This document shows positions 1 to 64,000 of a DNA stretch of 64,000 nucleotides, piece after piece. The stretch's first letter is position 1. Each line of letters begins with the position of its first letter. A program made the position numbers and the translations under genes. The notes beneath the pieces were generated by a model. The model was not told the DNA's origin, searched no databases, and saw nothing but the letters and a program-made list of their open reading frames with translations. The stretch covers positions 32,001 through 96,000 of IMG/VR virus record IMGVR_UViG_3300035698_025127; one strand, written 5' to 3'. This stretch comes from a virus.

Positions 1-1197
1 ACTGACGCTGCAACTCATGCTGCTTCTACAAAAGTTGCTCTTATCGAAGTTTCGGGTTTTGCTAATGGTACTACAACCGGCACTTTGGCAGTTTCACAAA
101 TTGCAACCCTAGCAGGTTCGGACGCTTTCGATAATGCCGTAACTGGTGGTATTACTGCTGCAACTGGCACATTCTCCATGACTGTTAGCAATATTGGTAA
201 TTATGATTTTATTCTGTCAAATACAGAATCACTAAATGTTACCACTCATAACGGCCTAAATACTTTGACATACGACTTCAATATGGAAAATAATCCTCGT
301 ATGCCTGAAATCTCACTGGAAATCGCCAGCACCACAGTGAACGTGGAAACACGTAAGCTGCGTACTGTATGGTCAATCGAAAGTGCTCAGGATATGCGTG
401 CGATGCATCATATTGATGCTGAAAAAGAATTGGTTTCACTGCTTTCAAGCGAAATTGCAGCTGAAATTGACCGTGAAACTATTAATAACTTAATCACTAA
501 TAGCGGTCATCGTCGTAATTACGATTACAATAATCCGTTTATTGTGGGTGGTTTTGCCGTTGGTGGTGGAACTGGCCTGCTTAACTGGAATCAGTCAGCT
601 TCTCTGCCTGCAGCCGGTGGAAATCCATGGTTCCCGGTTGGTGGTTCTGGTAATCTGCGCGACAGAAATGAAGCTCTTATGTATCAAATTCTTGAAATGT
701 CTAATGATATTTATCGTCAGACACTTCGTGGCGCAGCTAACTTCATTATCACTTCGCCGGAAATTGCTTCTAAGCTGGAGCAACTGAGTGAATTCGAAGC
801 AACTCAGAATAGTGTGATGGATTATTCTCTGGGTATCCAGCAAGCTGGTGTTATTCAGGGTAAATATCGCCTTATTAAGGATCCTCTATTCCCGAGTGAT
901 CTGATTCTGTTAGGTTATAAGGGTGCTAACAATATGGATGCTGGTTACCACTATTGTCCATATGTACCTCTACAGTTAACCCCAACCATGATGGATACTC
1001 GTTCAACAAACGCAGTGAAAGCCATTATGACAAGATATGGTAAATTTATGCCTGAGAATGGTAGTAGATTCTACGGTATCATCAAGGTTAGCAACTTAAC
1101 CGCACAGGGTAGCGCAACACCTTCAGGATTCCCAATTCAGACTAGCACCAGCATTTCTGGTAGTAATCTGATTGACGGCGACTCTGATCTAGTTTAA
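1..1197 (+). CDS. gp23: Major capsid protein, T4 gp23-like (5' truncated by window edge)
   Basis: Frame open from position 1. Motifs PEISLEI..V.VETRKLR..WSIE.AQD..A.H.IDAE.EL...L..EI..EIDRE and GYKG....DAGY.YCPYVPL are diagnostic of the gp23 family. Confidence 0.95.
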   Translation, partial: TDAATHAASTKVALIEVSGFANGTTTGTLAVSQIATLAGSDAFDNAVTGGITAATGTFSMTVSNIGNYDFILSNTESLNVTTHNGLNTLTYDFNMENNPRMPEISLEIASTTVNVETRKLRTVWSIESAQDMRAMHHIDAEKELVSLLSSEIAAEIDRETINNLITNSGHRRNYDYNNPFIVGGFAVGGGTGLLNWNQSASLPAAGGNPWFPVGGSGNLRDRNEALMYQILEMSNDIYRQTLRGAANFIITSPEIASKLEQLSEFEATQNSVMDYSLGIQQAGVIQGKYRLIKDPLFPSDLILLGYKGANNMDAGYHYCPYVPLQLTPTMMDTRSTNAVKAIMTRYGKFMPENGSRFYGIIKVSNLTAQGSATPSGFPIQTSTSISGSNLIDGDSDLV

Positions 1198-1203
1198 ACC
1201 CTT

Positions 1204-1240
1204 AGTATGGAGGGGAAATCCCCCTCCATACTTTCCTTTT
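1204..1240 (+). terminator. Intrinsic terminator after capsid gene
   Basis: AGTATGGAGGGGA-aa-TCCCCTCCATACT inverted repeat followed by TTCCTTTT. Confidence 0.85.
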
Positions 1241-1301
1241 AATACTGATAACTTGTGAAATAGTCAAGAGTACACTAAAGAACGATAAAGAAGAGGTTAC
1301 A

Positions 1302-1769
1302 ATGCCAAAATTTTTAAATCCGTATAGAGGACGCGTTGAATTTATTTACAACGACACTCGCATTCGTTTGATGCCTAATCAAATTATGGAGCTTCCGAAA
1401 GCATTAGGTCAAAGTCTGCAATTAAAGCTAGTAGAAGAAGTAATTGTAGAACCCGAAAAGGCGCCTGAATTATCACCAGAAAAGATTGAAAAGATTGATT
1501 CTGAACTTCAAGACATTAAACATAAAATTGATTCTGAAGCTACTATTATTCCGGTATTTGATGCTAAAGAAGAGGATATAGTTAAACATGCAGAAGAAGT
1601 AATTCCTGCAACACCAGAATCAGAAAAACAAATAATTGTCGATGTTGACAAAGACGCAGAAACTTTAAAAGAAGCCTTGAAAGAGGACAAAGAAGATGAA
1701 AAAGAAGAACCAGAACCCGAAAGTAAGCCCAAAAAGCGCGGAAAAAGAAAATCAAGTAAAACAGTCTAA
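1302..1769 (+). CDS. Hypothetical protein with acidic/Lys-rich C-terminus
   Basis: 155-aa ORF, GAGG RBS. Confidence 0.75.
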   Translation: MPKFLNPYRGRVEFIYNDTRIRLMPNQIMELPKALGQSLQLKLVEEVIVEPEKAPELSPEKIEKIDSELQDIKHKIDSEATIIPVFDAKEEDIVKHAEEVIPATPESEKQIIVDVDKDAETLKEALKEDKEDEKEEPEPESKPKKRGKRKSSKTV

Positions 1770-1879
1770 AACTGTAAATGTTTTAGAAGACAAAACTAGA
1801 ATGTTGTTGACGGATGATTCTTCAGAAGTATTACTTCCGGTAATTTCTGAATAACTTAATAGCATAAAAGGAAAACATT

Positions 1880-2398
1880 ATGCCTTCAGATAAATTTAGA
1901 CCTTATCAATATATGCGTGAACGTAATCTTTTCAGTGAATCTGATAAAGCTAACATGAAGCGCTTCTTGGGTGATATTATTCCAGAAGAAGGTGGAGAAG
2001 GCACACCACAGCCAGCAACGCCCGCACCTGATGGTTCTCCTAAAGAACCTAGCAATCAGCTACCTCAGCCAGAGAAACGCGCTGACGGCGGCTCTGGGAC
2101 TCCACAGCCGGCAACCCCGGTGCCACCTTCAACACCAAGTGATCCGGAACATCAATTACCGCAACCAGAATTGCGTTCGGATGGCGGGCCGGGGACTCCG
2201 CAGCCATCTACTCCTACTGAAGCTGTTGAAATTAATAAAACTCAATATAATAGTTCTAAAGCTAAACTTCTTATTAAAGATATTATTACACAGTCGGTGA
2301 TAACTATAGCTTTAAATGATGTAAATGCTAGAAAAAAGTCTCATGAAAAGCTAGTCGGGTTGACAACGGAATTGAAAAAATACTTAAATATTAAATAA
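1880..2398 (+). CDS. Hypothetical protein with Pro-rich internal repeats (possible head protein)
   Basis: AAGGA RBS; ~2.5 copies of a ~32-aa GG.GTPQPATP...P..P..QLPQPE.R.D unit. Confidence 0.8.
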   Translation: MPSDKFRPYQYMRERNLFSESDKANMKRFLGDIIPEEGGEGTPQPATPAPDGSPKEPSNQLPQPEKRADGGSGTPQPATPVPPSTPSDPEHQLPQPELRSDGGPGTPQPSTPTEAVEINKTQYNSSKAKLLIKDIITQSVITIALNDVNARKKSHEKLVGLTTELKKYLNIK

Positions 2399-2411
2399 AA
2401 AGGAAAAGATT

Positions 2412-2753
2412 ATGTCAGAGCAAAGAAACAAAAATTTCGTATACGAATTCATTAACAAAATGGAAAACAGAACAGGAATTACCGAAGATAATTTCAAAGA
2501 TGCAGACCGTTCCCCTGGCGGTATTTTTGCGAAAATCGGTAGTGAAAAAAATATCGGTAAAAAGTATGAAATGGTAAGTCAGTGGTACATTGGCAATAAG
2601 AATAACAAAGACATTGCCGGTGAAATTATTGACATGTTTAAGGCATTACATTTCGTAAAGATTGCCCTACAAAGACTGAATCTTCTTGGAAGTAAGCACT
2701 TTACCGGTCTTGTTGATGAAGTTATGGTAAAAGCAAAGCAAAAACTTAAATAA
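2412..2753 (+). CDS. Hypothetical protein
   Basis: 113-aa ORF, AAGGA RBS, co-oriented. Confidence 0.75.
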   Translation: MSEQRNKNFVYEFINKMENRTGITEDNFKDADRSPGGIFAKIGSEKNIGKKYEMVSQWYIGNKNNKDIAGEIIDMFKALHFVKIALQRLNLLGSKHFTGLVDEVMVKAKQKLK

Positions 2754-2755
2754 GT

Positions 2756-2805
2756 ATCTGGGTTATAAGAGATTTTACAGTATTTTATAACCCAGATAAT
2801 TTTTA
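2756..2805 (+). terminator. Probable terminator/stem-loop
   Basis: TATCTGGGTTATAA...TTATAACCCAGATA inverted repeat followed by T-run. Confidence 0.55.
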
Positions 2806-2857
2806 ACTGGTGCTCTGGAAAATGTTCCGGCGCACCATTCTATTGTAGGTATTATCT

Positions 2858-3400
2858 ATGAAAAGTATGAAACATACTATCGCTGAATATGCAACAGGGG
2901 CGCTCAACGTATCTCGTTTGGTAAAGAAATTTTATAGACAATGGGAAGATATGCCGAAATATTTCGCAAAAGCGGATTTTGCAAAGTCTTATTCTGGTAA
3001 GGATGGATTAACTCCGTTCTTTGAACCATTAGATACGCTTATAAAGCTAGGCGATGACGTATATGGTAGCTATAATTATTTGCTTCCACAAGAGTTAAGG
3101 ATAAGTCATAGAGCATTAAAACAGGCTATTCAGTCAAAACTTGATAGTGGCAATTTTGAAAAAGAAGAAAATATTAGACATACAAAAGATTTGTTTCGAA
3201 AAACTATTCCGTCCGCTGCCAGACTTGGATTAGCAAAAAAAGCTAGCCAACTAAGTAAAGCTAAGGGTAGTTATACTCGTGAAGATTTTAGTGAATTATT
3301 TGCTAGTTATTATTCCTTTTTGGAACATGTATTACCTAAATTTAAAGGTAAAACTATTACAAATTTTGCCACAGTATCTAGTATTAGTAAGGCAGTATAA
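2858..3400 (+). CDS. Hypothetical protein
   Basis: 180-aa ORF in structural operon. Confidence 0.75.
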   Translation: MKSMKHTIAEYATGALNVSRLVKKFYRQWEDMPKYFAKADFAKSYSGKDGLTPFFEPLDTLIKLGDDVYGSYNYLLPQELRISHRALKQAIQSKLDSGNFEKEENIRHTKDLFRKTIPSAARLGLAKKASQLSKAKGSYTREDFSELFASYYSFLEHVLPKFKGKTITNFATVSSISKAV

Positions 3401-3532
3401 TGGGAAACAAGAAATTATTTATTCAGTTGAAATAGAGTGCCCCATTGAAAATAATGGAGAGAATTTTAGATAGAGTTGTAGCTCATGTCTTAAAAATTGA
3501 AATGAAGAAAAACTAGTATTAGGAAAATATAA

Positions 3533-4276
3533 ATGCCATTAGTACAACCGGGACTAAATTTAAGAGACAGAATTAAACAACATATAATGTTTGAGTTCGG
3601 ACATGGTGTTGTAACTGTTGAAGTTATAGAACCTTGGGTTGACCAGGCAATTGACGTTGCAATACAAGAATTCTCTCGTTTTTATCCTAATGCGGAAGAA
3701 TGGTCGGTATTTAATGCAGTTGCTGGAGTAAACAAATACAAAGTAGATGATGATTATTTGTATGTTAGGCGCGTTGTATATCAGCCACAACTTAATGTAT
3801 ATGGTTATTACAATATGTTTTCAGCATTCGGCGCTTGGGGACCATGGATGCAATGGTTTAGAAATATGTCATTGACTGACTATACCATTACAGATATGTA
3901 TATTTCTCAGACGCGTAGAACTATGGGACTGCAAGGTACATGGCAGTTCGATCATCCGTACATTTATTTGTACCCTACACCAACAAATGCAGTACCCGTT
4001 TTCGTTAAATATACGAAATTGTTAGATTATGGTAATGATAGTCGCGATATTCGAGAAGAATCTTGGGTTCGTGATTATGCCACGGCTGTAATGAAAATTC
4101 GCTTAGGTCGTGTGCGTAGTAAATATAGTTCGCTGCCAGGACCTCGTGGTGACGTCAGTATGGACGGCGAATCATTAATTTCGGAAGGTCGTGAAGATTT
4201 AGAACGTTTAAGAAATGAAGCGCGACTTGAATATGAAGAACCATTAGGGTTTTTCGTCGATTCTTATTTTGGATAA
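3533..4276 (+). CDS. Neck/head-tail adaptor protein, T4 gp13-like
   Basis: N-terminal I...FG.GVV.VEV....VDQAI..A...F; C-terminal W.RDYA.A..K..LG..RSKYSSLPG..G....DGE.LI.EG..DL..L; position after capsid. Confidence 0.8.
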   Translation: MPLVQPGLNLRDRIKQHIMFEFGHGVVTVEVIEPWVDQAIDVAIQEFSRFYPNAEEWSVFNAVAGVNKYKVDDDYLYVRRVVYQPQLNVYGYYNMFSAFGAWGPWMQWFRNMSLTDYTITDMYISQTRRTMGLQGTWQFDHPYIYLYPTPTNAVPVFVKYTKLLDYGNDSRDIREESWVRDYATAVMKIRLGRVRSKYSSLPGPRGDVSMDGESLISEGREDLERLRNEARLEYEEPLGFFVDSYFG

Positions 4277-4293
4277 AAGAAAGAGAAAATAAA

Positions 4294-4590
4294 ATGGCAA
4301 AAGCAGGACTTTTTAAATCAGACACTGAAACACAATTTATGCGTACTTTGGCCGGTTCCGGCGATGGTGCAAAAGGTGTTGTACGAGAAGAATTAGCACG
4401 CATTAAAAATGGCGAAACCACAAATGAAATAAGTGCAAAATTTCAATATGACCCAAGTTATAATGAGGGCATACGCATTACAAAAGATGTTTTAATGCAA
4501 AGTATTATGGAAGTAATGGTTGGCATTCCTGATGGAGAAGCTCAAAAGCTGACTTCGCTTTTATATGACAGGCTGGAGAAAAAAGGTTAA
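4294..4590 (+). CDS. Hypothetical protein
   Basis: 98-aa ORF, tightly packed. Confidence 0.7.
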   Translation: MAKAGLFKSDTETQFMRTLAGSGDGAKGVVREELARIKNGETTNEISAKFQYDPSYNEGIRITKDVLMQSIMEVMVGIPDGEAQKLTSLLYDRLEKKG

Positions 4591-4602
4591 GGCTAAATAA
4601 CA

Positions 4603-5004
4603 ATGGCTAAAACATATATTAAAATAGAAAATACATCAACTAGTGGTACTTATAAAACGACTTTGATACATGACTATAGTGATTGGGAGCATTCTGAAAT
4701 GCTCAGAAAAACTGGCTATATTGAAGTTGAAATTGGTGGTACCTTTACTGTTGCTGTACCTGTATATGGTAGTGTTACTTTGACGTTAGCTAGTAATGAA
4801 ATAAAGTTTCCGGACTCGTTTCCGCAAACCTTTCTATCTAGTGTGGAAGACGCCGGGGGTGACTATGAATTGGCTGCAGCAAAAGCTGACGCATGGCGTA
4901 TCCACACTTTGGAAGAATTGACAACAGCTATACAAACACGTTGGACAGCCACCAAAGATATAGACTTTGAATCAGAATCTACAAGTGAAATTATAAGTAC
5001 ATAG
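4603..5004 (+). CDS. Hypothetical protein
   Basis: 133-aa ORF, tightly packed. Confidence 0.7.
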   Translation: MAKTYIKIENTSTSGTYKTTLIHDYSDWEHSEMLRKTGYIEVEIGGTFTVAVPVYGSVTLTLASNEIKFPDSFPQTFLSSVEDAGGDYELAAAKADAWRIHTLEELTTAIQTRWTATKDIDFESESTSEIIST

Positions 5005-5040
5005 CATAATATGCTCACATGATAGATAATATTAGCTTGC

Positions 5041-5069
5041 AAAGCCTGCCTTTATGGTGGGTTTTTTTG
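5041..5069 (+). terminator. Intrinsic terminator
   Basis: AAAGCCTGCC-ttta-TGGTGGGTTT hairpin plus T7. Confidence 0.7.
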
Positions 5070-5075
5070 TTTATC

Positions 5076-5083
5076 CGAAGATA
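5076..5083 (+). promoter_or_regulatory. Candidate late-promoter motif CGAAKATA
   Basis: Same octamer occurs in intergenic gaps before late-type genes at 39693, 51684 and 59405. Confidence 0.4.
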
Positions 5084-5100
5084 ATACATAGAGGTGAATA

Positions 5101-5838
5101 ATGGTAAAACAACCGCCGATATTTTATACTAATAAATTTCCGGAAGACGATAAGAAAAAAAGGCCATATAATACTGATGGTAATTTCCTAAATAATACCA
5201 TAGATTATTATCAGCCACCGTTTCTTAACGAGATGTCCGGTAATTCTCCTGATGGTACACTTTCTTTGTATAATCCCGATGGGGAAGACCGAAAGTTATT
5301 TGATACAGTAGACCAGGAAGTTATTTTTATTACAAGTGACCCTTTATGGTGGTCTAAATTGGATAGAGACAGAACAGAAACGGATATAATAACCGGTGAA
5401 GCGCCGGTAAGATATTATTCAAAACCTGTAGAGTTTAAGGGCAGTTATGAAGACGCAATAGGTGACATTAACTTGTCAGCGTTCGGCTTAGATCAGATAG
5501 CAAGTATTACTATATACTGTAATTATAATTGGGTACTAAGAAAATTTGATGACGCTCCAAAAACAGGAGATTTAATCTTCCTCCATGATGGACGTATTAT
5601 GGAAATTATGGCGTCTTATGTAAATGATCCCCAAAAGGGTAGACCGCAACACTGGGTATTGGAAACGCAAACTGCACAAACGGATAATTATATTATTGAA
5701 ACCGAAAATGGCGAGATGAATTTAAGTTATTCGCAATTAAAGGACAATACTCCGGACGGGTTTACAGAATATGAAGAATTAGATAGCGAACTTAGTGATT
5801 TAACAGAAGATGACAATTATGAATCAAGGTGGAACTAA
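5101..5838 (+). CDS. Neck/head-closure protein, T4 gp14-like
   Basis: LSAFGLDQ....TI and P.TGDLIF motifs; synteny gp13-gp14-gp15-gp18-gp19. Confidence 0.65.
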   Translation: MVKQPPIFYTNKFPEDDKKKRPYNTDGNFLNNTIDYYQPPFLNEMSGNSPDGTLSLYNPDGEDRKLFDTVDQEVIFITSDPLWWSKLDRDRTETDIITGEAPVRYYSKPVEFKGSYEDAIGDINLSAFGLDQIASITIYCNYNWVLRKFDDAPKTGDLIFLHDGRIMEIMASYVNDPQKGRPQHWVLETQTAQTDNYIIETENGEMNLSYSQLKDNTPDGFTEYEELDSELSDLTEDDNYESRWN

Positions 5839-6161
5839 TGAAATTAGATGCAATTTTGACTGAGGCTGGGTATTATGTCCCTACTTTGACACAAACCGAT
5901 TTTATGAATATGTGGAAAACACTAAAAGAAAGTAGCGAAATACACCAATATCTTGCAGAATGCGGAGCGGGTATTGCTATTAACATATATTTTAAGGAGA
6001 ATAATGTAAATGTCAAAGTGTTTGGACGAAATGGAAGTATTAAAGGTGCTGACGTGTTTGGTAGATGGGATGAAACAAAGAAATTTGACGTTTCGACTTT
6101 GCCTTCATTAATATGGACATGGATTGATAGAACAACAAAAAAATATTACAATAAGTATTAA
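5838..6161 (+). CDS. Hypothetical protein (MKLDAILTE N-terminus)
   Basis: Stop/start overlap TAATG with upstream gene. Confidence 0.7.
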   Translation: MKLDAILTEAGYYVPTLTQTDFMNMWKTLKESSEIHQYLAECGAGIAINIYFKENNVNVKVFGRNGSIKGADVFGRWDETKKFDVSTLPSLIWTWIDRTTKKYYNKY

Positions 6162-6162
6162 A

Positions 6163-6576
6163 ATGAATATTGAATGTATATCTGAAATACTTACAGTGGG
6201 CGGACTTAGAAGGAATACACCTATTTCGACTAGAAATGCTGCTGATGGCGTTTCTACACACTTTATGGGTGAACGGGCAGGAAAAGACCCGAACGGCGCT
6301 TATAGGCAGTTTTCCTTTGACGTAAAGGGCAAGTATAAGCCTAAAGTAAGGGTATATACTGACAAAGCGGTAAATTCGCGCTCTGGTGCGTGGGTAACTT
6401 GTAACTGTAATGATTTTAAGTATCGCTGGGAAGTAGTTTTGGCTGACCGCGGATCTTCCAAGCTAAAAAGTGCTGATGATGTACAGCCTGAAATTAGAAA
6501 CCCTCAAAAAAAAGCTGGTGTATGTAAGCATATTTATGCAGCATTAGTATATTTAAGAGACGAACATGGAATATAG
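6163..6576 (+). CDS. SWIM-type zinc-finger protein
   Basis: V.CNCNDFKYRWE...GVCKHIYA (CxC..C-x-H). Confidence 0.75.
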   Translation: MNIECISEILTVGGLRRNTPISTRNAADGVSTHFMGERAGKDPNGAYRQFSFDVKGKYKPKVRVYTDKAVNSRSGAWVTCNCNDFKYRWEVVLADRGSSKLKSADDVQPEIRNPQKKAGVCKHIYAALVYLRDEHGI

Positions 6577-6811
6577 CGACGAAATTGATGAGTTATTAGA
6601 CGATTTATTAGAGGATTTGGCGGAGCGTTTGACTGTTAATTCTGGTTATAAATTTATTGTGGACGAAGATAAAGACATGGTAAAACCTTTAGAGGCAACT
6701 GAATTTAAAGCGCGATTATTAGAATTAGGATCAACAACGATTCCATCTGAGCATAGTCCATTTTTCAAAAATACTATTGCTGAATGGAAAAAAGCAAATA
6801 AGATTAAATAG
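6566..6811 (+). CDS. Hypothetical protein
   Basis: 81-aa ORF overlapping upstream stop. Confidence 0.65.
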   Translation: MEYSDEIDELLDDLLEDLAERLTVNSGYKFIVDEDKDMVKPLEATEFKARLLELGSTTIPSEHSPFFKNTIAEWKKANKIK

Positions 6812-6819
6812 AGGCAATA

Positions 6820-7659
6820 ATGAGTGGAGCTACATACGATCCTTTTAGCCACAGATACGATGGCCTTTATTTTTTAGCATGGGATAGCTATAACCGTGCT
6901 ATTTATCATTGGTTGTCGGGCATTAAAGTTTACAATAAAACGAAACATAATGATGTAAATGTACTATTTAATACGCCAGAGCGTGCGCACGCAAGACTTA
7001 TTGCACCACAAACGAATCAAAGAGTAACAATACCAGCTCTGTCATTTTATATAAATTCTGTATCGCAAGATTTAAATAGACAGTTTTTTCCGACTGTACA
7101 TCCATGGACAACAATACCTACATATGACTCGGATGGGAATGTAGTATCCTGGCAACGTCACTCAAAAGCATTGCCATATGATCTTAGCTATACTGTAACT
7201 CTGTGGTATAAATACGATTTTGAAATGCAACAAGTAGAAGCAAATTTATTGTGGCGATTTACACCATTAAGCTATATAATGGGCAACGGCGCAGTATCAC
7301 CTATTTACTTGGAATCTATTTCGGACTCAAGCGATTTAGAGGTGGGTCCAGAAACAGATAGAGTGATGAGAAGAACATATTCGTTAAGAGTAGACGCATG
7401 GCTTCCGCTTCCATATCAAGAATTCGATCCACTATCGAATATAAATATAGGAATGGTTGGTGCCAGTGTTTTTTCTGATGACATTGGGGCAAATAATATA
7501 ACTGGAGATTCAGAAATTGACAATATAAATAGTCAGTTATTTGATAATTTAGATGAAAATGTAGATATAAGAGATATTAGTTTGATAACAATCGCTGAAG
7601 CCGTACCTGGTGTGATTACATATGAGACGCCTGTATTAGGTGGCGATGTTTTAATTTAA
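6820..7659 (+). CDS. Tail terminator/sheath stabilizer, T4 gp15-like
   Basis: P.LSF......D..R, PYDLSYTVTLW......MQQV...LL..F.P and R..RRTYSLRVDAWL pattern; immediately upstream of sheath. Confidence 0.75.
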   Translation: MSGATYDPFSHRYDGLYFLAWDSYNRAIYHWLSGIKVYNKTKHNDVNVLFNTPERAHARLIAPQTNQRVTIPALSFYINSVSQDLNRQFFPTVHPWTTIPTYDSDGNVVSWQRHSKALPYDLSYTVTLWYKYDFEMQQVEANLLWRFTPLSYIMGNGAVSPIYLESISDSSDLEVGPETDRVMRRTYSLRVDAWLPLPYQEFDPLSNINIGMVGASVFSDDIGANNITGDSEIDNINSQLFDNLDENVDIRDISLITIAEAVPGVITYETPVLGGDVLI

Positions 7660-7672
7660 GAATGGAGATAAA

Positions 7673-7843
7673 ATGAAAGCAATTCGAAACATTTCGGGTC
7701 AAACTTTAGGGTTAATTGTTAATGGAGAAACTGTTATCATCCACCCAAGAGAGGAACTTATTGTTAAAGAATACACAGCACAAATGGATAACATGGCATC
7801 TGCTCGCAAGAGAATGCTAAAAAAAATTATTGTTAGCAATTAA
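7673..7843 (+). CDS. Small hypothetical protein (56 aa, MKAIRNISGQ...), not in ORF track
   Basis: GGAGA RBS; ORF fills the gap between gp15-like gene and sheath. Confidence 0.7.
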   Translation: MKAIRNISGQTLGLIVNGETVIIHPREELIVKEYTAQMDNMASARKRMLKKIIVSN

Positions 7844-7855
7844 CGGAGGACAAAT

Positions 7856-10800
7856 ATGACAACATTACTAAGCCCCACAGTTGTTACTAGTGAAACTGAC
7901 TTGTCTTTTGTGGCACAGTCAATTTCGACAAGTATTGCTGGAATTGTTGGTGCTGCAAGTAAAGGTGCAGTAAATAAAAGGATATACTTGTCATCACAAG
8001 ATGACGTTATCATTAAATTGGGTAAACCACTATTGACAGATTACGGTGTTCAAACCGCTTCTCTGTTTATGAAACAGTCAAGCAACGGTTGGTATAATCG
8101 TATTGCTTCGCTACGCGGAAATGATCCTGTGGCAACTGCAAATACTGATACGAGGGCTCTGTTAACTCAAACCTCGCTTACAGCATTTGTAGCACCATCA
8201 GATATTATTGCTCTGGCTGGCGGAAGTTCTCAGAATCTTAGGTTGCGTTTTGATGATACTAATGATATTACAATAACTTTTACAACTGCTATTGTAACTT
8301 CTTTGGTGCGCTCAACAATGCTTGACACTATGATTGCGTTGACTGGTTGGTTGGACGGCGTACTAAGTTTAAATGGGACTGCTGAACCACGCTACGGGTT
8401 TACCGGCTATACTCAACTTGGTGATGGTTCTTACGTTCTGACAATTCAGAGCGAATTAAAATCCGGATTAAGCAAAATTGAAGTAATGGTCCCAACTGGA
8501 ACCGATGCTGCAAGTTATTTTGGCTGGACTTCCGGTGTTACCAGTGAAACCGGTACGCGTTCGATTGTATTGAATACCAATTTGACGTCCGCTGTCGTGA
8601 CTTCTTTGGCACAAGGCGTAAGTGGATATAACCTGGGAACATCTGCAACATCGACATCTGTAAATTCTGCTACATATAACCTTGGTGTTTTAGCAGATGG
8701 TAGTCTTGATGTAAATAATATGGGCGCATCCCCTAATGCATATTCTTTTGTATCAGTTTTGGAAAGCAATACGACTACTACAATGAATCTTGACAGTGAT
8801 GGAATTCACGCACAGGCTCAAGCTGCACCGTACGCATTTAATCCGGTTGTGCAAATTGTTGTTGACGGATATACAACTTCTATTGAAATTCCATTAACAA
8901 CATGGACAATTGGTGCTATTACAAATGCTAATATGCAAGATTTTGCAACTGCTATTAATACAGCTACTCCTTCTGGGTTGGGCGATATTGCATTCTACAA
9001 TACTGCAACTAAGAAAATGTATTTGCAATCTCCGGGCAAAAGCGTTGGCTATACTTATATTAGTGTACCGTTGGAACAATCTGATACGGTAGCAGGAAAT
9101 GCTGCTATGGCTATTAGAGCAATGAATTTTTTAGGGTTTGATTTTCAAGACGTTAAGGTCCAAAATCAAATAACTATTGAAACTGAAACAAGTTCTGAAA
9201 CAATTTCGTTTGATTATACTACTGTACATTCTTACGGATTGTCTCCGGCATCATTAACCACAGCACAAGTTGTTAGTCTTATTAATGCACAATTCGGATC
9301 TACTATTGCAAGTATTGATAGCGGATTAAATATTTCTCTGGCTAACGACTATCGTGGTATTGACGGGTTTGTTAAGGCAAGTGGATATCAAACAAGTAAA
9401 TTGGCTATTGATTCTACTGCCTTTGACTATACTAGCAGTTGGTATTTACCTTCAAGTTCTCCGATTCGTTTAATCGGCGCCGAAACTGCTACTGCGGCTG
9501 GGTTAAATAATACATATCTAAAATGCAGTTTTGGAACGGATTGGGCAATTGTGCGTATTAATAATACTACATATGCATCTGATCCTGTGGCAATTGGATC
9601 TGCAAAACTAGATGTAGAGGCAACTTCTTTTGCTGCAACTCCTACTCAAATTAATGCATTTAAAATTGCTTTGGCCGCTGTATTATTCGGGCATGTTATA
9701 AGTTCTCCGGGCGATGGATTTGTTATTGGCGAATGGACTGTTGGAACATTAGTAGCAGCAGGAACCGAATTGAGAGTTTATAACGGTGGTGGTCTTACTG
9801 CTGGACGAGTAAGAGTTGTTGATAGTAATGATAATACTGCAACTACTTATCCAGCTTCTCATGAAGGTAATATTTCATATGTTGTAACAGCATTGCCTGC
9901 ACCAGATACAACAACAGTAACACTTCGGGATGCCGGTGGAACAAATGTTCTTACTGTGACATCATTACATGATGATAGAGAACTTCACTTATATGTAGAT
10001 AATACGCCAGCATTGACGTTTGCCGGTAAAACAATGACCGGATTCGCAAGCTCTGGTAGTTATGCTACTTGGCTACAAAAATCATCAAATACTGTAACAG
10101 GTGATGAAACAGCCGAATTGACAATTGGCGCAGGCGGCGATTTATCTTCTGTAGGTCAACTTTCAGTTAGTACAACAGATGCTTCATGGGCATTAGTATT
10201 AGACTTATTGTTTGATGATGGTGCCGGAACTGATTATTCTGCATTGGTTGCTGTTGTGCCAAGCGGAACTACGGCATTTACAACTTCAATTAAGGGTGGA
10301 CATAGTATAGCAGTTGCGGAATGCCCTGTTGACGTTATTACTCTTGCACAGGGTAATGGATATGATGTTACATGGACTGCTGGCACCGGTTCTTATGCAT
10401 ATGTTAATACTGCAACGGGTACTTTAGATTTTGCTCTTGATGCACTAAAATTAAATGGTCAGGATTTACCTTCTGCTGGTGCTGGCGGCAAAGCCAAGGG
10501 TTATTTGATTGGTAATGCCGACATTGAATATATTTTCCGTCCATCAACTGTTACACCGGGCGCATATGCAGCTCAGTGGCAGAATGGTAGAATTACAACT
10601 TCTCGTGTAGCTTATAACGATATAACTTCAACATTTGTTGCCACTGCTCGTTCGTTCTTCCCGAATGATGATTGGGGTGGCGGCTACAATAGGTTTGCTG
10701 TTGTCGTAGATGATGATTATACCGTAGATATTGATTTTAATGATTATACATTTGTTGATCAAAGTGCTGCAACCGCAAGTGAAACTGCCGATGCTCTTAA

Positions 10801-12568
10801 TGCTCGTGCAAAACTCATTAATAGTACGCTAAATGGTTTTGCCACAGCAGTAAGCAATAAGATTGTATTAACAAGTCCTACAAAAGGCGTTTCAAGTCAG
10901 CTTCGCGGAGTTATTGATAATACCGCATTAGATTTTTCTGCTATTGTTAGTACACCTGCAACTGGTAGTGGTTATCCCAATCTATCCTTTAAGGTGGATG
11001 GCGGGACTACAAATACTATTGATTTTACTGACTATGCAGGTATTTTGATTGCAGATCAAAGTGCGGCTACTGCTGATGAAGTCGTTGCTTCCATTCTCAG
11101 AGGAACATCTCTAAGTAGCAGTCTTGTCTATACAGACGGCGTTGGTGTTGCAACTACAGTAAATGTCAAGAGTCTTGTTACCGGCACAAGTGGTACCGTG
11201 GAAATTCTGACAGCTAATCAGGCACTGGGTGACGAGTTTGGTATTCAAACTGTTTATACTGGGACCCAAACTGAAGTTGCTGCCGGCGTTGCTTTTGCAG
11301 TAAGTCCTGGTACTTGGGCAAATGCTGACGAGGATGCTCTGAAAATTAAATTTACTGACGAAAATCCGCTGTTCTTTGCGCCTAATACTTCTCGTGTAGA
11401 TATTTATAGTGGTTCTACTATTTTAGCATCATATCGCGAAGTTTCTCCTGATCCTGATGCTGATGGCAGCCATGGAACAACCGGAGAGGGAACATTCATT
11501 GAGGACGAACTTGGTAATAGCAATGACGTTGCCAACGGAACTAATCCTAATCCATATTTCGCGTTTGACCTTGACGAAGATTTAACTACAGACGTCATTG
11601 ATTATAATGGTGGAAAATTTAAGTCTGGAACTTATTCGTTAAGTGGCGGAGCTGATGGTATCAATGAATTAACTGGAAGTGATTTTGTTGGTGTTTCTTA
11701 TGATTCCACATATGGTGGACCTACAGGAATTCAGAATTTTGCTGATAAGCATTCATCATTTATTAACTTCCTGGTTGCCCCAGGCCGTTCAGATAGTGCT
11801 GTTATTCAGTCATTATTCTCTGTAGCTGAAGAACGCGGCGATTGTTTGGCCCTTGTGGATCCGCCTATCTCTCTGAGACCAGAACAAGTAGTGGATTGGC
11901 ACAATGGCCTAGGTTATGGTAATAGTGTGGCATTTAACACAAGTTACGCAGCATTATACGGTACTTGGTTCTATCATAGTGATCCGTATAATAACACGAA
12001 TATTTATTTACCACCTAGTGCATATCTGCTAAAGCAGTATGCATATAGCGATTCCATTTCGGAACCATGGTTTGCAGTAGCAGGTGATACGCGCGGTAAA
12101 GTTACCGGTGCTATTGGGGTTGAATATTCACCAAACGAGGGTGAACGCGACTTAATGTACGGCAATGGAAATGCAGTGAATCCGATTGTTAATTTCGTAC
12201 AAAGCGGAATTAAAATCTGGGGCCAGAAAACCCTTTCACGCACAGAGTCTTCATTGAATCGTATCAATGTGAGGCGTTTATTCTTGTTTGCTCGTAGAAC
12301 CGTAGAATTAGCCTCACAAGTTATATTGTTTGAACCTAATGATGCGTTGACCCGTAAGAAATTGGTGGAAATAATTGAAGGTGCTATGTCCGATATTCTA
12401 TCAAGACGCGGTATTACAAGATTCCAGGTTGAAGACAAGACTGATGCTTTCCTGATTAATCAGAATAGAATCAAGATTGTTGTGTTTGTTGAACCACAAC
12501 AAACTGCTGAATTCATTGAGATTCCGTTTATTGTAACCGGTAGCGGACAAGCATTTATCGAAGGTTAA
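7856..12568 (+). CDS. gp18: Contractile tail sheath protein, gp18-like, with very large insertion
   Basis: N-terminal LSP.V...E.DLS...IAGIVGAASKG; C-terminal PWFA.AG..RG, RDLMY....VNPI, WGQKTL....S.L.RINVRRL, FEPND, AEFI.I.F. Confidence 0.95.
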   Translation: MTTLLSPTVVTSETDLSFVAQSISTSIAGIVGAASKGAVNKRIYLSSQDDVIIKLGKPLLTDYGVQTASLFMKQSSNGWYNRIASLRGNDPVATANTDTRALLTQTSLTAFVAPSDIIALAGGSSQNLRLRFDDTNDITITFTTAIVTSLVRSTMLDTMIALTGWLDGVLSLNGTAEPRYGFTGYTQLGDGSYVLTIQSELKSGLSKIEVMVPTGTDAASYFGWTSGVTSETGTRSIVLNTNLTSAVVTSLAQGVSGYNLGTSATSTSVNSATYNLGVLADGSLDVNNMGASPNAYSFVSVLESNTTTTMNLDSDGIHAQAQAAPYAFNPVVQIVVDGYTTSIEIPLTTWTIGAITNANMQDFATAINTATPSGLGDIAFYNTATKKMYLQSPGKSVGYTYISVPLEQSDTVAGNAAMAIRAMNFLGFDFQDVKVQNQITIETETSSETISFDYTTVHSYGLSPASLTTAQVVSLINAQFGSTIASIDSGLNISLANDYRGIDGFVKASGYQTSKLAIDSTAFDYTSSWYLPSSSPIRLIGAETATAAGLNNTYLKCSFGTDWAIVRINNTTYASDPVAIGSAKLDVEATSFAATPTQINAFKIALAAVLFGHVISSPGDGFVIGEWTVGTLVAAGTELRVYNGGGLTAGRVRVVDSNDNTATTYPASHEGNISYVVTALPAPDTTTVTLRDAGGTNVLTVTSLHDDRELHLYVDNTPALTFAGKTMTGFASSGSYATWLQKSSNTVTGDETAELTIGAGGDLSSVGQLSVSTTDASWALVLDLLFDDGAGTDYSALVAVVPSGTTAFTTSIKGGHSIAVAECPVDVITLAQGNGYDVTWTAGTGSYAYVNTATGTLDFALDALKLNGQDLPSAGAGGKAKGYLIGNADIEYIFRPSTVTPGAYAAQWQNGRITTSRVAYNDITSTFVATARSFFPNDDWGGGYNRFAVVVDDDYTVDIDFNDYTFVDQSAATASETADALNARAKLINSTLNGFATAVSNKIVLTSPTKGVSSQLRGVIDNTALDFSAIVSTPATGSGYPNLSFKVDGGTTNTIDFTDYAGILIADQSAATADEVVASILRGTSLSSSLVYTDGVGVATTVNVKSLVTGTSGTVEILTANQALGDEFGIQTVYTGTQTEVAAGVAFAVSPGTWANADEDALKIKFTDENPLFFAPNTSRVDIYSGSTILASYREVSPDPDADGSHGTTGEGTFIEDELGNSNDVANGTNPNPYFAFDLDEDLTTDVIDYNGGKFKSGTYSLSGGADGINELTGSDFVGVSYDSTYGGPTGIQNFADKHSSFINFLVAPGRSDSAVIQSLFSVAEERGDCLALVDPPISLRPEQVVDWHNGLGYGNSVAFNTSYAALYGTWFYHSDPYNNTNIYLPPSAYLLKQYAYSDSISEPWFAVAGDTRGKVTGAIGVEYSPNEGERDLMYGNGNAVNPIVNFVQSGIKIWGQKTLSRTESSLNRINVRRLFLFARRTVELASQVILFEPNDALTRKKLVEIIEGAMSDILSRRGITRFQVEDKTDAFLINQNRIKIVVFVEPQQTAEFIEIPFIVTGSGQAFIEG

Positions 12569-12580
12569 GGAGAATAAAAC

Positions 12581-13270
12581 ATGGGAATTTTAGGAATAGT
12601 TGGCAATTCGCGAATTGGCAATGAAGTTGATGGCATGGGAAACTATGACGTTAAACGAAATAATATGTGGGAAATGAAACTGGCCCGTTCGTTTGGCTCA
12701 GATGATTTTCGCAATTCCTTTACTCTACAGATGAATAAGGCTGCAAGACCTAATTTCACTTTGGGCGAAGTCGAATTACAAAGGGGTAACGAACGTTGGT
12801 ACGTTGCCTCTAAACCAGTCGCACAGGATTTGGCAGTTTCGTTTTATGACGCTTTACCATCTCAGGGTGTAAGTTATACTTATCAGCGTGAAGGCGTACA
12901 AAGTCCACACCCGGCTGGTAATCCTGATATGCGTAGTGCATCGCAAATATTGTATAACTGGTATTTACTAATATATAATCCGTCTTCTGGGTATATGGGA
13001 TTAGCAAGTGAATATCAAACTAATGCATATATTACGTTATATTCAGGTAGCGGTGAACCTATCGAACGTTGGATGTATCTTGGTTTATGGCCAAGAGAAG
13101 TAAATATGGGCGATTTAGACCATGCCACTGAAGGCGATCCTCTAACAATCGAAGCGACTTTTAGATTTAATAAAGTCTATCGTATTGACCCAGGTACAAC
13201 AGCAGAACCTACAGATGGTGATGCTCAGTTGTTACCAGAAACAGCAGAGAGTTCTTTTAATATCCTCTAA
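12581..13270 (+). CDS. gp19: Tail tube protein, gp19-like
   Basis: Follows sheath; W...IYNP.SG.MG....Y, IERW..LGLWP..VN.GDLD, IEATFRF. Confidence 0.9.
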   Translation: MGILGIVGNSRIGNEVDGMGNYDVKRNNMWEMKLARSFGSDDFRNSFTLQMNKAARPNFTLGEVELQRGNERWYVASKPVAQDLAVSFYDALPSQGVSYTYQREGVQSPHPAGNPDMRSASQILYNWYLLIYNPSSGYMGLASEYQTNAYITLYSGSGEPIERWMYLGLWPREVNMGDLDHATEGDPLTIEATFRFNKVYRIDPGTTAEPTDGDAQLLPETAESSFNIL

Positions 13271-13279
13271 TAACTAATT

Positions 13280-13322
13280 AAGCACAGCACTTAGAAAAAG
13301 TTTAAGTGCTGTGCTTTTCTTT
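13280..13322 (+). terminator. Intrinsic terminator
   Basis: AAGCACAGCACTTA / TAAGTGCTGTGCTT 14-bp stem plus T-rich tail. Confidence 0.85.
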
Positions 13323-13339
13323 GAAACGCGAGTAACAAA

Positions 13340-13639
13340 ATGTCAAAAATAACAGAATTTAGTACATTTTCAGAAAACAAAATTGACGCAAAGACAATTA
13401 GGGCAGTCGGCAATAAGTTGGGTATTAATTGGAATAAAATCCCATTTTCAGAATTTGAAGCGGGATATTATGTAGAATTAGAACACGGATTACAAGACCC
13501 CGAAACAAATGCAACAAATGACGATCCTGTTATGACAGCCAAAATTGCATGGGTTCATCTAAAGGAATTTTCAGACTATTATACTCGTCTCAAGAAAATG
13601 GAACGAGAAGGCAAGGAACAAAAAAATAGGGAACATTAA
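13340..13639 (+). CDS. DUF5661-family protein
   Basis: G..VELEHG...TNDDP..TAKIA..HL.E..DYYTRL.KME signature. Confidence 0.85.
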   Translation: MSKITEFSTFSENKIDAKTIRAVGNKLGINWNKIPFSEFEAGYYVELEHGLQDPETNATNDDPVMTAKIAWVHLKEFSDYYTRLKKMEREGKEQKNREH

Positions 13640-14159
13640 GAATTTTATTAGTGATATAATTAGTGAAGGCAAAAAACCTCGAAAATTTGATGTTGGTGAT
13701 ATTGTTAGAATTAAATTATATGATGATGGCCCACTATCAAAACAACCGCTAGGCAAAGTTTTTAGTATAGTCGGCTATGATAATTATACCGGAAAATGGA
13801 AATATAAAGTAAAAGAACAGGGATCCGGAGTACGTAAAACCTGGTCTGAAAACAATTTAATTTTAGTAAAGAAAGTCAAAGAGGGTGTCAATAAAGTAGC
13901 CGCCCCTAAAGATAAAATCACAAAACAAGTTAAAGATTTAAGTACAAGTTTAGATTATTTTATAAAAAACGAGTTAGTAAAAAATGCAGGCAATCCTTCA
14001 AAATATTATGCAAATATAGCCGATATTTTGGGTATTTTTGTACGTATATTAAAAATAACTAAAGACACAGATATCATAAAACATATTGAAAGTACAATAA
14101 AAATTTTACAAAATCGTAGCGCTTCATATCGCAATCATACTGATACATGGGAATGGTAA
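13626..14159 (+). CDS. Hypothetical protein (177 aa) lacking a canonical start; SH3/KOW-like segment
   Basis: Frame open 13563-14159 (GNIKNFISDIISEGKKPRKFDVGDIVRIK...DTWEW*); AAGGA lies 8 nt before ATA at 13626; absent from ORF track. Confidence 0.65.
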   Translation: MGNIKNFISDIISEGKKPRKFDVGDIVRIKLYDDGPLSKQPLGKVFSIVGYDNYTGKWKYKVKEQGSGVRKTWSENNLILVKKVKEGVNKVAAPKDKITKQVKDLSTSLDYFIKNELVKNAGNPSKYYANIADILGIFVRILKITKDTDIIKHIESTIKILQNRSASYRNHTDTWEW

Positions 14160-14162
14160 AAC

Positions 14163-14191
14163 TTGACAAATATCTAAAAGTATGTTATAGT
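14163..14191 (+). promoter_or_regulatory. Sigma70-type early promoter
   Basis: TTGACA-17 nt-TATAGT with extended -10 TG. Confidence 0.85.
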
Positions 14192-14197
14192 TCTATT

Positions 14198-14480
14198 TAG
14201 GCAACTGTCTTGTTTAAATTTGTTCCTTGTCAGCGATAAGGAGCCTACAAAGGTTTTTCGGTGTACCCGCCCAGCGAAACATCGGTTTTTGTTTTATCAT
14301 GGGTTCGCCAACTTTTCCGTTGTGATAAAATGTAAGTGTCAAAAGGCGTATAACGACACATTTCCTATGTACCACGATGTACAAAAGGAAACAGCCTCGT
14401 CATCGGCGGGGCCAGCCCCACCACGGATAGTATCTGTGGCCCTACCCCCCTTCGTTCGAAAGTTGGGGGGTTTCTTTTTT
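14198..14480 (+). ncRNA. Candidate structured non-coding RNA (unknown family)
   Basis: GC-richer interval between consensus promoter and terminator, tiled by ~8 hairpins; no RBS-supported ORF. Confidence 0.65.
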
Positions 14481-14482
14481 TC
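14444..14482 (+). terminator. Intrinsic terminator closing the putative ncRNA
   Basis: ACCCCCC...GGGGGGT stem then TTCTTTTTTT. Confidence 0.8.
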
Positions 14483-14511
14483 TTGACAAAACGGCCGTCT
14501 TGTGTTACTAT
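14483..14511 (+). promoter_or_regulatory. Sigma70-type early promoter
   Basis: TTGACA-17 nt-TACTAT with extended TG. Confidence 0.75.
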
Positions 14512-14532
14512 ACAACCATAAGGAGATTAGAT

Positions 14533-14994
14533 ATGATTTATTTTGTAATGTTTGTCGTTGCGGCCACGGTACACTTTATAGTAGACTTTTTGTTTCAGAC
14601 ACACGAAACGGCAGTCAACAAGAAACAAAATAATTCGGTGTTATTCAGACATTGCTCATGGTATGCGGTTTGGGTTAGCTTGGCATTTAGTGCGGCCCTT
14701 TTTAAGTTTGGCAATTTATATTATACCGTTGGAGTGGCAGCAGTTTTCGGAGCCCTTTTGATATCCCATTATTACATTGACAACGGGTTTTTAATGATCC
14801 TGTGGGCAAAATATATCCATAAAAATCCACGCTTTGAGGGTGTAAAAAGTATGGATGAAGGTAATAAGGCATTATTCGAAGACTGTCTCGAAAATCCGTT
14901 TAGACCTACAATTTATATCGCCGTAGACCAGATTATGCATATTAGTGTAATCGCAATTATTTCTTTAGTTATATGGGGTATTGCAAATGTCTAA
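14533..14994 (+). CDS. DUF3307-family membrane protein
   Basis: HFIVDFLFQT, H..WY, SHYYID, DQIMH motifs in TM helices; AGGAG RBS. Confidence 0.85.
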   Translation: MIYFVMFVVAATVHFIVDFLFQTHETAVNKKQNNSVLFRHCSWYAVWVSLAFSAALFKFGNLYYTVGVAAVFGALLISHYYIDNGFLMILWAKYIHKNPRFEGVKSMDEGNKALFEDCLENPFRPTIYIAVDQIMHISVIAIISLVIWGIANV

Positions 14995-15448
14995 GGCAGT
15001 GGTAAATGTTGAAGGCAATCTTCAGACAATAGTTCTTCTTGTGCACTTATTGGAATTTTATACTATTGATAATATTATTCCGATAAGAATACCGCAAAGA
15101 AAACGGGAATCAATGTATCTTCAATGGCGGATTTTAGAATCGTTTGGCATTGAAAGCAATGACAAGATTTTGTATATTCGCGATACGATTGACGCATATC
15201 TTAAAGAAAATGAAGATATTGTTACTCCGTTCGATGAGAAACGGCTTGAAACGTTCACTAAAAACGTGACTACAGCGGCTTTGGAAGACATAGCATTGTG
15301 TGAGGACGCAGACATGTATACAGTCGATAATACTGAAATTTTTGGCAGTATGACAGCTAATGAAATAACTGATGAAATGGCAATAAAATATTGTAAAGAC
15401 AAAGTTCCCGAAAAATTAATTACAAAAATTATGGGAGAACCAAAATGA
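14987..15448 (+). CDS. Hypothetical protein
   Basis: Overlapping co-oriented ORF. Confidence 0.7.
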   Translation: MSKAVVNVEGNLQTIVLLVHLLEFYTIDNIIPIRIPQRKRESMYLQWRILESFGIESNDKILYIRDTIDAYLKENEDIVTPFDEKRLETFTKNVTTAALEDIALCEDADMYTVDNTEIFGSMTANEITDEMAIKYCKDKVPEKLITKIMGEPK

Positions 15449-15837
15449 TGGATAAACTTGAAAGTCTTTTAGCGCAACTTGATACTATTGAAGCGAGAAT
15501 GCCGCTTATTGACACTCAGGACGAAGCACAATTTGCCTTTGACTTGACGGACAATCTCATTGAGCAAATTAAAGCTATCATGTCAGGCAAAAATTACTTT
15601 TACGGTAAAATTACAAACAAGACCGATAAGGAATTTGATGCATCCGGTTTCCCGAGTGATGTTGTAAAATGTATTATTGACCCCATGGAGACATATTATT
15701 TCCCGTTTCCCAATTCCGATACTCAAACACTTATTGATACTGCCCGTGGCTATCGTAAACACGGATTTACATGCGAAAAATATACCGGGCGATTTGGTGA
15801 AAACTATTTTATTATAGAATTCGTTGTAAATTCGTAG
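15445..15837 (+). CDS. Hypothetical protein
   Basis: ATGA overlap, GGAG RBS. Confidence 0.7.
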   Translation: MMDKLESLLAQLDTIEARMPLIDTQDEAQFAFDLTDNLIEQIKAIMSGKNYFYGKITNKTDKEFDASGFPSDVVKCIIDPMETYYFPFPNSDTQTLIDTARGYRKHGFTCEKYTGRFGENYFIIEFVVNS

Positions 15838-16460
15838 TTCTCGGCCATAATAGGATCGTTAATGGCCTCCACAATAGGCTTTAAACGAGCCACGATTGCC
15901 TGTAAGGCACTTTTCTGTCTATCAGTAGGTATTCGGCCTAATTGGTACCAGTCTTTGATCCTACCGGTAATATAGATGATATGTTGGTTCGCGTAAATAT
16001 GTTTGTTCATGAGCATTAGGAATCTATATAGCAGGATAATCGAAGCAATAGACTCATTAGATGCGTTTTTCAAGGTAAAGGTGTCTTCATTTAGGATATC
16101 AATTAATTCCTGCTCAATAACAAAGTCATCAATTCTGATACGACTTTTCTTGACAGTTTTAATTTTCTTTACAATACCCCCGCATTCTAATATCGAAGTG
16201 CCGTCTTTTGTATATTCATTTAGGGTAATTAAGGCACGTTTTAGTGTATTATTATTTTTGCACCTTGCCTTTTTGTCGCCATATAAAATAGTATACGAAT
16301 AACTTTTAAGATCGAGCTTAATGTCAAATTCTATAGACCCCGCAACAGAAAAGAGAACCTGAAACTTGTCAGACTGTATTTCAACACTTACAGATACGTT
16401 ATCAAAAATCTTGTTTATGTACTGTACTACTATTTTATATTGCCTAGGCAGTTTTGTCAT
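15804..16460 (-). CDS. Hypothetical protein
   Basis: 218-aa ORF with GGAGG RBS on minus strand. Confidence 0.75.
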   Translation of the reverse strand: MTKLPRQYKIVVQYINKIFDNVSVSVEIQSDKFQVLFSVAGSIEFDIKLDLKSYSYTILYGDKKARCKNNNTLKRALITLNEYTKDGTSILECGGIVKKIKTVKKSRIRIDDFVIEQELIDILNEDTFTLKNASNESIASIILLYRFLMLMNKHIYANQHIIYITGRIKDWYQLGRIPTDRQKSALQAIVARLKPIVEAINDPIMAENYEFTTNSIIK

Positions 16461-16725
16461 TGTTACCTCCCATCAAGTATTTGCTATACGATTCTATTTC
16501 GGCCCGCTTTTCGGGTGTAAAACTGTCAATATCATAAATATTTATTAGTGTTTCAAATATGATAGCGTCTTTTTCTGGCGATTCTGGCATTTTTCTTGTC
16601 AATAAGTATATAGTGTTTATCTGGTTTAGTAGCGCGAATTCATTATTAACAACTTTATTCTCTATATATAGTAGTGTTATAAGCCGTTTTGCAATGTTTA
16701 CGATTGAATGTTGTATGTATGTCAT
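16444..16725 (-). CDS. Hypothetical protein
   Basis: 93-aa ORF, AAGG RBS. Confidence 0.65.
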   Translation of the reverse strand: MTYIQHSIVNIAKRLITLLYIENKVVNNEFALLNQINTIYLLTRKMPESPEKDAIIFETLINIYDIDSFTPEKRAEIESYSKYLMGGNNDKTA

Positions 16726-16802
16726 GAGACCTTCTTTCTGTTTTCTATAAATAACGTACGATAACTTATGAATTCGATAAATTTGACAAGGAATAGAAAA
16801 TA

Positions 16803-18275
16803 ATGAATGTAAAGCTAATTAAGACACGCCCGAATATTGCAACAATAGCGTCAGCAAAAACATGTTATAACGGTATGATTTACCCAAACAAGATTAAAAA
16901 TTCTGCTAAAACTGATAAATTCGTTGTTTCTTTGCTAAATAGTGGACACCATACGACATTTCAGCATAGCGACCATTATTTTACATTTGCGCTTGAAGGG
17001 ATAAGTAGATATGCTGTATGGTCATTTTTCCATAATTTCGAATACTATAATTCAAGTCAGGAAAGCCAGCGTTATGTATCCATGGCACCGGAAAACAATT
17101 ATGTACCAGAAGGATTAACAAATACACAAAGAAGAATCTGGGACGCAGCACTTGCTGACTCTTTTATTGCATATACAGAATTGACTCGTCTATGTACTGA
17201 CAAAACAAAACAATTATATAGTAAGACTTTTCCGAATAAAGATCAGAAAATTGTTGAAGATAAAGCACACAAAATGGCAATTGAAAACGCTCGGTATATT
17301 TTGCCACAGGCTGTTACAACGTCCATGTATTATACGATAAATTTAGCTACTCTTTTGCGTATGCGCGCAGTAGCTAATACATATGACTGTAAATGGGAAA
17401 TTATACCTATTATAGAAAAAATGTGTGAAGCTGTAATCGCATTTGACGAGAAACTAGCAGTTCTTTTTGGACGTGTAGAAATCGGAGCTTTTTTTGCAGA
17501 CTACGAATATAACAATATAAATGCCAAGCTATTCAAGAAAAATTTCGATGCTCAATTTAATGATAACTACGGCAATGAATTCCAACACTCGAAACTTATC
17601 AGCCATAATGCTTTACCGGCATCGCTAAATATTTTTGATGAAATCTTCGGCATTAAATACGGCTATTCAGAAGTAAAAGATTTATCTCTAAATGTTGACA
17701 ATATGCTTACTGAATCTCGTTTGGGCAGCTTATTAGTATTTACATTCGCAAACCGAAATTCATTATCATGTGATTCTCAAATGCAGCGACATCGCACGAT
17801 AAGTAAAGCAAAGACATTTTTGCCGGATCAAATAGTTACAGATGATATTGATTATGTAGTGCCTATAGTGATCGGGTCAAGAAAAACACTAATAAGTCGA
17901 TATAATAGATTTATGGACAATCAATTGACAAACTATAGATATGCAATTAAAGAAGGGATTGCCCCAGAAATTGCTGCTTACCTTCTTCCTAATGCAACAA
18001 TGACTCGGTCTTTTTCGACAGTAGATTTAAATGGATTTAAGAATCAGGCTAATTTGCGTTTGTGTTTTAATGCACAAAAAGAAATATGGGATTTGACAGC
18101 AGAACAGGCAAAACAAATAAGTAAAGTGGTCCCTGAAATATCACGTGTTTTGCATCCTAAATGCAAGTTAAGAAAAGAAAGCGGTATAACACCGGTATGT
18201 ACAGAAGGTTCAAGATTTTGTGGAACACAGACCTGGAACATAGACGACTTTTACAATCATGAACGGGAGTTTTAA
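16803..18275 (+). CDS. thyX: FAD-dependent thymidylate synthase, tandem two-domain ThyX
   Basis: SGHHTTFQH..FTFALEGISR, SQESQRYV, ARYILPQA; second domain QMQRHRT, AAYLLPNA, LRLCFNAQKEI. Confidence 0.9.
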   Translation: MNVKLIKTRPNIATIASAKTCYNGMIYPNKIKNSAKTDKFVVSLLNSGHHTTFQHSDHYFTFALEGISRYAVWSFFHNFEYYNSSQESQRYVSMAPENNYVPEGLTNTQRRIWDAALADSFIAYTELTRLCTDKTKQLYSKTFPNKDQKIVEDKAHKMAIENARYILPQAVTTSMYYTINLATLLRMRAVANTYDCKWEIIPIIEKMCEAVIAFDEKLAVLFGRVEIGAFFADYEYNNINAKLFKKNFDAQFNDNYGNEFQHSKLISHNALPASLNIFDEIFGIKYGYSEVKDLSLNVDNMLTESRLGSLLVFTFANRNSLSCDSQMQRHRTISKAKTFLPDQIVTDDIDYVVPIVIGSRKTLISRYNRFMDNQLTNYRYAIKEGIAPEIAAYLLPNATMTRSFSTVDLNGFKNQANLRLCFNAQKEIWDLTAEQAKQISKVVPEISRVLHPKCKLRKESGITPVCTEGSRFCGTQTWNIDDFYNHEREF

Positions 18276-18276
18276 T

Positions 18277-18474
18277 ATGGGCTTTGACGAAGAAATTAAT
18301 GCAGTATTTGCCAGGTTTGGCCAGCTATTAAACGGAACAACAAGAGAAATGTTTGTTGAATTTATTGATGAAAATCGTGAGATTTTTACAATGTCAGGTG
18401 ATAATCTTTGGAGTGTATATAAACAACTGAATTTGCGAGAAGAAAATGGAATCTGGAAACTTAGAGAAAATTAA
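18277..18474 (+). CDS. Hypothetical protein
   Basis: Small ORF with GGAG RBS. Confidence 0.55.
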   Translation: MGFDEEINAVFARFGQLLNGTTREMFVEFIDENREIFTMSGDNLWSVYKQLNLREENGIWKLREN

Positions 18475-19180
18475 TGTGCCTCTGGAAACCATTGAATTTC
18501 CAGTAAGGGGGGTTTACAAAACAAGAGATGGTATGCTACCTAAGCGAATGTGCTATTTGCACCCAGATGCCATTAGAAGTTTTTATCAATTACAGCGTTA
18601 TACCGATTTTAAGTTACGATATTCCGACATTTTCAGAAAACCGGAATCGTCTTTTTTGGCCCGCAAGGAGAAGGGGCGAAGTGTTGCGCCGCCGGGCAAG
18701 TCTGGACATAATTATGGGGTATCATTTGACATTGATGTTGAACACGCCCTGAGATTATTTACAAATAACAAAAATCCTCGCGGCAAACGTCTTCTTGAAT
18801 TGCAAGATAAGTTTGTAATGTATGATTGGTATCCACTAAATAGCGTACGTAACAAGTTATTAAGAGACCCGGGTAGAAAACGTCAAATATCGGAAGAATG
18901 GCATTTTAATTATGGTGAAGAACCAATTAGTAGCCGTGTTGAACAGTGGTATTCGGAAGTTGAGTTAGACGTTGCCGAGTTACAAAGTATCTTGTTAGAC
19001 CTTGGATATAATGCTTTTCCGATAGACGGTATTTATGGTAAAAATACTCGAAAGGCAATGAATGCGTTTCAAAAAGATTGTAGAATCCCGAGAACAAAAT
19101 ATCCAGATCGCAATACAAAACTTATTTTAAGTTCTCTTGATGTGAAATATACTATTACTAACGGAGCAGCAAGTTATTAA
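18446..19180 (+). CDS. Endolysin: M15-family Zn peptidase plus C-terminal peptidoglycan-binding domain
   Basis: APPGKSGHNYGVSFDI (SxHxxGxxxD) and EEWHF; LQ..L..LGY....IDGIYGKNT..A...FQ (PG_binding_1). Confidence 0.85.
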   Translation: MESGNLEKINVPLETIEFPVRGVYKTRDGMLPKRMCYLHPDAIRSFYQLQRYTDFKLRYSDIFRKPESSFLARKEKGRSVAPPGKSGHNYGVSFDIDVEHALRLFTNNKNPRGKRLLELQDKFVMYDWYPLNSVRNKLLRDPGRKRQISEEWHFNYGEEPISSRVEQWYSEVELDVAELQSILLDLGYNAFPIDGIYGKNTRKAMNAFQKDCRIPRTKYPDRNTKLILSSLDVKYTITNGAASY

Positions 19181-21420
19181 TGTTTGAACATTTTGGTCCA
19201 GAAACAATTGATATTACTTATAGTACAAATATAGCATTGCAGAATCTAGGCACGGCAAGCGATTTAAAAGCCTATTTAAAAGAAGAAATAGATGAAATTA
19301 ATAAGCATTCTATTGACGTTTTAGCATTAGGCGATGACATTGAAAATCCCAATAATATTCTGTTATATTATTTTTTGGGTATGGCAAAAATACCTAATAA
19401 GTTACAGCATTATTGGAGTGAGGGTGACTTCCCTGATATTGATGCTGATTTTGCACCCGAAGGTAGAGAAGCAATTAAAAAATATCTGGAACACCGGTTC
19501 GGCAAAGAACATGTAAAATCTGTTGTAGCTTGGGGTAGAAGTAGTTTTAATAGTGCTTTTAAGGACCTTTGTGACGCGCTTGGCATTCAAAGAACATATG
19601 TAAATAAGTTTACAAAGATTTTGGATGAAGAAGAAGGCCTAGACGAAACTGAAGATAAGATTAATTATCTTAAAGATAAGTTTCCAGAAATGAAACAAAT
19701 TTTTGACAGTAATCCTAAGTTATCTGAATGGCTACCGGTTTATTATGGTGTTATTAAGAATATCGGCCAACATGCAGCGGCCATAGTTGTAAGTGGCGAT
19801 TCGCTTACAGAACATTTGCCACTTATTAAAAAGGCCAAAGGCGATGAAATTCTTATCGGTCATTCGGAATCAAGCAAGCTAAAAGAATTACAACCGCAAG
19901 GGTTTATTAAATACGACTTTCTGGGACTCAAACATGTTTCTATTTTGAGTACTGCTATTGATTATGTACAGAAAAATCACGATATAATTATTGATGAAAA
20001 ATTCTGGAATGATGTTGGTATAAAAGATACAAAGACTTTTGATTTGGCTCAATCCGGAGAATTAGATGGTATATTTCAATTTGAAGGTGGTGCCGGTTAC
20101 AAATGCATTATGGAAATTAAGCCTAATAACTTAGATGATTTATCTTTTGCTAATGCAGGTATGCGCCCGGGTGCATTAGAAGCTAAATTGCCGCAAATAT
20201 ATTACAAGAGAATGCACGGTATGAGTGACGAGAAGGCCCTTGATATCAATGGGTTATCTCAATATGGCGTTAATGAAATGTTTATTAAGTCATTGTCTAA
20301 AACATATGGATTAATTGTCTATCAAGAGCAGATTATGCAGTTCTTGCATTATGTCGGTGGTATTGATTTACCGAAGACTAATAAGGTGCGTAAAGTAATT
20401 ACAATTGAAATGTCAAAACGTCGGCCGGAACATACTGTAATTATGGATGACGTTTATACAAAGTATATGATACATACAATAGAAGCTCTTAATATGCCTA
20501 AAGAATTGGCACAGGAGTGGTGGGATAACGTAGTTGGTCAAGCTGGCTATTCTTTTAATGCTTCTCACTCATACGCATATGCCATTATTGCATATCGCGA
20601 ATTATATATTAAAGCCCATTATCCTGTGGAATTTTTTCTGGCCCTTTTGGGTCAGTCTAAAAGTACCAAAGACAAAATAGGCGAATATATTGGGGCCGCT
20701 AGACGTTTTGGCATTGAAATTTTGCCGCCCGACATAAACAAGTCAGAAATAGAGCATTCGCCCGAAGGTACAAATTCCATTAGGCTCGGCTTATCCCTTA
20801 TCAAAAGTCTTAACAAGGCATCAACTGCCAAGATTATGGCAAAGAGACCTTTTGTTTCTTACGAGGATTACCTTAAAAGAGGCCCAACTTCAATGACCGC
20901 TATCAAGGCTTTAGTTTACTCTGGCGCGTTGGATACAATGGGACGTCGCGGCAATATGATAGACATGTATGCTGAACGTGTGAAAAAGAATATCCCGCAA
21001 TGCCTAGTTGCCGATTATTTAAGGTTAGAACAAGATTATATAGGATATACGTTTAGTGCAAGTACATTTGTTGAAATACCAAACGAAGTATTAGCGATGG
21101 AACATTTAAAGCGTTTTGATGAAATTCCGGAAGTTATTATTATGGGGTTTGTTGAAAACGTCATTGAATCAAAATTAAAAAGTGGCAAAAGTGTTGGCGA
21201 ATACTATGGCATTTACGAAATAACAAATTATAGAACCAATATTACCGGCGTCAAAATGTGGGCGGAAATATACAAAGAATATGGATTCAAACTTGTGCCG
21301 GGAAGTTGGTTTAAGGCTGTTATGCAAAAAAATAAGTATGGATGGTCTTTTAAGAGAATTTTAGAACATGCAGAACATGGCATAGAAGAACTTACGGAGC
21401 GTGAAACAAAAAATGATTAA
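19180..21420 (+). CDS. dnaE: DNA polymerase III alpha (DnaE), C-terminal/catalytic part
   Basis: PDIDADF, GQHAAAIV, IKYDFLGL, GIFQFE, RPG, TYGLIVYQEQIM, YSFNASHSYAY, LPPDINKS, IRLGL; no PHP domain. Confidence 0.93.
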   Translation: MFEHFGPETIDITYSTNIALQNLGTASDLKAYLKEEIDEINKHSIDVLALGDDIENPNNILLYYFLGMAKIPNKLQHYWSEGDFPDIDADFAPEGREAIKKYLEHRFGKEHVKSVVAWGRSSFNSAFKDLCDALGIQRTYVNKFTKILDEEEGLDETEDKINYLKDKFPEMKQIFDSNPKLSEWLPVYYGVIKNIGQHAAAIVVSGDSLTEHLPLIKKAKGDEILIGHSESSKLKELQPQGFIKYDFLGLKHVSILSTAIDYVQKNHDIIIDEKFWNDVGIKDTKTFDLAQSGELDGIFQFEGGAGYKCIMEIKPNNLDDLSFANAGMRPGALEAKLPQIYYKRMHGMSDEKALDINGLSQYGVNEMFIKSLSKTYGLIVYQEQIMQFLHYVGGIDLPKTNKVRKVITIEMSKRRPEHTVIMDDVYTKYMIHTIEALNMPKELAQEWWDNVVGQAGYSFNASHSYAYAIIAYRELYIKAHYPVEFFLALLGQSKSTKDKIGEYIGAARRFGIEILPPDINKSEIEHSPEGTNSIRLGLSLIKSLNKASTAKIMAKRPFVSYEDYLKRGPTSMTAIKALVYSGALDTMGRRGNMIDMYAERVKKNIPQCLVADYLRLEQDYIGYTFSASTFVEIPNEVLAMEHLKRFDEIPEVIIMGFVENVIESKLKSGKSVGEYYGIYEITNYRTNITGVKMWAEIYKEYGFKLVPGSWFKAVMQKNKYGWSFKRILEHAEHGIEELTERETKND

Positions 21421-21874
21421 ATTTACTAATAAGGTTGATTCTATTCTAAAAAAATGGCATAGAATGCAATCTGAAAATCCACAGTTGTTTAGAATTACCA
21501 ATCAAGTAAGATTCCACAATGATGATACTATTGGTTTGATTACGTACAAATTTAAGTTTGGCAAACGCGAACTTTCTTACAATATAGTTGTTACAGAACG
21601 TGACGATGGTATATATAGTCTTGCCGGTACTATAATAAGTGCCAATAATATTCCTATTGCACGGTCACGTCTAAAATATAAGTCATTTGAAATATATATT
21701 AGAGGGGCTGATGATCTTATGAATGCGTTGTTTGTCAAAATATGGCCGGAAGTAAGATACTGGCAGGATGTAACACAGTTGAGTTGGCTGAAAATCAACA
21801 CATTTGAATTGTTATATGGTAAAGTTTCTGGATTGCTAAACAAATTAAAGAAAGAAAAGAAAGAGCGGAAATAA
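21413..21874 (+). CDS. Hypothetical protein
   Basis: Overlapping co-oriented ORF. Confidence 0.7.
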   Translation: MIKFTNKVDSILKKWHRMQSENPQLFRITNQVRFHNDDTIGLITYKFKFGKRELSYNIVVTERDDGIYSLAGTIISANNIPIARSRLKYKSFEIYIRGADDLMNALFVKIWPEVRYWQDVTQLSWLKINTFELLYGKVSGLLNKLKKEKKERK

Positions 21875-22273
21875 ATGGATAACCCAAAATTGTTATATAT
21901 GGCTTCACCTTATATGGGAAATAATCTCAACCCCCTATCTATTGAAGTAAATGTCATAGAAGCTAAATATGAAATGCGAATTATTTTACGAAACAAGAAT
22001 TTTGATAGTTATGTCGTTATTTCCCCAGTAATTATGTATGATAGGTTTGGCTTATATATTGATAATAAACCTGAGTTTTGGTATGAATATACACTTAGGT
22101 TGTTGTCACGATGTGACGCACTATGTTTTCATCAGGGGTGGGAAGTCAGCAAAGGAGTTATTGGCGAAGTTCAATTTGCTATTGACCACGATATGCCGAT
22201 ATATTATAAAGGCAAATTAATATCATTTGAAGTAGCACAAAGAATGTTAGATGAAAATGATATTACTAAATAA
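21875..22273 (+). CDS. DUF1937/DUF4406-like (nucleoside deoxyribosyltransferase-fold) protein
   Basis: YMASPY, SP, LLSRCDAL...GWEVSKGV..E...A....MPI. Confidence 0.75.
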   Translation: MDNPKLLYMASPYMGNNLNPLSIEVNVIEAKYEMRIILRNKNFDSYVVISPVIMYDRFGLYIDNKPEFWYEYTLRLLSRCDALCFHQGWEVSKGVIGEVQFAIDHDMPIYYKGKLISFEVAQRMLDENDITK

Positions 22274-22853
22274 CGAGACATACAAAAGGACTATGTTTTG
22301 TACAGATCAAGACGAACTCCATATGATAATGGAATCATTAATGGATTTAGCAGAAGAAAATGCGGACAACGACTTATATATTACTGAAATATATAAAGCA
22401 GTTTTAAATTTGCTAAATAATGAATGGTTAAAGCCGCAAGACTTTTTACACATTGTCGGTACACTCCCTACTATTTTATATGATGCATTAGAACAGGATA
22501 TACAGTCTCTTGAGGTCATTAAAGTGGTATTTGAGCATTATCCGCAATACTTATTTAACAATGAATATGAGTTAAATAGTTCTTTATTGTATTTAATGAT
22601 GATGTATAACTTGACAGACGAACAAAAGTATGCTATAATACGAGATAGCTTAGAAAATTATGTTAATTCGCGGCACCTTTTAGCAGTCTTCAGGAAATAT
22701 AACGAAGTACCGAGAGCACTTTACGAAAGTATTAAGGCCTTTTGTAATACTGTCCCGGACAAGAAACTAAAAAGCAAACTAATTAAGGCTTTTCGAAATG
22801 TTAATATTACAGAATGCAGAGACACGAGAGAGGATTATAAGACTTTTCATTGA
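22251..22853 (+). CDS. Hypothetical protein
   Basis: 200-aa ORF. Confidence 0.7.
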   Translation: MKMILLNNETYKRTMFCTDQDELHMIMESLMDLAEENADNDLYITEIYKAVLNLLNNEWLKPQDFLHIVGTLPTILYDALEQDIQSLEVIKVVFEHYPQYLFNNEYELNSSLLYLMMMYNLTDEQKYAIIRDSLENYVNSRHLLAVFRKYNEVPRALYESIKAFCNTVPDKKLKSKLIKAFRNVNITECRDTREDYKTFH

Positions 22854-23853
22854 TAAGCACTTCTCCGACATTCGATATGCTAATAATACAAGTGGGCGGT
22901 GGATTAATGTTCCAAGTCCAGAAAAGCAAAGAGATACTGATTATCGTCTCGGATTTAATATAGATGCTGGATATGTACATGATTTTACAATTTCAGAAAC
23001 ATGGTCATTCAAAGACTTTGTAGCAAGATATCTTGACATTCACCATAGTGAGGCTGAGGGTGTCATATTTGATATGGCAATTAAAGAAAAAATTATTTCA
23101 CTAAATAATATGCCAAGAAAAAAAGAAGTGGAACCTGAAGTTGCCCCACCGACTAAGCACGTAAAAATATTACCAGAAATATCAATGCCACCACATACAT
23201 TATATGTTGATATGTCAAACAAAAATGGCATTTTGGGTGCAGCTGTTTCGTATCTTGAAGGGCGAGGTATTACTCAGGAATTAGTTGATAAATTCGAAAT
23301 TCGCTATTGTATAGGAGGTCGAGATGGAGGACGAATAATTTTCCCTATTAGAGATATTAATGGTAAAATTGTCATGTATCAGGGGCGAGCGATTAGTGAC
23401 GATTTAACACCTAAATATTTATTTTCTCAGAATGGTAACAAGAAACAAGTAGTATATAATCTATATAATGTTCCAGAAAATCAGCAAATTATTATTTGTG
23501 AGGGTATATTTGATGTGATTGCCGCACATAAGGCAGGATATCATGCTGTAGCAACTTTTGGCAATTCTTTATCTTTTTTTCATCATACGAAGATAAGCAT
23601 AAGGAAACCTAGTAAACTAATCTTAGCTTACGATGTAGATGCAGCAGGTGTTTTAGGTCTAGTGAACGCAAGTAATCTGTTGGATGATTATTTTGTAATT
23701 AATTACCCTAATAATATTGAAGATTTTGGTGATGCGAATGTTGATGAAATACACAGTCTGGTTAAAAATATTGTGCCGTGGACTTCTGGAACATTTTTGC
23801 AATTTTTGCTAAAAGCTGCTTTATTGGAGCGTGAAAAGAAAAATGTCTTGTGA
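22798..23853 (+). CDS. dnaG: DNA primase (DnaG/TOPRIM)
   Basis: YLEGRGI, RIIFPI.D..G....YQGR, PKY, ICEGIFD, AVATFG, YDVDAAG. Confidence 0.9.
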   Translation: MLILQNAETRERIIRLFIDKHFSDIRYANNTSGRWINVPSPEKQRDTDYRLGFNIDAGYVHDFTISETWSFKDFVARYLDIHHSEAEGVIFDMAIKEKIISLNNMPRKKEVEPEVAPPTKHVKILPEISMPPHTLYVDMSNKNGILGAAVSYLEGRGITQELVDKFEIRYCIGGRDGGRIIFPIRDINGKIVMYQGRAISDDLTPKYLFSQNGNKKQVVYNLYNVPENQQIIICEGIFDVIAAHKAGYHAVATFGNSLSFFHHTKISIRKPSKLILAYDVDAAGVLGLVNASNLLDDYFVINYPNNIEDFGDANVDEIHSLVKNIVPWTSGTFLQFLLKAALLEREKKNVL

Positions 23854-23947
23854 TATTATTTTGTTATCTGCCGACGCTACATTAATAGGTATGGTTATTG
23901 GTATCGTTACTATATTTTATTATATATTAAAGTAAAGGCAGACAAAC

Positions 23948-24178
23948 ATGGGAGAAATTAAATTTAGGTTATTGACCAAAGCCGAAGCCGCTGTGTATGG
24001 CTTAAACGGTGGAAATCTTTATTTACAATGGACAAACGGTTTAGCCGATCCAGTTAACCTTATAGAAAGGGCAGAGAATTTTCTATGGGAACAGAAACAC
24101 ATAAGAGCAAAAGTAGACATTTTACCGATCAGACGGAACGCGGTTCTACTGAGGGCGCAGGAATTACCGATAATGTAA
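23948..24178 (+). CDS. Hypothetical protein
   Basis: 76-aa ORF. Confidence 0.55.
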   Translation: MGEIKFRLLTKAEAAVYGLNGGNLYLQWTNGLADPVNLIERAENFLWEQKHIRAKVDILPIRRNAVLLRAQELPIM

Positions 24179-24540
24179 CAAGTTTAATATCAAACGCATT
24201 ATATGGTGATAAGGGCTCAAAACTAGCGCTAAAAGCAGTTTTTATGGATTCGCTTTTAAAACTTCAGAAACATAAAAGTATAAATATTGTCGATTATGTT
24301 GAATTATTATTTGTATTAGTTTCATCTATCGACACATCTCGTACGTTATCTTTAGAGGAGGGCAAAGAAACTCCGCCTCAAGTACCAAAATCAGCTTTAA
24401 TTATGCATAAAGGTGAGCCGTGCTTACAAGTATGGTCATTACCTGATGCTTCGGACAGTTATGTCCGTAAATTAACTGATCTTGAAAATGCAATTTTTAT
24501 TAGACAACAAGGAAAAAATAATGAAGAAAGCGCCGATTAA
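24085..24540 (+). CDS. Hypothetical protein (start uncertain)
   Basis: 151-aa ORF. Confidence 0.6.
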   Translation: MGTETHKSKSRHFTDQTERGSTEGAGITDNVTSLISNALYGDKGSKLALKAVFMDSLLKLQKHKSINIVDYVELLFVLVSSIDTSRTLSLEEGKETPPQVPKSALIMHKGEPCLQVWSLPDASDSYVRKLTDLENAIFIRQQGKNNEESAD

Positions 24541-25000
24541 CGTATATAAAGAGTTATTTCCCGCAATGAAAAAGAAAATGCAGGAACATGAATTTTCTAC
24601 CTCAAAATACTATATTCGTCTAGGAATTGAAGACGGGAAAAAGACTATTTATCCTATTCTAAAGGATAAAGAGAATGGTGAAGTAACTGATACTGATATC
24701 ATGAATATTGACAGTGAAACAGCGGTATGCTTAGTTATTGACTCTGCACAGATTAGATTATATGAAGGAACTGTCATTGGTCCGACTGACGCTTTTATGG
24801 AAATTTTTGAAAATTCACTAATTACTCGTAAAAGTCGAGACAGTTTCAAAAAACAGTATGCGGAAAGTGCAAATGTGCCTATAACTACTGTTGATTTTTG
24901 TGCAGAACATAATATCGCACATCCTAAAAGTTTCGGGTGTCCTCAATGCAATGAAAATTCTCTAAAACAAGCCGAAAAGCTAAAGAATACAGTAAGTTAA
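24521..25000 (+). CDS. Hypothetical protein with C-terminal CxxH...CxxC motif
   Basis: AAGGA RBS; CAEH...CPQC. Confidence 0.7.
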   Translation: MKKAPINVYKELFPAMKKKMQEHEFSTSKYYIRLGIEDGKKTIYPILKDKENGEVTDTDIMNIDSETAVCLVIDSAQIRLYEGTVIGPTDAFMEIFENSLITRKSRDSFKKQYAESANVPITTVDFCAEHNIAHPKSFGCPQCNENSLKQAEKLKNTVS

Positions 25001-25476
25001 TGAATTTAACAGAATATATTGACAACCCGCATAAAATATCAGAATTAAAAATACACGATCTAGTTGTTTTTAATAGTATTGATAATAGTGGCTATGAATG
25101 GGTACAAATATTTGCCACACCGTGGTATGATATTCGTTATAATCACATAGTTATACCATTTTTGCGGAAACATATTCTGGATTATGTCTTTGTAAGTTCT
25201 AAAAATGTCAATTTACAAGAGTGTATTTCTGATACAGATATTAGTGAAATATACAGAATTATTGGAAGTTGGCTGACAGTTGTAAAAAACGAGATCTATT
25301 TAAAGACAATATTCAACAAGTTGACGAGGACACTTCGAGATATTAACATAAATGACGATGTTATATTAGAAATAGTTAGATTATTTGAGGCAGACCAATT
25401 TGCCAGACAAAAGCGTAAATTTGAAGAAAGGATTCACCATGGCGCAAAAGCGAATAAAAAAAGTAGATTTCGATAG
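25000..25476 (+). CDS. Hypothetical protein
   Basis: TAATG coupling. Confidence 0.7.
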   Translation: MNLTEYIDNPHKISELKIHDLVVFNSIDNSGYEWVQIFATPWYDIRYNHIVIPFLRKHILDYVFVSSKNVNLQECISDTDISEIYRIIGSWLTVVKNEIYLKTIFNKLTRTLRDININDDVILEIVRLFEADQFARQKRKFEERIHHGAKANKKSRFR

Positions 25477-26308
25477 AGATTATTTCAACTGGAGGGATGA
25501 CAAAACAAATACTATTCGTCAGGAAGTTTATGCTAATAACTTGTATGAAATATCAGAACAAGTATTAATAGACATGCGCATATGGGATTTTAAAAAGGCA
25601 AAATTTTTACCTGAGCTTGTCTGCAAGGCAGTTTATGCCGGGGATAAATGTAGGCCTGAAGCTAATAATTCAAGTCCTTTTAGCTATATATATGCTGCAC
25701 TATTTAAAACAGTTTTGTCACTAAATAAGGTGCATATCGAAGAATTAAAGCATAGTTCTATTACAAGTGTAGACGACGAATTGGAGCGATATTTAGAATC
25801 GAAAGCCAATAATGGCATTGATTTGTCAGAATATATTGAGGCAACTAAACTTAATTGCGCGATAGATTCTTATATTGCATTAAAAGAAAACTATCGTACT
25901 GACATGTTTGATAGTACGTTTATACAGTGTTGCAAAAATATGGCGGCTTGCGGTCTATCGCGCGAGGAAAGCGATTTAATTGTTAGCAATTTTAATGTAT
26001 CTGATAGCCCGCTTTTTGAAAAAATGCCACATTTAAGTAGCAATTTTATGTATAAGTTAGAAGTCTTGTCGGATTTAATAAATAAGTTAGAGGCAACTAA
26101 TTTTACAACAATGACAACTACTGCCAATGTTTTAGCACGATATAATTCTCTTATACGTAAAGGATATATAAAAATTCGGAAAATTGAAACATTGCACAGA
26201 AACCTTTCCAAGTATGCCGAAAGTAGGGGATTTACACTTATACAGCGTAAATACAATGATAGTTATTTGTTATATTTAGAATTTAATATGGAGAATTTAA
26301 ATGTTTAG
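25439..26308 (+). CDS. Putative phage sigma factor (gp55-like late sigma)
   Basis: DKCRPEANNSSPFSYIYAAL resembles the gp55 region-2 'KF.PEK..NPFAYFT' pattern; weak similarity only. Confidence 0.45.
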   Translation: MAQKRIKKVDFDRDYFNWRDDKTNTIRQEVYANNLYEISEQVLIDMRIWDFKKAKFLPELVCKAVYAGDKCRPEANNSSPFSYIYAALFKTVLSLNKVHIEELKHSSITSVDDELERYLESKANNGIDLSEYIEATKLNCAIDSYIALKENYRTDMFDSTFIQCCKNMAACGLSREESDLIVSNFNVSDSPLFEKMPHLSSNFMYKLEVLSDLINKLEATNFTTMTTTANVLARYNSLIRKGYIKIRKIETLHRNLSKYAESRGFTLIQRKYNDSYLLYLEFNMENLNV

Positions 26309-26732
26309 TATATTAATTTCGTGGTCAATATTGGCTGCTGTAGTGTTTATTGTTTTGTCAGTTTATTTTGTAAAAGAAGTCAGGGCAAAATCTGTTATTA
26401 AAGTTCAATATGATCAAATTGTATTGAAAAACATGCTTAGTTATTTGACACAAGTAGCTTTGTTAAGCCAAACGAGAATACAAAATATCGTCATGGAATC
26501 AGAAAATGCACTTAAAGTATTTCTTGCAAATAACTTAAATGCTGGATATCAAGCATTAACTGATGGTACCGGATTTGAAACTCACGAACCAACATTGTCA
26601 AATGAAGAAATAGTTACAACTCTGGAAAAAATTCGGGAACATAGCGTACGTATAGCTTATACAAGACTCGGATTTGGACTGTGGTTTGTCCAGTTTGCCA
26701 TTTTGCTAACTTTATTTGTAATAGGAACATAA
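26301..26732 (+). CDS. Membrane protein (N- and C-terminal TM helices)
   Basis: Two hydrophobic stretches; GGAG RBS. Confidence 0.7.
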   Translation: MFSILISWSILAAVVFIVLSVYFVKEVRAKSVIKVQYDQIVLKNMLSYLTQVALLSQTRIQNIVMESENALKVFLANNLNAGYQALTDGTGFETHEPTLSNEEIVTTLEKIREHSVRIAYTRLGFGLWFVQFAILLTLFVIGT

Positions 26733-28106
26733 ATGTCACAAGAAGCTGCTCTACAACAGGCAATTAGTAATGCACCCAAGACAGTAGGATTAGGAAAACA
26801 ACTAGAAAAACAAATTATTAGCAATTCACTTGAAAATAGAGAATTCTTTTTATATGCTTATGAACTTATTGAACCTTCACATTTTGACGATCAAAAAAAT
26901 AGTGTCATATGGAGTTTCTTAAAGAAATATTATTCTACATATAAGATAGTGCCTTCCAGGCTTGTTTTGGAAAATGCATTATCAAAGAAAAATATTGATT
27001 TTGAAATACCAGATGTTGATTATAGTTCTATTGATTATGTCAAAGAAGAGGTCTTTAGAATCATAAAATTGCAGAAGTACGAACGTTTTTTGTTAAGTGC
27101 TATTTTACAGGCAAGCGAAACAAACCCGGAATATGACAAGTTATTTGAAGAATTCAAAAAAGTAATTCACATTCAAAATGAAATGTCTGCCGGTATTCAG
27201 TATTTTGATGTAAGAACTCGAATGGAGCGTGCTTCTCAAATGTGGAATGATAGAATTTCTTCAGGATTTCCATCGCTTGATATGCATTTGCCGGGTGGTG
27301 GATTCGGCAGAAAAGAAGCTGCTGCAGTCATGGCCCCGCCGGGTGTTGGAAAATCGTTATGGCTAGTAAATTTCGGCGCGAAGTTTGTTCAACGTGGCAT
27401 GAAAGTCTTACATTTTACACGAGAAGTTTCTGAAGAAATTCTAAGTTTGCGATATGACAGTTGTTATCTTGGTAAAAATTCTGATGATGTACTAAGCAAT
27501 ATTGATTTATCTGTTCAACAGATTGAAGGGTTGCACAGTATTATTTCAAAAGAAAAAGATAAAAATCTGTTATGGGTAAAAGAATTCCCAACTGGTGCAT
27601 CATCTATTAATGAAGCACAGGCTTATTTGCAAATGCTTAAAGATAGGTACAATTTTAAGCCTGATGTAATTATTGATGATTATTTAGACCTTGCGCGCTC
27701 TTCAACTTCTTACAAGTCTTCTTATGAAGAACAGGCAAGTGTTTTCAAAGAGTTTCGAGGGTGGATGGTAAAAGAGAGTATGTGTGGTTTAACCGCACTA
27801 CAAACAACGCGAGAAGCGGAAGGGCTAGTGGAGCCCATTAAAATGAAACATACGTCTGATAGCTATCAAAAACCACGTTTACTTGATTTACTTATGACAA
27901 TAAACGAGTCTCCTAATGACAAAATAAATAGCAAACAGCGTCTGTATTTAGCCAAAAACAGAAATAAGGCTGCTGATACCTCCATTATTTTTGGAGTAAA
28001 TAAACCCAAAATGAGGGTTTTAGATCAAGGCGAAACATATGCCAACAGTCGCGCGGATGCGCCTAGAAGCATTTCGGAAAGGATACATGATGACACTCCA
28101 TTCTAA
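26733..28106 (+). CDS. Replicative DNA helicase, DnaB/gp41-like
   Basis: ISSGFPSLD..L.GGGF, Walker A APPGVGKS, WVKEFPTG, DVIIDDYLDL, TALQT.R, AKNRN. Confidence 0.92.
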   Translation: MSQEAALQQAISNAPKTVGLGKQLEKQIISNSLENREFFLYAYELIEPSHFDDQKNSVIWSFLKKYYSTYKIVPSRLVLENALSKKNIDFEIPDVDYSSIDYVKEEVFRIIKLQKYERFLLSAILQASETNPEYDKLFEEFKKVIHIQNEMSAGIQYFDVRTRMERASQMWNDRISSGFPSLDMHLPGGGFGRKEAAAVMAPPGVGKSLWLVNFGAKFVQRGMKVLHFTREVSEEILSLRYDSCYLGKNSDDVLSNIDLSVQQIEGLHSIISKEKDKNLLWVKEFPTGASSINEAQAYLQMLKDRYNFKPDVIIDDYLDLARSSTSYKSSYEEQASVFKEFRGWMVKESMCGLTALQTTREAEGLVEPIKMKHTSDSYQKPRLLDLLMTINESPNDKINSKQRLYLAKNRNKAADTSIIFGVNKPKMRVLDQGETYANSRADAPRSISERIHDDTPF

Positions 28107-28716
28107 TATCGAAGAAGTTATTATTAATGTGCAAGTAGGTACTGACAGATTAAACCGTTCCTTGACAGACGATTTAAAGATTGACGAGGACCGTATTAAT
28201 CGCTGGTTAATTGAAATTCCGTCAAAAACCGCTTATTGGGGTGCATGGTCAAAACGTGCAAAAATGGAACGACTAAGAGCGGAATACAATAAAGAATCTG
28301 CTCTTATTCAATCAAAAGCAATGGCTCGAAGTGCATTAAATGCTTCCAAAAGAGAAGACTTATTAGCATATGCCAGGGCTAATACGGAAGAAAAGAAAGC
28401 TCTTTTGAAACCAAAGGATGTTACTGAAACCGAAGTGACAGACTTGGCAAAGAATATGCCTGCTTATGTCGATTCTATAGCATTATATTTGAAAACTCGT
28501 GAAGCCGATGAGATGTTAGATGCAGCCATGGAAGCTTTTAAAATTTGTCATGGCGCTTTAATGACATTGGCAGCTAATATGCGTACCGAATACAAAACAT
28601 ATGGAAACCATATTAAGCGTGAAGATTCAGATTTTTCTGGTAAAAATACTTTAGCGAAAGCATCTAAAAATGCCGTAGAATATGCTACAAAAACTATAAA
28701 GGGAATACATGAATAA
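28087..28716 (+). CDS. Recombination mediator, UvsY-like
   Basis: DDLKIDEDRI......IP...AYW helical pattern as in UvsY; recombination cluster. Confidence 0.55.
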   Translation: MMTLHSNIEEVIINVQVGTDRLNRSLTDDLKIDEDRINRWLIEIPSKTAYWGAWSKRAKMERLRAEYNKESALIQSKAMARSALNASKREDLLAYARANTEEKKALLKPKDVTETEVTDLAKNMPAYVDSIALYLKTREADEMLDAAMEAFKICHGALMTLAANMRTEYKTYGNHIKREDSDFSGKNTLAKASKNAVEYATKTIKGIHE

Positions 28717-28936
28717 GTACACAAAGGAAGAGTTAGAGGTCATTAAAATGTGGGAATTTTTTCTTAATGACACTAGTGTTCCAGAAAAGTTATTGTATGA
28801 AAAGGCGATGGAATTGGAAAATATAATGAATGAAATGAGAAAAAATCCATGGTCGCTTTCTATTGAGCCTTTAAATGAAGTTTTTCATAAAATGCAATGT
28901 GATTTTCCAAAACAAAAAGAGGTAAATAATGAATAA
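28709..28936 (+). CDS. Hypothetical protein
   Basis: Overlapping ORF; MNKYT N-terminus shared with next gene. Confidence 0.65.
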   Translation: MNKYTKEELEVIKMWEFFLNDTSVPEKLLYEKAMELENIMNEMRKNPWSLSIEPLNEVFHKMQCDFPKQKEVNNE

Positions 28937-29330
28937 GTACACGCACGAACAATTGATTAATTTTGTGACAAGGTGGTCTGAAATTCTTTCAAAGTTTGAC
29001 ATTTCGGAAGAGCAAATAACCGAGTATGCTGTTAGATTAGAAGAAGCCGATAAACTTCCACTTAATCCTCTTGGTGAAAGTGTTAATACAATTATGAAAA
29101 AAATGTACAAAGAGCTTCCACTTCGTAGTGATAAAAAAGTTCAAGAAATTGAGACTTCAGAAACTGAAAACTATGATTCTTTAAAACTGTTATTTGATGA
29201 GTTAGAGCAAAAACTAGAAAGCGCATTAAATAGAATTGTAAAATTAGAAACAAATTCTAATAGGTACGTTCACCCGCAAATGCGTAGGGACGGATATTGT
29301 GATGGGTTGAGGCGTAGAGGTGGGGGGTAG
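28929..29330 (+). CDS. Hypothetical protein
   Basis: GAGG RBS; MNKYT N-terminus. Confidence 0.7.
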   Translation: MNKYTHEQLINFVTRWSEILSKFDISEEQITEYAVRLEEADKLPLNPLGESVNTIMKKMYKELPLRSDKKVQEIETSETENYDSLKLLFDELEQKLESALNRIVKLETNSNRYVHPQMRRDGYCDGLRRRGGG

Positions 29331-29333
29331 ATA

Positions 29334-29555
29334 ATGTCAAAGAAAATTATTACAAGAAGTATTGTATTTGTTGGCAATCGCGGTATCCCCGAAGAACTTG
29401 AAAATAAAACTGATATTAAGTTATTTGAATATTTGACTGACCATTGTGAAGGCACAATTGTTATGTTTGATAATATGAACCGATCTTGGCGTTGGGGCTG
29501 TAAAAAGCGGGAACGCATGAAAAAGTTACCACATGCAGTTACGCTAATAATTTAG
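29334..29555 (+). CDS. Hypothetical protein
   Basis: 73-aa ORF. Confidence 0.6.
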   Translation: MSKKIITRSIVFVGNRGIPEELENKTDIKLFEYLTDHCEGTIVMFDNMNRSWRWGCKKRERMKKLPHAVTLII

Positions 29556-29564
29556 GAGAACATT

Positions 29565-29921
29565 ATGGGATTTTTAACAGGCTGGAATTTTGCAGCATTA
29601 TTGATTACTGGCTCATTTATTTTTGGCATTATGGCCAAGCTAAAAATGGTCTTTCCGGCCTTTTTTAAGAGACCTCTTGTAAATAGGTTCAAACCTACGT
29701 ACGCTATTATAGCGGGAGTAGTTATTTGTCTATTACCCGGAATATTGGAAGGCGAACTTCCGATACCGTTAAAAATATTCTTAGGTGCGAATGCCGGTTT
29801 ATATTCGCACTTCTTTAACTCTGTTCTCAGAAAATTCATTCGTAATCAGGTCGCAACCAATTATATTAAGGCCAATGATTACAATGAAAATGAAGAAGAT
29901 TTTATTTCTTCGCGAGAATAG
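29565..29921 (+). CDS. Small multi-TM membrane protein (holin-like topology)
   Basis: AGGAG RBS; 3 hydrophobic segments with charged C-terminus. Confidence 0.65.
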   Translation: MGFLTGWNFAALLITGSFIFGIMAKLKMVFPAFFKRPLVNRFKPTYAIIAGVVICLLPGILEGELPIPLKIFLGANAGLYSHFFNSVLRKFIRNQVATNYIKANDYNENEEDFISSRE

Positions 29922-30054
29922 TACGTTAAGATATAGAAATCCACTGTATGGATGATACTTGGGAACCAAAAACTGTTTGCCGAATGGCTTAACTTGTAAC
30001 AATGTCTTGATACTTTTCATCCGGGTATCATGTAAAGAAAGAAAGAGAAACGAA

Positions 30055-31122
30055 ATGACTCATGGCGTAGATATCAAAAAATTACTTGCAAACGCGGAAA
30101 ACATGAAAAATGGCGGCGGGTTTAATAGTAATTTTTGGAGCCCTAAAGAGGCCAAAACAACTATTAGAATTATCCCGCCTAATCCTGAAATTCAAGGTAT
30201 GCTCCCGGGCGTGTTCTTTGTAAAACACAATGAACATAATATCAATGGCCAACGTATTGGTTGTGCTGCCGAAATTCTTCAGGAAGATTGTCCTATTTGC
30301 ACGAAACGAATCGAAATTTACCGCGAACGTAAAGGCAATCCTGCAAGCTGTACCCCCGAGAGAGAGCAGTTTCTCGCTGCAACTCACAGTTCAAGACGTT
30401 TTCTTGCCTTAGTTATTGTTAAAGGCGAAGAAGACAAGGGTGTACAAATTTGGAGTTTCGGCAAGAAAATGTTAGACAAGTTGCTTTCATTTTATGTTGA
30501 TTTCTGTGCTGATGGCGATGATGAATTGTCAGACATGGACAATGGTCGTGATATTATTATCAACAAGACGATTATTCATACTGAAAACGGAAATTTCCCC
30601 AACTATGATAATTCCATTCCGTCTCCGAAATTAACGGCAGCCGGCACCCCCGAAATGATTGCAAAATGGTGGACAGAACAACCTAAATTGTTAGAAATTG
30701 CTTCTGCAAACATTAAGTCCTATTCTGAAGTTGCGCAGATTGCAGAACAACTCATGGAATCATTTGAGAGAAAGGCCCCACAAGCTCCACAAACGCCTCA
30801 GGCGTTACAGAGCTATGCTGCCCCTACCGCTAGTACTCCTGGCACCCCGCAATCAACTGTGGGCGGCCCCCCGGAACTTAGTATTGCTGGTGTACTGGGT
30901 GAGATTGATCTATCTAGCCCCGAAGCACTCATTGCTTTTCAGGGATGGCAAAAAAATGGCAATAACGATTTACAGTTATTGTTAGAAGTTGCCAATTCTT
31001 ATCCTAAACCTGGTACAACAGCCGCAGCAGCGCCTCAAAAGCCAGCGGAAAAAGTACAGACAGAAATTTATGATGATCCCGAAGCATTGTTAGCTAAAAT
31101 TCAAAACGAATTAGATGAATAA
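30055..31122 (+). CDS. Single-stranded DNA-binding protein, gp32-like
   Basis: FW.P.....IRIIPP, H....C...CPIC Zn site, VQIWSFGKK..DKL, GRDIII, NYD.S, acidic tail. Confidence 0.88.
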   Translation: MTHGVDIKKLLANAENMKNGGGFNSNFWSPKEAKTTIRIIPPNPEIQGMLPGVFFVKHNEHNINGQRIGCAAEILQEDCPICTKRIEIYRERKGNPASCTPEREQFLAATHSSRRFLALVIVKGEEDKGVQIWSFGKKMLDKLLSFYVDFCADGDDELSDMDNGRDIIINKTIIHTENGNFPNYDNSIPSPKLTAAGTPEMIAKWWTEQPKLLEIASANIKSYSEVAQIAEQLMESFERKAPQAPQTPQALQSYAAPTASTPGTPQSTVGGPPELSIAGVLGEIDLSSPEALIAFQGWQKNGNNDLQLLLEVANSYPKPGTTAAAAPQKPAEKVQTEIYDDPEALLAKIQNELDE

Positions 31123-31135
31123 TAAGTAAGGGAGA

Positions 31136-31166
31136 AAAGGGAGGGGTAATTCCCTCCCTTTGTTTC
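31136..31166 (+). terminator. Intrinsic terminator
   Basis: AAAGGGAGGG-gtaatt-CCCTCCCTTT then GTTT. Confidence 0.75.
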
Positions 31167-31170
31167 TATT

Positions 31171-31563
31171 ATGCCAAAAAGATATTTTCAAAAATTTGCA
31201 AAGTATTATGGTAGTTTTAGAGGCGCTTACAATATAAGAAGGTCAATTACAGCTGACTTTGCCAGTGCATTCAATTTAACGCACGGCAAAGCACAGGAAA
31301 TGGTTGACTTTTTTGTTGATAAGTTGTTATCTAATCTCTATAATGGCGTTAGAATCAGGTTTGATGATGTTTTTGTTATTTATCTGGAACCATATCATAG
31401 TTATATACACAAATTCTATAATTTTCAGATCAAACAAAATGACGAGGCACATAAACCATCGCACTGGGGACTAAAGATTCACTTATCGAAACCCGGGTTC
31501 AAAAAAATTAACGATTCTATGGGCATACCAGATGAACGTGATTTTAGAAGTCCGAACGAATAG
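31171..31563 (+). CDS. Divergent HU/IHF-like DNA-binding protein
   Basis: I.A.FA....LT...AQEMVDFFVD.L...L.NG.RI.F pattern follows HU helices and first strand. Confidence 0.5.
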   Translation: MPKRYFQKFAKYYGSFRGAYNIRRSITADFASAFNLTHGKAQEMVDFFVDKLLSNLYNGVRIRFDDVFVIYLEPYHSYIHKFYNFQIKQNDEAHKPSHWGLKIHLSKPGFKKINDSMGIPDERDFRSPNE

Positions 31564-31571
31564 AGGCGCTT

Positions 31572-32852
31572 ATGGTAAAAAAAGTAACTAAAGCTGGAAA
31601 AAAAACAAAAACCCCGGTTAACAGAGTAACTGTAAATTCCAGTAATGTACTGGAAGAAGTAATGGGGCTAATAAGTAAGGACTATTCTTTTGCGTCTGTC
31701 AATGAAGAAGAAAAAACAAATTATTTGCCAACGGGCAATTCAGCTATTGATTTTGTTTTAACAAATAAATTAACTGGCGGTGGCTGGCCTATTGGCAAGA
31801 TTACTGAATTATCTGGCAATAATGCTACTGGCAAGTCTTTGCTGGGGTTATTAGCACTTATTTCTACTATGAATGGTGCTATTAAAGACGAAGACGGTAA
31901 TCCGCAACCAGGCATTAGCGTTTTGATTGATACTGAACGGGCATATAATGCAGAATTCTTTGAGTTATTAGGCGGAGACCATTCAAAATTAGTTTTGGCA
32001 ACCCCCGAAACCGCTGAAGAAGTATATGATTTTGTTAAGAATTTCATTGAAATTACAAGAAAAAAAACAGATGTTCCCATTACATTTGTATTTGACTCTC
32101 TTGCTGGTACCCCAACTGCTAGCGAATTGGAACGTGGCATATCAAGCGGTGAGCGAATGGGTATGCGTGGCATGATTCATGGCCGCGGTATTCGACTTAT
32201 TAAGGATTTAATTGCAGATGAAAACATTACGTTTATTGTAATTAATCAGCTTAGAAAAACGTTTGCTATGTACGGCGATCCTGAAGATACAGTCGGCGGG
32301 GAAGCTATGAAATATCACGCTTCAATGCGATGTCGCCTGAAAAAGGGCTATAAAATTTCGACCAAGAAAGGCAAAGTTGAAGCCGGGGCAAAAGGTGTCA
32401 ACCTGCGTGATATTGTTGGCATTCAGGGCAGGTTTGTAATACAAAAATCACGATTTACGCGACCATTTAGAGAAGTAACTTTTGACATTTTCTATCGTGG
32501 CGGTTTATCTCCGGTGTCAGGACTGTACGATGTACTTACAGACTTCTATAAAGATACAAACGGTACAATTGAACCATCAACTGAATGGACTGGCAATAAA
32601 CCGGGACATTGGAAATATAATGTAGATGCCGAGACTGTTATACCGTTCAAAAAGAGCAATTTTGAAGCTATGCTTAGAGAAAATCTTCACCTTATTGCAC
32701 CATATAACTTTGAAATTGTTGACCATGTATTACCGATAGACGAAGTTGAAGTGGAAAACGGCATCGACGATCAAATTAAAAATGGTGATGATATTGACGA
32801 TGATGATCTTGCCAATCTTATCGCACAGCCATTAGAAGACGAAGAGGAATAA
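31572..32852 (+). CDS. uvsX: RecA/UvsX recombinase
   Basis: PTG..AID.VL...GGWP.GKITELSG...TGKS, IDTE, VFDSLA, INQLR..F.MYGDPE.TVGG.AMKYHAS.R. Confidence 0.95.
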   Translation: MVKKVTKAGKKTKTPVNRVTVNSSNVLEEVMGLISKDYSFASVNEEEKTNYLPTGNSAIDFVLTNKLTGGGWPIGKITELSGNNATGKSLLGLLALISTMNGAIKDEDGNPQPGISVLIDTERAYNAEFFELLGGDHSKLVLATPETAEEVYDFVKNFIEITRKKTDVPITFVFDSLAGTPTASELERGISSGERMGMRGMIHGRGIRLIKDLIADENITFIVINQLRKTFAMYGDPEDTVGGEAMKYHASMRCRLKKGYKISTKKGKVEAGAKGVNLRDIVGIQGRFVIQKSRFTRPFREVTFDIFYRGGLSPVSGLYDVLTDFYKDTNGTIEPSTEWTGNKPGHWKYNVDAETVIPFKKSNFEAMLRENLHLIAPYNFEIVDHVLPIDEVEVENGIDDQIKNGDDIDDDDLANLIAQPLEDEEE

Positions 32853-34423
32853 TGTCAGTTTGTTATATTGTAATAACGAATGTATATAGTATGTTTGTAG
32901 GGCCGGGCTTTCGCCCGGCCCTACGCGGTCAAGACTTAGTTGTCAATGGCTATTTACCATCTAAAGTATATAGTGCATTTCGTATTAAAAATCCTAATGC
33001 AACGTTTGTAAATGCTGCCCTAGGCCACGGAATGGGTACATATAAAGACTTTATCAGTCGGAAGACAGGAAGGTTTGGTACTGGTCTTTTTGATGACGTT
33101 TTGGCAGTTGCAACTCAGCTCGGTATTAAAGTCGAAGTCAAAGACATGCGTGATGACTTGCCAGTTGAAATGGAAATTAACGAGAATATGTTTGAAAACA
33201 TAACATTGCGTGATTACCAAGTTGATGCCATTAAAAAATGCGCACAGTATCAGAACGGATTTATTCGCAAACCTACTGGTGGTGGTAAAACTGTCGATCT
33301 TGCTGCATTTGCACTAGCGTTTCAAAATAGAGTGGACGGCAAGCCTGCTAAAATACTGTATCTTATGGACCGTGTTGGTCTTGCAAGGCAGACGGTAAAA
33401 CGTTTTATTGAATACGGCATTAAAAAAAGCGATATAACACTGATTACAGGTAAGGGCAAGACAGAAAAGAATCCAAGTCCATATGAATGGAATGAGACAA
33501 GTCTTGCTAATAAGAGAATTGTAATTGCAATCTGGCAGAACCATGAGGCCTTATTGCCGCATATGTGGCAGTTTGATGCAGTCTTTGTTGACGAATCCCA
33601 TCATAGTCGTGGTAAAGTTATGCAGAAAATGCTGAAAAAGGCTATTAACGCCCGCGTACGTATAGGTGTGAGCGGTACGCCATTTACTGGTGAACTTATT
33701 GACGATTTACAACGCAAGTCGATGTTTGGTTCAATTATTTACGAACTTGAAACAAAAGAACTTATTGATAGAGAATTTTTAGTAAAGCCAATTATTAGAT
33801 TTTTCCAGATTGCAAGAAACGACAGATACATGAATATCGCAAATGGTTGGCCTGAAATTTATGATGCCGGTGTTATTTCGTTTGATTATAGGAATCATTT
33901 GATTGCAGAAATGGCAAAAGGTCTTGAAGGTAAGACTCTAATTTTGTTTAAGAATTATGACCACGGCAATTTAATCATGGATAAACTTGGCATTAAAGAT
34001 TTAGAAATTAACAATAAGTTTAATTTATATAAGACATTTCATAAGTCAAGAAATGGTAAAACCCTCGTAAAAGACTTATTTTATGTTGATGGTAGGTTTG
34101 ACCCATCAGTAAGAGAAAAGGCCTTGGACGCATTTAGAAAAACTGATAATGCGATTATTGTTGCATCCGGAATTTTTGACGAAGGAATTGATTTTCCCGG
34201 AATTAACAGCTTAGTTATTGCAAGTGGAGGAAAGTCATTTGTTAAGACGATTCAAAAACTGGGTAGGGCATTGCGTCCTAATAATAGCGGTCTTGTGCAT
34301 GTTTTTGATTTCATGGACATGTCGCATCGTATTCTCCGTAAACATTCGGATTCTCGCCTTGGAATATGGCAAAAAGAAGGACATAAAATCGAAATTGTAA
34401 AAATTACAAATAAAGATGATTAA
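32852..34423 (+). CDS. uvsW: SF2 DNA helicase, UvsW-like
   Basis: LRDYQ..A, PTGGGKT, VDESHH, SGTP, GIFDEGID, IQKLGRALR. Confidence 0.9.
   Translation: MSVCYIVITNVYSMFVGPGFRPALRGQDLVVNGYLPSKVYSAFRIKNPNATFVNAALGHGMGTYKDFISRKTGRFGTGLFDDVLAVATQLGIKVEVKDMRDDLPVEMEINENMFENITLRDYQVDAIKKCAQYQNGFIRKPTGGGKTVDLAAFALAFQNRVDGKPAKILYLMDRVGLARQTVKRFIEYGIKKSDITLITGKGKTEKNPSPYEWNETSLANKRIVIAIWQNHEALLPHMWQFDAVFVDESHHSRGKVMQKMLKKAINARVRIGVSGTPFTGELIDDLQRKSMFGSIIYELETKELIDREFLVKPIIRFFQIARNDRYMNIANGWPEIYDAGVISFDYRNHLIAEMAKGLEGKTLILFKNYDHGNLIMDKLGIKDLEINNKFNLYKTFHKSRNGKTLVKDLFYVDGRFDPSVREKALDAFRKTDNAIIVASGIFDEGIDFPGINSLVIASGGKSFVKTIQKLGRALRPNNSGLVHVFDFMDMSHRILRKHSDSRLGIWQKEGHKIEIVKITNKDD
32897..32924 (+). other. 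Perfect 12-bp GC-rich hairpin inside 5' end of uvsW
   Basis: GTAGGGCCGGGC-tttc-GCCCGGCCCTAC. Confidence 0.8.
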
Positions 34424-34462
34424 AATGAAAACAAACAACAAACTTGATAACAAGGAATAATA

Positions 34463-35176
34463 TTGGCAACTTTGGTAGAAGTCGCAAAAGAATGGGATTT
34501 TGATGCAATGGATATTAGAATCTATGATGCATCGTTGGCGTTATCTGCAATAGAATTCGAATATACAGAACGTTATTCTATGCATTTATCATATTCAACT
34601 GATCCAAGACACCATGCAAACTGGAAGTTTTTCAAGTCGGCATGTTTACTTGCTAATAACTTGGGTGTATCTGTTGATAGATATTTAAGGGTAATTTTCT
34701 ATCGCGTTTCAGATGACGATTCAGACTGGACTATCTTCCCGAGTATGATTGCCAGTTTGTGGGCTGTAAACCGCCTCACAGCCTTCAATGAGTATGTACC
34801 TTGGGTTGTATCGTCGGAACGCAAGTCGTTGCAGGACCTAGACCTTATTGTAGCTAGCAAGTATGCCATTGACAGAATGATGAAGCGTGAAAATAGTAGT
34901 TGGAATTATCCGGAGCACTTCGAGTTATTTCTTAAATCTAATAAAGACCCGGTCCACCCTATTTTTACACAAATAATGTTTAACGTTATATCGCAGAAAT
35001 TTTTATCGGTTTCAAAGACATTTAACGAATGGTCGTTAAAACTTCCAGCGGATATCGTACGTGAATATATTGATACTACTAAACTAGAGAAATTACGACT
35101 CGAGTTATTGATAAATTCGAGTATTCGAACCGCCTTACAAGAGGCATTAACCACGGACCTATTAGGAGAATTTTAA
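34463..35176 (+). CDS. Hypothetical protein (TTG start)
   Basis: AAGGA RBS, 237 aa. Confidence 0.75.
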   Translation: MATLVEVAKEWDFDAMDIRIYDASLALSAIEFEYTERYSMHLSYSTDPRHHANWKFFKSACLLANNLGVSVDRYLRVIFYRVSDDDSDWTIFPSMIASLWAVNRLTAFNEYVPWVVSSERKSLQDLDLIVASKYAIDRMMKRENSSWNYPEHFELFLKSNKDPVHPIFTQIMFNVISQKFLSVSKTFNEWSLKLPADIVREYIDTTKLEKLRLELLINSSIRTALQEALTTDLLGEF

Positions 35177-35177
35177 C

Positions 35178-35588
35178 ATGAGTGATGAGAAACTGAACAA
35201 AGACGTTAACGAAGCAACCAAAGACCTGAACACCGAATCAACTGAGAAAATGAAAAAAGCTGTTACCATTATTGAGGACGCACTTCATGGTACTCCGTAT
35301 GTCTTGGTTACAATGAGTGGCGTTACTGCCCGTAGCGCCGGACATTCCATTTTGGATCAAGCATTTATGTGCAAAATGGCAAGCGAAATGATGGAATATC
35401 AAGCAAAGAATGGCTTTGCACAAATGGGATTTTTCGGTCCACCACCACAGCAACAAGGTGAAATGACTGCCGAAATTCAAGAAGCTCTTGAAAAGGCACA
35501 GCGCGAAGTTGCCGAAGAAGCTACTGAAACTGCACCTAAAGAAACAAAAGCAACTTTGAAACTGGTAGAAGCAAAAGACAGCGAATAA
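35178..35588 (+). CDS. Hypothetical protein
   Basis: AGGAG RBS. Confidence 0.75.
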   Translation: MSDEKLNKDVNEATKDLNTESTEKMKKAVTIIEDALHGTPYVLVTMSGVTARSAGHSILDQAFMCKMASEMMEYQAKNGFAQMGFFGPPPQQQGEMTAEIQEALEKAQREVAEEATETAPKETKATLKLVEAKDSE

Positions 35589-35595
35589 CTAATGT

Positions 35596-35625
35596 GGGGT
35601 ATGCCTTTGGGCATATCCCCTTTTT
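35596..35625 (+). terminator. Intrinsic terminator
   Basis: GGGGTATGCC-tttg-GGCATATCCC C TTTTT. Confidence 0.8.
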
Positions 35626-35636
35626 AAGGACTTATT

Positions 35637-35957
35637 ATGGTAGAAGAACAAGATATTTACAGAAAATTAGGTATTCCGGCAAAAGCTGTAAGGCGCGCTA
35701 TGCTTGATTCCGAGAAATTATCTATTGATAATAGACAGTTTTTTGCAGAACATAGATTTTTTTCTACAAAAGAACTTTGTAAAATGTTTGATATTTCAAA
35801 AAAAGAAGTAAAACAGTCAAGGTTATTTTACAAAATTCCACCTGTCAAAATGGGCAAATCATTAAAAGCTATTTTCGTTTATATCGGGGATGATGGTGGT
35901 TATGTGCCAAAAGATGAGTTGGGTTACTCAAATATTTTAGAGAAGGGCAAGAAATAA
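35637..35957 (+). CDS. Hypothetical protein, possible HTH
   Basis: FFSTKELCKMFDISKKEV resembles an HTH. Confidence 0.65.
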   Translation: MVEEQDIYRKLGIPAKAVRRAMLDSEKLSIDNRQFFAEHRFFSTKELCKMFDISKKEVKQSRLFYKIPPVKMGKSLKAIFVYIGDDGGYVPKDELGYSNILEKGKK

Positions 35958-36775
35958 TGTCAAAATCAGAATTTATCCCGGGCGCGGGAATGCTATCGGG
36001 GCCAAAGGTGACGCCCCTTACTGACGTTACAAAACAAAAGGCAGCTGACGCCTATGAAGTTCGTGAATTTATGAAACGTGCCGATACTCTGGGAATTGAC
36101 CCATTAAAACTTGTTGTCGACATGATTGAGGCAAAAAATACAACATATCCGAAAGCCTATGAGACATACCTGATTGAAAAGGGTATGCTCACAGAAAATC
36201 GGGAACTTACCGATCATGGTAGACGAACACTTGAATTCCATGGGACCGTTTTGCCTGCAACAGGTGAAGGCATTCCCATTACTAGAGAGCCGGAAAATCC
36301 AGAGCTTACAGCTGCATACAAAAAAATGTCTGAAGATTATTTTGATGATAGCACTGTACGCGTCAATGAAGATACGCCTTCGATTTTTAGTCACAATACA
36401 GAAAATATTTTCCTGTGGGAACAGTTTATTTCGTTTTATCTTGATATTCATAAAAACTTATTATCAGATAGAACATCAGAATCTTCTAAGATTAGACAGA
36501 ATATTATTGGTAAGCTAGCAAGATTTAAACTAGATGTTGAAAAGTATGGCGAAAATTATTTGAAGGAATTGGTGCTTAGATATCAAACTCACAATATATT
36601 TTTGCACAACAGATATCTATTAGGCTATTCTGACCATCAGATTAGTGAAAAGATGAAACAACTGAAAAGCGATATCGGTAGTATGACAGAATGGGTACAA
36701 ACTAAAAAAGTTGAAGATACACCAATTAAAAAAGTCAAAAAGCCAAGCAGACCGAAAAAAGCAAAGGCTAAATAA
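35957..36775 (+). CDS. Hypothetical protein
   Basis: 272 aa, TAATG coupling. Confidence 0.75.
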   Translation: MSKSEFIPGAGMLSGPKVTPLTDVTKQKAADAYEVREFMKRADTLGIDPLKLVVDMIEAKNTTYPKAYETYLIEKGMLTENRELTDHGRRTLEFHGTVLPATGEGIPITREPENPELTAAYKKMSEDYFDDSTVRVNEDTPSIFSHNTENIFLWEQFISFYLDIHKNLLSDRTSESSKIRQNIIGKLARFKLDVEKYGENYLKELVLRYQTHNIFLHNRYLLGYSDHQISEKMKQLKSDIGSMTEWVQTKKVEDTPIKKVKKPSRPKKAKAK

Positions 36776-37515
36776 TGGAATTTCCAAAGAAACGAGATCC
36801 ATTCTTTTCAATGACAAAGTTTACAACCTTTGAAAGTTGTGGGTATAAATATGCCTTTCAGTACAGGAAGCGCATTCCCCAACCCGCAAACAAGTATTTA
36901 ATCGCTGGTATTGCAGTCCATGAAGCCCTAGAATGGGCCCTGAAGGAGTTTAACGACGGTGTTAAACATACGACTAAGGAAATTATGTTAAAAGCCCTTC
37001 AGCACGCTTCTCCGAGACTTCCAGAATTAATTGTGGAATCCCATAAACAGGACATTGTAGATATTATTTCAAAATCACTTCTACAATACGATGCATATAA
37101 GTTATTCAAACCCGATATGATACCTGAATCAACATTGCGACTAGAATACAACGATATTCCACTTGTGATGAAAGCAGACATTATTTATCAACCTGAAGGT
37201 TCTAAAAATCTTCTTATTGGAGATTACAAAACCAGTTCTGCCTTTCACAAGAAAGACGTCATTTTTCAAGCGTCTCTATATCATCATAGCGTTAAGCAAT
37301 TGATGCCAAAATCTAACCCGACTTTTGCGGCAATTATGTTAAAGTTAAACAAAATTTATACAGTAGATCCGTGGCCAGAAGATAAGTTCTGGGGATATGT
37401 AACGCGCTTGACGGAAGAAATTCGCAAAGAAGACTGGAAGCCGAATACAAAAAGCTGTTTTGCCTTTAATTCGCCATGTCCATTTTCAAAAAGGTGTCCG
37501 TACTTTAGAAGCTAA
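36775..37515 (+). CDS. PD-(D/E)XK exonuclease, Cas4/RecB-like
   Basis: S......F..C..KY..Y, G.AVHEALE, KAD...IGDYKT, Q..LY, C-terminal C......CPF...C. Confidence 0.85.
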   Translation: MEFPKKRDPFFSMTKFTTFESCGYKYAFQYRKRIPQPANKYLIAGIAVHEALEWALKEFNDGVKHTTKEIMLKALQHASPRLPELIVESHKQDIVDIISKSLLQYDAYKLFKPDMIPESTLRLEYNDIPLVMKADIIYQPEGSKNLLIGDYKTSSAFHKKDVIFQASLYHHSVKQLMPKSNPTFAAIMLKLNKIYTVDPWPEDKFWGYVTRLTEEIRKEDWKPNTKSCFAFNSPCPFSKRCPYFRS

Positions 37516-37532
37516 TGATATAGACTATAATT

Positions 37533-38378
37533 ATGGGTAGTCGAGGAAACCCGGCTGCCCATTTTTCTTATAGTAAAGGTGAAAAAAATTTGCACTATCA
37601 TAACGAGAAATATGGTATTACGTTATATTGTGGAAAATGCGAGGATATAGCCCCGCAATTTGACGCAAACAGTATTGATACAATAATAACGGACCCGCCT
37701 TATGGCACAACTGCATGTTCGTGGGATTCTATTATTTCGTTTGAAGAAATGTGGAGTTTTATTAACAAGGTAAAAAAAGACAATTCCCCAATTATATTAA
37801 CGGCAAGTCAACCATTTACGTCAAGTTTAATTGCTTCAAATTATAGTCAATTCAAATGTTGCTGGACTTGGGTTAAAACTAATTGCGGCAACTATATGAT
37901 GGCTAAGTATGTACCATTAAAATACACTGAAGATATAATTGTATTTAGTGATGGCGGTACAAATACTAATTGTACTATCCCTATGAAATACAATCCACAG
38001 GGGTTAAGGCGCATTGATAAGAATATCAAAAGTATTCCGGTCAAAGCCGAAGGTATTAATAGATATAACAGACTTGACCAGGCACGCGTACAGAAATTTA
38101 CAAATTACCCTAAGAATATACTATATTTCGATTCGGTTAAAACTCCTGTTCACCCAACCCAAAAACCAACTACATTAATGGATTATTTAGTAAATACTTA
38201 TTCTGATCTTGGTGATACAATTTTGGATTTTACAATGGGTTCTGGGACTACCGGTGTAGCTTGTATTAATACCGGTAGAAAATTTATAGGAATTGAAATG
38301 GACGAGAAATACTTTAAAATTGCAGTTAAAAGGATTGAAACTGCAATTGAAGAAGTTGAATTAGACATGTTTAGATAG
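37533..38378 (+). CDS. DNA amino-methyltransferase (N6A/N4C, beta class)
   Basis: TDPPYG, HPTQKP, ILDFTMGSGTTGVAC, FIGIE. Confidence 0.93.
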   Translation: MGSRGNPAAHFSYSKGEKNLHYHNEKYGITLYCGKCEDIAPQFDANSIDTIITDPPYGTTACSWDSIISFEEMWSFINKVKKDNSPIILTASQPFTSSLIASNYSQFKCCWTWVKTNCGNYMMAKYVPLKYTEDIIVFSDGGTNTNCTIPMKYNPQGLRRIDKNIKSIPVKAEGINRYNRLDQARVQKFTNYPKNILYFDSVKTPVHPTQKPTTLMDYLVNTYSDLGDTILDFTMGSGTTGVACINTGRKFIGIEMDEKYFKIAVKRIETAIEEVELDMFR

Positions 38379-38386
38379 GAGACATT

Positions 38387-38986
38387 ATGAAAACGTGGAA
38401 AGACGGCGAGAGAAAAGTAGCAAAGTTATTAGAAGAATGGTGGGGCATTAAGTTTTATAGGTCACCAGAATCAGGTGGCATGGCAACTACAAGAGCAAAT
38501 TCTTTGCCAAAATCTATGGTACGAAATAGCATCGGCGACATTATCTGTGACCAGTTAGATCCAACACTTGACCCTGTTTATGGGTTTCCGTTTGCAGTCG
38601 AGGTAAAATGTTACAAACAGATATCTCTATATTCGCTTATGACGAAGCCAGACGTTACCTCTAAGCCACTTTTAGAGCAATTTTGGGACCAAGCTATAGA
38701 CCAAGCTAACAAAGCGCAACGTCAGCCGATTTTGATTTTCAAAGAAGACAGAAAGCCATTTTTCTGTGGCATTTATGCCGACCTGCTTTACAAGATTATT
38801 GAAGTTATGCCAGAGCAAACTGAAGACGTTTTGAATCACGTCATTTTTCACAAAGACATAGCATTAATGCAGTGGGCAAAGTTTTTTGAATATTTTCCAC
38901 GAGAATTCGTAGAAATTACAATCAAAAAATATCAATTAGCAGTACCTAACATTAACATAGAACAAAACCACGAGACACTGGTATAG
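38387..38986 (+). CDS. Holliday junction resolvase (phage PD-(D/E)XK type)
   Basis: GERKVAKLLEEWWG..F.RSPESGG, GDI, FPFAVEVK, FWDQA...A....QPILIFK. Confidence 0.75.
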   Translation: MKTWKDGERKVAKLLEEWWGIKFYRSPESGGMATTRANSLPKSMVRNSIGDIICDQLDPTLDPVYGFPFAVEVKCYKQISLYSLMTKPDVTSKPLLEQFWDQAIDQANKAQRQPILIFKEDRKPFFCGIYADLLYKIIEVMPEQTEDVLNHVIFHKDIALMQWAKFFEYFPREFVEITIKKYQLAVPNINIEQNHETLV

Positions 38987-38988
38987 AC

Positions 38989-39681
38989 ATGCAAAATAAA
39001 ATTATTTGTGCTGACTGTTTAGACATTATTCCGGGAATTGAAGACAAAAGTATAGATATTTTAATTACAGACCCGCCATACAAAATTTCAACACACGGCA
39101 ATGGTTTGGCAAAAGACCGCAAAGGGTGGGTAAATGATATTAGAAAAGACGGGATCGACGTATTTGATCCAATTCCATTTTTAGAGGCTATAAAGCCAAA
39201 ACTAAAGCTATTTCACGCATATATATTTACTTCAAAGAGTTTGCTAAGTACATATATAAATTGGATTGAAGAGCAGGGATATGGCTGGGATATGATTATT
39301 ATGGCAAAATCAAATCCTATTCCTGCAAAATCGAATAAGTATCTTAACGATAAAGAATATTGTTTGTTTATTCGTGAGCCAGGCGGGTGCTATTTCAACA
39401 ATAAGGCTGATTATAGTCTATATTATACCGTTAAACAAACTATATCCAAAAAACCTGAATATGGACATCCCACAGAAAAGCCATTACACATTATTGCAGA
39501 TTTTATCAAACTGTCTTCGCGCCCGGGCGATCTTGTGTTTGATCCGTATTTAGGCTCTGGTACAACTGCTGTTGCGTCTCTTTTACTACAAAGAAATTTT
39601 CTAGGCATAGAAAACAAATCTAAATATGTAAAAATTGCAAAAAAACGCATTGACGCGCATATAAACGATATGTTTATATAA
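38989..39681 (+). CDS. DNA amino-methyltransferase (N6A/N4C, beta class)
   Basis: DCLD, TDPPY, HPTEKP, VFDPYLGSGTTAVA, FLGIE. Confidence 0.93.
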   Translation: MQNKIICADCLDIIPGIEDKSIDILITDPPYKISTHGNGLAKDRKGWVNDIRKDGIDVFDPIPFLEAIKPKLKLFHAYIFTSKSLLSTYINWIEEQGYGWDMIIMAKSNPIPAKSNKYLNDKEYCLFIREPGGCYFNNKADYSLYYTVKQTISKKPEYGHPTEKPLHIIADFIKLSSRPGDLVFDPYLGSGTTAVASLLLQRNFLGIENKSKYVKIAKKRIDAHINDMFI

Positions 39682-39692
39682 GTTTTGTCAAT

Positions 39693-39700
39693 CGAAGATA
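39693..39700 (+). promoter_or_regulatory. Candidate late-promoter motif CGAAGATA
   Basis: Intergenic, precedes the head/tail gene block. Confidence 0.4.
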
Positions 39701-39719
39701 ACATTAAAGGAAGTTAATA

Positions 39720-40091
39720 ATGAAAAAAGAATTATTTGTATTATTAGAGGGACCGAATAAATACATTGCGTCTTCTAGTATGTTTGCAAAACGCGATTTA
39801 TATACAGCGTTTAAAAATGCTGGCATACTAAAAGAAAAATTTGTGAAAGTTGGGTTTTACGGACTTGGGTTTATTGGCCATGTTTCGTATAATGAATTTG
39901 CTCGCGCACACCCGAGGGCAGTAGCTGGAGAAATTAAACGTGATTGGGATAAACTTATTAGTAACTTAGATGATAAGTATCGTATTGTTTCCAGTGACAG
40001 AGAGGTTTATTTTGCTCCCGAAGTGGTATCGTTGCCGCAAGCGCAATGGGAGAAATTTTTTACAGATAGTGATAATTACGTAATAGTATAG
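39720..40091 (+). CDS. Hypothetical protein
   Basis: AAGGA RBS. Confidence 0.7.
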   Translation: MKKELFVLLEGPNKYIASSSMFAKRDLYTAFKNAGILKEKFVKVGFYGLGFIGHVSYNEFARAHPRAVAGEIKRDWDKLISNLDDKYRIVSSDREVYFAPEVVSLPQAQWEKFFTDSDNYVIV

Positions 40092-40098
40092 GTTAATT

Positions 40099-40449
40099 AT
40101 GAAAATAGTAGAAATTACAGCGACCGGGGATGTTGCACAATTTAGTCATAAATTACAGACAAGTCAGGATCCAGAGATTCGTCGCCGCATTAAAAAAGCG
40201 ATTGCATTAATGGATGTAGATATTGATGACGATGATGACGATGAATTACAAGAGAGCAAGAAACATAGTTTAGACGTTTTTCTTATTTCAAATATCGGCG
40301 AAAAAGTTTTAGACGATATTTCTGATGGCGATATCATATTATATAACAAAAAACCGGTTAAAATAAAGAAACTTCTACTTAATTACCTAACAAAGAAAGC
40401 GACATTCGATTTAGCAAACGGTAAATATGCCGTACTTGATATTAAATAA
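40099..40449 (+). CDS. Hypothetical protein with poly-Asp tract
   Basis: 116 aa. Confidence 0.7.
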   Translation: MKIVEITATGDVAQFSHKLQTSQDPEIRRRIKKAIALMDVDIDDDDDDELQESKKHSLDVFLISNIGEKVLDDISDGDIILYNKKPVKIKKLLLNYLTKKATFDLANGKYAVLDIK

Positions 40450-40452
40450 TGT

Positions 40453-40863
40453 ATGGAAACAACAAAGGTTTATTATATTCACTATAGGGATTTCAAAGTT
40501 GACAAGTACCCCGTGATCTATACTTTGTTTTCAAATAACGAAGATACTATGGTACTTAACATTCATTATTTAGTAAAGATATTTAACCCTAACTTTTACA
40601 GACATAAAAACAAAACACTGGAACAAACCGTAGAACAACTGCGAAGATTGCGTAAGCATCCGGCATTGATGCGGTTTTTTCAGTTTATAGAATCAAGAAA
40701 ATTCGATTCTATGAGTTATGAAACCCGCTATAGAATCATATCCAAACAGTGGCCCAAGATTACAAAAGCTACTATCCGTCATTATAAAACAAACAGAATA
40801 AGAGTTTTGTGGTCCGAAGATAAAGATAACTTGGATGTAAAACTCAACGAATATAAATTTTAA
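40453..40863 (+). CDS. Possible DNA end-protector, T4 gp2-like
   Basis: Y......D.YP.I.......LNIHYL and IRHYK.NRI resemble gp2 motifs (D.FPL, GLNLHY, KRYL). Confidence 0.45.
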   Translation: METTKVYYIHYRDFKVDKYPVIYTLFSNNEDTMVLNIHYLVKIFNPNFYRHKNKTLEQTVEQLRRLRKHPALMRFFQFIESRKFDSMSYETRYRIISKQWPKITKATIRHYKTNRIRVLWSEDKDNLDVKLNEYKF

Positions 40864-40877
40864 GGTTTTGATATATA

Positions 40878-43800
40878 ATGGCCAATGAACTTAATATTAA
40901 ATTAGCAATAGAGAACAAAAAGAAATTTACCAAAGAAATTTCAGATACTTATGAGTCTTTGTTTTCTAATGCAATGCAAAAATCAGTCAAAAAAATCAGA
41001 ACTGATACAACATGGCTTAAAGGTAAACCGACAAAAGTAGATATTTTTGAGCATGTTGAACTTAAACCATCTAAGAAAATGGCCGGTCAGCTTAATGAAA
41101 TTTTAAAAGGGCAAGCAGTTACTGCATTTGAAGCTAATAAGAAACTATCTAAAGAATATGTGGAGTCTATAACTAAAGATTTAAATTTGGCAAATAAGTC
41201 TATTTTTAAAGACAATAAATCAATGCAGGGTATGTTGCTTGCACAGGCACAAAAATCAAAAATATCAATTGAAAAACTACAAAATGAATATCTTACTAGC
41301 TTAAAAACTATGTATACAAAAGGCACACAAGATGATATATTATATGCTGAAACTGCATGGCAAACATATAATTTGTTGCTTGAAAGGGCAGAACAAAAAA
41401 TACAGGAATTTGAAGCTTCAGGGGAAACAAGGGAAACACAAGAAGAAATTATAGAGAAAAGTTTCTTTTCGAAGCGCAGAGCGGCTGTTATTGAGCAAAG
41501 TATGGATATATATAATTCCAAAATTGTGTCATGGGGTAAGAATTTAGTGCAGGCCTATTTATCATGGGAAGCCATTAAAGGTTCTATTGTTGACGTTGCA
41601 AACATACAATCGAAATTAACAATTCAGGCTATTGCTGCTAATAAGCCCATTAGTGAATTATATGACAATGTTGAGAGTATCGCCCAAGCTACATTGGATT
41701 ATGATGCATCTGCAACTCTTGTGGGTGTTTTTGCAAATGAAGGCCCAAAAGCAAGTATGGCACTTGATTTAATTGGGACGCAATTAGGACAACTTTCATT
41801 TTTAGGGACGGAGATTAGAGATGACGTTGCCGGTGGAATCGGGGCGATTGTAAGCCTGTCAAAAGACGGCGGCGCATCCTTGGGTGATTTTGCCGATTCC
41901 ATTTTGAGCATTGCAAACACAGAAACGCGCTCTCAGATATTCTCGAACCTTATAAATACTTCCAAAACAATGGGTAAACAGGGCGTTACATGGCTAAAGA
42001 GAGCTGGGCGTGGATTCTCACAGCTTGAAAAAGTAATGACTGGTGTTGGTATTTCGTCCGGTGCAATTCGATCTATCTTTTCGGATATTGAGAAAATCAA
42101 AATACTTGATCCGACTTCTCCAATGGGGCAACTTATTATGCGTTTTGGAGGCCGGGAGTCTATCTTTGAGATCAAGAAAGGTAATATTAAACCGGCATTT
42201 GACGCAATGACAAAATTTGCGCAACAATATCGTTCAGCGTTTACGATGGATACACCAGCAGCCATTTTACAACGAGAGCAACTTGCCGAAATGTTTGATT
42301 TGACGCCAGACATTATGGAAGCAATTTCTCAGCTTGCAAATACCGGTAGTTCTGCTTTGACAAAACAGCTTAAACTAGCAGAAGCACAACGTAAAGGTGG
42401 TAAAGAACTAGAAAACATTTATATGGAATATGCTAAGACTGACCCAACTTATGGATTAAAGTTATTTGCCCTTAAATTAGATGACATGCTAAAGAGTTTT
42501 GGCAAAGAAATAGTCCCCTATATTCCTGGCATTATGAAAGTTATGAATGAAACGTTTACTCAACAGAATATGAAAGATGTTGCAAAATCACTTGCAACGT
42601 TTGCAACTGTTGGTGTTCCTCTTATTGTTGGGGCTCTTAAAGGCGTCGGCGCTTTGTTTGGTGGCCTAGACTTTATAACTGGTGGTGGCGGGAATGCTAT
42701 TATGGGCGGACTTAAAACACTTATCGGCATTAAAATTGCAGGGCTTTTCAAATGGATTTTCGGTAAAAAGTTATTAATGAAAGTTCTTAAAGGTGCAACA
42801 GCAAAGACAGCGGTCGCATTTTCTGGCTTATTTACCGGACTTTCGCGCGCATGGGATGCGACAATGAAAAGCGGAAGCATGTTACATTCTATAATGGCCT
42901 TTGGTGGTGGATTTATTGAGGGGATGTTTAAGTTCTTTTCGACTATCCCAACAATGTTATTTGACGCTTTATTTGATACTAATATTACTGGGTTTGTTGA
43001 TAATATGTTTGACAATATGCACAAATCCATTGACGTTATTTTCCGGGATGGCATATTCGGGTTCTTCCAAGACTTGTGGCGAATTGTACGCGGCAAAGTT
43101 ACGGAAATGGCCGATACGGCATGGAGTATTGCCAAAGCCGGTGGCGACGTATTGGCAGTATTGGGTGCAGCAGGCGCTCCTATGGGCCATAAGGTTGCCG
43201 GGCGCGAAAGGAAACGCAAGAAGACGTCGAAAAGAGCCCAAGACCCTCTAATTGTCGGGATGGCAATTGGTGGAGCCCTTGCAGTGAAAGAATCTAAAGG
43301 TGCCAAAGGAATGCGGGGATATGAGCATTTAGGCATAAAAAACAAAAAAGGCATAAATGTCAACCTTACAAAATCTTTTGGTGACGATTTACAAAGCGCA
43401 CTTGATGGAGTGCCGCTAAGCATTAAAGACCAATTACAAATAAATTATGCTTCAAGAAGTGGCGCTACACAAATAAAATTGTTTAATGCAGCTCTTGAAA
43501 AGGAAGGCTATCCTGCATATGGCAAACCGGGTTCACCTAAACATGCAGTTGGTGGAGTAGCGTTCCCGGGCACAAGTCGCCATGAAAAAGGTTTGGCTGT
43601 TGATATAGGCGGTATAGGTAGTTTGAGCCCGGAAGATAGAAGGGTACTATTATTAGAACTAAAAAGATATGGTCTTGGCCGCGGGCAAGGCCTTGGTATT
43701 GAAAAGCATCATATCGAACGTATTAAGGGTGGAGCTGAAGCATCATATTTAAGATCAGCACAAAATTCATCTAGGATGACCACACCAGCATCTATGCCAG

Positions 43801-43982
43801 TTGCTAGCAATCAGTCAACTTCTAATGCTAGTATGCAATCAACAAATGAATTGCGCGGACAACTAAATCGCGTTGTTAATTTATTAGCAAGTATTGATAA
43901 TACTTCTACAGATGCAAACAAAGATAATAAAATAGCTAATGCTTTAACATCGGCTAATATCGAATTAACAAAGTTAGTATAA
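40878..43982 (+). CDS. Tape measure-like protein with C-terminal M15 peptidase domain
   Basis: Long helical Ala/Gly-rich protein with hydrophobic mid segment; A.PGTSRHEKGLAVDIG...EKHHIE; precedes baseplate genes. Confidence 0.75.
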   Translation: MANELNIKLAIENKKKFTKEISDTYESLFSNAMQKSVKKIRTDTTWLKGKPTKVDIFEHVELKPSKKMAGQLNEILKGQAVTAFEANKKLSKEYVESITKDLNLANKSIFKDNKSMQGMLLAQAQKSKISIEKLQNEYLTSLKTMYTKGTQDDILYAETAWQTYNLLLERAEQKIQEFEASGETRETQEEIIEKSFFSKRRAAVIEQSMDIYNSKIVSWGKNLVQAYLSWEAIKGSIVDVANIQSKLTIQAIAANKPISELYDNVESIAQATLDYDASATLVGVFANEGPKASMALDLIGTQLGQLSFLGTEIRDDVAGGIGAIVSLSKDGGASLGDFADSILSIANTETRSQIFSNLINTSKTMGKQGVTWLKRAGRGFSQLEKVMTGVGISSGAIRSIFSDIEKIKILDPTSPMGQLIMRFGGRESIFEIKKGNIKPAFDAMTKFAQQYRSAFTMDTPAAILQREQLAEMFDLTPDIMEAISQLANTGSSALTKQLKLAEAQRKGGKELENIYMEYAKTDPTYGLKLFALKLDDMLKSFGKEIVPYIPGIMKVMNETFTQQNMKDVAKSLATFATVGVPLIVGALKGVGALFGGLDFITGGGGNAIMGGLKTLIGIKIAGLFKWIFGKKLLMKVLKGATAKTAVAFSGLFTGLSRAWDATMKSGSMLHSIMAFGGGFIEGMFKFFSTIPTMLFDALFDTNITGFVDNMFDNMHKSIDVIFRDGIFGFFQDLWRIVRGKVTEMADTAWSIAKAGGDVLAVLGAAGAPMGHKVAGRERKRKKTSKRAQDPLIVGMAIGGALAVKESKGAKGMRGYEHLGIKNKKGINVNLTKSFGDDLQSALDGVPLSIKDQLQINYASRSGATQIKLFNAALEKEGYPAYGKPGSPKHAVGGVAFPGTSRHEKGLAVDIGGIGSLSPEDRRVLLLELKRYGLGRGQGLGIEKHHIERIKGGAEASYLRSAQNSSRMTTPASMPVASNQSTSNASMQSTNELRGQLNRVVNLLASIDNTSTDANKDNKIANALTSANIELTKLV

Positions 43983-43992
43983 GGTAAACATA

Positions 43993-44742
43993 ATGCCTAG
44001 TTATAGAAATTCAGTTAGAGGGTTTATACTACCGATAAGAAACTTCTCGGAAATAGGAGTAAGTAAAATAGCACCTATCTTTTTCCAATCAAATCCACAA
44101 ATAACAGATTCAAAATCTGCTAGTTATGGTGGTGACACCCCAATGGGTAGAGCAGAAGGATTCTTAAATTATTCTAGTAGTACAAATAGATCGTTTAGCC
44201 TTACATTACAATATACGGCAGTAAGTTCCGAATATGATACATTATGGGTAGCTCAACAAGTTTCACGAATAAAAGCACTCGTATACCCTATATATAGTCG
44301 TAGCAATAGAACAGCAAAAGAAACTTTTGCGACTCCGCCGATGATTCTTTTGAATTATGGTCTGCAATATGTAAATATTCCCTGCAAAGTTTTAGATTAT
44401 AGTAGCAATATTGAAGATGGCACCCCTATTGATTCCCGTACAATGTTACCATATGTTACTACAATAACTATCAATTTACAGACGTCGTATCCATATGGAT
44501 ACGTGCCTGGACATGATGACATTGCAACTAAATTTTCAAGTGATGATCCTAATGGCGACCGTGGCGATTCAATATTGCCATCTATCGGAGTACCTAACAT
44601 TGAAAATAGTAGATATGAAAAGGAAAGTCCATTTCCTAGAGGTATTAGCGCGGATAGACAAAACATAGCTGCACGATATAATGGTACAAATGCAACCGTG
44701 GCAAAGACTCGCCCACTCGGGTCTTTAAAGTGGGGTAATTAA
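43993..44742 (+). CDS. Baseplate/tail-tube initiator-like protein
   Basis: FQ.NP..ITDSKSASY.....GR.E....YS.S.NRSFSL.L, L.ALVYP.Y, PP...L.YG; tube-fold pattern; synteny. Confidence 0.65.
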   Translation: MPSYRNSVRGFILPIRNFSEIGVSKIAPIFFQSNPQITDSKSASYGGDTPMGRAEGFLNYSSSTNRSFSLTLQYTAVSSEYDTLWVAQQVSRIKALVYPIYSRSNRTAKETFATPPMILLNYGLQYVNIPCKVLDYSSNIEDGTPIDSRTMLPYVTTITINLQTSYPYGYVPGHDDIATKFSSDDPNGDRGDSILPSIGVPNIENSRYEKESPFPRGISADRQNIAARYNGTNATVAKTRPLGSLKWGN

Positions 44743-44743
44743 T

Positions 44744-45043
44744 ATGCCTTTTTCACAAAACTCAAAGTATACCAGGAATAGTGTTAAGTATATTGATAAT
44801 AACAATAAATTGCAAGTCTGGTACAATAGGCCAACTATTGAACAGCATAGTACTGATGAAGTTATTATGGTAGAAGCTGGTGAGCTTATGAGGCCGGACA
44901 AAATAGCTAATAGAATGTACGGAAAACCCAACTTATCTTGGGTAATTATTCTGACAAACCAAATTTTCGATATTAGAGAATTTTATGTTGGACGTCAATT
45001 GCGTATTCCCAAACTGGAAAGGATTCAGGGATTTATATTATAA
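44744..45043 (+). CDS. Baseplate wedge protein, gp53/LysM-like
   Basis: RPDKIANRMYG.P.L.WVII..N........G..LRIP. Confidence 0.8.
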   Translation: MPFSQNSKYTRNSVKYIDNNNKLQVWYNRPTIEQHSTDEVIMVEAGELMRPDKIANRMYGKPNLSWVIILTNQIFDIREFYVGRQLRIPKLERIQGFIL

Positions 45044-45078
45044 GCATCTAACCCTTCCAATACGAGATTAATTAAAAC

Positions 45079-45107
45079 TTGACATAAAAGCCAAAGTGTG
45101 GTATAGT
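45079..45107 (+). promoter_or_regulatory. Sigma70-type early promoter
   Basis: TTGACA-17 nt-TATAGT, extended TG. Confidence 0.85.
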
Positions 45108-45145
45108 ATTCGTGAATGAACAAACCTTTTCACGGAGTACAGTAT

Positions 45146-46051
45146 ATGAGAACAGTTATTTTCCACCATGGCGACCTTGACGGCTATGCTTCCGTCTGGG
45201 CATATTGTAAAATTACATGCACACCACGAACCGATATTATAGCAATTCCGGTAAATTATGGAGATACCGATTGGAAGAACTACGACATGGAATCACTTAA
45301 AAACAAAAAAGTTTTTATGTTTGATTTTTCGGTATCTAAAGAAGTAATTAGTGAAATTGAAAAGGTTGCGGAATCTTTTCTTCTTATTGACCACCATCAA
45401 AGTGCAGTAGAGCTACTTGGTGGCCTTCCCAATTGTCATATTGATACAAATTTCTGTGGTGCTGTAAACGTATGGCGCTATTATTCCAAAACAGAAATCC
45501 CCCCATTCCTGCAATATGTCCAAAAATTAGACCTTTGGCAATTTACCAATAGGCAAGAAGAATATATTTGTATGGGTTTATCCCAGATTGATCTTCGCTA
45601 TGATGCTATTAATGAAATTGCGGAAAATTTTTACAAGTTTTCATATCAACAAGATACTATTGCAAAATATCTTGCAAAAATAGGTGAAATGAAATACAGC
45701 AATGTACATAGGAGGGCCAAAAACACACTCAGGAATGGCCCGGCGTTCTATCTTGCTAGTACGGGTAGCATTTCCTTTAAAAAATACCACGAGGACGATA
45801 TTCCGATGTTTAATATTCGTGATATTTTGTGGGCAAGTTCGGCGCTTTTCAAATATTCAGATTATAACCAAGTAGGATCTTTTATAATGAAAAATGACAT
45901 TGTTTTGTTTTCCCTAAGAGGTATTGAAGGACACGAAGTGCTTCCGATTGCCAAAAAAATGAACGGTGGTGGACATCCAATGGCGTGTGGGTTTGAAATG
46001 TCTATTTCTGAATTTATTATTAGTGTGAACGAAGCTTGTCGTGAATACTAA
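45146..46051 (+). CDS. DHH/DHHA1 phosphoesterase
   Basis: H.DLDG, DFS, IDHHQS, FSLR, GGGHPMACGF. Confidence 0.9.
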   Translation: MRTVIFHHGDLDGYASVWAYCKITCTPRTDIIAIPVNYGDTDWKNYDMESLKNKKVFMFDFSVSKEVISEIEKVAESFLLIDHHQSAVELLGGLPNCHIDTNFCGAVNVWRYYSKTEIPPFLQYVQKLDLWQFTNRQEEYICMGLSQIDLRYDAINEIAENFYKFSYQQDTIAKYLAKIGEMKYSNVHRRAKNTLRNGPAFYLASTGSISFKKYHEDDIPMFNIRDILWASSALFKYSDYNQVGSFIMKNDIVLFSLRGIEGHEVLPIAKKMNGGGHPMACGFEMSISEFIISVNEACREY

Positions 46052-46292
46052 AAACTACGGAATTGACAATATTAAACATGTAGGCCATTATTACCATGAT
46101 CATTATATTGTTATTCTAGATGATATAGGAGAGCAAGAGCAAAATCTTGAAATTGAACCCGGAATGCTTGCCGTTATTACGACGGATGGAGATAGGATTA
46201 TGTCGGAAATTCTCGACATTGAAACATTTTGCGGAACGTTTCAGGACAAACATGATGACCAATTTAGAATCTACTTTTTCGGAAAGGCATAA
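46041..46292 (+). CDS. Hypothetical protein
   Basis: 83-aa overlapping ORF (GTG). Confidence 0.55.
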   Translation: MNTKNYGIDNIKHVGHYYHDHYIVILDDIGEQEQNLEIEPGMLAVITTDGDRIMSEILDIETFCGTFQDKHDDQFRIYFFGKA

Positions 46293-46296
46293 TGAA

Positions 46297-46752
46297 ATGT
46301 ATTCATGTGATAGTAACCATCAAAAGCGTATTATGATTGTTAGGGCGATTAACCAGGCAATTGTCCCATTTAACGTTCATAATAGAAATCAAATAGCAAT
46401 GCCTTTGCTATATGTTTATACACGATTTAATCGTGATTTTGAAGAAATTTATCCTGATTTTATATATAACAAGTGTAATGTTGTTAGTCAAAAAGCAACA
46501 GATGATATAAATAAGTCTGTACTGTCAACTACTACAATGTATACAAAATATACAAAAGATATTATGAAAATAAAACATTTTTGTGCTGATACTGGCATAG
46601 GGATGACAACATTATCGCAAGTATTATTTCAACTAGAAGCATCAAGAAAATCGCCTATTTTAGACAATATGTTACCAGAAGACAATGATAAAGTATTACT
46701 ATTTTTATGGGACATGGAATATAAACGTCCTGCTACACAAACCATTAACTAA
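46297..46752 (+). CDS. Hypothetical protein
   Basis: ORF, likely ATG at 46297. Confidence 0.6.
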   Translation: MYSCDSNHQKRIMIVRAINQAIVPFNVHNRNQIAMPLLYVYTRFNRDFEEIYPDFIYNKCNVVSQKATDDINKSVLSTTTMYTKYTKDIMKIKHFCADTGIGMTTLSQVLFQLEASRKSPILDNMLPEDNDKVLLFLWDMEYKRPATQTIN

Positions 46753-46769
46753 CAAAGGAACAAAACGAA

Positions 46770-47309
46770 ATGATCTACAACATGGACAGATTATATGCCG
46801 GGCTACATTATTGTGGGGAAATTCGCGGCATTTTCAGGCTTTACAATACTTTTTATTTAGCAAAACACTTGACCGGTTATCCACTTGTTTATGAATGGAT
46901 TCCAAGTAGCCGTGGTGCAAGTAATGGCCCGTCAAGCTATTATCTTGGAAACGATATTATTTTCTTGATTAGGCGCGGCTTTGTCAGTCAAGATATTTTG
47001 TCAGACCGTTCTGTGTCATTTAAAGCCATTAATAACGAATATTTCAAAAAATCCAAAGACATTGAAAAGGAAACGGCATATTACAAGAAATTTTTTAAAA
47101 TTATTAGTGGTATGGACTGGCAAGTTGTAGCACTGGCAGCAGCTTATATTGCAGAACGTAATAAGCCGGACAACGATCTTGCACTGGTTAATAGTATTGT
47201 GGCCGAACGTAAACGTAGTATTTATACGACTGAAAGGATTGTCCAGGCAATTAACTTTATTAGTGAGATAGAAACAAAATCTATCTATGCAAAACCCGAA
47301 GATAAATAG
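46770..47309 (+). CDS. YwgA/DUF4065 (Panacea/SocA)-like winged-helix protein
   Basis: EI.G..RL....YL......Y.W......GP.S..L..DI..L...GFV pattern. Confidence 0.45.
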   Translation: MIYNMDRLYAGLHYCGEIRGIFRLYNTFYLAKHLTGYPLVYEWIPSSRGASNGPSSYYLGNDIIFLIRRGFVSQDILSDRSVSFKAINNEYFKKSKDIEKETAYYKKFFKIISGMDWQVVALAAAYIAERNKPDNDLALVNSIVAERKRSIYTTERIVQAINFISEIETKSIYAKPEDK

Positions 47310-47318
47310 AGGAACAAA

Positions 47319-47906
47319 ATGCAGGATTTTAGTCGCTATATAACACCAACAATGGCGGGGTATTACCATGAAAGAACAGCACGGCATATTAATCTTGTAA
47401 AGCAAAATGGATATAACGTTATCAAACATTTGCCAATGAATATGAAAATGAAAAACGAATTGGCGGCAAATTTGCAAAAACACGATATGTCAAAATTTGA
47501 AGATCCGGAAAAAACACCATACATCTTGATTACATGGCGATACCATGTTTTAGAGGACGAATTTAGACGTTTGAATCTTACAAAAGAAATATTAGCAGAT
47601 ATGTCTGATATTACAGAATATCATGTTAAAAATAACAAACATCACCCTGATTATTGGGATGACACTATAACAAGTAATTTTCTAAACCCTAAAGATAGAG
47701 ATGCGCCGGGTGAAAAAGTTATCAATGCAACAAAAATGCCACTTGTAAGCATTATCGAAATGGTTTGTGATTGGTTTGCAGTTGGTCAGGAACGTGGAAA
47801 TACCGCAAGAGAATGGGCTGGCCGTAGTATCGGAATACGCTGGGCATTTACAGAGCCACAAAAAATCTTTATTTACAATATAATTGACATTTTGGAAAAT
47901 ATCTAA
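47319..47906 (+). CDS. DUF5662 (HD-like) protein
   Basis: RHI..V, HDMSKF..PE, H...NKHHPDYW, MP...IIEMVCDW.A. Confidence 0.8.
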   Translation: MQDFSRYITPTMAGYYHERTARHINLVKQNGYNVIKHLPMNMKMKNELAANLQKHDMSKFEDPEKTPYILITWRYHVLEDEFRRLNLTKEILADMSDITEYHVKNNKHHPDYWDDTITSNFLNPKDRDAPGEKVINATKMPLVSIIEMVCDWFAVGQERGNTAREWAGRSIGIRWAFTEPQKIFIYNIIDILENI

Positions 47907-48238
47907 TGAAAAAGATACAATTATATGACAAATTAGATATCCTTTTCTATAATGATGGCATTCAGATTTTTATGGCCACAGAATTTACAAATAGAAGGTT
48001 TCTTGGTGTTTTGATAGATTCTGGCGGCAAAGATAATACTTATTTGATTATGGAACCTGACATTATTGCTTTTAATGAATTTTTAGCAAGTAAAAGAGAC
48101 TTATTAAGTTTAATGATGGGTTCATCTATGCATCAGGCAACTATAAATACCGATAAAAAACATTTTTGCTTACATACTACCTACAAGAAGATAAATAAGA
48201 AACTGTTGCCGGAGAAAGGGCAAACAAAATGGAACTAG
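47906..48238 (+). CDS. Hypothetical protein
   Basis: TAATG coupling. Confidence 0.65.
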   Translation: MKKIQLYDKLDILFYNDGIQIFMATEFTNRRFLGVLIDSGGKDNTYLIMEPDIIAFNEFLASKRDLLSLMMGSSMHQATINTDKKHFCLHTTYKKINKKLLPEKGQTKWN

Positions 48239-48633
48239 AGAACTTAGTAACCGATATAACGGAAGCTAAGAAGTATGCAAAACCTGCAAACTTTATGCCA
48301 CCGTTAAAAAAAACAGCAGCAACTTATTCGGAGATTTTAGCAAGTGCCTCCAAAGCCGCTGCACTGGAATATGCAAAAACAAAAATAAACCCTAAAGTAT
48401 ATTGTGCAGTCTTGCTAAACTATGGCATTGGCGCTAAAGTAACAATTGGGAAACTTGCAGACGATGTTAATTTTATTTCACACCTCCAATTGGAGGTATT
48501 AGGAAGAGAATATGACGTCCGTCCTGTTGATTCAATGACTATTTATGTTGGGTATCCATCTGCTTCTATTGGTAGAATCCCGGATATGATTCTCAAAGAA
48601 ATTCTAAACGCCCCGATATGGCAACTTGTATAA
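48229..48633 (+). CDS. Hypothetical protein
   Basis: 134 aa. Confidence 0.7.
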   Translation: MELENLVTDITEAKKYAKPANFMPPLKKTAATYSEILASASKAAALEYAKTKINPKVYCAVLLNYGIGAKVTIGKLADDVNFISHLQLEVLGREYDVRPVDSMTIYVGYPSASIGRIPDMILKEILNAPIWQLV

Positions 48634-48642
48634 GGATTAAAT

Positions 48643-49278
48643 ATGTTTTTTACAAAGTTATTTTTCAAATTTAAGCATTGGTTTTTTCGCGCATGGACAC
48701 TAGACTATCAAGCACGGGAAAGGGATTATTTCGGTACACCACACTGGCATTCATTAAGTCCGAGTTCTGCAAATATTATTATGTCAAAAATAAAATGGAC
48801 AAAAGACGGATTTAAGGAATTGTGGGATGCATCCCACCATCCATACTATTCCGATTATATTATTAATTCCATTTTGTTTACCCAAAATGTTGATATCGAA
48901 GCTGCAATCAAAATTGCAAAAAAAAGTTCATCTGAATTTTCGACTATGATGCAGCCAGTAAAAACCGGAGTCGGACAACCGGAAGGCTCATTTGATTGTG
49001 ACGATTATGCTCTTTGGGCAGCAACGGCAATTCATTCACGCTATAAACCTATTGTCCTGTCCGTATTTTTCAAAACAGGCTGGTGGCCATGGCAAATTGG
49101 CGGACATGCTGTATGCATATATACATACAATAAGAAATTCTATCACATTGGAAATTGGGGGAAGTCTAAGGGCTATAAAACTGCAAAAGCACTAATTGAC
49201 GATATTGTTAGCAAAACTGGCAATAAAAAATTAGTGGCGACGTATACCTATAAAATTAGCGACATTACAAACGATTAA
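48643..49278 (+). CDS. Transglutaminase/papain-like Cys-His protein
   Basis: FDCDDYA and GHAVCIY motifs. Confidence 0.6.
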   Translation: MFFTKLFFKFKHWFFRAWTLDYQARERDYFGTPHWHSLSPSSANIIMSKIKWTKDGFKELWDASHHPYYSDYIINSILFTQNVDIEAAIKIAKKSSSEFSTMMQPVKTGVGQPEGSFDCDDYALWAATAIHSRYKPIVLSVFFKTGWWPWQIGGHAVCIYTYNKKFYHIGNWGKSKGYKTAKALIDDIVSKTGNKKLVATYTYKISDITND

Positions 49279-49286
49279 GAGGAATC

Positions 49287-49889
49287 ATGGAAAACAAAAT
49301 TTTTGTAGAAGTTGAAGGCGTGGATTATTCTGGCAAAACCACTTTGATGGGGCACTTAGTAAATAGACTTGGTATTGTAGACCATTATTTCACAAGAGAA
49401 CCATACAAAGGAGAATACCGCAATCTACTTTTAAATGCACCTTTGAAGCGCGATGAAGCTCTGGAAATTTTTGTAAAGGATCGCATAGAACACGTCAAAA
49501 GGATGAATACGTTGCCACATAAATATATCTGGTGCGACCGATATCTTCTCTCGACACTAGTTTATCAAACGGGGACTGAAAAAGAAATTGTGGAAATTAT
49601 GGAAATGCATAAAGAGGAAAATCTTCCACTCCCAGATGTTCTGGTTTATTTATTCTGCTCAAAAGAAGTTGCCCGGCAAAGAGCATCAGAACGGCCAGAA
49701 ACTAACCACTATGACGAACACCACCGAGAGAATGCTAAAAGGTATAGGAAAGTTTTATCAAGCGATTCTACGCCATATTACAAGACAATTCCGGTACTGG
49801 AGTTCGATACAAGCGTACATGGGCCGGAAGCAATTGCCAAACATGTTTGGGATTCGGTCAAGAAGAAAATAGTATTCGCAAATGAATAA
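49287..49889 (+). CDS. tmk: Thymidylate kinase
   Basis: VEGVDYSGKTT, TREP, DR.EH, CDRYLLSTLVYQ, PDVLVYL. Confidence 0.92.
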   Translation: MENKIFVEVEGVDYSGKTTLMGHLVNRLGIVDHYFTREPYKGEYRNLLLNAPLKRDEALEIFVKDRIEHVKRMNTLPHKYIWCDRYLLSTLVYQTGTEKEIVEIMEMHKEENLPLPDVLVYLFCSKEVARQRASERPETNHYDEHHRENAKRYRKVLSSDSTPYYKTIPVLEFDTSVHGPEAIAKHVWDSVKKKIVFANE

Positions 49890-49921
49890 AGAAAAAGCCC
49901 CGATTAAGGGGCTTTTTCTTT
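49889..49921. terminator. Bidirectional terminator between convergent units
   Basis: AAGAAAAAGCCCC-gattaa-GGGGCTTTTTCTT. Confidence 0.85.
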
Positions 49922-50064
49922 GCTCAATTATACTTTTTTACATATACGTTTCAAGTTTGTCAATATGTTCCTGAAGTCGCCGGCATTCAAGCTGCTATTT
50001 TGCTAATTAGCATGCACACAAAGCCACAAACTCATTTTTTGTCAACTCAAAGACAATATTGTCT

Positions 50065-50550
50065 TTAGTCCAAGTGTTGATGCATGTTAAAATCCACATC
50101 GGCAATGCTATCACGGACAGCATTGTATGCAGCGGCTTTAAGATTCATTCCTTGTTCCATGGGCCCATTCACCAAGGGTCCAAGCCACAAAGTATATCCG
50201 GTTCTGTAGCTGTTTTTCCGAATGGCAATACCGCCATATTCGCAGACGAACTCAAAATAGCCGGAACGTTTTTCGTTCGCAACTTTTTTAAATTCGCTGA
50301 TGAACTTGCGATTTTTGCCGGAGAACTCTAGCCAAACAAAGCCACACAGTTCGCGAAGCCGACCGACAACGCCACCAATTTCGCCGCCTAATTCGTGGAT
50401 ACTTTGGCTAGTAGTGTTTAGCCCGATATCCTCGACAACGGCATAAGCAGGGCCGGCTTTAAGAAGGACAACGATATGATTATGGGCTGCAATTTTAGCG
50501 GCTTTGGTGGCTTCAACGATCATATCTTTGAATGTATTTTTCATTGTCAT
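50065..50550 (-). CDS. Hypothetical early protein
   Basis: ORF just downstream of minus-strand promoter. Confidence 0.75.
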   Translation of the reverse strand: MTMKNTFKDMIVEATKAAKIAAHNHIVVLLKAGPAYAVVEDIGLNTTSQSIHELGGEIGGVVGRLRELCGFVWLEFSGKNRKFISEFKKVANEKRSGYFEFVCEYGGIAIRKNSYRTGYTLWLGPLVNGPMEQGMNLKAAAYNAVRDSIADVDFNMHQHLD

Positions 50551-50587
50551 TCTCTGTGTTAGTAGCTTGTCAATCAATCATAAGTAA

Positions 50588-50615
50588 ACTATAGCATAGA
50601 AAATCATAATGTCAA
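50588..50615 (-). promoter_or_regulatory. Sigma70-type early promoter (repeat family)
   Basis: TTGACA-16 nt-TATAGT with TG; near-identical to 62315-62342. Confidence 0.75.
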
Positions 50616-50647
50616 GGAAAAAATGAAAAAAACTATTATACATTACT

Positions 50648-50893
50648 TTATCTATCTCCTTGCATAAGGTCTTTAAATTCGGCCTGTGTAATAACATTTA
50701 CGTCTGTAACACATTTTTCTTTACCGAAAAATTCTCGAAAAGTTTTTCGGTTACGCTGGAGTTTTGCATATTTTTGTGCAACTTTTAAAGTATACGGACC
50801 TGCAAAATTATGAAAAAACTCTCCGCTATGTTTATTTGAACGTAATGCCATTTTAATGTGCACTATGTAATTTTTTTTAATATGTTGCGTCAT
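50648..50893 (-). CDS. Hypothetical early protein
   Basis: AAGGA RBS. Confidence 0.65.
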   Translation of the reverse strand: MTQHIKKNYIVHIKMALRSNKHSGEFFHNFAGPYTLKVAQKYAKLQRNRKTFREFFGKEKCVTDVNVITQAEFKDLMQGDR

Positions 50894-50928
50894 TTTTTTC
50901 CTTTGTTATACATTTTCATGTCAAATTC

Positions 50929-51234
50929 TTAACAAGATACATTCATTATGTGGGGTAAATCCTGCTGCATCAAAACAGCACAAAGACTGTATTTTTCAAC
51001 GCCCAGAATGGTATTTAACATTTCGTTAATAGCCTTTTGAGGGCTTTTTCTTTTGACACCGAAAAGCTGGCATGGTTCAAACACGCTTGGCGCATAAATG
51101 CCATAATAAAACCCATCGGTTTTTCTGCTGATTCTGCCAAGTTCTCTTGACAATTCTTTTTTGTTACAAGGAACATATGTAATAACAATACTGTCCTTAA
51201 TAACACCGCCCTGAATGAATATTGTGTTATTCAT
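50929..51234 (-). CDS. Hypothetical early protein
   Basis: GGAG RBS before MNNTIF. Confidence 0.65.
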   Translation of the reverse strand: MNNTIFIQGGVIKDSIVITYVPCNKKELSRELGRISRKTDGFYYGIYAPSVFEPCQLFGVKRKSPQKAINEMLNTILGVEKYSLCAVLMQQDLPHIMNVSC

Positions 51235-51598
51235 TGTGTACTCCAAAATTCCTTTCACAGTGCGAAGCACTTGAAATACTATCATAATTGTAAATTGTGT
51301 GAAAGCACTTGTATTCGCCGAGATCATCTATATGAACACAATTCAAAATAATTTTGGAATTATCCCATTTTGTAACCTTGCACACCCCATTGCCAGAAAA
51401 AATCTTTTCCGGTACTTCGAGGGAACTTACCTTGACAGGATTGGCTCGATCTTTTCCCGCTGCGATCAAAAGCGTTCCGAATACTCCAGTCACTGCCAAT
51501 AGCACAAAAATAATCATGGAATATGCAAACCATTTTGAAACTTTTTCTTTTTTGCTGCCATACAAATTCATTTTGTAAAGACTTTTAATTTTCGGCAT
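51227..51598 (-). CDS. Hypothetical single-TM membrane protein
   Basis: AAGGA RBS; hydrophobic helix. Confidence 0.7.
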   Translation of the reverse strand: MPKIKSLYKMNLYGSKKEKVSKWFAYSMIIFVLLAVTGVFGTLLIAAGKDRANPVKVSSLEVPEKIFSGNGVCKVTKWDNSKIILNCVHIDDLGEYKCFHTIYNYDSISSASHCERNFGVHNE

Positions 51599-51629
51599 GT
51601 TTTTTCCTTTTTCGTTTAAGTTAGGTTTT

Positions 51630-51658
51630 AATATATCACAAACCCCTAACTTTGTCAA
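51630..51658 (-). promoter_or_regulatory. Sigma70-type early promoter
   Basis: TTGACA-17 nt-TATATT with TG. Confidence 0.7.
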
Positions 51659-51704
51659 GTTTTAAATATAAAAAATAATCGTACGAATATATATATGGAG
51701 GTAC

Positions 51705-51980
51705 ATGATGAATGACAATTTAATTTATATTATACTCGGTGGATTTGCTTTTGTTGGATTTAGCTCTTTGGGGCTAGGGAAATTATTATCAAAACTTTTT
51801 GGTAATAAAAGAAAACAAAAAAATACTCATAGCAATCCAAGATTACCAAAATACTCTAACCATAAAAAGGAATACGAAAAAGATGAAGACACTATTGATA
51901 AAACAGTGGGCAATCTTGCTATTGACAGTTTACTTGACGTCATTGATGCCTCAATTAGTAATGGCAAGCGAAAAAAATAA
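51705..51980 (+). CDS. N-terminal TM protein (possible lysis/spanin-like component)
   Basis: GGAGG RBS, N-terminal TM; overlaps next gene. Confidence 0.6.
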   Translation: MMNDNLIYIILGGFAFVGFSSLGLGKLLSKLFGNKRKQKNTHSNPRLPKYSNHKKEYEKDEDTIDKTVGNLAIDSLLDVIDASISNGKRKK

Positions 51981-52311
51981 GCACTCGGAAACTTTTAAAA
52001 TTCCAGGTGTTTGCCACACTATGATATGCGGAGAGGAAAAATGCGAATGTATTATTCCCGAGAAATTTGAGTATGCTGTTACAGAAGACGTCATTAGGCA
52101 GTTTGTCAAAGAGAAAATGGGCAAAGAAGCGTGCAAAAATGAACTTGGGGACTGTACAAGCAATTTACAGGACTGTAAAACTCGGCCAGCAGAGACAAAA
52201 GTTATTGTAACGAATGAAATTCCGAATTGGGTATGGTATGTTTTTGCGGCCGTGGCAGTTGTTACGCTCGTAGGTGGGGGATATGCTGGATACAAATTGG
52301 GTCAGTTATAA
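51883..52311 (+). CDS. Exported Cys-rich protein with C-terminal TM (possible spanin-like)
   Basis: AAGGA RBS; signal-like N-terminus, 7 Cys, C-terminal TM. Confidence 0.65.
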   Translation: MKTLLIKQWAILLLTVYLTSLMPQLVMASEKNKHSETFKIPGVCHTMICGEEKCECIIPEKFEYAVTEDVIRQFVKEKMGKEACKNELGDCTSNLQDCKTRPAETKVIVTNEIPNWVWYVFAAVAVVTLVGGGYAGYKLGQL

Positions 52312-52470
52312 ATGTCAGTATTCTTTTATATTCACTGTCTTATTATCATTTTTATGATAATTGGTTTTCTGTGGTCATTAAAAAAAGATCACTTTTCGTA
52401 CGTAATACTTTGGTTATATATTATTGGCTTTGTTTTCACTATATTTTGTGGAGTTTTCTGGCATGGATAA
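52312..52470 (+). CDS. Small two-TM protein (52 aa), not in ORF track
   Basis: Starts directly after upstream TAA; MSVFFYIHCLIIIFMIIGFLW...WHG. Confidence 0.55.
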   Translation: MSVFFYIHCLIIIFMIIGFLWSLKKDHFSYVILWLYIIGFVFTIFCGVFWHG

Positions 52471-52645
52471 AAAACATTTAATTATGTATACATTGGGCAA
52501 TAACATTTTGCACGATCCAACAATTTCTTTACTTCCGCCCGATATTCTAAAAGAATTCGCTATTAGAATTTTGCGGTCCCTTGACGTTAATATTGATGGT
52601 GACATTGATATCGACAAACTTTTCGAGGAACTGGAACTTAGTTAA
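52463..52645 (+). CDS. Hypothetical protein
   Basis: GGAG RBS; TAATG-coupled to the DnaE N-terminal gene. Confidence 0.6.
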   Translation: MDKKHLIMYTLGNNILHDPTISLLPPDILKEFAIRILRSLDVNIDGDIDIDKLFEELELS

Positions 52646-54015
52646 TGACAATTAACTGGACTCATTTACATACACATTCGGTGTATTCCGTTCGCGATGG
52701 GTTATCGTCTATAAATGATATCGTCAATAAGGCTAAAGAACATGGATTTTCAAGCGTTGCTTTGACTGACCACGGCACGGTTGCTGGTAGTTTTCAGTTC
52801 ATAAATAGTGCTAAAAGCGCCGGAATCAAACCTATAATCGGTTCAGAGCTCTATATCGAAGCTGTACCAAGGAAATTGATTAAAAACCGCTCTGAGATAG
52901 ACCACAGTCGTTATAAGAACGAATACAAAAAGTCAATCAATAGGATGCTGCGGTCCAATTACCATTTAGTTGCTCTTGCACAAAACTATCAGGGATATAA
53001 AAACCTTCTTAAAATTACAAATAATTCTATAGAAGAGGGCTATTTTTACAGGCCCTTGACTACAAAAAAAGTTCTTTTTGAAAATAGCCAGGGAATTTGT
53101 GCTTCTTCGGCATGTTTTGGTGGTGAAATAGCCCGGATGCTTTATGCTGGCAATACAGCACAAGCTGAATATGCTTTATCGGAATATAAAGAGGCTTTTC
53201 GGGGCAGATTCGCCATAGAGCTAATGATAATTAACTTCCCAAGACAAAAACAGATAAATGAAGAACTAATAAGATTAGCACATAAAACTAATACCCCTAC
53301 AATTATTACTTGTGATTCTCATTACACTAATCAGAGTGAATATGACTTGCACAGAATTCTGCTGAATATTGATAATGTACGGCAGGGCATCAAGTTAGAA
53401 GACATTAGTAATGGCTGGGAATTCGACGCCACAGACTTGTTTTATAAGTCCTTAAAACAAATTATGGAAGACTGGGAAAAGCAACATAAAAGTGATATAT
53501 TTACAAAAGAAGTATTGCTTAATTCCATTCGAAATACGTCAAATATTATAGATTCTGTTGAAGAATATACACTCCAACACGTTCCTAGGCTTCCGACGTA
53601 CGATAATGGTTACGAGGTGTTAAAGAAACGCTGTGTTACCGGGCTATATAATATGATACAAAACGGTATTATTGAAAAAACAAGAGGTTTTGAATATCAA
53701 AAAAGGCTAATATATGAATTAAAAACCATCAAACAGTTAAATGCAGTCAGCTATATGCTACTGTTCGCCGATGTTACAAATTTTTGTGATAATCCTTTTG
53801 ACAAAACAATATGGAGCGGGCATGAAATACCCGAAGAAATACGAGATTTAATTCCGTCAAGCGGAACTATTCCGCGTGGCACAGGTCGTGGATCTGCCGG
53901 TGGTTCTTTAGTTGCTTACTTATTAGGCATAACCAAAGGTGTTGACCCGCTTAAATTTGATTTACTATTTGAACGCTTTCTTGACATTAATCGTGTCCCG
54001 AAAATGAAGTTCTAA
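52645..54015 (+). CDS. dnaE: DNA polymerase III alpha (DnaE), N-terminal PHP domain plus first half of palm
   Basis: HLHTHSVYSVRDG, ALTDHG, KPIIGSE, YHLVALA.N..GYKNL, SAC..GE, DSHY, RL.YEL..I, GRGSAGGSLVAYLLGIT..VDPL.FDLLFERFL...R then stop. Confidence 0.93.
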   Translation: MTINWTHLHTHSVYSVRDGLSSINDIVNKAKEHGFSSVALTDHGTVAGSFQFINSAKSAGIKPIIGSELYIEAVPRKLIKNRSEIDHSRYKNEYKKSINRMLRSNYHLVALAQNYQGYKNLLKITNNSIEEGYFYRPLTTKKVLFENSQGICASSACFGGEIARMLYAGNTAQAEYALSEYKEAFRGRFAIELMIINFPRQKQINEELIRLAHKTNTPTIITCDSHYTNQSEYDLHRILLNIDNVRQGIKLEDISNGWEFDATDLFYKSLKQIMEDWEKQHKSDIFTKEVLLNSIRNTSNIIDSVEEYTLQHVPRLPTYDNGYEVLKKRCVTGLYNMIQNGIIEKTRGFEYQKRLIYELKTIKQLNAVSYMLLFADVTNFCDNPFDKTIWSGHEIPEEIRDLIPSSGTIPRGTGRGSAGGSLVAYLLGITKGVDPLKFDLLFERFLDINRVPKMKF

Positions 54016-54029
54016 GGAGACAAAAAAAC

Positions 54030-54302
54030 ATGCAAAAAATTAATGTATTCTCAGTCGAAGAAACTAAAATTCCTAACGCGCCTAGACAAGGCAAAGAACT
54101 TTCCAAAATGCCTACAAAAGGGAACTATTACTTTTTAGTAAAACTCTATGATAGTACTGGCAACTTTATCATGGCTGCGCATGGCAATGATTTACTAACA
54201 GCCAAAAAAACATTGGTAAATGATTTTATTGCGTCCAGATATTCCACTAATGCATTAAAGGAATATATTGACGAACTTAAACAATATGCAGAAACAGCAT
54301 AA
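54030..54302 (+). CDS. Hypothetical protein
   Basis: AAGGAG RBS. Confidence 0.7.
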   Translation: MQKINVFSVEETKIPNAPRQGKELSKMPTKGNYYFLVKLYDSTGNFIMAAHGNDLLTAKKTLVNDFIASRYSTNALKEYIDELKQYAETA

Positions 54303-54462
54303 AGACATAAAAACAGTCATAGACTTTTTAATGACGTTAGAATGTCATGATAAGCACCGAGACTTTTTAGACAGCCTCATAAATTACTATAATGTAAATG
54401 GGGGGTTTACTGACAAACAACTTGACGTATTAAAAAGCATAATGATTTCCGAATCAATATAA
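54286..54462 (+). CDS. Hypothetical protein
   Basis: Small ORF; FL.SL..Y....G..T.KQL motif common in phage proteins. Confidence 0.55.
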   Translation: MQKQHKDIKTVIDFLMTLECHDKHRDFLDSLINYYNVNGGFTDKQLDVLKSIMISESI

Positions 54463-54464
54463 AG

Positions 54465-54490
54465 AAGAGGCCTAGCGCCTCTTTTTTTTT
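54465..54490 (+). terminator. Intrinsic terminator
   Basis: AAGAGGC-ctagc-GCCTCTT then T-run. Confidence 0.75.
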
Positions 54491-54500
54491 CAAAAAAAAC

Positions 54501-54529
54501 TTGACAAACGCAACAAGATATGTTATAAC
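54501..54529 (+). promoter_or_regulatory. Sigma70-type early promoter
   Basis: TTGACA-17 nt-TATAAC with TG. Confidence 0.8.
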
Positions 54530-54570
54530 ATAGACAATTGATACAAAAAATACTTAACGAAAGGACAGCA

Positions 54571-54954
54571 ATGAAAAACATTTTTGTTTACGGCACATTA
54601 AAAGGTGTTGGTAAACAGCTTGTCGGTAAAGATATCAAAGCCACTTTAAAGGGATGGGACCTTTACATGATTATGGACTGGAATGGAAAACCGACTTATC
54701 CGACTGTTAAATTATCTTCCAACCCCAATGCTATTGTACATGGCGAAGTTCTTACCGATCTTGGTCCATTTGAAGTTGCATTTTTTGACCGATATGAAGG
54801 TTTTGAATCGGCCGAAAGTGAAACCAACCTATATAACAAAAAAACAGTAATTGCAACACTTGAAGACAGTTCAGAAATTGAAGTAGATGTATACGAGTTT
54901 AATAGTGAACTGTACGATGCTGACTTGCGAAAAATCGAGGGAGGAAAATTTTGA
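54571..54954 (+). CDS. Gamma-glutamylcyclotransferase (AIG2-like)
   Basis: IFVYGTLK, YP, VHGEV, FDRYEG. Confidence 0.85.
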   Translation: MKNIFVYGTLKGVGKQLVGKDIKATLKGWDLYMIMDWNGKPTYPTVKLSSNPNAIVHGEVLTDLGPFEVAFFDRYEGFESAESETNLYNKKTVIATLEDSSEIEVDVYEFNSELYDADLRKIEGGKF

Positions 54955-55277
54955 CAGATATTTTGGTACAATGTAAAAGTGTAAAAGGTGTTGATCCAAC
55001 AGTTGTAACTTTCCGTGATGTGGAAACTGGTGAAGAACTTATTGAACGTATTTATACGGGTACTATTAAGCAAATTACCAAAAAATTGGGCGCGCCTGAC
55101 AGGTGGAAGCGTAGTATTTTTCGCCTTAAGGTTTCCAATTACCAACATGTCAATGCCGCAACAAAACACTCTAGTCGTTTTGTTCAGTCTGTGAACCCCG
55201 CATCCTTTGGGGATGTAAAGCGTATTTGTGACGAACTCAATAAAAAGAAAGAGGAGAAAAAATCCAATGCTGTTTAA
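54951..55277 (+). CDS. Hypothetical protein (TTG start)
   Basis: GGAGG RBS. Confidence 0.65.
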   Translation: MTDILVQCKSVKGVDPTVVTFRDVETGEELIERIYTGTIKQITKKLGAPDRWKRSIFRLKVSNYQHVNAATKHSSRFVQSVNPASFGDVKRICDELNKKKEEKKSNAV

Positions 55278-55878
55278 AGCCGATTATGAAAATGGTTGTT
55301 TTGTTTCTACAAAAAAATTCGCAAAAAAATATGCCGATTTTATACGCATGTTGAATACTTTTGTCATTTCGGATGGCAAAGTTTATGTGCCATTTACTGC
55401 ACAAAAACTGGCAAACGAATTCTTTGAGAAAATGAATGCAGACATTGAATTTGAAGACATTGATGAAAAGTATCATGTCCCCTATGTGCAGATTGATGGC
55501 GATAATATGTTGAAAGTATATGTCGCTACTTATAACTTGGGATCTATTCTTAGTTCTCATTTTCTTCGTGAAGATTCCAAAAAAGGATTTTTCAAGATCA
55601 GAATTCACCCCAACTATAACGAACTTCTTGAAAGTCTGAAAAAAGAATTCGGCGGCTTTTCCGCAGATGAAAATTTTTCCGATACAATGACAGAGTTGGT
55701 CGCTAACCTTAAAGACTTGGGTGATGAAAACGATTCCGAAGACGAACGGACCCGAAATATTATTCGGGCCATGATTGTAAGAATCGCAAATCAGGAAAAT
55801 ATTGAACTGAATGCGGCTGGAAAAGAATATGTGGAAGGCCTCAAAGAAATAACCCCTAGCCGTTACTGGGACTTTTAA
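55267..55878 (+). CDS. Hypothetical protein
   Basis: GAGGAG RBS. Confidence 0.75.
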   Translation: MLFKADYENGCFVSTKKFAKKYADFIRMLNTFVISDGKVYVPFTAQKLANEFFEKMNADIEFEDIDEKYHVPYVQIDGDNMLKVYVATYNLGSILSSHFLREDSKKGFFKIRIHPNYNELLESLKKEFGGFSADENFSDTMTELVANLKDLGDENDSEDERTRNIIRAMIVRIANQENIELNAAGKEYVEGLKEITPSRYWDF

Positions 55879-55927
55879 TAACAAGCCGTTACCAAAACTT
55901 TTAATTAACTAACAAAAAGGACATACA

Positions 55928-56533
55928 ATGTGTATTATCGGACTAAAGACGATCGGGCAAGAAACCCCCTCACTTAACACACTTCGCGGCTGTTTTAATA
56001 GCAATCGCGATGGCGCAGGAATTGCCATTGTACGAAATGATAAAGTGGAAGTTCACAAAGGATTTATGAACTGGGGAGACTTTGAAACGGCAGTAAATGT
56101 ACTTCAGATTGACAAAAATGAACTTGCCATGTATCACTTTCGTTTTGGTACTGCAGGCGAAAATAACCAGGCAAATACCCACCCTTTCCCTGTTTGGCCT
56201 GTGGACAAGACGCAATTGCGATGGACAAGTTATACAGCAAAAGCTGCAATGTCGCATAACGGCATTATGAGCAAATACGGTGGCTATTGGAAACAAGGCA
56301 AAGTGGATGAATATTCCGACACTCAGCTTTTTGTATATGACCAGCTTCGCCACTATACCTTGGCTGACTTATATACCAATGAAACCGTCAAGGAACTCGG
56401 TACCCTTATTAATGGTGGTAACAAACTGGCAATTATTACCGAGGATAACAAGTATATTCTCGTCAATGAACAGGCTGGAGTTTGGGACCAGGGAATGTGG
56501 TGGAGCAACCCCGGATACAAAATATACTGTTGA
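55928..56533 (+). CDS. Class II glutamine amidotransferase (Ntn-hydrolase)
   Basis: N-terminal MC, N.DG.G, HFRFGT.G, NTHPF, HNG, SDT. Confidence 0.88.
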   Translation: MCIIGLKTIGQETPSLNTLRGCFNSNRDGAGIAIVRNDKVEVHKGFMNWGDFETAVNVLQIDKNELAMYHFRFGTAGENNQANTHPFPVWPVDKTQLRWTSYTAKAAMSHNGIMSKYGGYWKQGKVDEYSDTQLFVYDQLRHYTLADLYTNETVKELGTLINGGNKLAIITEDNKYILVNEQAGVWDQGMWWSNPGYKIYC

Positions 56534-56620
56534 ATATATCGCCTCAGATTTTGAAATAAAGTAATATTATAAAAACCCTTGACATTCGCTGTAAAGTGTG
56601 CTATAACAAAGTCATAACTT
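56517..56620 (+). repeat. 104-bp perfect direct repeat, copy 1 (contains promoter 56579-56607)
   Basis: Identical to 57084-57187; TTGACA-17-TATAAC inside. Confidence 0.92.
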
Positions 56621-56638
56621 AAAAAGAAAGGAAATTTC

Positions 56639-56884
56639 ATGGAACAATTTACTCTAAAATACTATCCCGCTATTATAGGTATTCTAGCCCTTTGTTTTAC
56701 GGTTTATGGATATGCAGTCAGCACTACGATTGTTTACTATAGCCCGACTACTGGAAAGCCAATAGCATGTCTTTTTGAAAACGCAAAATATGAAGCTGAT
56801 GCCTTTGTTTGTCAAGAGGCAATAAAAGGCATACATAGACGTAAATACGTTAACCCCGATTTTGCCATGGACCAAGGAGAATAA
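56639..56884 (+). CDS. Small membrane-anchored protein (paralog A)
   Basis: N-terminal TM; VY....TG..I.C......Y.A..F.CQEA shared with next gene. Confidence 0.75.
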   Translation: MEQFTLKYYPAIIGILALCFTVYGYAVSTTIVYYSPTTGKPIACLFENAKYEADAFVCQEAIKGIHRRKYVNPDFAMDQGE

Positions 56885-56885
56885 A

Positions 56886-57131
56886 ATGTTTGACAAAAAT
56901 CATTTCGACGCCCGTTCAATTGTATTGTCTATTGCAGCAATCGCGATGTTTGCTTTTCTTTTTCATATAATTCTGTCTATCCCTACTGTATATGTTAATT
57001 CCGCCACTGGAGAAAAAGTCGGTTGTAACATAAACGGCAAACAATATGCCGCTGCTTCATTTATCTGCCAGGAGGCCGTAAAAACAAAATATACTGTTGA
57101 ATATATCGCCTCAGATTTTGAAATAAAGTAA
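56886..57131 (+). CDS. Small membrane-anchored protein (paralog B)
   Basis: AAGGAG RBS; same motif as paralog A. Confidence 0.75.
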   Translation: MFDKNHFDARSIVLSIAAIAMFAFLFHIILSIPTVYVNSATGEKVGCNINGKQYAAASFICQEAVKTKYTVEYIASDFEIK

Positions 57132-57187
57132 TATTATAAAAACCCTTGACATTCGCTGTAAAGTGTGCTATAACAAAGTCATAACTT
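57084..57187 (+). repeat. 104-bp perfect direct repeat, copy 2 (contains promoter 57146-57174)
   Basis: Identical to 56517-56620. Confidence 0.92.
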
Positions 57188-57208
57188 GAAACAAAGGAGA
57201 ACAAACAA

Positions 57209-58528
57209 ATGAAAAATACAGCAGTCGAAATTGTTAAAACGCTTCAAGATAGCGGCTTTGTTGCTGTCTTTGTGGGCGGCTGCGTGCGCGATATGATTAT
57301 GGGCAATACTGTAAATGACTATGATATCGCCACTAATGCCCTCCCTGAAGAAGTCAAAGAAATTTTTCCTGATACATTTAATGTTGGAGAAGCCTTTGGT
57401 GTGGTTTGCGTGAAAAAATCGGGCCATGTTTTTGAAGTCGCAACGCTTCGGACTGAAACTGATTATACCGACGGTCGGCACCCCGAAACCGTGAAGTATT
57501 CCAAGTCACTACACGATGACATGAAACGGCGCGATTTCACCATTAATGCAATTGCGTTTGATCCGATTACTGGAGTTTTCTTCGATGCCTTTAATGGCAT
57601 GGAGGATATTAAGCGTGGTATTATTCGATCTGTAAGTGGGCCCGGAAGTAGTGCTGTACAGCGTTTCAAAGAAGATTATCTTCGCATTTTGCGCGGTATC
57701 CGTTTTGCGACACGTTTCAGCTTCAAAATCGAACCCGATACAAAAAGCGCAATGTCTGTATGTATTAAAGGCTTAAAGGAAATTTCCATGGAGCGTATTG
57801 CCATGGAATTCCGAAAAATGTTTTCCCATAAAAATCGTGCTGATGCTTTTTTTATGCTATACGATTGTTTTGTATTTGACAGTCTTTTCCCCGAAATTAT
57901 TCGGCTTGAAGACACAGAACAGAAACCGGAATATCACCCCGAAGGAAACGTTTTTATTCACACGCATATTGCAGTTGCATCGCTGCCCAGGGATGCAAGT
58001 TTTGCCGTTACCATGGCAACTATTCTGCACGATATCGGCAAGCCCGATACAGTTGATGAAAACCTTTCCTGTAAGGGACATGCAGAAGTCGGCGCAGTTT
58101 TGGCAGAAAAAATCTGCCATCGTTTGAAACTTCCCAGTACGGAAATTGACTTTATTGTAAAGGCCGTTGGTTCGCATATGCGGTTTTATTCTGTCAAGGA
58201 AATGTCTTTGGCAAAACTTCGCAAACTCATTGTCGATCCGGACTTTGAAGATATGCTGACTATTCATAAAGCCGACATTGCAGCCTCTACTAAGGATCCA
58301 TCCTTTGCCGATCATATCGAAAAAATCCGAGTTCAATTTGAAAATGAGCCGGTACTTCCGGCGCCCTTGGTACAAGGTCGTGATCTTATTAAGCTGGGAT
58401 ATAAACCATCAAAAAAGTTTGGTCCAGTATTGAAAAGTTTGTTTGACTTGCAATTGGAGCACGGCACGGAACTTAACAAGTTGTTAGAAATTGCACATAA
58501 CAAAATGAAGGAGATTACAATTACATGA
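57209..58528 (+). CDS. cca: Class II CCA-adding tRNA nucleotidyltransferase with HD domain
   Basis: FVGGCVRD, DYDIAT, EVATLR.E..Y.DGRHP, RRDFTINA, RFKEDYLRILRG.RF, HPEG.VF.HT, LHDIGKP. Confidence 0.92.
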   Translation: MKNTAVEIVKTLQDSGFVAVFVGGCVRDMIMGNTVNDYDIATNALPEEVKEIFPDTFNVGEAFGVVCVKKSGHVFEVATLRTETDYTDGRHPETVKYSKSLHDDMKRRDFTINAIAFDPITGVFFDAFNGMEDIKRGIIRSVSGPGSSAVQRFKEDYLRILRGIRFATRFSFKIEPDTKSAMSVCIKGLKEISMERIAMEFRKMFSHKNRADAFFMLYDCFVFDSLFPEIIRLEDTEQKPEYHPEGNVFIHTHIAVASLPRDASFAVTMATILHDIGKPDTVDENLSCKGHAEVGAVLAEKICHRLKLPSTEIDFIVKAVGSHMRFYSVKEMSLAKLRKLIVDPDFEDMLTIHKADIAASTKDPSFADHIEKIRVQFENEPVLPAPLVQGRDLIKLGYKPSKKFGPVLKSLFDLQLEHGTELNKLLEIAHNKMKEITIT

Positions 58529-59100
58529 AAATGCTACACGACAGCGGCTCAAAACTTGCACAAAGTCTTAAAGACTTGAGGCCATGGCTCGATACTTATG
58601 AAGGGCGAGATTCTCTTTATCAGCCAGCAGAAATTGATAATTTGCTGGAAGAAATTCCACTTCTATTTGAACTTTCCCATGGTAAAGAAACTGCCACTTC
58701 GTTTGCTTTGACGCATAACGAAATTGAATTCATTGATGAAAGTTACGACGGGTTTGACGAACTGGAAATTCTGGAGCGCTGCAGCCAATATGATGCAGAA
58801 TTTAAAAGAGCTACCGGGGTTGACATTGACCAGATGACTATTGCTGAATCAATTAATCGCATAGAACAGTTTCTTAATTCTTTGGGCGATACCATCATTA
58901 ACATTAGAGATGAGTTTAATACTGTTTGTATTGGAATTTTGGACTGCCAAAGTGGCGCGCAGCACTTCCATTGTCTTGATGAAGGAGATGTTACAGTATG
59001 TCTTTCAGCACTTCTTATGCTGGACAAACTCGAATTAACACACTTTGAAAATGTTATACTTATTCTCGACGAATATAATACCTTGGCCAATTCAGAATAG
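58525..59100 (+). CDS. Hypothetical protein
   Basis: ATGA overlap, AAGGAG RBS. Confidence 0.7.
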   Translation: MKMLHDSGSKLAQSLKDLRPWLDTYEGRDSLYQPAEIDNLLEEIPLLFELSHGKETATSFALTHNEIEFIDESYDGFDELEILERCSQYDAEFKRATGVDIDQMTIAESINRIEQFLNSLGDTIINIRDEFNTVCIGILDCQSGAQHFHCLDEGDVTVCLSALLMLDKLELTHFENVILILDEYNTLANSE

Positions 59101-59371
59101 TTGCCATGGCAACGGCAATCTGGCAACTATTTCAAATTGGCAGCGCCGCGATGTTGACCCGGAATATGACGAAAACGAAGTTGAATATCACCTTTATCCG
59201 AATGATGAGGGCGATTCCTTGTGGCTTTTGAACAGAGAACAACCCATTGAATCGCTCTTGGAATTCGGTGGAGAGTTCGAATACCGGACTGAATACGACT
59301 GTCCCACCGCTTACGGATACGAAATTAGTGCCGATACCCATGAACTGGTAGAAGTAAACACTAGCTATTAA
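59045..59371 (+). CDS. Hypothetical acidic protein (start uncertain)
   Basis: Open frame filling gap. Confidence 0.45.
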   Translation: MKMLYLFSTNIIPWPIQNSCHGNGNLATISNWQRRDVDPEYDENEVEYHLYPNDEGDSLWLLNREQPIESLLEFGGEFEYRTEYDCPTAYGYEISADTHELVEVNTSY

Positions 59372-59400
59372 AAACTGCAATAAATAAAAAAGATTTTTTT

Positions 59401-59453
59401 CCTCCGAATATATGTACGTTATACAATGTAACAACATATACCGGAGGTTTTTT
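59401..59453 (+). promoter_or_regulatory. RBS-occluding hairpin/terminator containing candidate late-promoter motif
   Basis: CCTCCG(59401-06) pairs with CGGAGG(59442-47, the RBS); inner TATATGT/ACATATA and GTTAT/GTAAC stems; CGAATATA at 59405; T6 follows. Confidence 0.6.
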
Positions 59454-59455
59454 AT

Positions 59456-60286
59456 ATGATGAAGGATATTATTAACACACCAAAACAGGATTCCCCTGTG
59501 GAGGTCGTAGAACTTAACAGTAAGCGTGTAGCAGTACCGTTTTTGGTTCCATCTAAAGGTAAACTTAGTGGAAACAATTTTGATGGGAATATTCGCTTAC
59601 TCCCTATGACAGCGTCACATTTATTGATGCTATTAACGCCAGCCCTATATAACAATGACCTTGTTTTTGTAAACATCCTGAAAGATTGTGTACTTGACTT
59701 GCCTTTTGACGTCATTGAACTTTTGACCCAAGACAAAGACGCCATTATTATGGCAATTAGGGCAATTTCCTATGGTAATGACCACAAAATTACAGTTGAA
59801 TGTGATAGCTGTGGCCATGAATATATTACCAACGTCAACCTTGAACGTGATATTAAAGTGGATTATCTGGAAAGTGATAAGTTGAAAATGCCTATCGAAA
59901 TTCCCAAAACTCTGTTAAACGAATCGAAAAGCGTCAACCTAAGATACAAGACATGGAGGGATAATATTGCAGTATCGAAAACAAGTGAGGCGCAAACTAG
60001 CGATTCACTAGATTCCAGCATTTTAGACTTTTTAGAGCTTGTAATTACTGAAGTTGAAGGTATTGGCAAAAATAGTCTTGACATCAGAGAATGGCTAAAT
60101 GGCATTAGCGCCCACGATATCGGTGTGTTACTCAGTGTTGCCAATTCTGAGAAGTTTGGTATTAATGCCGAATTTACCCCGGAACCGTGTCCAAAATGTG
60201 GTCATGTATTTAAGACAATTTTTAGAACAGACCCGTCATTTTTTCGGGCAACCGCACCTGAAGCCTTCCTTGAGGGCCTATACTAA
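59456..60286 (+). CDS. Baseplate hub assembly protein, T4 gp26-like
   Basis: PSKG, MTA, L...DKDAI..AIRAISYG......V.C..CG, CPKCG.......D.SFF. Confidence 0.8.
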   Translation: MMKDIINTPKQDSPVEVVELNSKRVAVPFLVPSKGKLSGNNFDGNIRLLPMTASHLLMLLTPALYNNDLVFVNILKDCVLDLPFDVIELLTQDKDAIIMAIRAISYGNDHKITVECDSCGHEYITNVNLERDIKVDYLESDKLKMPIEIPKTLLNESKSVNLRYKTWRDNIAVSKTSEAQTSDSLDSSILDFLELVITEVEGIGKNSLDIREWLNGISAHDIGVLLSVANSEKFGINAEFTPEPCPKCGHVFKTIFRTDPSFFRATAPEAFLEGLY

Positions 60287-60497
60287 TCTTCAAGATTATT
60301 ATGACGCCACTTTTCAGTGGATGCGGAAACTAGAAAGTCAAGAAAAGGACCTGTATAAACAAATTCATATTTTGACGCGACACTGCCGATATGAATCGGA
60401 TTTTTTATACAAGATACCGTTAAAACACTTCAATTACATTATGGATTTCTGGAATGAAGAACAAGAAGCAAAAAAACGCGAACAAGAAACTAAATAG
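60269..60497 (+). CDS. Small baseplate-hub chaperone, gp51-like (start uncertain; overlaps gp26 in +1 frame)
   Basis: LYKQIHIL..HC.Y....LY.IP......I......E..E pattern typical of the ORF following gp26. Confidence 0.55.
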
Positions 60498-60735
60498 CGT
60501 CGATACCGATGGAAATATTTATCGTTTGTATCATGATATTAATATGATACACGAAACGCTCGATAAAAATGACGTCTTCGAAGAAGCCATGGTACTCCAC
60601 CAAAAAGATGAACTCTCGAGAACAGTAATCTATGAAATTTCTAAAGATTCTTATAGAATTATCTGGAAAAACGGGGTTCCAAAACCAAAAACGTCATGGA
60701 CACCAAAATCTTTTGGCAAGAGGAGAACAAAGTGA
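60454..60735 (+). CDS. Hypothetical protein
   Basis: 93-aa ORF. Confidence 0.55.
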   Translation: MKNKKQKNANKKLNSVDTDGNIYRLYHDINMIHETLDKNDVFEEAMVLHQKDELSRTVIYEISKDSYRIIWKNGVPKPKTSWTPKSFGKRRTK

Positions 60736-60962
60736 AATCAAACTTTGGAGGTGACATTATTGACGTCGCAAATTGTTTTGCCGAATATTGGCATTTTAAC
60801 AAGAAGAAGTCTATTATTATAAGATTTTACGAGGATGATGCTTTTATTGACGTCAGAAACTATAATGTTAGTCCGAGTTTGTCCCCCGTTCAAGTTAAAT
60901 TGTTTGTTGAAAACAGGCTAAATGAAGTATTGCCATCACTATGTGCTAGCGATAGTCGATAA
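60732..60962 (+). CDS. Hypothetical protein (GTG start)
   Basis: GAGGAG RBS, GTGA overlap. Confidence 0.65.
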   Translation: MKSNFGGDIIDVANCFAEYWHFNKKKSIIIRFYEDDAFIDVRNYNVSPSLSPVQVKLFVENRLNEVLPSLCASDSR

Positions 60963-61027
60963 TGGGCCGCAAATAGCCCTAGAATCAACTCTAATCAGTT
61001 TTTTACAACAGATAAGCATAACAAAAA

Positions 61028-61065
61028 GAAAGGCCCTAGCGATTAAGCTAAGGCCTTTTTTCTTT
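61028..61065. terminator. Terminator between convergent units
   Basis: AAAGGCCCTAGC-gattaa-GCTAAGGCCTTT flanked by A and T runs. Confidence 0.75.
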
Positions 61066-61212
61066 TGTCATGATTTCCTCTTAATCTTCGCCAGTTATGG
61101 CATTACGCGTGATTTTCTCCTAGGAATAGCAAAGGTCAGTAGGAAGAAGCTGCCGTTTTTTGGACAACGGGTTTCTATTTGTTTCGGATTTTTAAGTAAT
61201 ACAGTTTCATTT

Positions 61213-61437
61213 TTATTTTCCCTTGCAAAGATGACAGTTGGGGTGAAGTTTGCCATGGCGAATTTCATCAGTAATATCTCTCATATTAAATGGGTCCACA
61301 CAATTCCAATATGGCTCGAAAGTAGTTCCAAAATTGACTGCCAAGCCACACCCTTCACACTTTTCCCGTTTTTTCCCCTGTATGATTTTCAACATTGTCA
61401 CAAGGCCATCAGCGGGGTGTGATTCATGATTTGCCAT
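61213..61437 (-). CDS. Small Zn-ribbon-like hypothetical protein
   Basis: CEGC...CHLC. Confidence 0.55.
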   Translation of the reverse strand: MANHESHPADGLVTMLKIIQGKKREKCEGCGLAVNFGTTFEPYWNCVDPFNMRDITDEIRHGKLHPNCHLCKGK

Positions 61438-61512
61438 TATTCGCTACAGGAAATGCATAAACAACCATAATTATGGCGAATATGCATGTTAATACTTTTT
61501 TAAAAATTGTCA

Positions 61513-61869
61513 TTACTCCTCTACGCTAATCTCAATGTCGTTAACATCGGCTTCGCACCGGTAGCCCTTCGAACCAGCCCAAACAACCGTCGGGTCTTCC
61601 GACGGCATGTAGTTATAGTCTCCGGGCTTAAAATTGCCCTCAATACCAGGGTGGAATGACTTGACAGTAATAGTCGTTGCTCGTTTCGAAATGTAATCGC
61701 CGGAAGACCCACAACTTTTTATATAAACGCCTTCGGGAATCCGCACTTTCATACCCCGCCGAATACCGGGAATTGCAATTCTTCCGTCCTGCCAATAGGC
61801 ACCTTTAAGTGTCGAGTAAACATCGGTATACTTTTTCCAAACTTTCATGATTTCCATAATTAGCTCCAT
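61513..61869 (-). CDS. Hypothetical early protein
   Basis: Follows minus-strand promoter. Confidence 0.7.
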   Translation of the reverse strand: MELIMEIMKVWKKYTDVYSTLKGAYWQDGRIAIPGIRRGMKVRIPEGVYIKSCGSSGDYISKRATTITVKSFHPGIEGNFKPGDYNYMPSEDPTVVWAGSKGYRCEADVNDIEISVEE

Positions 61870-61898
61870 TCATTTGTTTGTTTTTCAATCTTGAATAA

Positions 61899-61926
61899 AC
61901 TATACCATACTTTTAAAGAATGTCAA
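61899..61926 (-). promoter_or_regulatory. Sigma70-type early promoter
   Basis: TTGACA-16 nt-TATAGT with TG. Confidence 0.75.
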
Positions 61927-61974
61927 GGAAAAAAACGTCTTTTTTTGCACTATTCGTGTTTTTTTTCTTGTTTC

Positions 61975-62271
61975 TTATAATTCAGCTTCGAATAAGCTAC
62001 AAAGGGCGTTACGCTGTATACCGGTAAAAGTGTTTTCGCGTGTAATTTTGAACCCCGAAACTAATACTAACCTTACTTTATAGTTATCACTATTACGCGT
62101 GATTTTCGCATAATTATACTTTTTGCTTCCGGTAAATCTGAAACCCAAGGCAATTTCTTTTGTTCCGCAAGTAGATACAATTTTGGCATTAATTTTGCGC
62201 ATTAAGCTATTTCCTAAATCGCTGCTAATGTCATTTGTTGGTTGCAATCTCTGCCTTAAAATATAACTCAT
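61975..62271 (-). CDS. Hypothetical early protein
   Basis: GAGG RBS before MSYIL. Confidence 0.65.
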   Translation of the reverse strand: MSYILRQRLQPTNDISSDLGNSLMRKINAKIVSTCGTKEIALGFRFTGSKKYNYAKITRNSDNYKVRLVLVSGFKITRENTFTGIQRNALCSLFEAEL

Positions 62272-62314
62272 GATTAGCCTCGTTCCAAATAGTTTGTCAA
62301 TCAACCATGAATAA

Positions 62315-62342
62315 ACTATAGCATAGAAAACCAGAATGTCAA
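62315..62342 (-). promoter_or_regulatory. Sigma70-type early promoter (repeat family)
   Basis: TTGACA-16 nt-TATAGT; near-identical to 50588-50615. Confidence 0.75.
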
Positions 62343-62355
62343 GGGGGAATTGCTA

Positions 62356-63798
62356 TTACCATAAAAAATGTTTTATTTCGAATTTCATTAATGGTATTTC
62401 TGTCAAAAATGACAAAATCAAAATACCAAGAAAAATATACATATTCATTTTTGTTTTCTTATTCAGAACAACATTATAAATGGCACACAAAGTCAAAAAA
62501 CTGGTAAACACTGTTAGCGAATTCCATCTACCCATATCCCAAGCCACAAAGTGCAAAAGTTGTGGTGAGAGCGAAGACACAATAGAAAACGGTATTTTCC
62601 AAATCATTTTATTTTGTTTTAACAAAGAAGTTGATAACCACATCATATAAAAAATGAGTGGCAATATCCCTGCCAGTTGAGGCAACAAATTATTTTTGTA
62701 CTCTTGCCACATAATAATGTGCTTTACTCTATTGTCAGACATATCACGAGTGATAACGTCAAATACATAATAGTTTATACGATAATCTGTTTTTTGTATT
62801 ATATTTGCAATCATTAAATATTTGTCATGTTCTAATACTGTAACTCCAGAAACCCACAATGTTAGCCCCAATACTGCTATTGCTATTAAAACAATAGCCA
62901 GCATTCTTTTGTATGACATATCATATACTAGCAGAGACATAAAAGCAACGGGGGCAAAAATAACAATCATCCCTTCATGAACGAAAACCAAAGCAACAAA
63001 TAATATTAACGTCAATACAAGTTTAATCATGAAATTTCTGTTGAGTAATATTATCAAAACACATAATAGACCAATGTGATCAAAATAACCAATTGTACTA
63101 GCAAAAAACATTACTGTTGAGCTTGCAAAAACCACAAAAGATATTAGTGCCATATTTCGACATTGTTTAAAATACGATTTTATAAACATAAATAGTAACA
63201 AAATGCTTAACGCCGATATAATGTGAGCAACTACACTAACATTCCAATCGTATCTATCAAAACACAAATTCAAAATATAACCAACCAAACCTCTTTTTGC
63301 AAAACCGACGTCATAATTGATTAACATTTGGGTTGCCGGCCAATCATGAAGGCCATCATAACCGGACCAAAAAGATATACAAAAAAAAGTAATAGTTGCA
63401 ATAAATAGCCACTTCAAATTGGCACTGGAAATAATGGCAAATACACGCACTCTGTTTGAAATAAGCATATATCCTGATAACACAGATAAAAATATTGATA
63501 TTACTATCATGTTTTTGACAAGTTCCATATCACCGCTATACAAAACTATTTTCATGCATAATATAGTATACGCAACTATACAAACAGTGATATATTTATT
63601 GTTGTAGTATTTGTCATATTTTAACAAATACAAGATTGATGATGCAAACATAAAAAAATAAATGGGCTGAACATTACAACAATCGCCCATTATAATTGAT
63701 AGCAGCCACGATATGGCATTATTCAAAAGGAATAAAGCTGCCGAAACTAGCAATATTTTCACTACTGCGATTTCTATTCCATTGTATTTGCAACTCAT
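62356..63798 (-). CDS. Polytopic membrane protein, possible GT-C-type glycosyltransferase
   Basis: Many TM helices; loop motif LINY..GF.KRGLVG; HE; D.GRW. Confidence 0.65.
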   Translation of the reverse strand: MSCKYNGIEIAVVKILLVSAALFLLNNAISWLLSIIMGDCCNVQPIYFFMFASSILYLLKYDKYYNNKYITVCIVAYTILCMKIVLYSGDMELVKNMIVISIFLSVLSGYMLISNRVRVFAIISSANLKWLFIATITFFCISFWSGYDGLHDWPATQMLINYDVGFAKRGLVGYILNLCFDRYDWNVSVVAHIISALSILLLFMFIKSYFKQCRNMALISFVVFASSTVMFFASTIGYFDHIGLLCVLIILLNRNFMIKLVLTLILFVALVFVHEGMIVIFAPVAFMSLLVYDMSYKRMLAIVLIAIAVLGLTLWVSGVTVLEHDKYLMIANIIQKTDYRINYYVFDVITRDMSDNRVKHIIMWQEYKNNLLPQLAGILPLIFYMMWLSTSLLKQNKMIWKIPFSIVSSLSPQLLHFVAWDMGRWNSLTVFTSFLTLCAIYNVVLNKKTKMNMYIFLGILILSFLTEIPLMKFEIKHFLW

Positions 63799-63839
63799 AG
63801 TATTTACCTTTTGTTTGTCAATCTCACACTTACAAACAA

Positions 63840-63868
63840 ACTATAATACGTAACGCCACAAATGTCAA
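63840..63868 (-). promoter_or_regulatory. Sigma70-type early promoter
   Basis: TTGACA-17 nt-TATAGT. Confidence 0.7.
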
Positions 63869-64000
63869 GAAAAAAACCAAGTATTAAGATAAAAGATTAG
63901 GGCTTTAAAATTTCGACGGGCCACGGGTTTCATATTATTTTCCAATCACAAAAGTCAAATTAATGCAGTCGATATCTTCTTGACTGTCAAGATTGTACAT

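What the first reader, a model, noticed from the sequence alone, without database searches (positions are those of the whole stretch)
14163..14482. Candidate novel ~280-nt structured phage RNA with its own promoter, terminator and possible loop-loop pseudoknot
Seen: a consensus extended sigma70 promoter, then a GC-richer stretch tiled with stems: GTTCCTTGTC/GATAAGGAGC, CGGTGT/ACATCG, TTTTATCAT/GTGATAAAA, GTGTC/GACAC, TTTCCT-TGTAC/GTACA-AGGAAA, GCCTCGTC/GGCGGGGC, CCACGGATA/TATCTGTGG, and a terminator CCCCCC/GGGGGG+T. The loop CGCC-aac-TTTT (~14306-14316) is complementary to the next loop AAAAGGCG (14341-14348). CAGC recurs four times in loops and linkers. A second promoter restarts transcription immediately after, so this is a self-contained unit, not a leader for DUF3307. 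It does not match tRNA, tmRNA, RNase P or SRP by eye. Inference: an independent early ncRNA (ribozyme, protein sponge/decoy, or anti-defence RNA).
Basis: partly seen in the sequence, partly recalled or inferred. Interest (0 to 1): 0.78.

Follow-up and report, generated by a model that had tools for sequence, protein, structure and literature searches.

The report
Orphan early non-coding RNA unit in phage
A gene-free stretch of about 285 bases in an uncultivated giant phage from a salt lake has its own strong start and stop signals and so probably makes a non-coding RNA, but only its last third folds unusually well, no relative exists to test the fold, and its job is unknown.

Summary
A near-consensus extended -10 promoter lies at 14163-14191 (11 of 12, TG). 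It is followed by about 285 nt with no credible ORF, a 7-bp G+C hairpin plus U-run at 14444-14482, and a second promoter at 14483-14511. This is the only one of 18 promoters of the phage's own family with no gene behind it. The 88-codon ORF has non-coding codon usage and no true protein relatives.

The "tiled" fold is only half supported. The 3' 122 nt fold far better than shuffles (z -3.98), but the 5' 162 nt do not (z -0.88). Two stems have probability about 0.2. The loop-loop pseudoknot and the CAGC recurrence are within chance. Genome-wide, the fold ranks 14th of 840 windows.

No Rfam, tRNA or tmRNA match was found. No paralogue or homologue turned up in any collection searched, so covariation cannot be tested.

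Verdict: a probable stand-alone early phage ncRNA of unknown function, a new orphan member of a known kind. The scan has reported similar orphan promoter-to-terminator phage units on other DNA, but not this sequence.

The parts
14163..14191 (+). Promoter P1: TTGACA, 17-nt spacer ending TATGT (TRTGn extended -10), TATAGT. Predicted start near 14198-14200.
   Evidence: 11 of 12, TG. Member of a family of 18 such promoters in the 119,932-nt record.
14199..14482 (+). Predicted non-coding transcript, about 273-284 nt, G+C 0.47.
   Evidence: No SD-preceded ORF. The 88-codon TTG ORF scores -0.083, like wrong frames.
14222..14244 (+). 5' hairpin: 10 bp (2 G-U), triloop AGC. The 3' arm contains AAGGAG.
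   Evidence: p 0.97, -11.2 kcal/mol.
14245..14335 (+). Central A+U-rich part with no well-determined fold.
14336..14359 (+). Hairpin GUGUC/GACAC with a 14-nt loop.
   Evidence: p 0.85.
14361..14391 (+). Hairpin UUUCCU-A-UGUAC / GUACA-AA-AGGAAA.
   Evidence: p 0.90 and 0.98.
14394..14412 (+). Hairpin GCCUCGUC/GGCGGGGC: 8 bp (2 G-U), triloop AUC.
   Evidence: p 0.94, -11.3 kcal/mol.
14421..14439 (+). Hairpin CCACGGAU/AUCUGUGG: 8 bp (1 G-U), triloop AGU.
   Evidence: p 0.96.
14444..14482 (+). Intrinsic terminator: ACCCCCC/GGGGGGU with a 14-nt loop, then UUUCUUUUUUUC. It works on the + strand only.
   Evidence: p 0.98, -15.6 kcal/mol.
14483..14511 (+). Promoter P2 of the next unit (boundary, not part of the RNA). 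Its spacer holds the palindrome 14486-14503.
14533..14994 (+). DUF3307 gene with AAGGAG 7 nt upstream (neighbour, not part of the RNA).
   Evidence: PF11750, E 5.1e-10.

Best explanation
This is a stand-alone gene for a non-coding RNA of about 275-285 nt in an uncultivated jumbo-type myovirus.

Proposed steps, all inferred from sequence unless marked:
- Host sigma70/sigmaA-type RNA polymerase starts at P1 (14163-14191), early in infection.
- It stops at the hairpin plus U-run at 14444-14482.
- The next gene (DUF3307) has its own promoter.

The RNA has two parts. The 5' part is about 160 nt, A+U-rich and loosely folded, with one strong 10-bp hairpin. The 3' part is about 120 nt and G+C-rich, with three tight hairpins plus the terminator hairpin.

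Most likely working (inferred, not shown): an abundant early trans-acting RNA. The 3' hairpin array and the 5' hairpin would protect it from exonucleases. The open central part (14245-14360) would be the surface that pairs with a host or phage RNA, or binds and titrates a protein.

Shown here: promoter, terminator, lack of coding capacity, strand-specific hairpins and G+C enrichment. Not shown: expression, ends, fold of the 5' part, any target.
For: - P1 is the strongest promoter match in the 4-kb region (11 of 12 + TG). It belongs to the phage's own family of 18 TTGACA-N12-TRTGn-TAnnnT promoters. Seventeen of these are followed within 0-183 nt by an ORF of 109 aa or more. Only P1 is not.
- The terminator hairpin has -15.6 kcal/mol and p 0.98, with a U-run on the + strand only.
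- The 88-codon ORF scores -0.083 by codon usage. Wrong frames average -0.089, and in-frame chunks average 0.253 +/- 0.114. Only 0.6% of 328 in-frame chunks score as low.
- The ORF has no SD and no Pfam hit.
- An exhaustive HMMER search of 1.84 billion proteins gave 3 hits. The two aligned (P0006, P0007) are summed 21-41-residue matches to repeat proteins of 1662 and 753 aa; the third, P0008 (937 aa, 6 matched stretches), was not aligned.
- G+C is 0.47, against a median of 0.33 for intergenic regions. This is the criterion used to find structured ncRNAs in A+T-rich genomes (PMC6429828, PMC8723152; abstracts only).
- The 3' 122 nt have z -3.98 (1 of 200 shuffles). The whole RNA has z -3.25 on the + strand and -2.37 on the - strand.
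- A strand-neutral hairpin search finds 6 G-U against 1 A-C mismatch (5 to 1 once a nested alternative is removed). The genome-wide count is 898 to 871. This favours an RNA of the + strand over a DNA palindrome.
- The locus is single copy.
Against: - There is no expression evidence of any kind.
- No homologue was found, so there is no covariation and no evidence of selection on the fold.
- The two nearest phages with a 52-53% identical tail tube carry a different 322-338-aa gene at this place. Neither has DUF5661, DUF3307 or a look-alike RNA.
- The 5' 162 nt are no more stable than shuffles.
- The composition-corrected fold energy ranks only 14th of 840 windows, and coding windows rank above it.
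- Thirty-two of 422 windows have as many simple hairpins.
- The G-U bias rests on 6 pairs.
- No terminator separates the upstream gene (stop at 14159) from this stretch. It is therefore also the 3' untranslated tail of that gene's transcript.
Confidence: 0.5

Rival explanations
1. A cis-acting element, not a trans-acting RNA. Transcripts from P1, and from the gene upstream, normally end at the 14444-14482 terminator. This would resemble the short terminated transcript of lambda pR'-tR'. A phage factor, or the RNA itself (as in lambda nut or HK022 put, both recalled), would let polymerase read through into DUF3307 and the early or replication genes. Alternatively, the stretch is simply the structured 3' tail and terminator of the DUF5661 operon.
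For: - No terminator lies between the stop at 14159 and 14444.
- An 8-nt perfect complement, CCAACTTT (14308-14315) / AAAGTTGG (14459-14466), could open the 3' arm of the terminator (I12).
- A U-rich segment plus a hairpin directly follows the start, which resembles boxA plus hairpin (resemblance recalled, not tested).
Against: - P2 is a good promoter only 21 nt before the DUF3307 start, so that gene needs no read-through.
- One 8-nt complement within 285 nt is about what chance gives. My estimate is about 0.6 expected, and the best inter-segment duplex is reached by 228 of 300 shuffles.
- No antiterminator protein was identified.
- No Rfam cis-regulatory family matches.
Confidence: 0.2
2. No RNA-level function. 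This would be a spacer between two promoters, for example G+C-richer DNA picked up by recombination together with a promoter cassette. Its hairpins would be chance, or would only serve to terminate transcription.
For: - It is an orphan and is absent from the nearest relatives.
- The 35 nt of P1 recur with 1 other letter and 2 indels in other contigs of four runs with different flanks. The promoter therefore moves or is duplicated as a cassette.
- CTTGACAAA stands at both ends, exactly 320 nt apart (D2).
- The 5' half is not unusually folded.
- The fold rank in the genome is modest.
Against: - The genome is about 89% coding. A near-consensus promoter plus a strong terminator around 285 nt of useless DNA would be costly.
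- The 3' domain has z -3.98.
- The G-U bias favours the transcribed strand.
- The sequence is identical in the contigs laid from all four runs, with no differing letter or indel reported inside the RNA body.
Confidence: 0.17
3. It encodes one or more small proteins: the 88-codon TTG ORF at 14220-14486, a 32-codon TTG ORF at 14227-14325, or a 24-codon GTG ORF I read by eye at 14262.
For: The frame 14178-14486 is open. AAGGAG is present at 14236-14241.
Against: - Codon score is -0.083, like wrong frames.
- No start codon lies 5-12 nt after any SD, and AAGGAG is buried in the 10-bp hairpin (p 0.97).
- There is no Pfam hit. The representative search gave only 3 hits to long proteins (753-1662 aa); the two aligned are repeat artefacts.
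Confidence: 0.05
4. A DNA-level or primer element. This would be a replication origin at the head of the replication module, in which the P1 transcript forms a persistent hybrid and primes synthesis (as at T4 oriF/oriG or ColE1 RNA II; recalled). Alternatively, it is a protein-binding site array.
For: - It lies at the boundary between tail genes and the nucleotide and replication genes (ThyX at 16803).
- Two strong tandem promoters are present.
- The transcript has G6 and C6 runs.
Against: - Cumulative G-C skew shows no turn at this place.
- No iterons or repeats were found.
- G-U pairs outnumber A-C pairs, which argues for RNA rather than DNA hairpins.
- The stretch is G+C-rich, not an A+T-rich unwinding element.
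Confidence: 0.06

Closest known systems
Stand-alone non-coding RNAs of virulent and jumbo phages mapped by transcript-end sequencing (phiKZ dRNA-seq, PMC8244752; ONT-cappable-seq of Pseudomonas phages, PMC10914365, PMC11512511). I saw search listings and abstract starts only.
   Same: A phage-borne unit with its own promoter and intrinsic terminator, no ORF, and early timing implied by a host-type promoter.
   Different: Those RNAs are defined by measured transcript ends, whereas this one is defined by sequence signals only. There is no sequence or Rfam relation. At about 280 nt it is longer than most described phage sRNAs.
Orphan promoter-to-terminator non-coding units reported earlier by this scan in other uncultivated phages (e1-5829002, e1-5999782, e1-5912396).
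   Same: Same anatomy and the same limits: phage-type promoter, terminator, no ORF, no relatives, and a claimed elaborate fold that goes no further than chance.
   Different: Different DNA; no shared words with this stretch. Those notes are unchecked AI reports.
phi29 prohead RNA (pRNA), recalled from knowledge.
   Same: A structured phage RNA of 170-odd nt made from an early host-type promoter.
   Different: No Rfam match to any family. The loop-loop complement here is within chance. This phage is a contractile-tailed jumbo type, not phi29-like.
Short terminated leader transcripts and polymerase-modifying RNAs of lambdoid phages (lambda pR'-tR' '6S' transcript, nut sites, HK022 put), recalled from knowledge.
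   Same: A strong promoter, about 200-300 nt without a gene, a terminator, then genes.
   Different: Here a second full promoter follows the terminator. No antiterminator gene or put-like two-hairpin match was identified or tested.
G+C-rich intergenic regions as carriers of structured ncRNAs in A+T-rich genomes (Stav et al. 2019, PMC6429828; DIMPL, PMC8723152; Narunsky et al. 2024, PMC11109978). Abstracts only.
   Same: A long intergenic region (373 nt) with G+C 0.43-0.47 in a 0.367 genome meets that selection criterion.
   Different: Those pipelines then require homologues and covariation, and none are available here.

Membership tests
Any Rfam 15 family (4227 models, including 6S, SRP, RNase P, tmRNA, pRNA, GOLLD, ROOL, EGFOA, ToxI) | Covariance-model score at or above the family's gathering score | tested here: not met
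   There were 0 matches over the 64-kb window. At E up to 10 only msiK appeared (15.8 bits against 33, on the minus strand), plus PhrS inside the DUF3307 start.
tRNA / tmRNA | Cloverleaf or tRNA-like domain found by ARAGORN | tested here: not met
   0 genes in the window and 0 in the whole 119,932-nt record.
Stand-alone bacterial or phage sRNA/ncRNA gene (generic kind) | Own promoter | tested here: met
   Scores 11 of 12 with TG and belongs to the phage's 18-member promoter family. This is a sequence signal only.
Stand-alone bacterial or phage sRNA/ncRNA gene (generic kind) | Own intrinsic terminator on the same strand | tested here: met
   7-bp G+C hairpin (-15.6 kcal/mol) plus a U-run, with no T-run on the other strand.
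Stand-alone bacterial or phage sRNA/ncRNA gene (generic kind) | No protein-coding capacity | tested here: met
   Codon score -0.083, no SD plus start, and no true protein relatives.
Stand-alone bacterial or phage sRNA/ncRNA gene (generic kind) | A discrete transcript is observed | not testable with these tools
   No run on record as RNA holds the stretch. The four runs that were laid are DNA contigs.
Structured RNA family (conserved fold) | Homologues with compensatory base changes | not testable with these tools
   No homologue was found in the phage records, IMG/VR, JGI metagenome contigs, GTDB contigs, the phage's own genome or two related records.
Structured RNA family (conserved fold) | Fold more stable than composition predicts | tested here: inconclusive
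   The 3' 122 nt have z -3.98 and the 5' 162 nt z -0.88. The whole RNA ranks 14th of 840 genome windows.
phi29-type pRNA | Complementary loops for ring formation beyond chance | tested here: not met
   358 of 2000 shuffled loop pairs pair as well. One 'loop' is mostly paired in the ensemble.
Type III antitoxin RNA (ToxI-like) | Tandem direct repeats of about 34-36 nt | tested here: not met
   The only direct repeats are a 12-nt two-copy match at 83% and the two -35 regions.
nut/put-type antitermination leader | Promoter-proximal RNA element that makes polymerase resist downstream terminators | not testable with these tools
   Only the layout (promoter, hairpin, terminator) can be seen. The boxA likeness is recalled and was not tested.

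The most novel reading that the evidence does not exclude
The unit is the first seen member of a new class of abundant early jumbo-phage RNAs that act on the host rather than on phage messages. One form would be a nuclease-resistant decoy that titrates a host RNA-binding protein or a defence sensor. The other would be a put-like RNA that modifies host polymerase at the switch from structural to replication genes. The evidence does not exclude either form: there is a strong early promoter, a protected 3' hairpin array, an open 160-nt central part, and no antisense target longer than 13 nt in the phage's own 120 kb.
Probability: 0.1. Interest if true: 0.7.

Novelty: new member of a known kind. 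Interest (0 to 1): 0.3.

Why it matters
If a discrete RNA is made, it adds an unclassified non-coding gene to a very poorly sampled jumbo-phage lineage. The nearest cultured relatives share only 24-30% identity in the tail tube. It would also give a concrete, short construct for testing what early phage RNAs do to a host. As it stands it is one orphan sequence with no relatives and no expression data. Its main value is as a catalogued candidate to revisit when closer genomes or metatranscriptomes of this lake appear. The scan has met several such orphan phage units. Together they may be worth a joint search for shared architecture, more than any single one.

Tried and rejected
HOMOLOGUE SEARCHES WITH NO RESULT
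- blastn of 14100-14560 against 50,697 phage records: no match.
- Exact-pattern scans of IMG/VR with five RNA pieces. The 14421-14439 hairpin gave 0 loci. The 14301-14318 loop gave 0. The 14222-14244 hairpin with its 7 central positions set to N gave 18 loci, none extending past 24-32 nt. The 14394-14412 hairpin gave 3 loci, seed only. The terminator gave 0.
- The same loop pattern in GTDB genome contigs: 36 loci across many phyla, about what chance gives by my estimate. The longest extension was 39 nt at 79%.
- Neighbour-gene anchors. DUF3307 has only itself in the 5.8-billion-protein set, 1 of 26 candidates, and no locus in IMG/VR. The upstream 172-aa frame: none of 73 candidates scored. The tail tube has 4 proteins at 100, 76, 53 and 52% identity.
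- The 76% tail-tube relative sits on a 1,051-nt contig that I could not fetch.
- The 52-53% relatives (L002-L005) have a different gene after the tube.
- BLAST of the RNA and covariance model R1 of the 3' domain against their full records G001 and G002 found only the query itself in G000. L005's record was not held, so it was not searched.
- No paralogue in the phage's own genome.
- Earlier-findings look-ups by place, relatives and sequence showed no look-alike on other DNA.

EXPRESSION
- No RNA holder is listed among the 24 runs, all salt-lake metagenome DNA.
- Laying X3, X6, X7 and X9 gave only contigs identical to the window, with no variants inside the RNA. There is therefore no micro-diversity to test pairing.

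REJECTED READINGS
- Loop-loop pseudoknot and CAGC motif: within chance.
- Small protein.
- Replication origin by skew.
- Mobile element with terminal repeats: only the shared CTTGACAAA of the two -35 regions.
- CsrA-type sponge: by eye only 3 GGA, and all lie in stems.

FAILED OR FLAWED CALLS
- One search had wrong coordinates and was corrected.
- One search used a mis-spaced promoter regex. It was corrected and tightened.
- Searches hit the script time limit. One search was redone more coarsely. One search, a genome-wide duplex scan for targets, was dropped; only the blastn-short result stands for targets.
- Searches use a crude home-made gene finder. Several of its 'gaps' are real genes. The intergenic statistics are therefore rough.
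- Supplements of papers were not opened.
- All cited papers were seen as search listings and abstract starts only.
- Knowledge of phi29 pRNA, lambda 6S/nut, HK022 put, ColE1/T4 origins and boxA is recalled.

Full report
WHERE IT LIES

The window is bases 32001-96000 of a 119,932-nt linear IMG/VR virus record, with a CheckV completeness estimate of 55%. All 24 public runs that hold the stretch are labelled salt-lake metagenomes.

Upstream lie a 1570-aa tail sheath, a 229-aa tail tube and a strong terminator at 13280-13316. Next comes a DUF5661 gene (13340-13639), followed by a start-less but clearly coding frame running to 14159. Downstream lie a DUF3307 gene (14533-14994), small genes and ThyX. 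The nearest cultured phages share only 24-30% identity in the tail tube: Bacillus SP-15, vB_BceM-HSE3 and Ralstonia RsoM2USA.

THE OBSERVATION

The promoter at 14163-14191 is real as a sequence signal. It reads TTGACA, a 17-nt spacer ending TATGT, then TATAGT, scoring 11 of 12 with the TG extension. That is the best of 20 promoter-like sites in 12500-16500, where shuffles give 15.3 +/- 4.4.

It belongs to a family. With the pattern TTGA[CA]A-N11-13-N[AG]TGN-TAnnnT, the record has 18 copies (wider listings). Seventeen are followed within 0-183 nt by an ORF of 109 aa or more. The copy at 14163 is followed only by the 88-codon TTG ORF. The second promoter (14483-14511, 10 of 12 + TG) sits 21 nt before the DUF3307 ATG, which has AAGGAG 7 nt upstream.

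The terminator is a 7-bp hairpin, ACCCCCC/GGGGGGU, with -15.6 kcal/mol and pair probability 0.98. UUUCUUUUUUUC follows it. The reverse strand has no T-run. The simple scan missed it because its loop is 14 nt.

G+C is 0.47 in 14199-14482, against 0.29 and 0.37 in the flanking genes, 0.367 for the genome and a median of 0.33 for intergenic regions.

IS IT CODING?

No.
- The 88-codon ORF scores -0.083 on a codon-usage log-odds trained on this phage's long genes. Wrong frames average -0.089 +/- 0.138 (n = 1640).
- Real frames average 0.253 +/- 0.114 (n = 328). Only 0.6% of real chunks score as low.
- The neighbouring genes score 0.15-0.33.
- The ORF has no SD. The one AAGGAG (14236-14241) is buried in a 10-bp hairpin and has no start codon at the right distance.
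- Pfam finds nothing.
- An exhaustive HMMER search of 1.84 billion representatives gave three hits at E up to 0.001, all to proteins of 753-1662 aa with 5-7 matched stretches. Pairwise alignment of the first two shows a 21- or 41-residue weak match repeated along internally repetitive proteins, not homology. The third hit was not aligned.

HOW STRUCTURED IS IT?

Less than claimed.
- The whole transcript folds at -90.7 kcal/mol, z -3.25 against its own dinucleotide shuffles (1 of 200). The reverse strand gives z -2.37.
- Split in two, the 3' 122 nt give z -3.98 (1 of 200), with one dominant structure (frequency 0.215). The 5' 162 nt give z -0.88 (42 of 200).
- Well supported by pair probability are the hairpins at 14222-14244, 14336-14359, 14361-14391, 14394-14412, 14421-14439 and the terminator (0.85-0.98).
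They compete with another fold in which CGCC 14306-14309 is paired.
- Against the genome, the fold energy corrected for composition ranks 14th of 840 windows of 285 nt (z -2.35). Coding windows rank higher.
- Windows with four or more strong local hairpins are 14 of 1260 on the + strand. Simple hairpin counts as high occur in 32 of 422 windows.
- A strand-neutral hairpin search finds 6 G-U against 1 A-C mismatch, where the genome gives 898 to 871. This mildly favours an RNA of the + strand.
- The proposed loop-loop pseudoknot is matched by 358 of 2000 shuffled loop pairs, and CAGC is not an outlying 4-mer.

IS IT KNOWN, AND DOES IT HAVE RELATIVES?

- Rfam 15 gives nothing at gathering scores over the whole window. 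Only noise appears at E up to 10 on 701 and 294 bases.
- ARAGORN finds no tRNA or tmRNA in the window or in the whole record.
- The phage's own genome has no second copy. The longest other match is 13 nt.
- No match turned up in the phage collection. None came from IMG/VR with five pattern scans. None came from GTDB contigs. Every seed hit failed to extend.
- The flanking genes are as isolated as the RNA.
- The only reachable kin, with a tail tube 52-53% identical, have a different 322-338-aa gene after the tube. They show no match to the RNA by BLAST or by a covariance model of the 3' domain.
- Contigs of four other runs are identical across the RNA.

Covariation is therefore untestable here.

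WHAT IT MOST LIKELY IS

This genome is roughly 89% coding. Within it sit a near-consensus promoter, a strong one-way terminator, a G+C-enriched gene-free body and a separate promoter for the next gene. These are best explained by a stand-alone early non-coding RNA gene (confidence 0.5).

Its anatomy is a loosely folded, A+U-rich 5' and central part behind one strong hairpin, then three tight G+C hairpins and the terminator. This suggests a stable trans-acting RNA whose open middle is the working surface. That step is inference.

Rivals, with my confidence:
- A terminated leader or 3' tail with possible read-through control (0.2). No terminator separates it from the upstream gene, and an 8-nt complement to the terminator exists, but that complement is within chance and P2 makes read-through unnecessary.
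- Functionless spacer acquired with a promoter cassette (0.17). The 35 nt of P1 recur elsewhere with other flanks.
- Small protein (0.05).
- Origin or primer element (0.06). There is no skew turn.

COMPARISON AND NOVELTY

It works like the stand-alone ncRNAs mapped in virulent and jumbo phages (PMC8244752, PMC10914365, PMC11512511; abstracts only). It also meets the G+C-rich intergenic criterion for structured RNAs (PMC6429828, PMC8723152; abstracts only). It is a member of no described family.

The scan has reported the same kind of orphan unit in other uncultivated phages, but on different DNA. I rate it a new orphan member of a known kind, with interest 0.3.

Noticed in passing
window 13340-14159: The DUF5661 ORF (13340-13639) overlaps a 198-codon frame (13563-14159). 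That frame has no ATG, GTG or TTG until 14028. An A7 run lies in the overlap, near 13620-13626. The start-less frame has gene-like codon usage (0.30), no Pfam hit and no homologue. It is a +1 shift, an unusual start or a homopolymer error. Earlier notes e1-6151186 and e1-6151195 say the same.
   Followed up: partly
whole record; window 14163, 14483, 22611, 45079, 50615(-), 51658(-), 61926(-), 62342(-), 63868(-): A family of host-type promoters, TTGACA-N12-TRTGn-TAnnnT, often with TATAGT. There are 18 copies in 120 kb. The TRTG extended -10 is typical of Firmicutes-type sigmaA promoters (recalled), which may hint at the host.
   Followed up: partly
window 50615(-), 62342(-), 63868(-); genome 112184(+): Several of these promoters are followed within about 10-25 nt by a shared box close to GATTGATTGACAAAC. 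It contains a second TTGACA. It could be a tandem promoter or an operator.
   Followed up: no
window 14486-14503: An 18-nt imperfect palindrome, ACAAAACGGCCGTCTTGT, lies in the spacer of promoter P2 (I7). It is operator-like, so the DUF3307 promoter may be repressible. GTCTTGT also occurs at +9 of the P1 transcript (14208-14214).
   Followed up: no
window 14157-14191; runs X3, X6, X7, X9: The 35 nt of promoter P1 recur with 1 other letter and 2 indels in other contigs. Those contigs have different flanks on both sides and similar depth. This is a twin promoter, either in the unassembled half of this phage or in a co-occurring relative.
   Followed up: no
whole record (119,932 nt): No tRNA or tmRNA gene was found anywhere in this part of a jumbo-size phage.
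   Followed up: yes
L003 946-6687; L005 506-2258: The two nearest phages keep the giant sheath (1594 aa in L003) and the tube. They follow the tube with a conserved 322-338-aa gene that is absent from this position in the window.
   Followed up: no
window 30700-31120: This is the densest cluster of strong local hairpins on the + strand (6 per 285 nt). It lies inside a 387-aa ORF, so coding sequence can match the hairpin density of the candidate RNA.
   Followed up: partly

Follow-up and report, generated by a model that had tools for sequence, protein, structure and literature searches.

A full-size DnaE-type polymerase encoded in two halves by distant genes of a large salt-lake phage

Introduction

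Can a replicative DNA polymerase of the C family be assembled from two separately encoded proteins that share one active site, and how would its gene have come apart? This question is raised by a large salt-lake phage known from a metagenome-assembled record of 120 kb, classed as linear and 55% complete, of which a stretch of 64,000 nucleotides (the window) was analysed here. A first-pass annotation of the window had described two genes as the halves of a DnaE polymerase split through its active site without an intein. In the literature searched, we found no C-family replicative polymerase experimentally shown to consist of two chains with a shared active site; a split at this boundary into distant genes is already published for a minimal phage version (PMC7824862).

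Gene layout and domain content of the two halves

The N-half (456 aa; 52645..54015, + strand) comprises a PHP domain and the nucleotide-binding part of the palm, as assigned from profile matches and from alignment with T. aquaticus DnaE. The C-half (746 aa; 19180..21420, + strand) consists of an N-terminal extension, the palm part with the catalytic aspartates, the thumb, the fingers, a helix-hairpin-helix (HhH) DNA-binding domain and a C-terminal region of ~150 residues. Both open reading frames thus lie where the first-pass annotation had placed them, with PHP and palm on one protein and palm to HhH on the other. The genes are separated by 31,224 bases, and the C-half gene is the upstream one, i.e., the order is reversed. 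Each start ATG overlaps the stop codon of the preceding gene (TAATG), which is a 73-aa ORF in the case of the N-half and an endolysin-like gene in that of the C-half.

The PHP domain spans N-half residues 7–194 (52663..53226, + strand; PF02811, E 1.2e-40). A complete set of candidate metal ligands is present in the N-half (H9, H11, D18, H43, E68, H107, C157, D224 and H226); these columns, which we take to be metal ligands, are invariant or nearly so in the alignments of N-half relatives and match the T. aquaticus residues. An insertion of ~23 residues (about 382–404; 53788..53856, + strand), delimited by the alignment of N-half relatives and situated just before GRGS, occurs in the window protein and its four closest N-half relatives and is absent from canonical DnaE and from the relatives P0006 and P0007. 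It is followed by the nucleotide-binding palm segment carrying the GRGS and FERF motifs (residues 408–451; 53866..53997, + strand), which matches positions 57–99 of the 260 in PF07733 and T. aquaticus residues 418–459. The protein terminates in ...FERFLDINRVPKMKF, with TAA directly after, its last residues being ..PKMKF-stop.

The C-half opens with the extension, defined by clade alignments (residues 1–84; 19180..19431, + strand). Next comes PDIDADF (residues 85–91; 19432..19452, + strand), which aligns to T. aquaticus 462–468; D86 and D88 correspond to the two aspartates of the PDxD motif, which we take, following structural work on DnaE, to be catalytic. The third catalytic aspartate, D246, lies within KYDFLGL (residues 244–250; 19909..19929, + strand), a motif located by the T. 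aquaticus alignment and invariant in C-half relatives. The fingers (residues 254–409; 19939..20406, + strand; PF17657, E 5.5e-25) and the HhH domain (residues 511–589; 20710..20946, + strand; PF14579, E 2e-17) follow. The OB fold named in the first-pass annotation found no confirmation in the last 152 residues (595–746), where neither PF01336 nor any other OB family matched at E <= 1 and the single-chain model is poor (pLDDT 46).

Position of the break

The family PF07733 divides between the two proteins at 99|100 with neither overlap nor gap, its positions 100–260 falling on C-half residues 83–249, and the PHROG profile phrog_405 divides at 440|441. Alignment with a single-chain DnaE, proposed as a check when the split was first described, places the break between residues 459 and 460 of T. 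aquaticus Pol III alpha, with N-half residues 3–451 and C-half residues 83–594 tiling T. aquaticus 5–459 and 460–954 without loss. As read from these alignments, the exact complementarity of the two matches is not explicable by chance.

Of the characters of a DnaE-type enzyme, PHP, palm motifs, fingers and HhH are present, the palm motifs being divided and the catalytic core residing on two ORFs rather than on one polypeptide. GRGS and FERF are on one protein and PDxD and KxDFLGL on the other, in agreement with the proposal of an intein-free split passing through the active site. The accompanying statement that the C-half resumes at PDIDADF stands for the profile match, which does continue at that motif; the protein itself begins with the conserved 84-residue extension.

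Conservation of the split and gene order

Among the 120 N-half relatives listed, the best six (P0002–P0007; 37–72% identity) all stop 4–7 residues after R450, and GRGS and FERF are invariant in them, like the PHP ligand columns. In the C-half relatives P0121–P0124 (40–71%), the same extension stands at the start, and both PDID and KYDFLGL are retained. The search for the same break point in related phages, suggested at the outset, was answered from both sides: the split arrangement is common to a clade and not unique to this genome.

The 31 kb between the halves (21401..52644, + strand) hold a replication and nucleotide-metabolism module, as identified by PHROG scans and the ORF list. It includes genes for a primase (22798), a DnaB-like helicase (26733), an SSB (29959), a UvsX-like recombinase (31572), a helicase (32852), an exonuclease (36775), DNA methyltransferases (37533 and 38989) and a DHH phosphoesterase (45116). 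A short block of ORFs on the - strand (50065-51658; ORF list) precedes the block containing the N-half gene. Promoter and terminator scans gave results at chance level, and the regulatory switch suggested in the first-pass annotation finds no support. The order ThyX-like gene, endolysin-like gene, C-half, small ORF, primase recurs in a relative with 41% identity, whose 138-kb record (70% complete) contains only the C-half, with no PHP domain and no N-part of PF07733. Distant halves are also found in close relatives, and the N-half lay beside the C-half in none of five metagenome loci with long flanks. Splitting by a homing endonuclease or another inserted cassette was considered and rejected: such a cassette would lie between adjacent halves, whereas an entire replication module separates the window genes and their order is reversed.

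A probable two-chain polymerase and its possible roles

Taking together the observed gene structure, exact complementarity, conservation and lack of intein and intron signals (see below), we consider it quite probable that the C-family DnaE polymerase of this phage consists of two proteins, each translated on its own and held together non-covalently. The N-half would provide the PHP domain, which has its full candidate ligand set and is likely a proofreading nuclease, and a palm segment whose GRGS and FERF motifs would bind the incoming nucleotide; the C-half would provide the catalytic aspartates D86, D88 and D246, the thumb, the fingers and the HhH DNA-binding domain. Since the nucleotide-binding motifs are on one protein and the catalytic aspartates on the other, the active site is predicted to exist only in the heterodimer.

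Physical association of the halves and activity of the pair are suggested by the sequences and by a structural model of the complex. This model, another of the checks proposed for the pair, scored 0.86, and the best of three controls scored 0.00; of 80 solved complexes, 58 attain the mark for this score, as do 2 of 110 mismatched pairs, counts that apply here only roughly since the alignments were our own. The runs share at least 91% of contacts, with a partner pLDDT of at least 80. N-half insertion residues 384, 396, 398–399 and 402–404 lie in the confident modelled interface, facing C-half helix 94–107, and extension residues 1–83 lie outside the confidently placed contacts. Because the single-chain form of the protein is solved, the pass may merely recall the known fold. 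The computable evidence, namely the retention of catalytic motifs in the relatives of both halves and the passing complex model, points to the non-covalent two-chain enzyme envisaged in the first-pass annotation.

What such an enzyme does in infection is a separate matter. The split DnaE could be an accessory or repair polymerase, with the genome copied by another polymerase, e.g., of family B, encoded in the remaining 45%; this role is compatible with a heterodimer, and we regard it as unlikely but a serious contender. The record is 55% complete, so that a further polymerase or an intact dnaE could sit in the remaining part; the window contains T4-like genes (UvsX-like recombinase, gp32-type SSB match, helicases), and the split version described by Iyer et al. 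accompanies a family B polymerase (PMC7824862). Against this role, neither family A (PF00476) nor family B (PF00136) polymerases matched in the 120 kb of the 55%-complete record, the C-half heads a module with primase, DnaB and SSB whose synteny is conserved, and the window enzyme, having PHP, fingers and HhH, is of full size where the published one is minimal. A beta-clamp gene was looked for and none was found. More speculatively, and with a somewhat lower chance of being right, the sole replicative polymerase of this ~200-kb salt-lake myovirus may be an obligate heterodimer whose active site is composite. A decayed copy of the nucleotide-binding palm segment at the head of the C-half would then cover the docking surface, so that an unpaired C-half would stay in solution without activity; the N-half would displace this copy, and assembly would gate activity.

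It is improbable that the halves no longer cooperate, the N-half being a lone PHP nuclease or phosphoesterase and the C-half inactive or differently partnered. With its complete set of PHP ligands, the N-half could be active by itself, and the genes are distant, their blocks separated by the - strand ORFs at 50065-51658. Yet GRGS and FERF do not vary even in N-half relatives with as little as 37% identity, and we know of no function for these motifs other than in the active site of the polymerase; the C-halves show no variation in their catalytic aspartates, and the complex model passes its controls.

Intein, intron and assembly checks

Neither half matched an intein or Hint family of Pfam at E <= 0.01, and the C-half extension alone matched no intein or any other Pfam family at E <= 1. 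The relatives P0126 and P0127 do give detectable intein/Hint matches, so the family search was able to detect such parts. An Rfam scan of the window found no family above its threshold; permissive RNA scans of both break regions returned just one chance-level sRNA match (E 0.94), and no group I or group II intron was found in the Rfam scans. The absence of intein signatures at the ends and of intron-like RNA, as originally noted, was thereby borne out.

Covalent joining of the halves, through an unrecognised protein-splicing element or RNA trans-splicing, is accordingly given very little credence. Inteins do occupy the same loop in relatives: P0126 has a Hint domain (PF13403) after PDID, P0127 has PF14890, and P0127–P0129 open with a stretch resembling a C-intein, whose last residues, ..SHN, precede C. 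A split-intein DnaE, however, bears an intein N-part and a C-part with ..HN followed by C/S/T, and the ends here are ..PKMKF-stop and ..EGDF|PDID: the ~6 residues of the N-half beyond its conserved arginine are not enough to form part of an intein, and the extension ends without HN and without a C/S/T nucleophile before PDID. The negative family and Rfam scans argue in the same direction, as does the fact that each gene has its own coupled start and an ordinary stop.

That the halves are an assembly artefact or a recently broken pseudogene has a negligible chance, for although the sequence comes from a metagenome assembly, as a fragment classed as linear, independent contigs from three further runs (X5, X6 and X8) span the N-half stop with 0 differences and no joint, the break is kept in N-half and C-half relatives from other assemblies (37-72% identity), and both ORFs are open from end to end.

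Comparison with known split polymerases

The nearest published parallel comes from group 2.2 jumbo phages, whose split Pol III alpha is termed 'minimal' (Iyer et al. 2021, Viruses 13:63, PMC7824862). It is a sequence-based prediction in which one protein holds the N-terminal part, which binds NTP, and another the C-terminal part, which binds Mg2+ and the template; their genes lie far apart and lack an intein, and the two proteins are proposed to reconstitute one enzyme. This version is described as a core nucleotidyltransferase with a template-binding domain and no other Pol III domains, occurs alongside a family B polymerase, and has been proposed to serve in an accessory or repair role (PMC7824862). 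By that description, the window enzyme is cut at the same subdomain boundary and its genes are likewise far apart. It differs in being full-size (PHP, palm, thumb, fingers and HhH), in the absence of any other polymerase from the 120 kb of the 55%-complete record, and in what appears to be a vestigial duplicate segment on its C-half.

Single-chain DnaE proteins (T. aquaticus 2HPI/3E0D, E. coli 2HNH/5FKU, M. tuberculosis 5LEW/7PU7) have the same domains in the same order; the window enzyme departs from them in its two chains, its 84-residue extension at the new N-terminus and its 23-residue insertion before GRGS. Cyanobacterial DnaE-N and DnaE-C are likewise encoded by two distant genes, but there the two parts of a split intein splice the halves together, and the window genes carry no such parts. 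Their break was correctly placed elsewhere by the first-pass annotation: the cyanobacterial DnaE-N partner P0139 (876 aa) retains PHP, PF07733 and the fingers (PF17657), the break following the fingers, and that of the window falls in the palm. In the intein-interrupted relatives P0125, P0126 and P0127–P0129, which are of the same lineage, the interruption follows PDID and so coincides with this loop to within a few residues, and they carry a Hint/intein domain or a C-intein-like start, neither of which is found in the window genes. Two separately encoded proteins, DNAP-N and DNAP-C, also make up the replicative polymerase of the jumbo phage PhiKZ, reported from experiment to form a stable 1:1 complex; that enzyme belongs to family B, not C (PMC13648687).

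A full-size PHP-bearing DnaE naturally cut three residues before the catalytic aspartates is a ready test case for palm folding and docking in the C family, and for swapping proofreading and synthesis modules.

Origin of the split

The clade shares the extension motif ..LG-..EL..YL.EE....NPNN.L.YYL....P..L.H.W.EGD[FY], followed by PDID. When its profile was compared with 1.84 billion representative proteins, 33 matched, 31 of them at the protein N-terminus and none (0/33) inside a PHP-bearing protein; in all eight full-length matches inspected, the extension comes first and then PDxD. With hhalign, the extension of a sister group aligned to canonical DnaE columns 312-376 (ending GRGSAAGSLVAY.LGIT..DP) with an E of 6.3e-5 and a probability of 64%, and the pooled extension profile aligned at the same place (E 0.002). 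The extension of the window's own group, taken alone, gave no significant alignment, whether to its own N-half clade (E 0.34) or to canonical DnaE (E 0.2). From these profile comparisons, the C-half extension probably derives from a duplicate, since decayed, of the palm segment with which the N-half ends.

Most likely, a gene for a single chain first acquired a second copy of the palm segment and then broke between the copies, an order of events that we infer. The working copy would have stayed with the N-half and the decaying copy would have become the 84-residue extension of the C-half; in this clade, the genes would later have separated, with the C-half remaining at the head of the replication module. 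The split state is old. A single ORF of 1097 aa, with ~128 residues between FERF and PDxD, is present at locus L051, and more distant phage loci carry adjacent halves 0.3-6.8 kb apart. The series from a single chain with an insert through adjacent halves to distant halves offers a clean case of how the gene of an essential enzyme can split through duplication and decay.

A DnaE polymerase divided between two genes across its active site

The window corresponds to bases 32001–96000 of an IMG/VR virus record. This source record consists of 119,932 bases, is classed as linear and is 55% complete by the CheckV estimate; nearly all ORFs of the window are carried on the plus strand. Two plus-strand ORFs encode complementary parts of a DNA polymerase III alpha subunit (DnaE). 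The N-half (52645–54015, 456 residues) comprises a PHP domain (residues 7–194; PF02811, E 1.2e-40) and, at residues 408–451, positions 57–99 of the 260-position PF07733 profile. The C-half (19180–21420, 746 residues) takes up the same profile at positions 100–260 (residues 83–249), followed by the fingers domain (residues 254–409; PF17657) and an HhH domain (residues 511–589; PF14579). The OB fold assigned to this protein in a first-pass annotation was not recovered, no OB-fold family being matched in its last 152 residues. The PHROG family phrog_405 is partitioned in the same manner, with positions 41–440 on the N-half and 441–944 on the C-half. Alignment to solved structures equates Thermus aquaticus Pol III alpha residues 418–459 with N-half residues 409–451 and residues 460–954 with C-half residues 83–594, which places the break at T. 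aquaticus 459/460 and at about residue 398 in E. coli numbering. The canonical DnaE core is tiled by the two halves with neither gap nor overlap, and the complementarity of the three alignments (PF07733, phrog_405 and T. aquaticus) bears out the earlier proposal of a DnaE split across its active site into two ORFs.

The catalytic motifs are divided accordingly: GRGS and FERF reside in the N-half, and PDIDADF (D86 and D88) and KYDFLGL (D246) in the C-half; we take the roles of these residues to be those given in the DnaE structure papers. Nine residues, H9, H11, D18, H43, E68, H107, C157, D224 and H226, which we assume to be the PHP metal ligands of proofreading-competent DnaEs, are all present in the N-half and are invariant or nearly so in the alignment of its relatives. 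The ATG codons of both halves overlap the stop codon of the preceding ORF (TAATG), and beyond the TAA stop of the N-half lies a GGAGA resembling a ribosome-binding site, and then the next ORF.

The break is genuine and free of inteins

For the stretch 52645–54302, 24 public sequencing runs were listed as holding part of it, all labelled salt lake metagenome, and 8 of them contained 50% or more of the words sampled. Bridging contigs were taken from three runs not flagged as a possible source. Contigs from run X5 (record 9; 53780–54053), run X6 (record 15; 53829–54310) and run X8 (record 21; 53898–54048) cross the N-half stop codon without any difference, and no joint at that codon was reported in them, which argues for a genuine split as opposed to an assembly artefact. 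Neither half matched an intein or Hint family, and no Rfam family, intron or tRNA was detected in the window, confirming that the break is intein-free and lacks intron-like RNA, as first described.

Searches for a family A polymerase, a family B polymerase or a beta clamp gave no match in the 120 kb of the record, 45% of the genome being unseen. A consensus scan of the window yielded promoter-like and terminator-like sites at chance level (9 versus 12.6 ± 3.4 and 32 versus 25.6 ± 4.8 in shuffled sequences, respectively). That the two-subunit arrangement acts as a regulatory switch, as the first-pass annotation suggested, is an idea.

Predicted assembly of the two halves

A complex was modelled from the complete N-half (456 residues, 7-row alignment) and residues 1–530 of the C-half (5-row alignment). 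It scored 0.86 in all three runs, against 0.00 for the best of three controls, with a contact agreement of at least 91% between runs and a partner pLDDT of at least 80. Of 80 solved complexes, 58 reached the mark applied, as did 2 of 110 mismatched pairs; since the model was built with our own alignments, these counts apply only roughly. When the C-half was modelled alone by AlphaFold2 with the 5-row alignment, the mean pLDDT was 46.

The confident interface of the model places N-half residues 408–450, from GRGS to FERF, against C-half residues 84–107 and 239–258, the two aspartate-bearing strands, and as modelled it is what a composite active site would require. It also includes residues of a 23-residue N-half insertion that precedes GRGS (about residues 382–404; 53788–53856) and is carried by the window's protein and, among N-half relatives, by the four closest only. 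Since the model packs this insertion on the C-half helix 94–107, it may be a clade-specific clasp for non-covalent assembly. The confident contacts comprise neither the N-terminal extension of the C-half (residues 1–83) nor the six C-terminal residues of the N-half, which is no evidence against their touching. Because the single-chain enzyme is a solved structure, the pass may reflect only likeness to that enzyme. The non-covalent heterodimer proposed earlier remains a putative one, well supported by the sequence evidence.

Conservation of the break point and of the C-half extension

Relatives of the N-half were sought among proteins of 250–798 residues. The closest six among the matches listed (P0002–P0007; 37–72% identity, 406–477 residues) all terminate 4–7 residues past the arginine conserved in ..FERFL.(I/V)NR.. 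and carry tails of the type PKMKF or PKMKL, so that the break point is kept in every one of them; four remoter proteins, added for contrast, continue uninterrupted into MPDID.DF. The closest C-half relatives among the matches listed (P0121–P0124; 40–71% identity) are devoid of a PHP domain, and their N-termini consist of the same ~80-residue extension as in the window. This extension ends in ..NPNN.L.YYL....P..L.H.W.EGD(F/Y), immediately followed by PDID.

A profile of the extension only, built from 9 sequences and searched against 1.84 billion representative proteins (E ≤ 0.001), retrieved 33 hits, 31 of which matched at the extreme N-terminus; the other two were a low-complexity repeat protein and a hit without a matched stretch. 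The eight full-length hits examined all proceed from the extension to PDxD and the rest of the C-half. Given this position at the N-terminus, ahead of PDxD, the extension marks a clade whose DnaE is always found split. The best matches in GenBank phages are about 30% identical, those of the C-half beginning at residue 83–84, and the one examined (H11) is a single CDS of 3132 bases. The split is ancient and the property of a clade.

Separation of the halves and their gene neighbourhoods

The C-half heads the replication module of the window. Upstream lie a ThyX-like gene (16803) and, directly adjacent and translationally coupled to the C-half, an endolysin-like gene (18446–19180), whose product has a peptidoglycan-binding domain and matches a VanY-like peptidase with a score short of the Pfam cut-off. 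Downstream, a 157-aa ORF precedes the primase (22798), and the module continues with a DnaB-like helicase (26733), an SSB (29959), a UvsX-like recombinase (31572), a helicase (32852) and an exonuclease (36775). Two DNA methyltransferase genes (37533–38378 and 38989–39681), both phrog_67 and about 600 bases apart, are followed by a DHH phosphoesterase (45116). Between this gene and the N-half block, the minus strand carries a few ORFs (50065–51658).

The same order of ThyX-like gene, endolysin-like gene, C-half, small ORF and primase was found in L084, a related metagenome locus whose C-half is 41% identical. In tblastn searches of five metagenome loci with 4–10 kb of flank (L084–L088), none had an N-half adjoining the C-half. 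The IMG/VR copy of the L084 relative's contig (G001, the same as L092; 138,362 bases, 70% complete) carries the PF07733 C-part at 102253–102747, and both the PHP domain and the PF07733 N-part are absent from all 138,362 bases; its N-half must therefore be located at a distance of more than ~35 kb, in the portion of the genome that the contig lacks. Wide separation of the genes thus characterizes the clade and is not peculiar to the window's genome.

Several other genes of the region deserve mention. The endolysin-like gene is unexpected beside a replication module, and the same neighbour recurs in L084. An ORF of 1034 residues in the replication region (40878–43982) matched nothing in PHROG, its only hit being one to VanY below threshold (residues 853–912). 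The tail-sheath homologue (7856–12568, 1570 residues), which together with a baseplate hub (59456) indicates a contractile-tailed phage, is larger than sheath proteins usually are: its phrog_23 match covers residues 1008–1569 only, the first ~1000 residues being without PHROG match. A homologue of the CCA-adding tRNA nucleotidyltransferase is encoded at 57209–58528, yet ARAGORN found no tRNA genes in the 64-kb window.

Interruptions of the same loop in other lineages

Two scans of IMG/VR, in which three contigs were counted twice, classified 159 loci across the FERF to PDxD interval. The gene was contiguous in 131 and interrupted with both parts within the locus in 16, with gaps of 0.3–6.8 kb; two of these 16 (L038 and L039) show a 23-base gap without a stop, probably an alignment-edge effect. 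A C-part only was found in nine loci, with 3.8–10 kb of upstream flank, and an N-part only in three, of which L009 is cut by the end of its locus, and L067 and L073 have a C-part at a greater distance. A sister group (L063, L067 and the virus records G003–G005) carries its N-half ahead of its C-half, 3–5 kb apart, and in L034 and L040 a single small ORF lies between the halves. The 4.4–4.7 kb between the halves in L063 (8931–13314) and L067 (11591–16023) encodes several proteins, one of which in each locus has CxxxCxxC near its start and appears radical-SAM-like by eye.

Among the C-half relatives, P0125 and P0126 bear an insertion immediately after PDID, with a Hint domain in that of P0126, and P0127–P0129 begin with a C-intein-like piece (..SHN before C), P0127 with an intein-splicing domain. 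These second interruptions, a few residues past the break, also concern the loci L087 (8775–12572) and L088 (7178–10534). Judging from P0125–P0129, the same catalytic loop has been broken in at least three ways within one lineage. This catalytic-aspartate loop is a hot spot for interruptions, and the one in the window is of the intein-free type. Separately, the phage DnaE of L037 (11191–11915) is broken inside the PDxD motif itself: an ORF of 155 aa separates a first ORF ending in ..SPPDK from one that starts with ..IDTDFDY.

Origin of the extension

The extension of the sister group resembles the canonical DnaE segment located just before the break. When three sister-group extensions were compared by hhalign with 45 single-chain DnaEs, columns 17–71 aligned to canonical columns 312–376 (E 6.3e-5, probability 64%), which read ..RL..EL.VI..MGF..YFLIV...GRGSAAGSLVAY.LGIT..DP. 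When 12 extensions, the window's among them, were pooled, their profile fell on the same canonical place (62 columns, E 0.002). The window-group extension alone gave no significant hhalign match to canonical DnaE (E 0.2) or to the N-halves of its own clade (E 0.34), and its link to the sister-group extension comes from the shared profile.

The simplest reading of the extension is a history in three steps, whose order we infer. The nucleotide-binding palm segment would first have been partially duplicated within the gene, which would next have split between the two copies; the copy left on the C-half would then have decayed, NPNN now standing where GRGS was, with relocation in the window's clade thereafter. 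One locus, L051, encodes a single ORF of 1097 residues with ~128 residues between FERF and PDxD, an insert that by eye looks like the tails and the extensions seen in split forms. L051 could also be a re-fusion.

Comparison with known systems

In the portions of the literature searched, we found no account of a full-size DnaE that is split without an intein; what is available there on 'split DnaE' concerns split inteins, and the excerpts of PMC12926913, PMC10674732 and PMC3919608 hold nothing on such a split. As far as the available text of Iyer et al. (PMC7824862) goes, a 'minimal' Pol III alpha is described in group 2.2 jumbo phages, which shares with the window's enzyme the split boundary and the distant genes. 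Unlike the minimal form in that text, the window's enzyme is full-size, with PHP, fingers and HhH domains, carries a vestigial duplicate and has no visible partner polymerase. On these excerpts, this kind of split is already published, and that of the window is a variant and not categorically new. A functional precedent, albeit in another polymerase family, is the split family B polymerase of PhiKZ, which was shown to form a stable 1:1 complex (PMC13648687).
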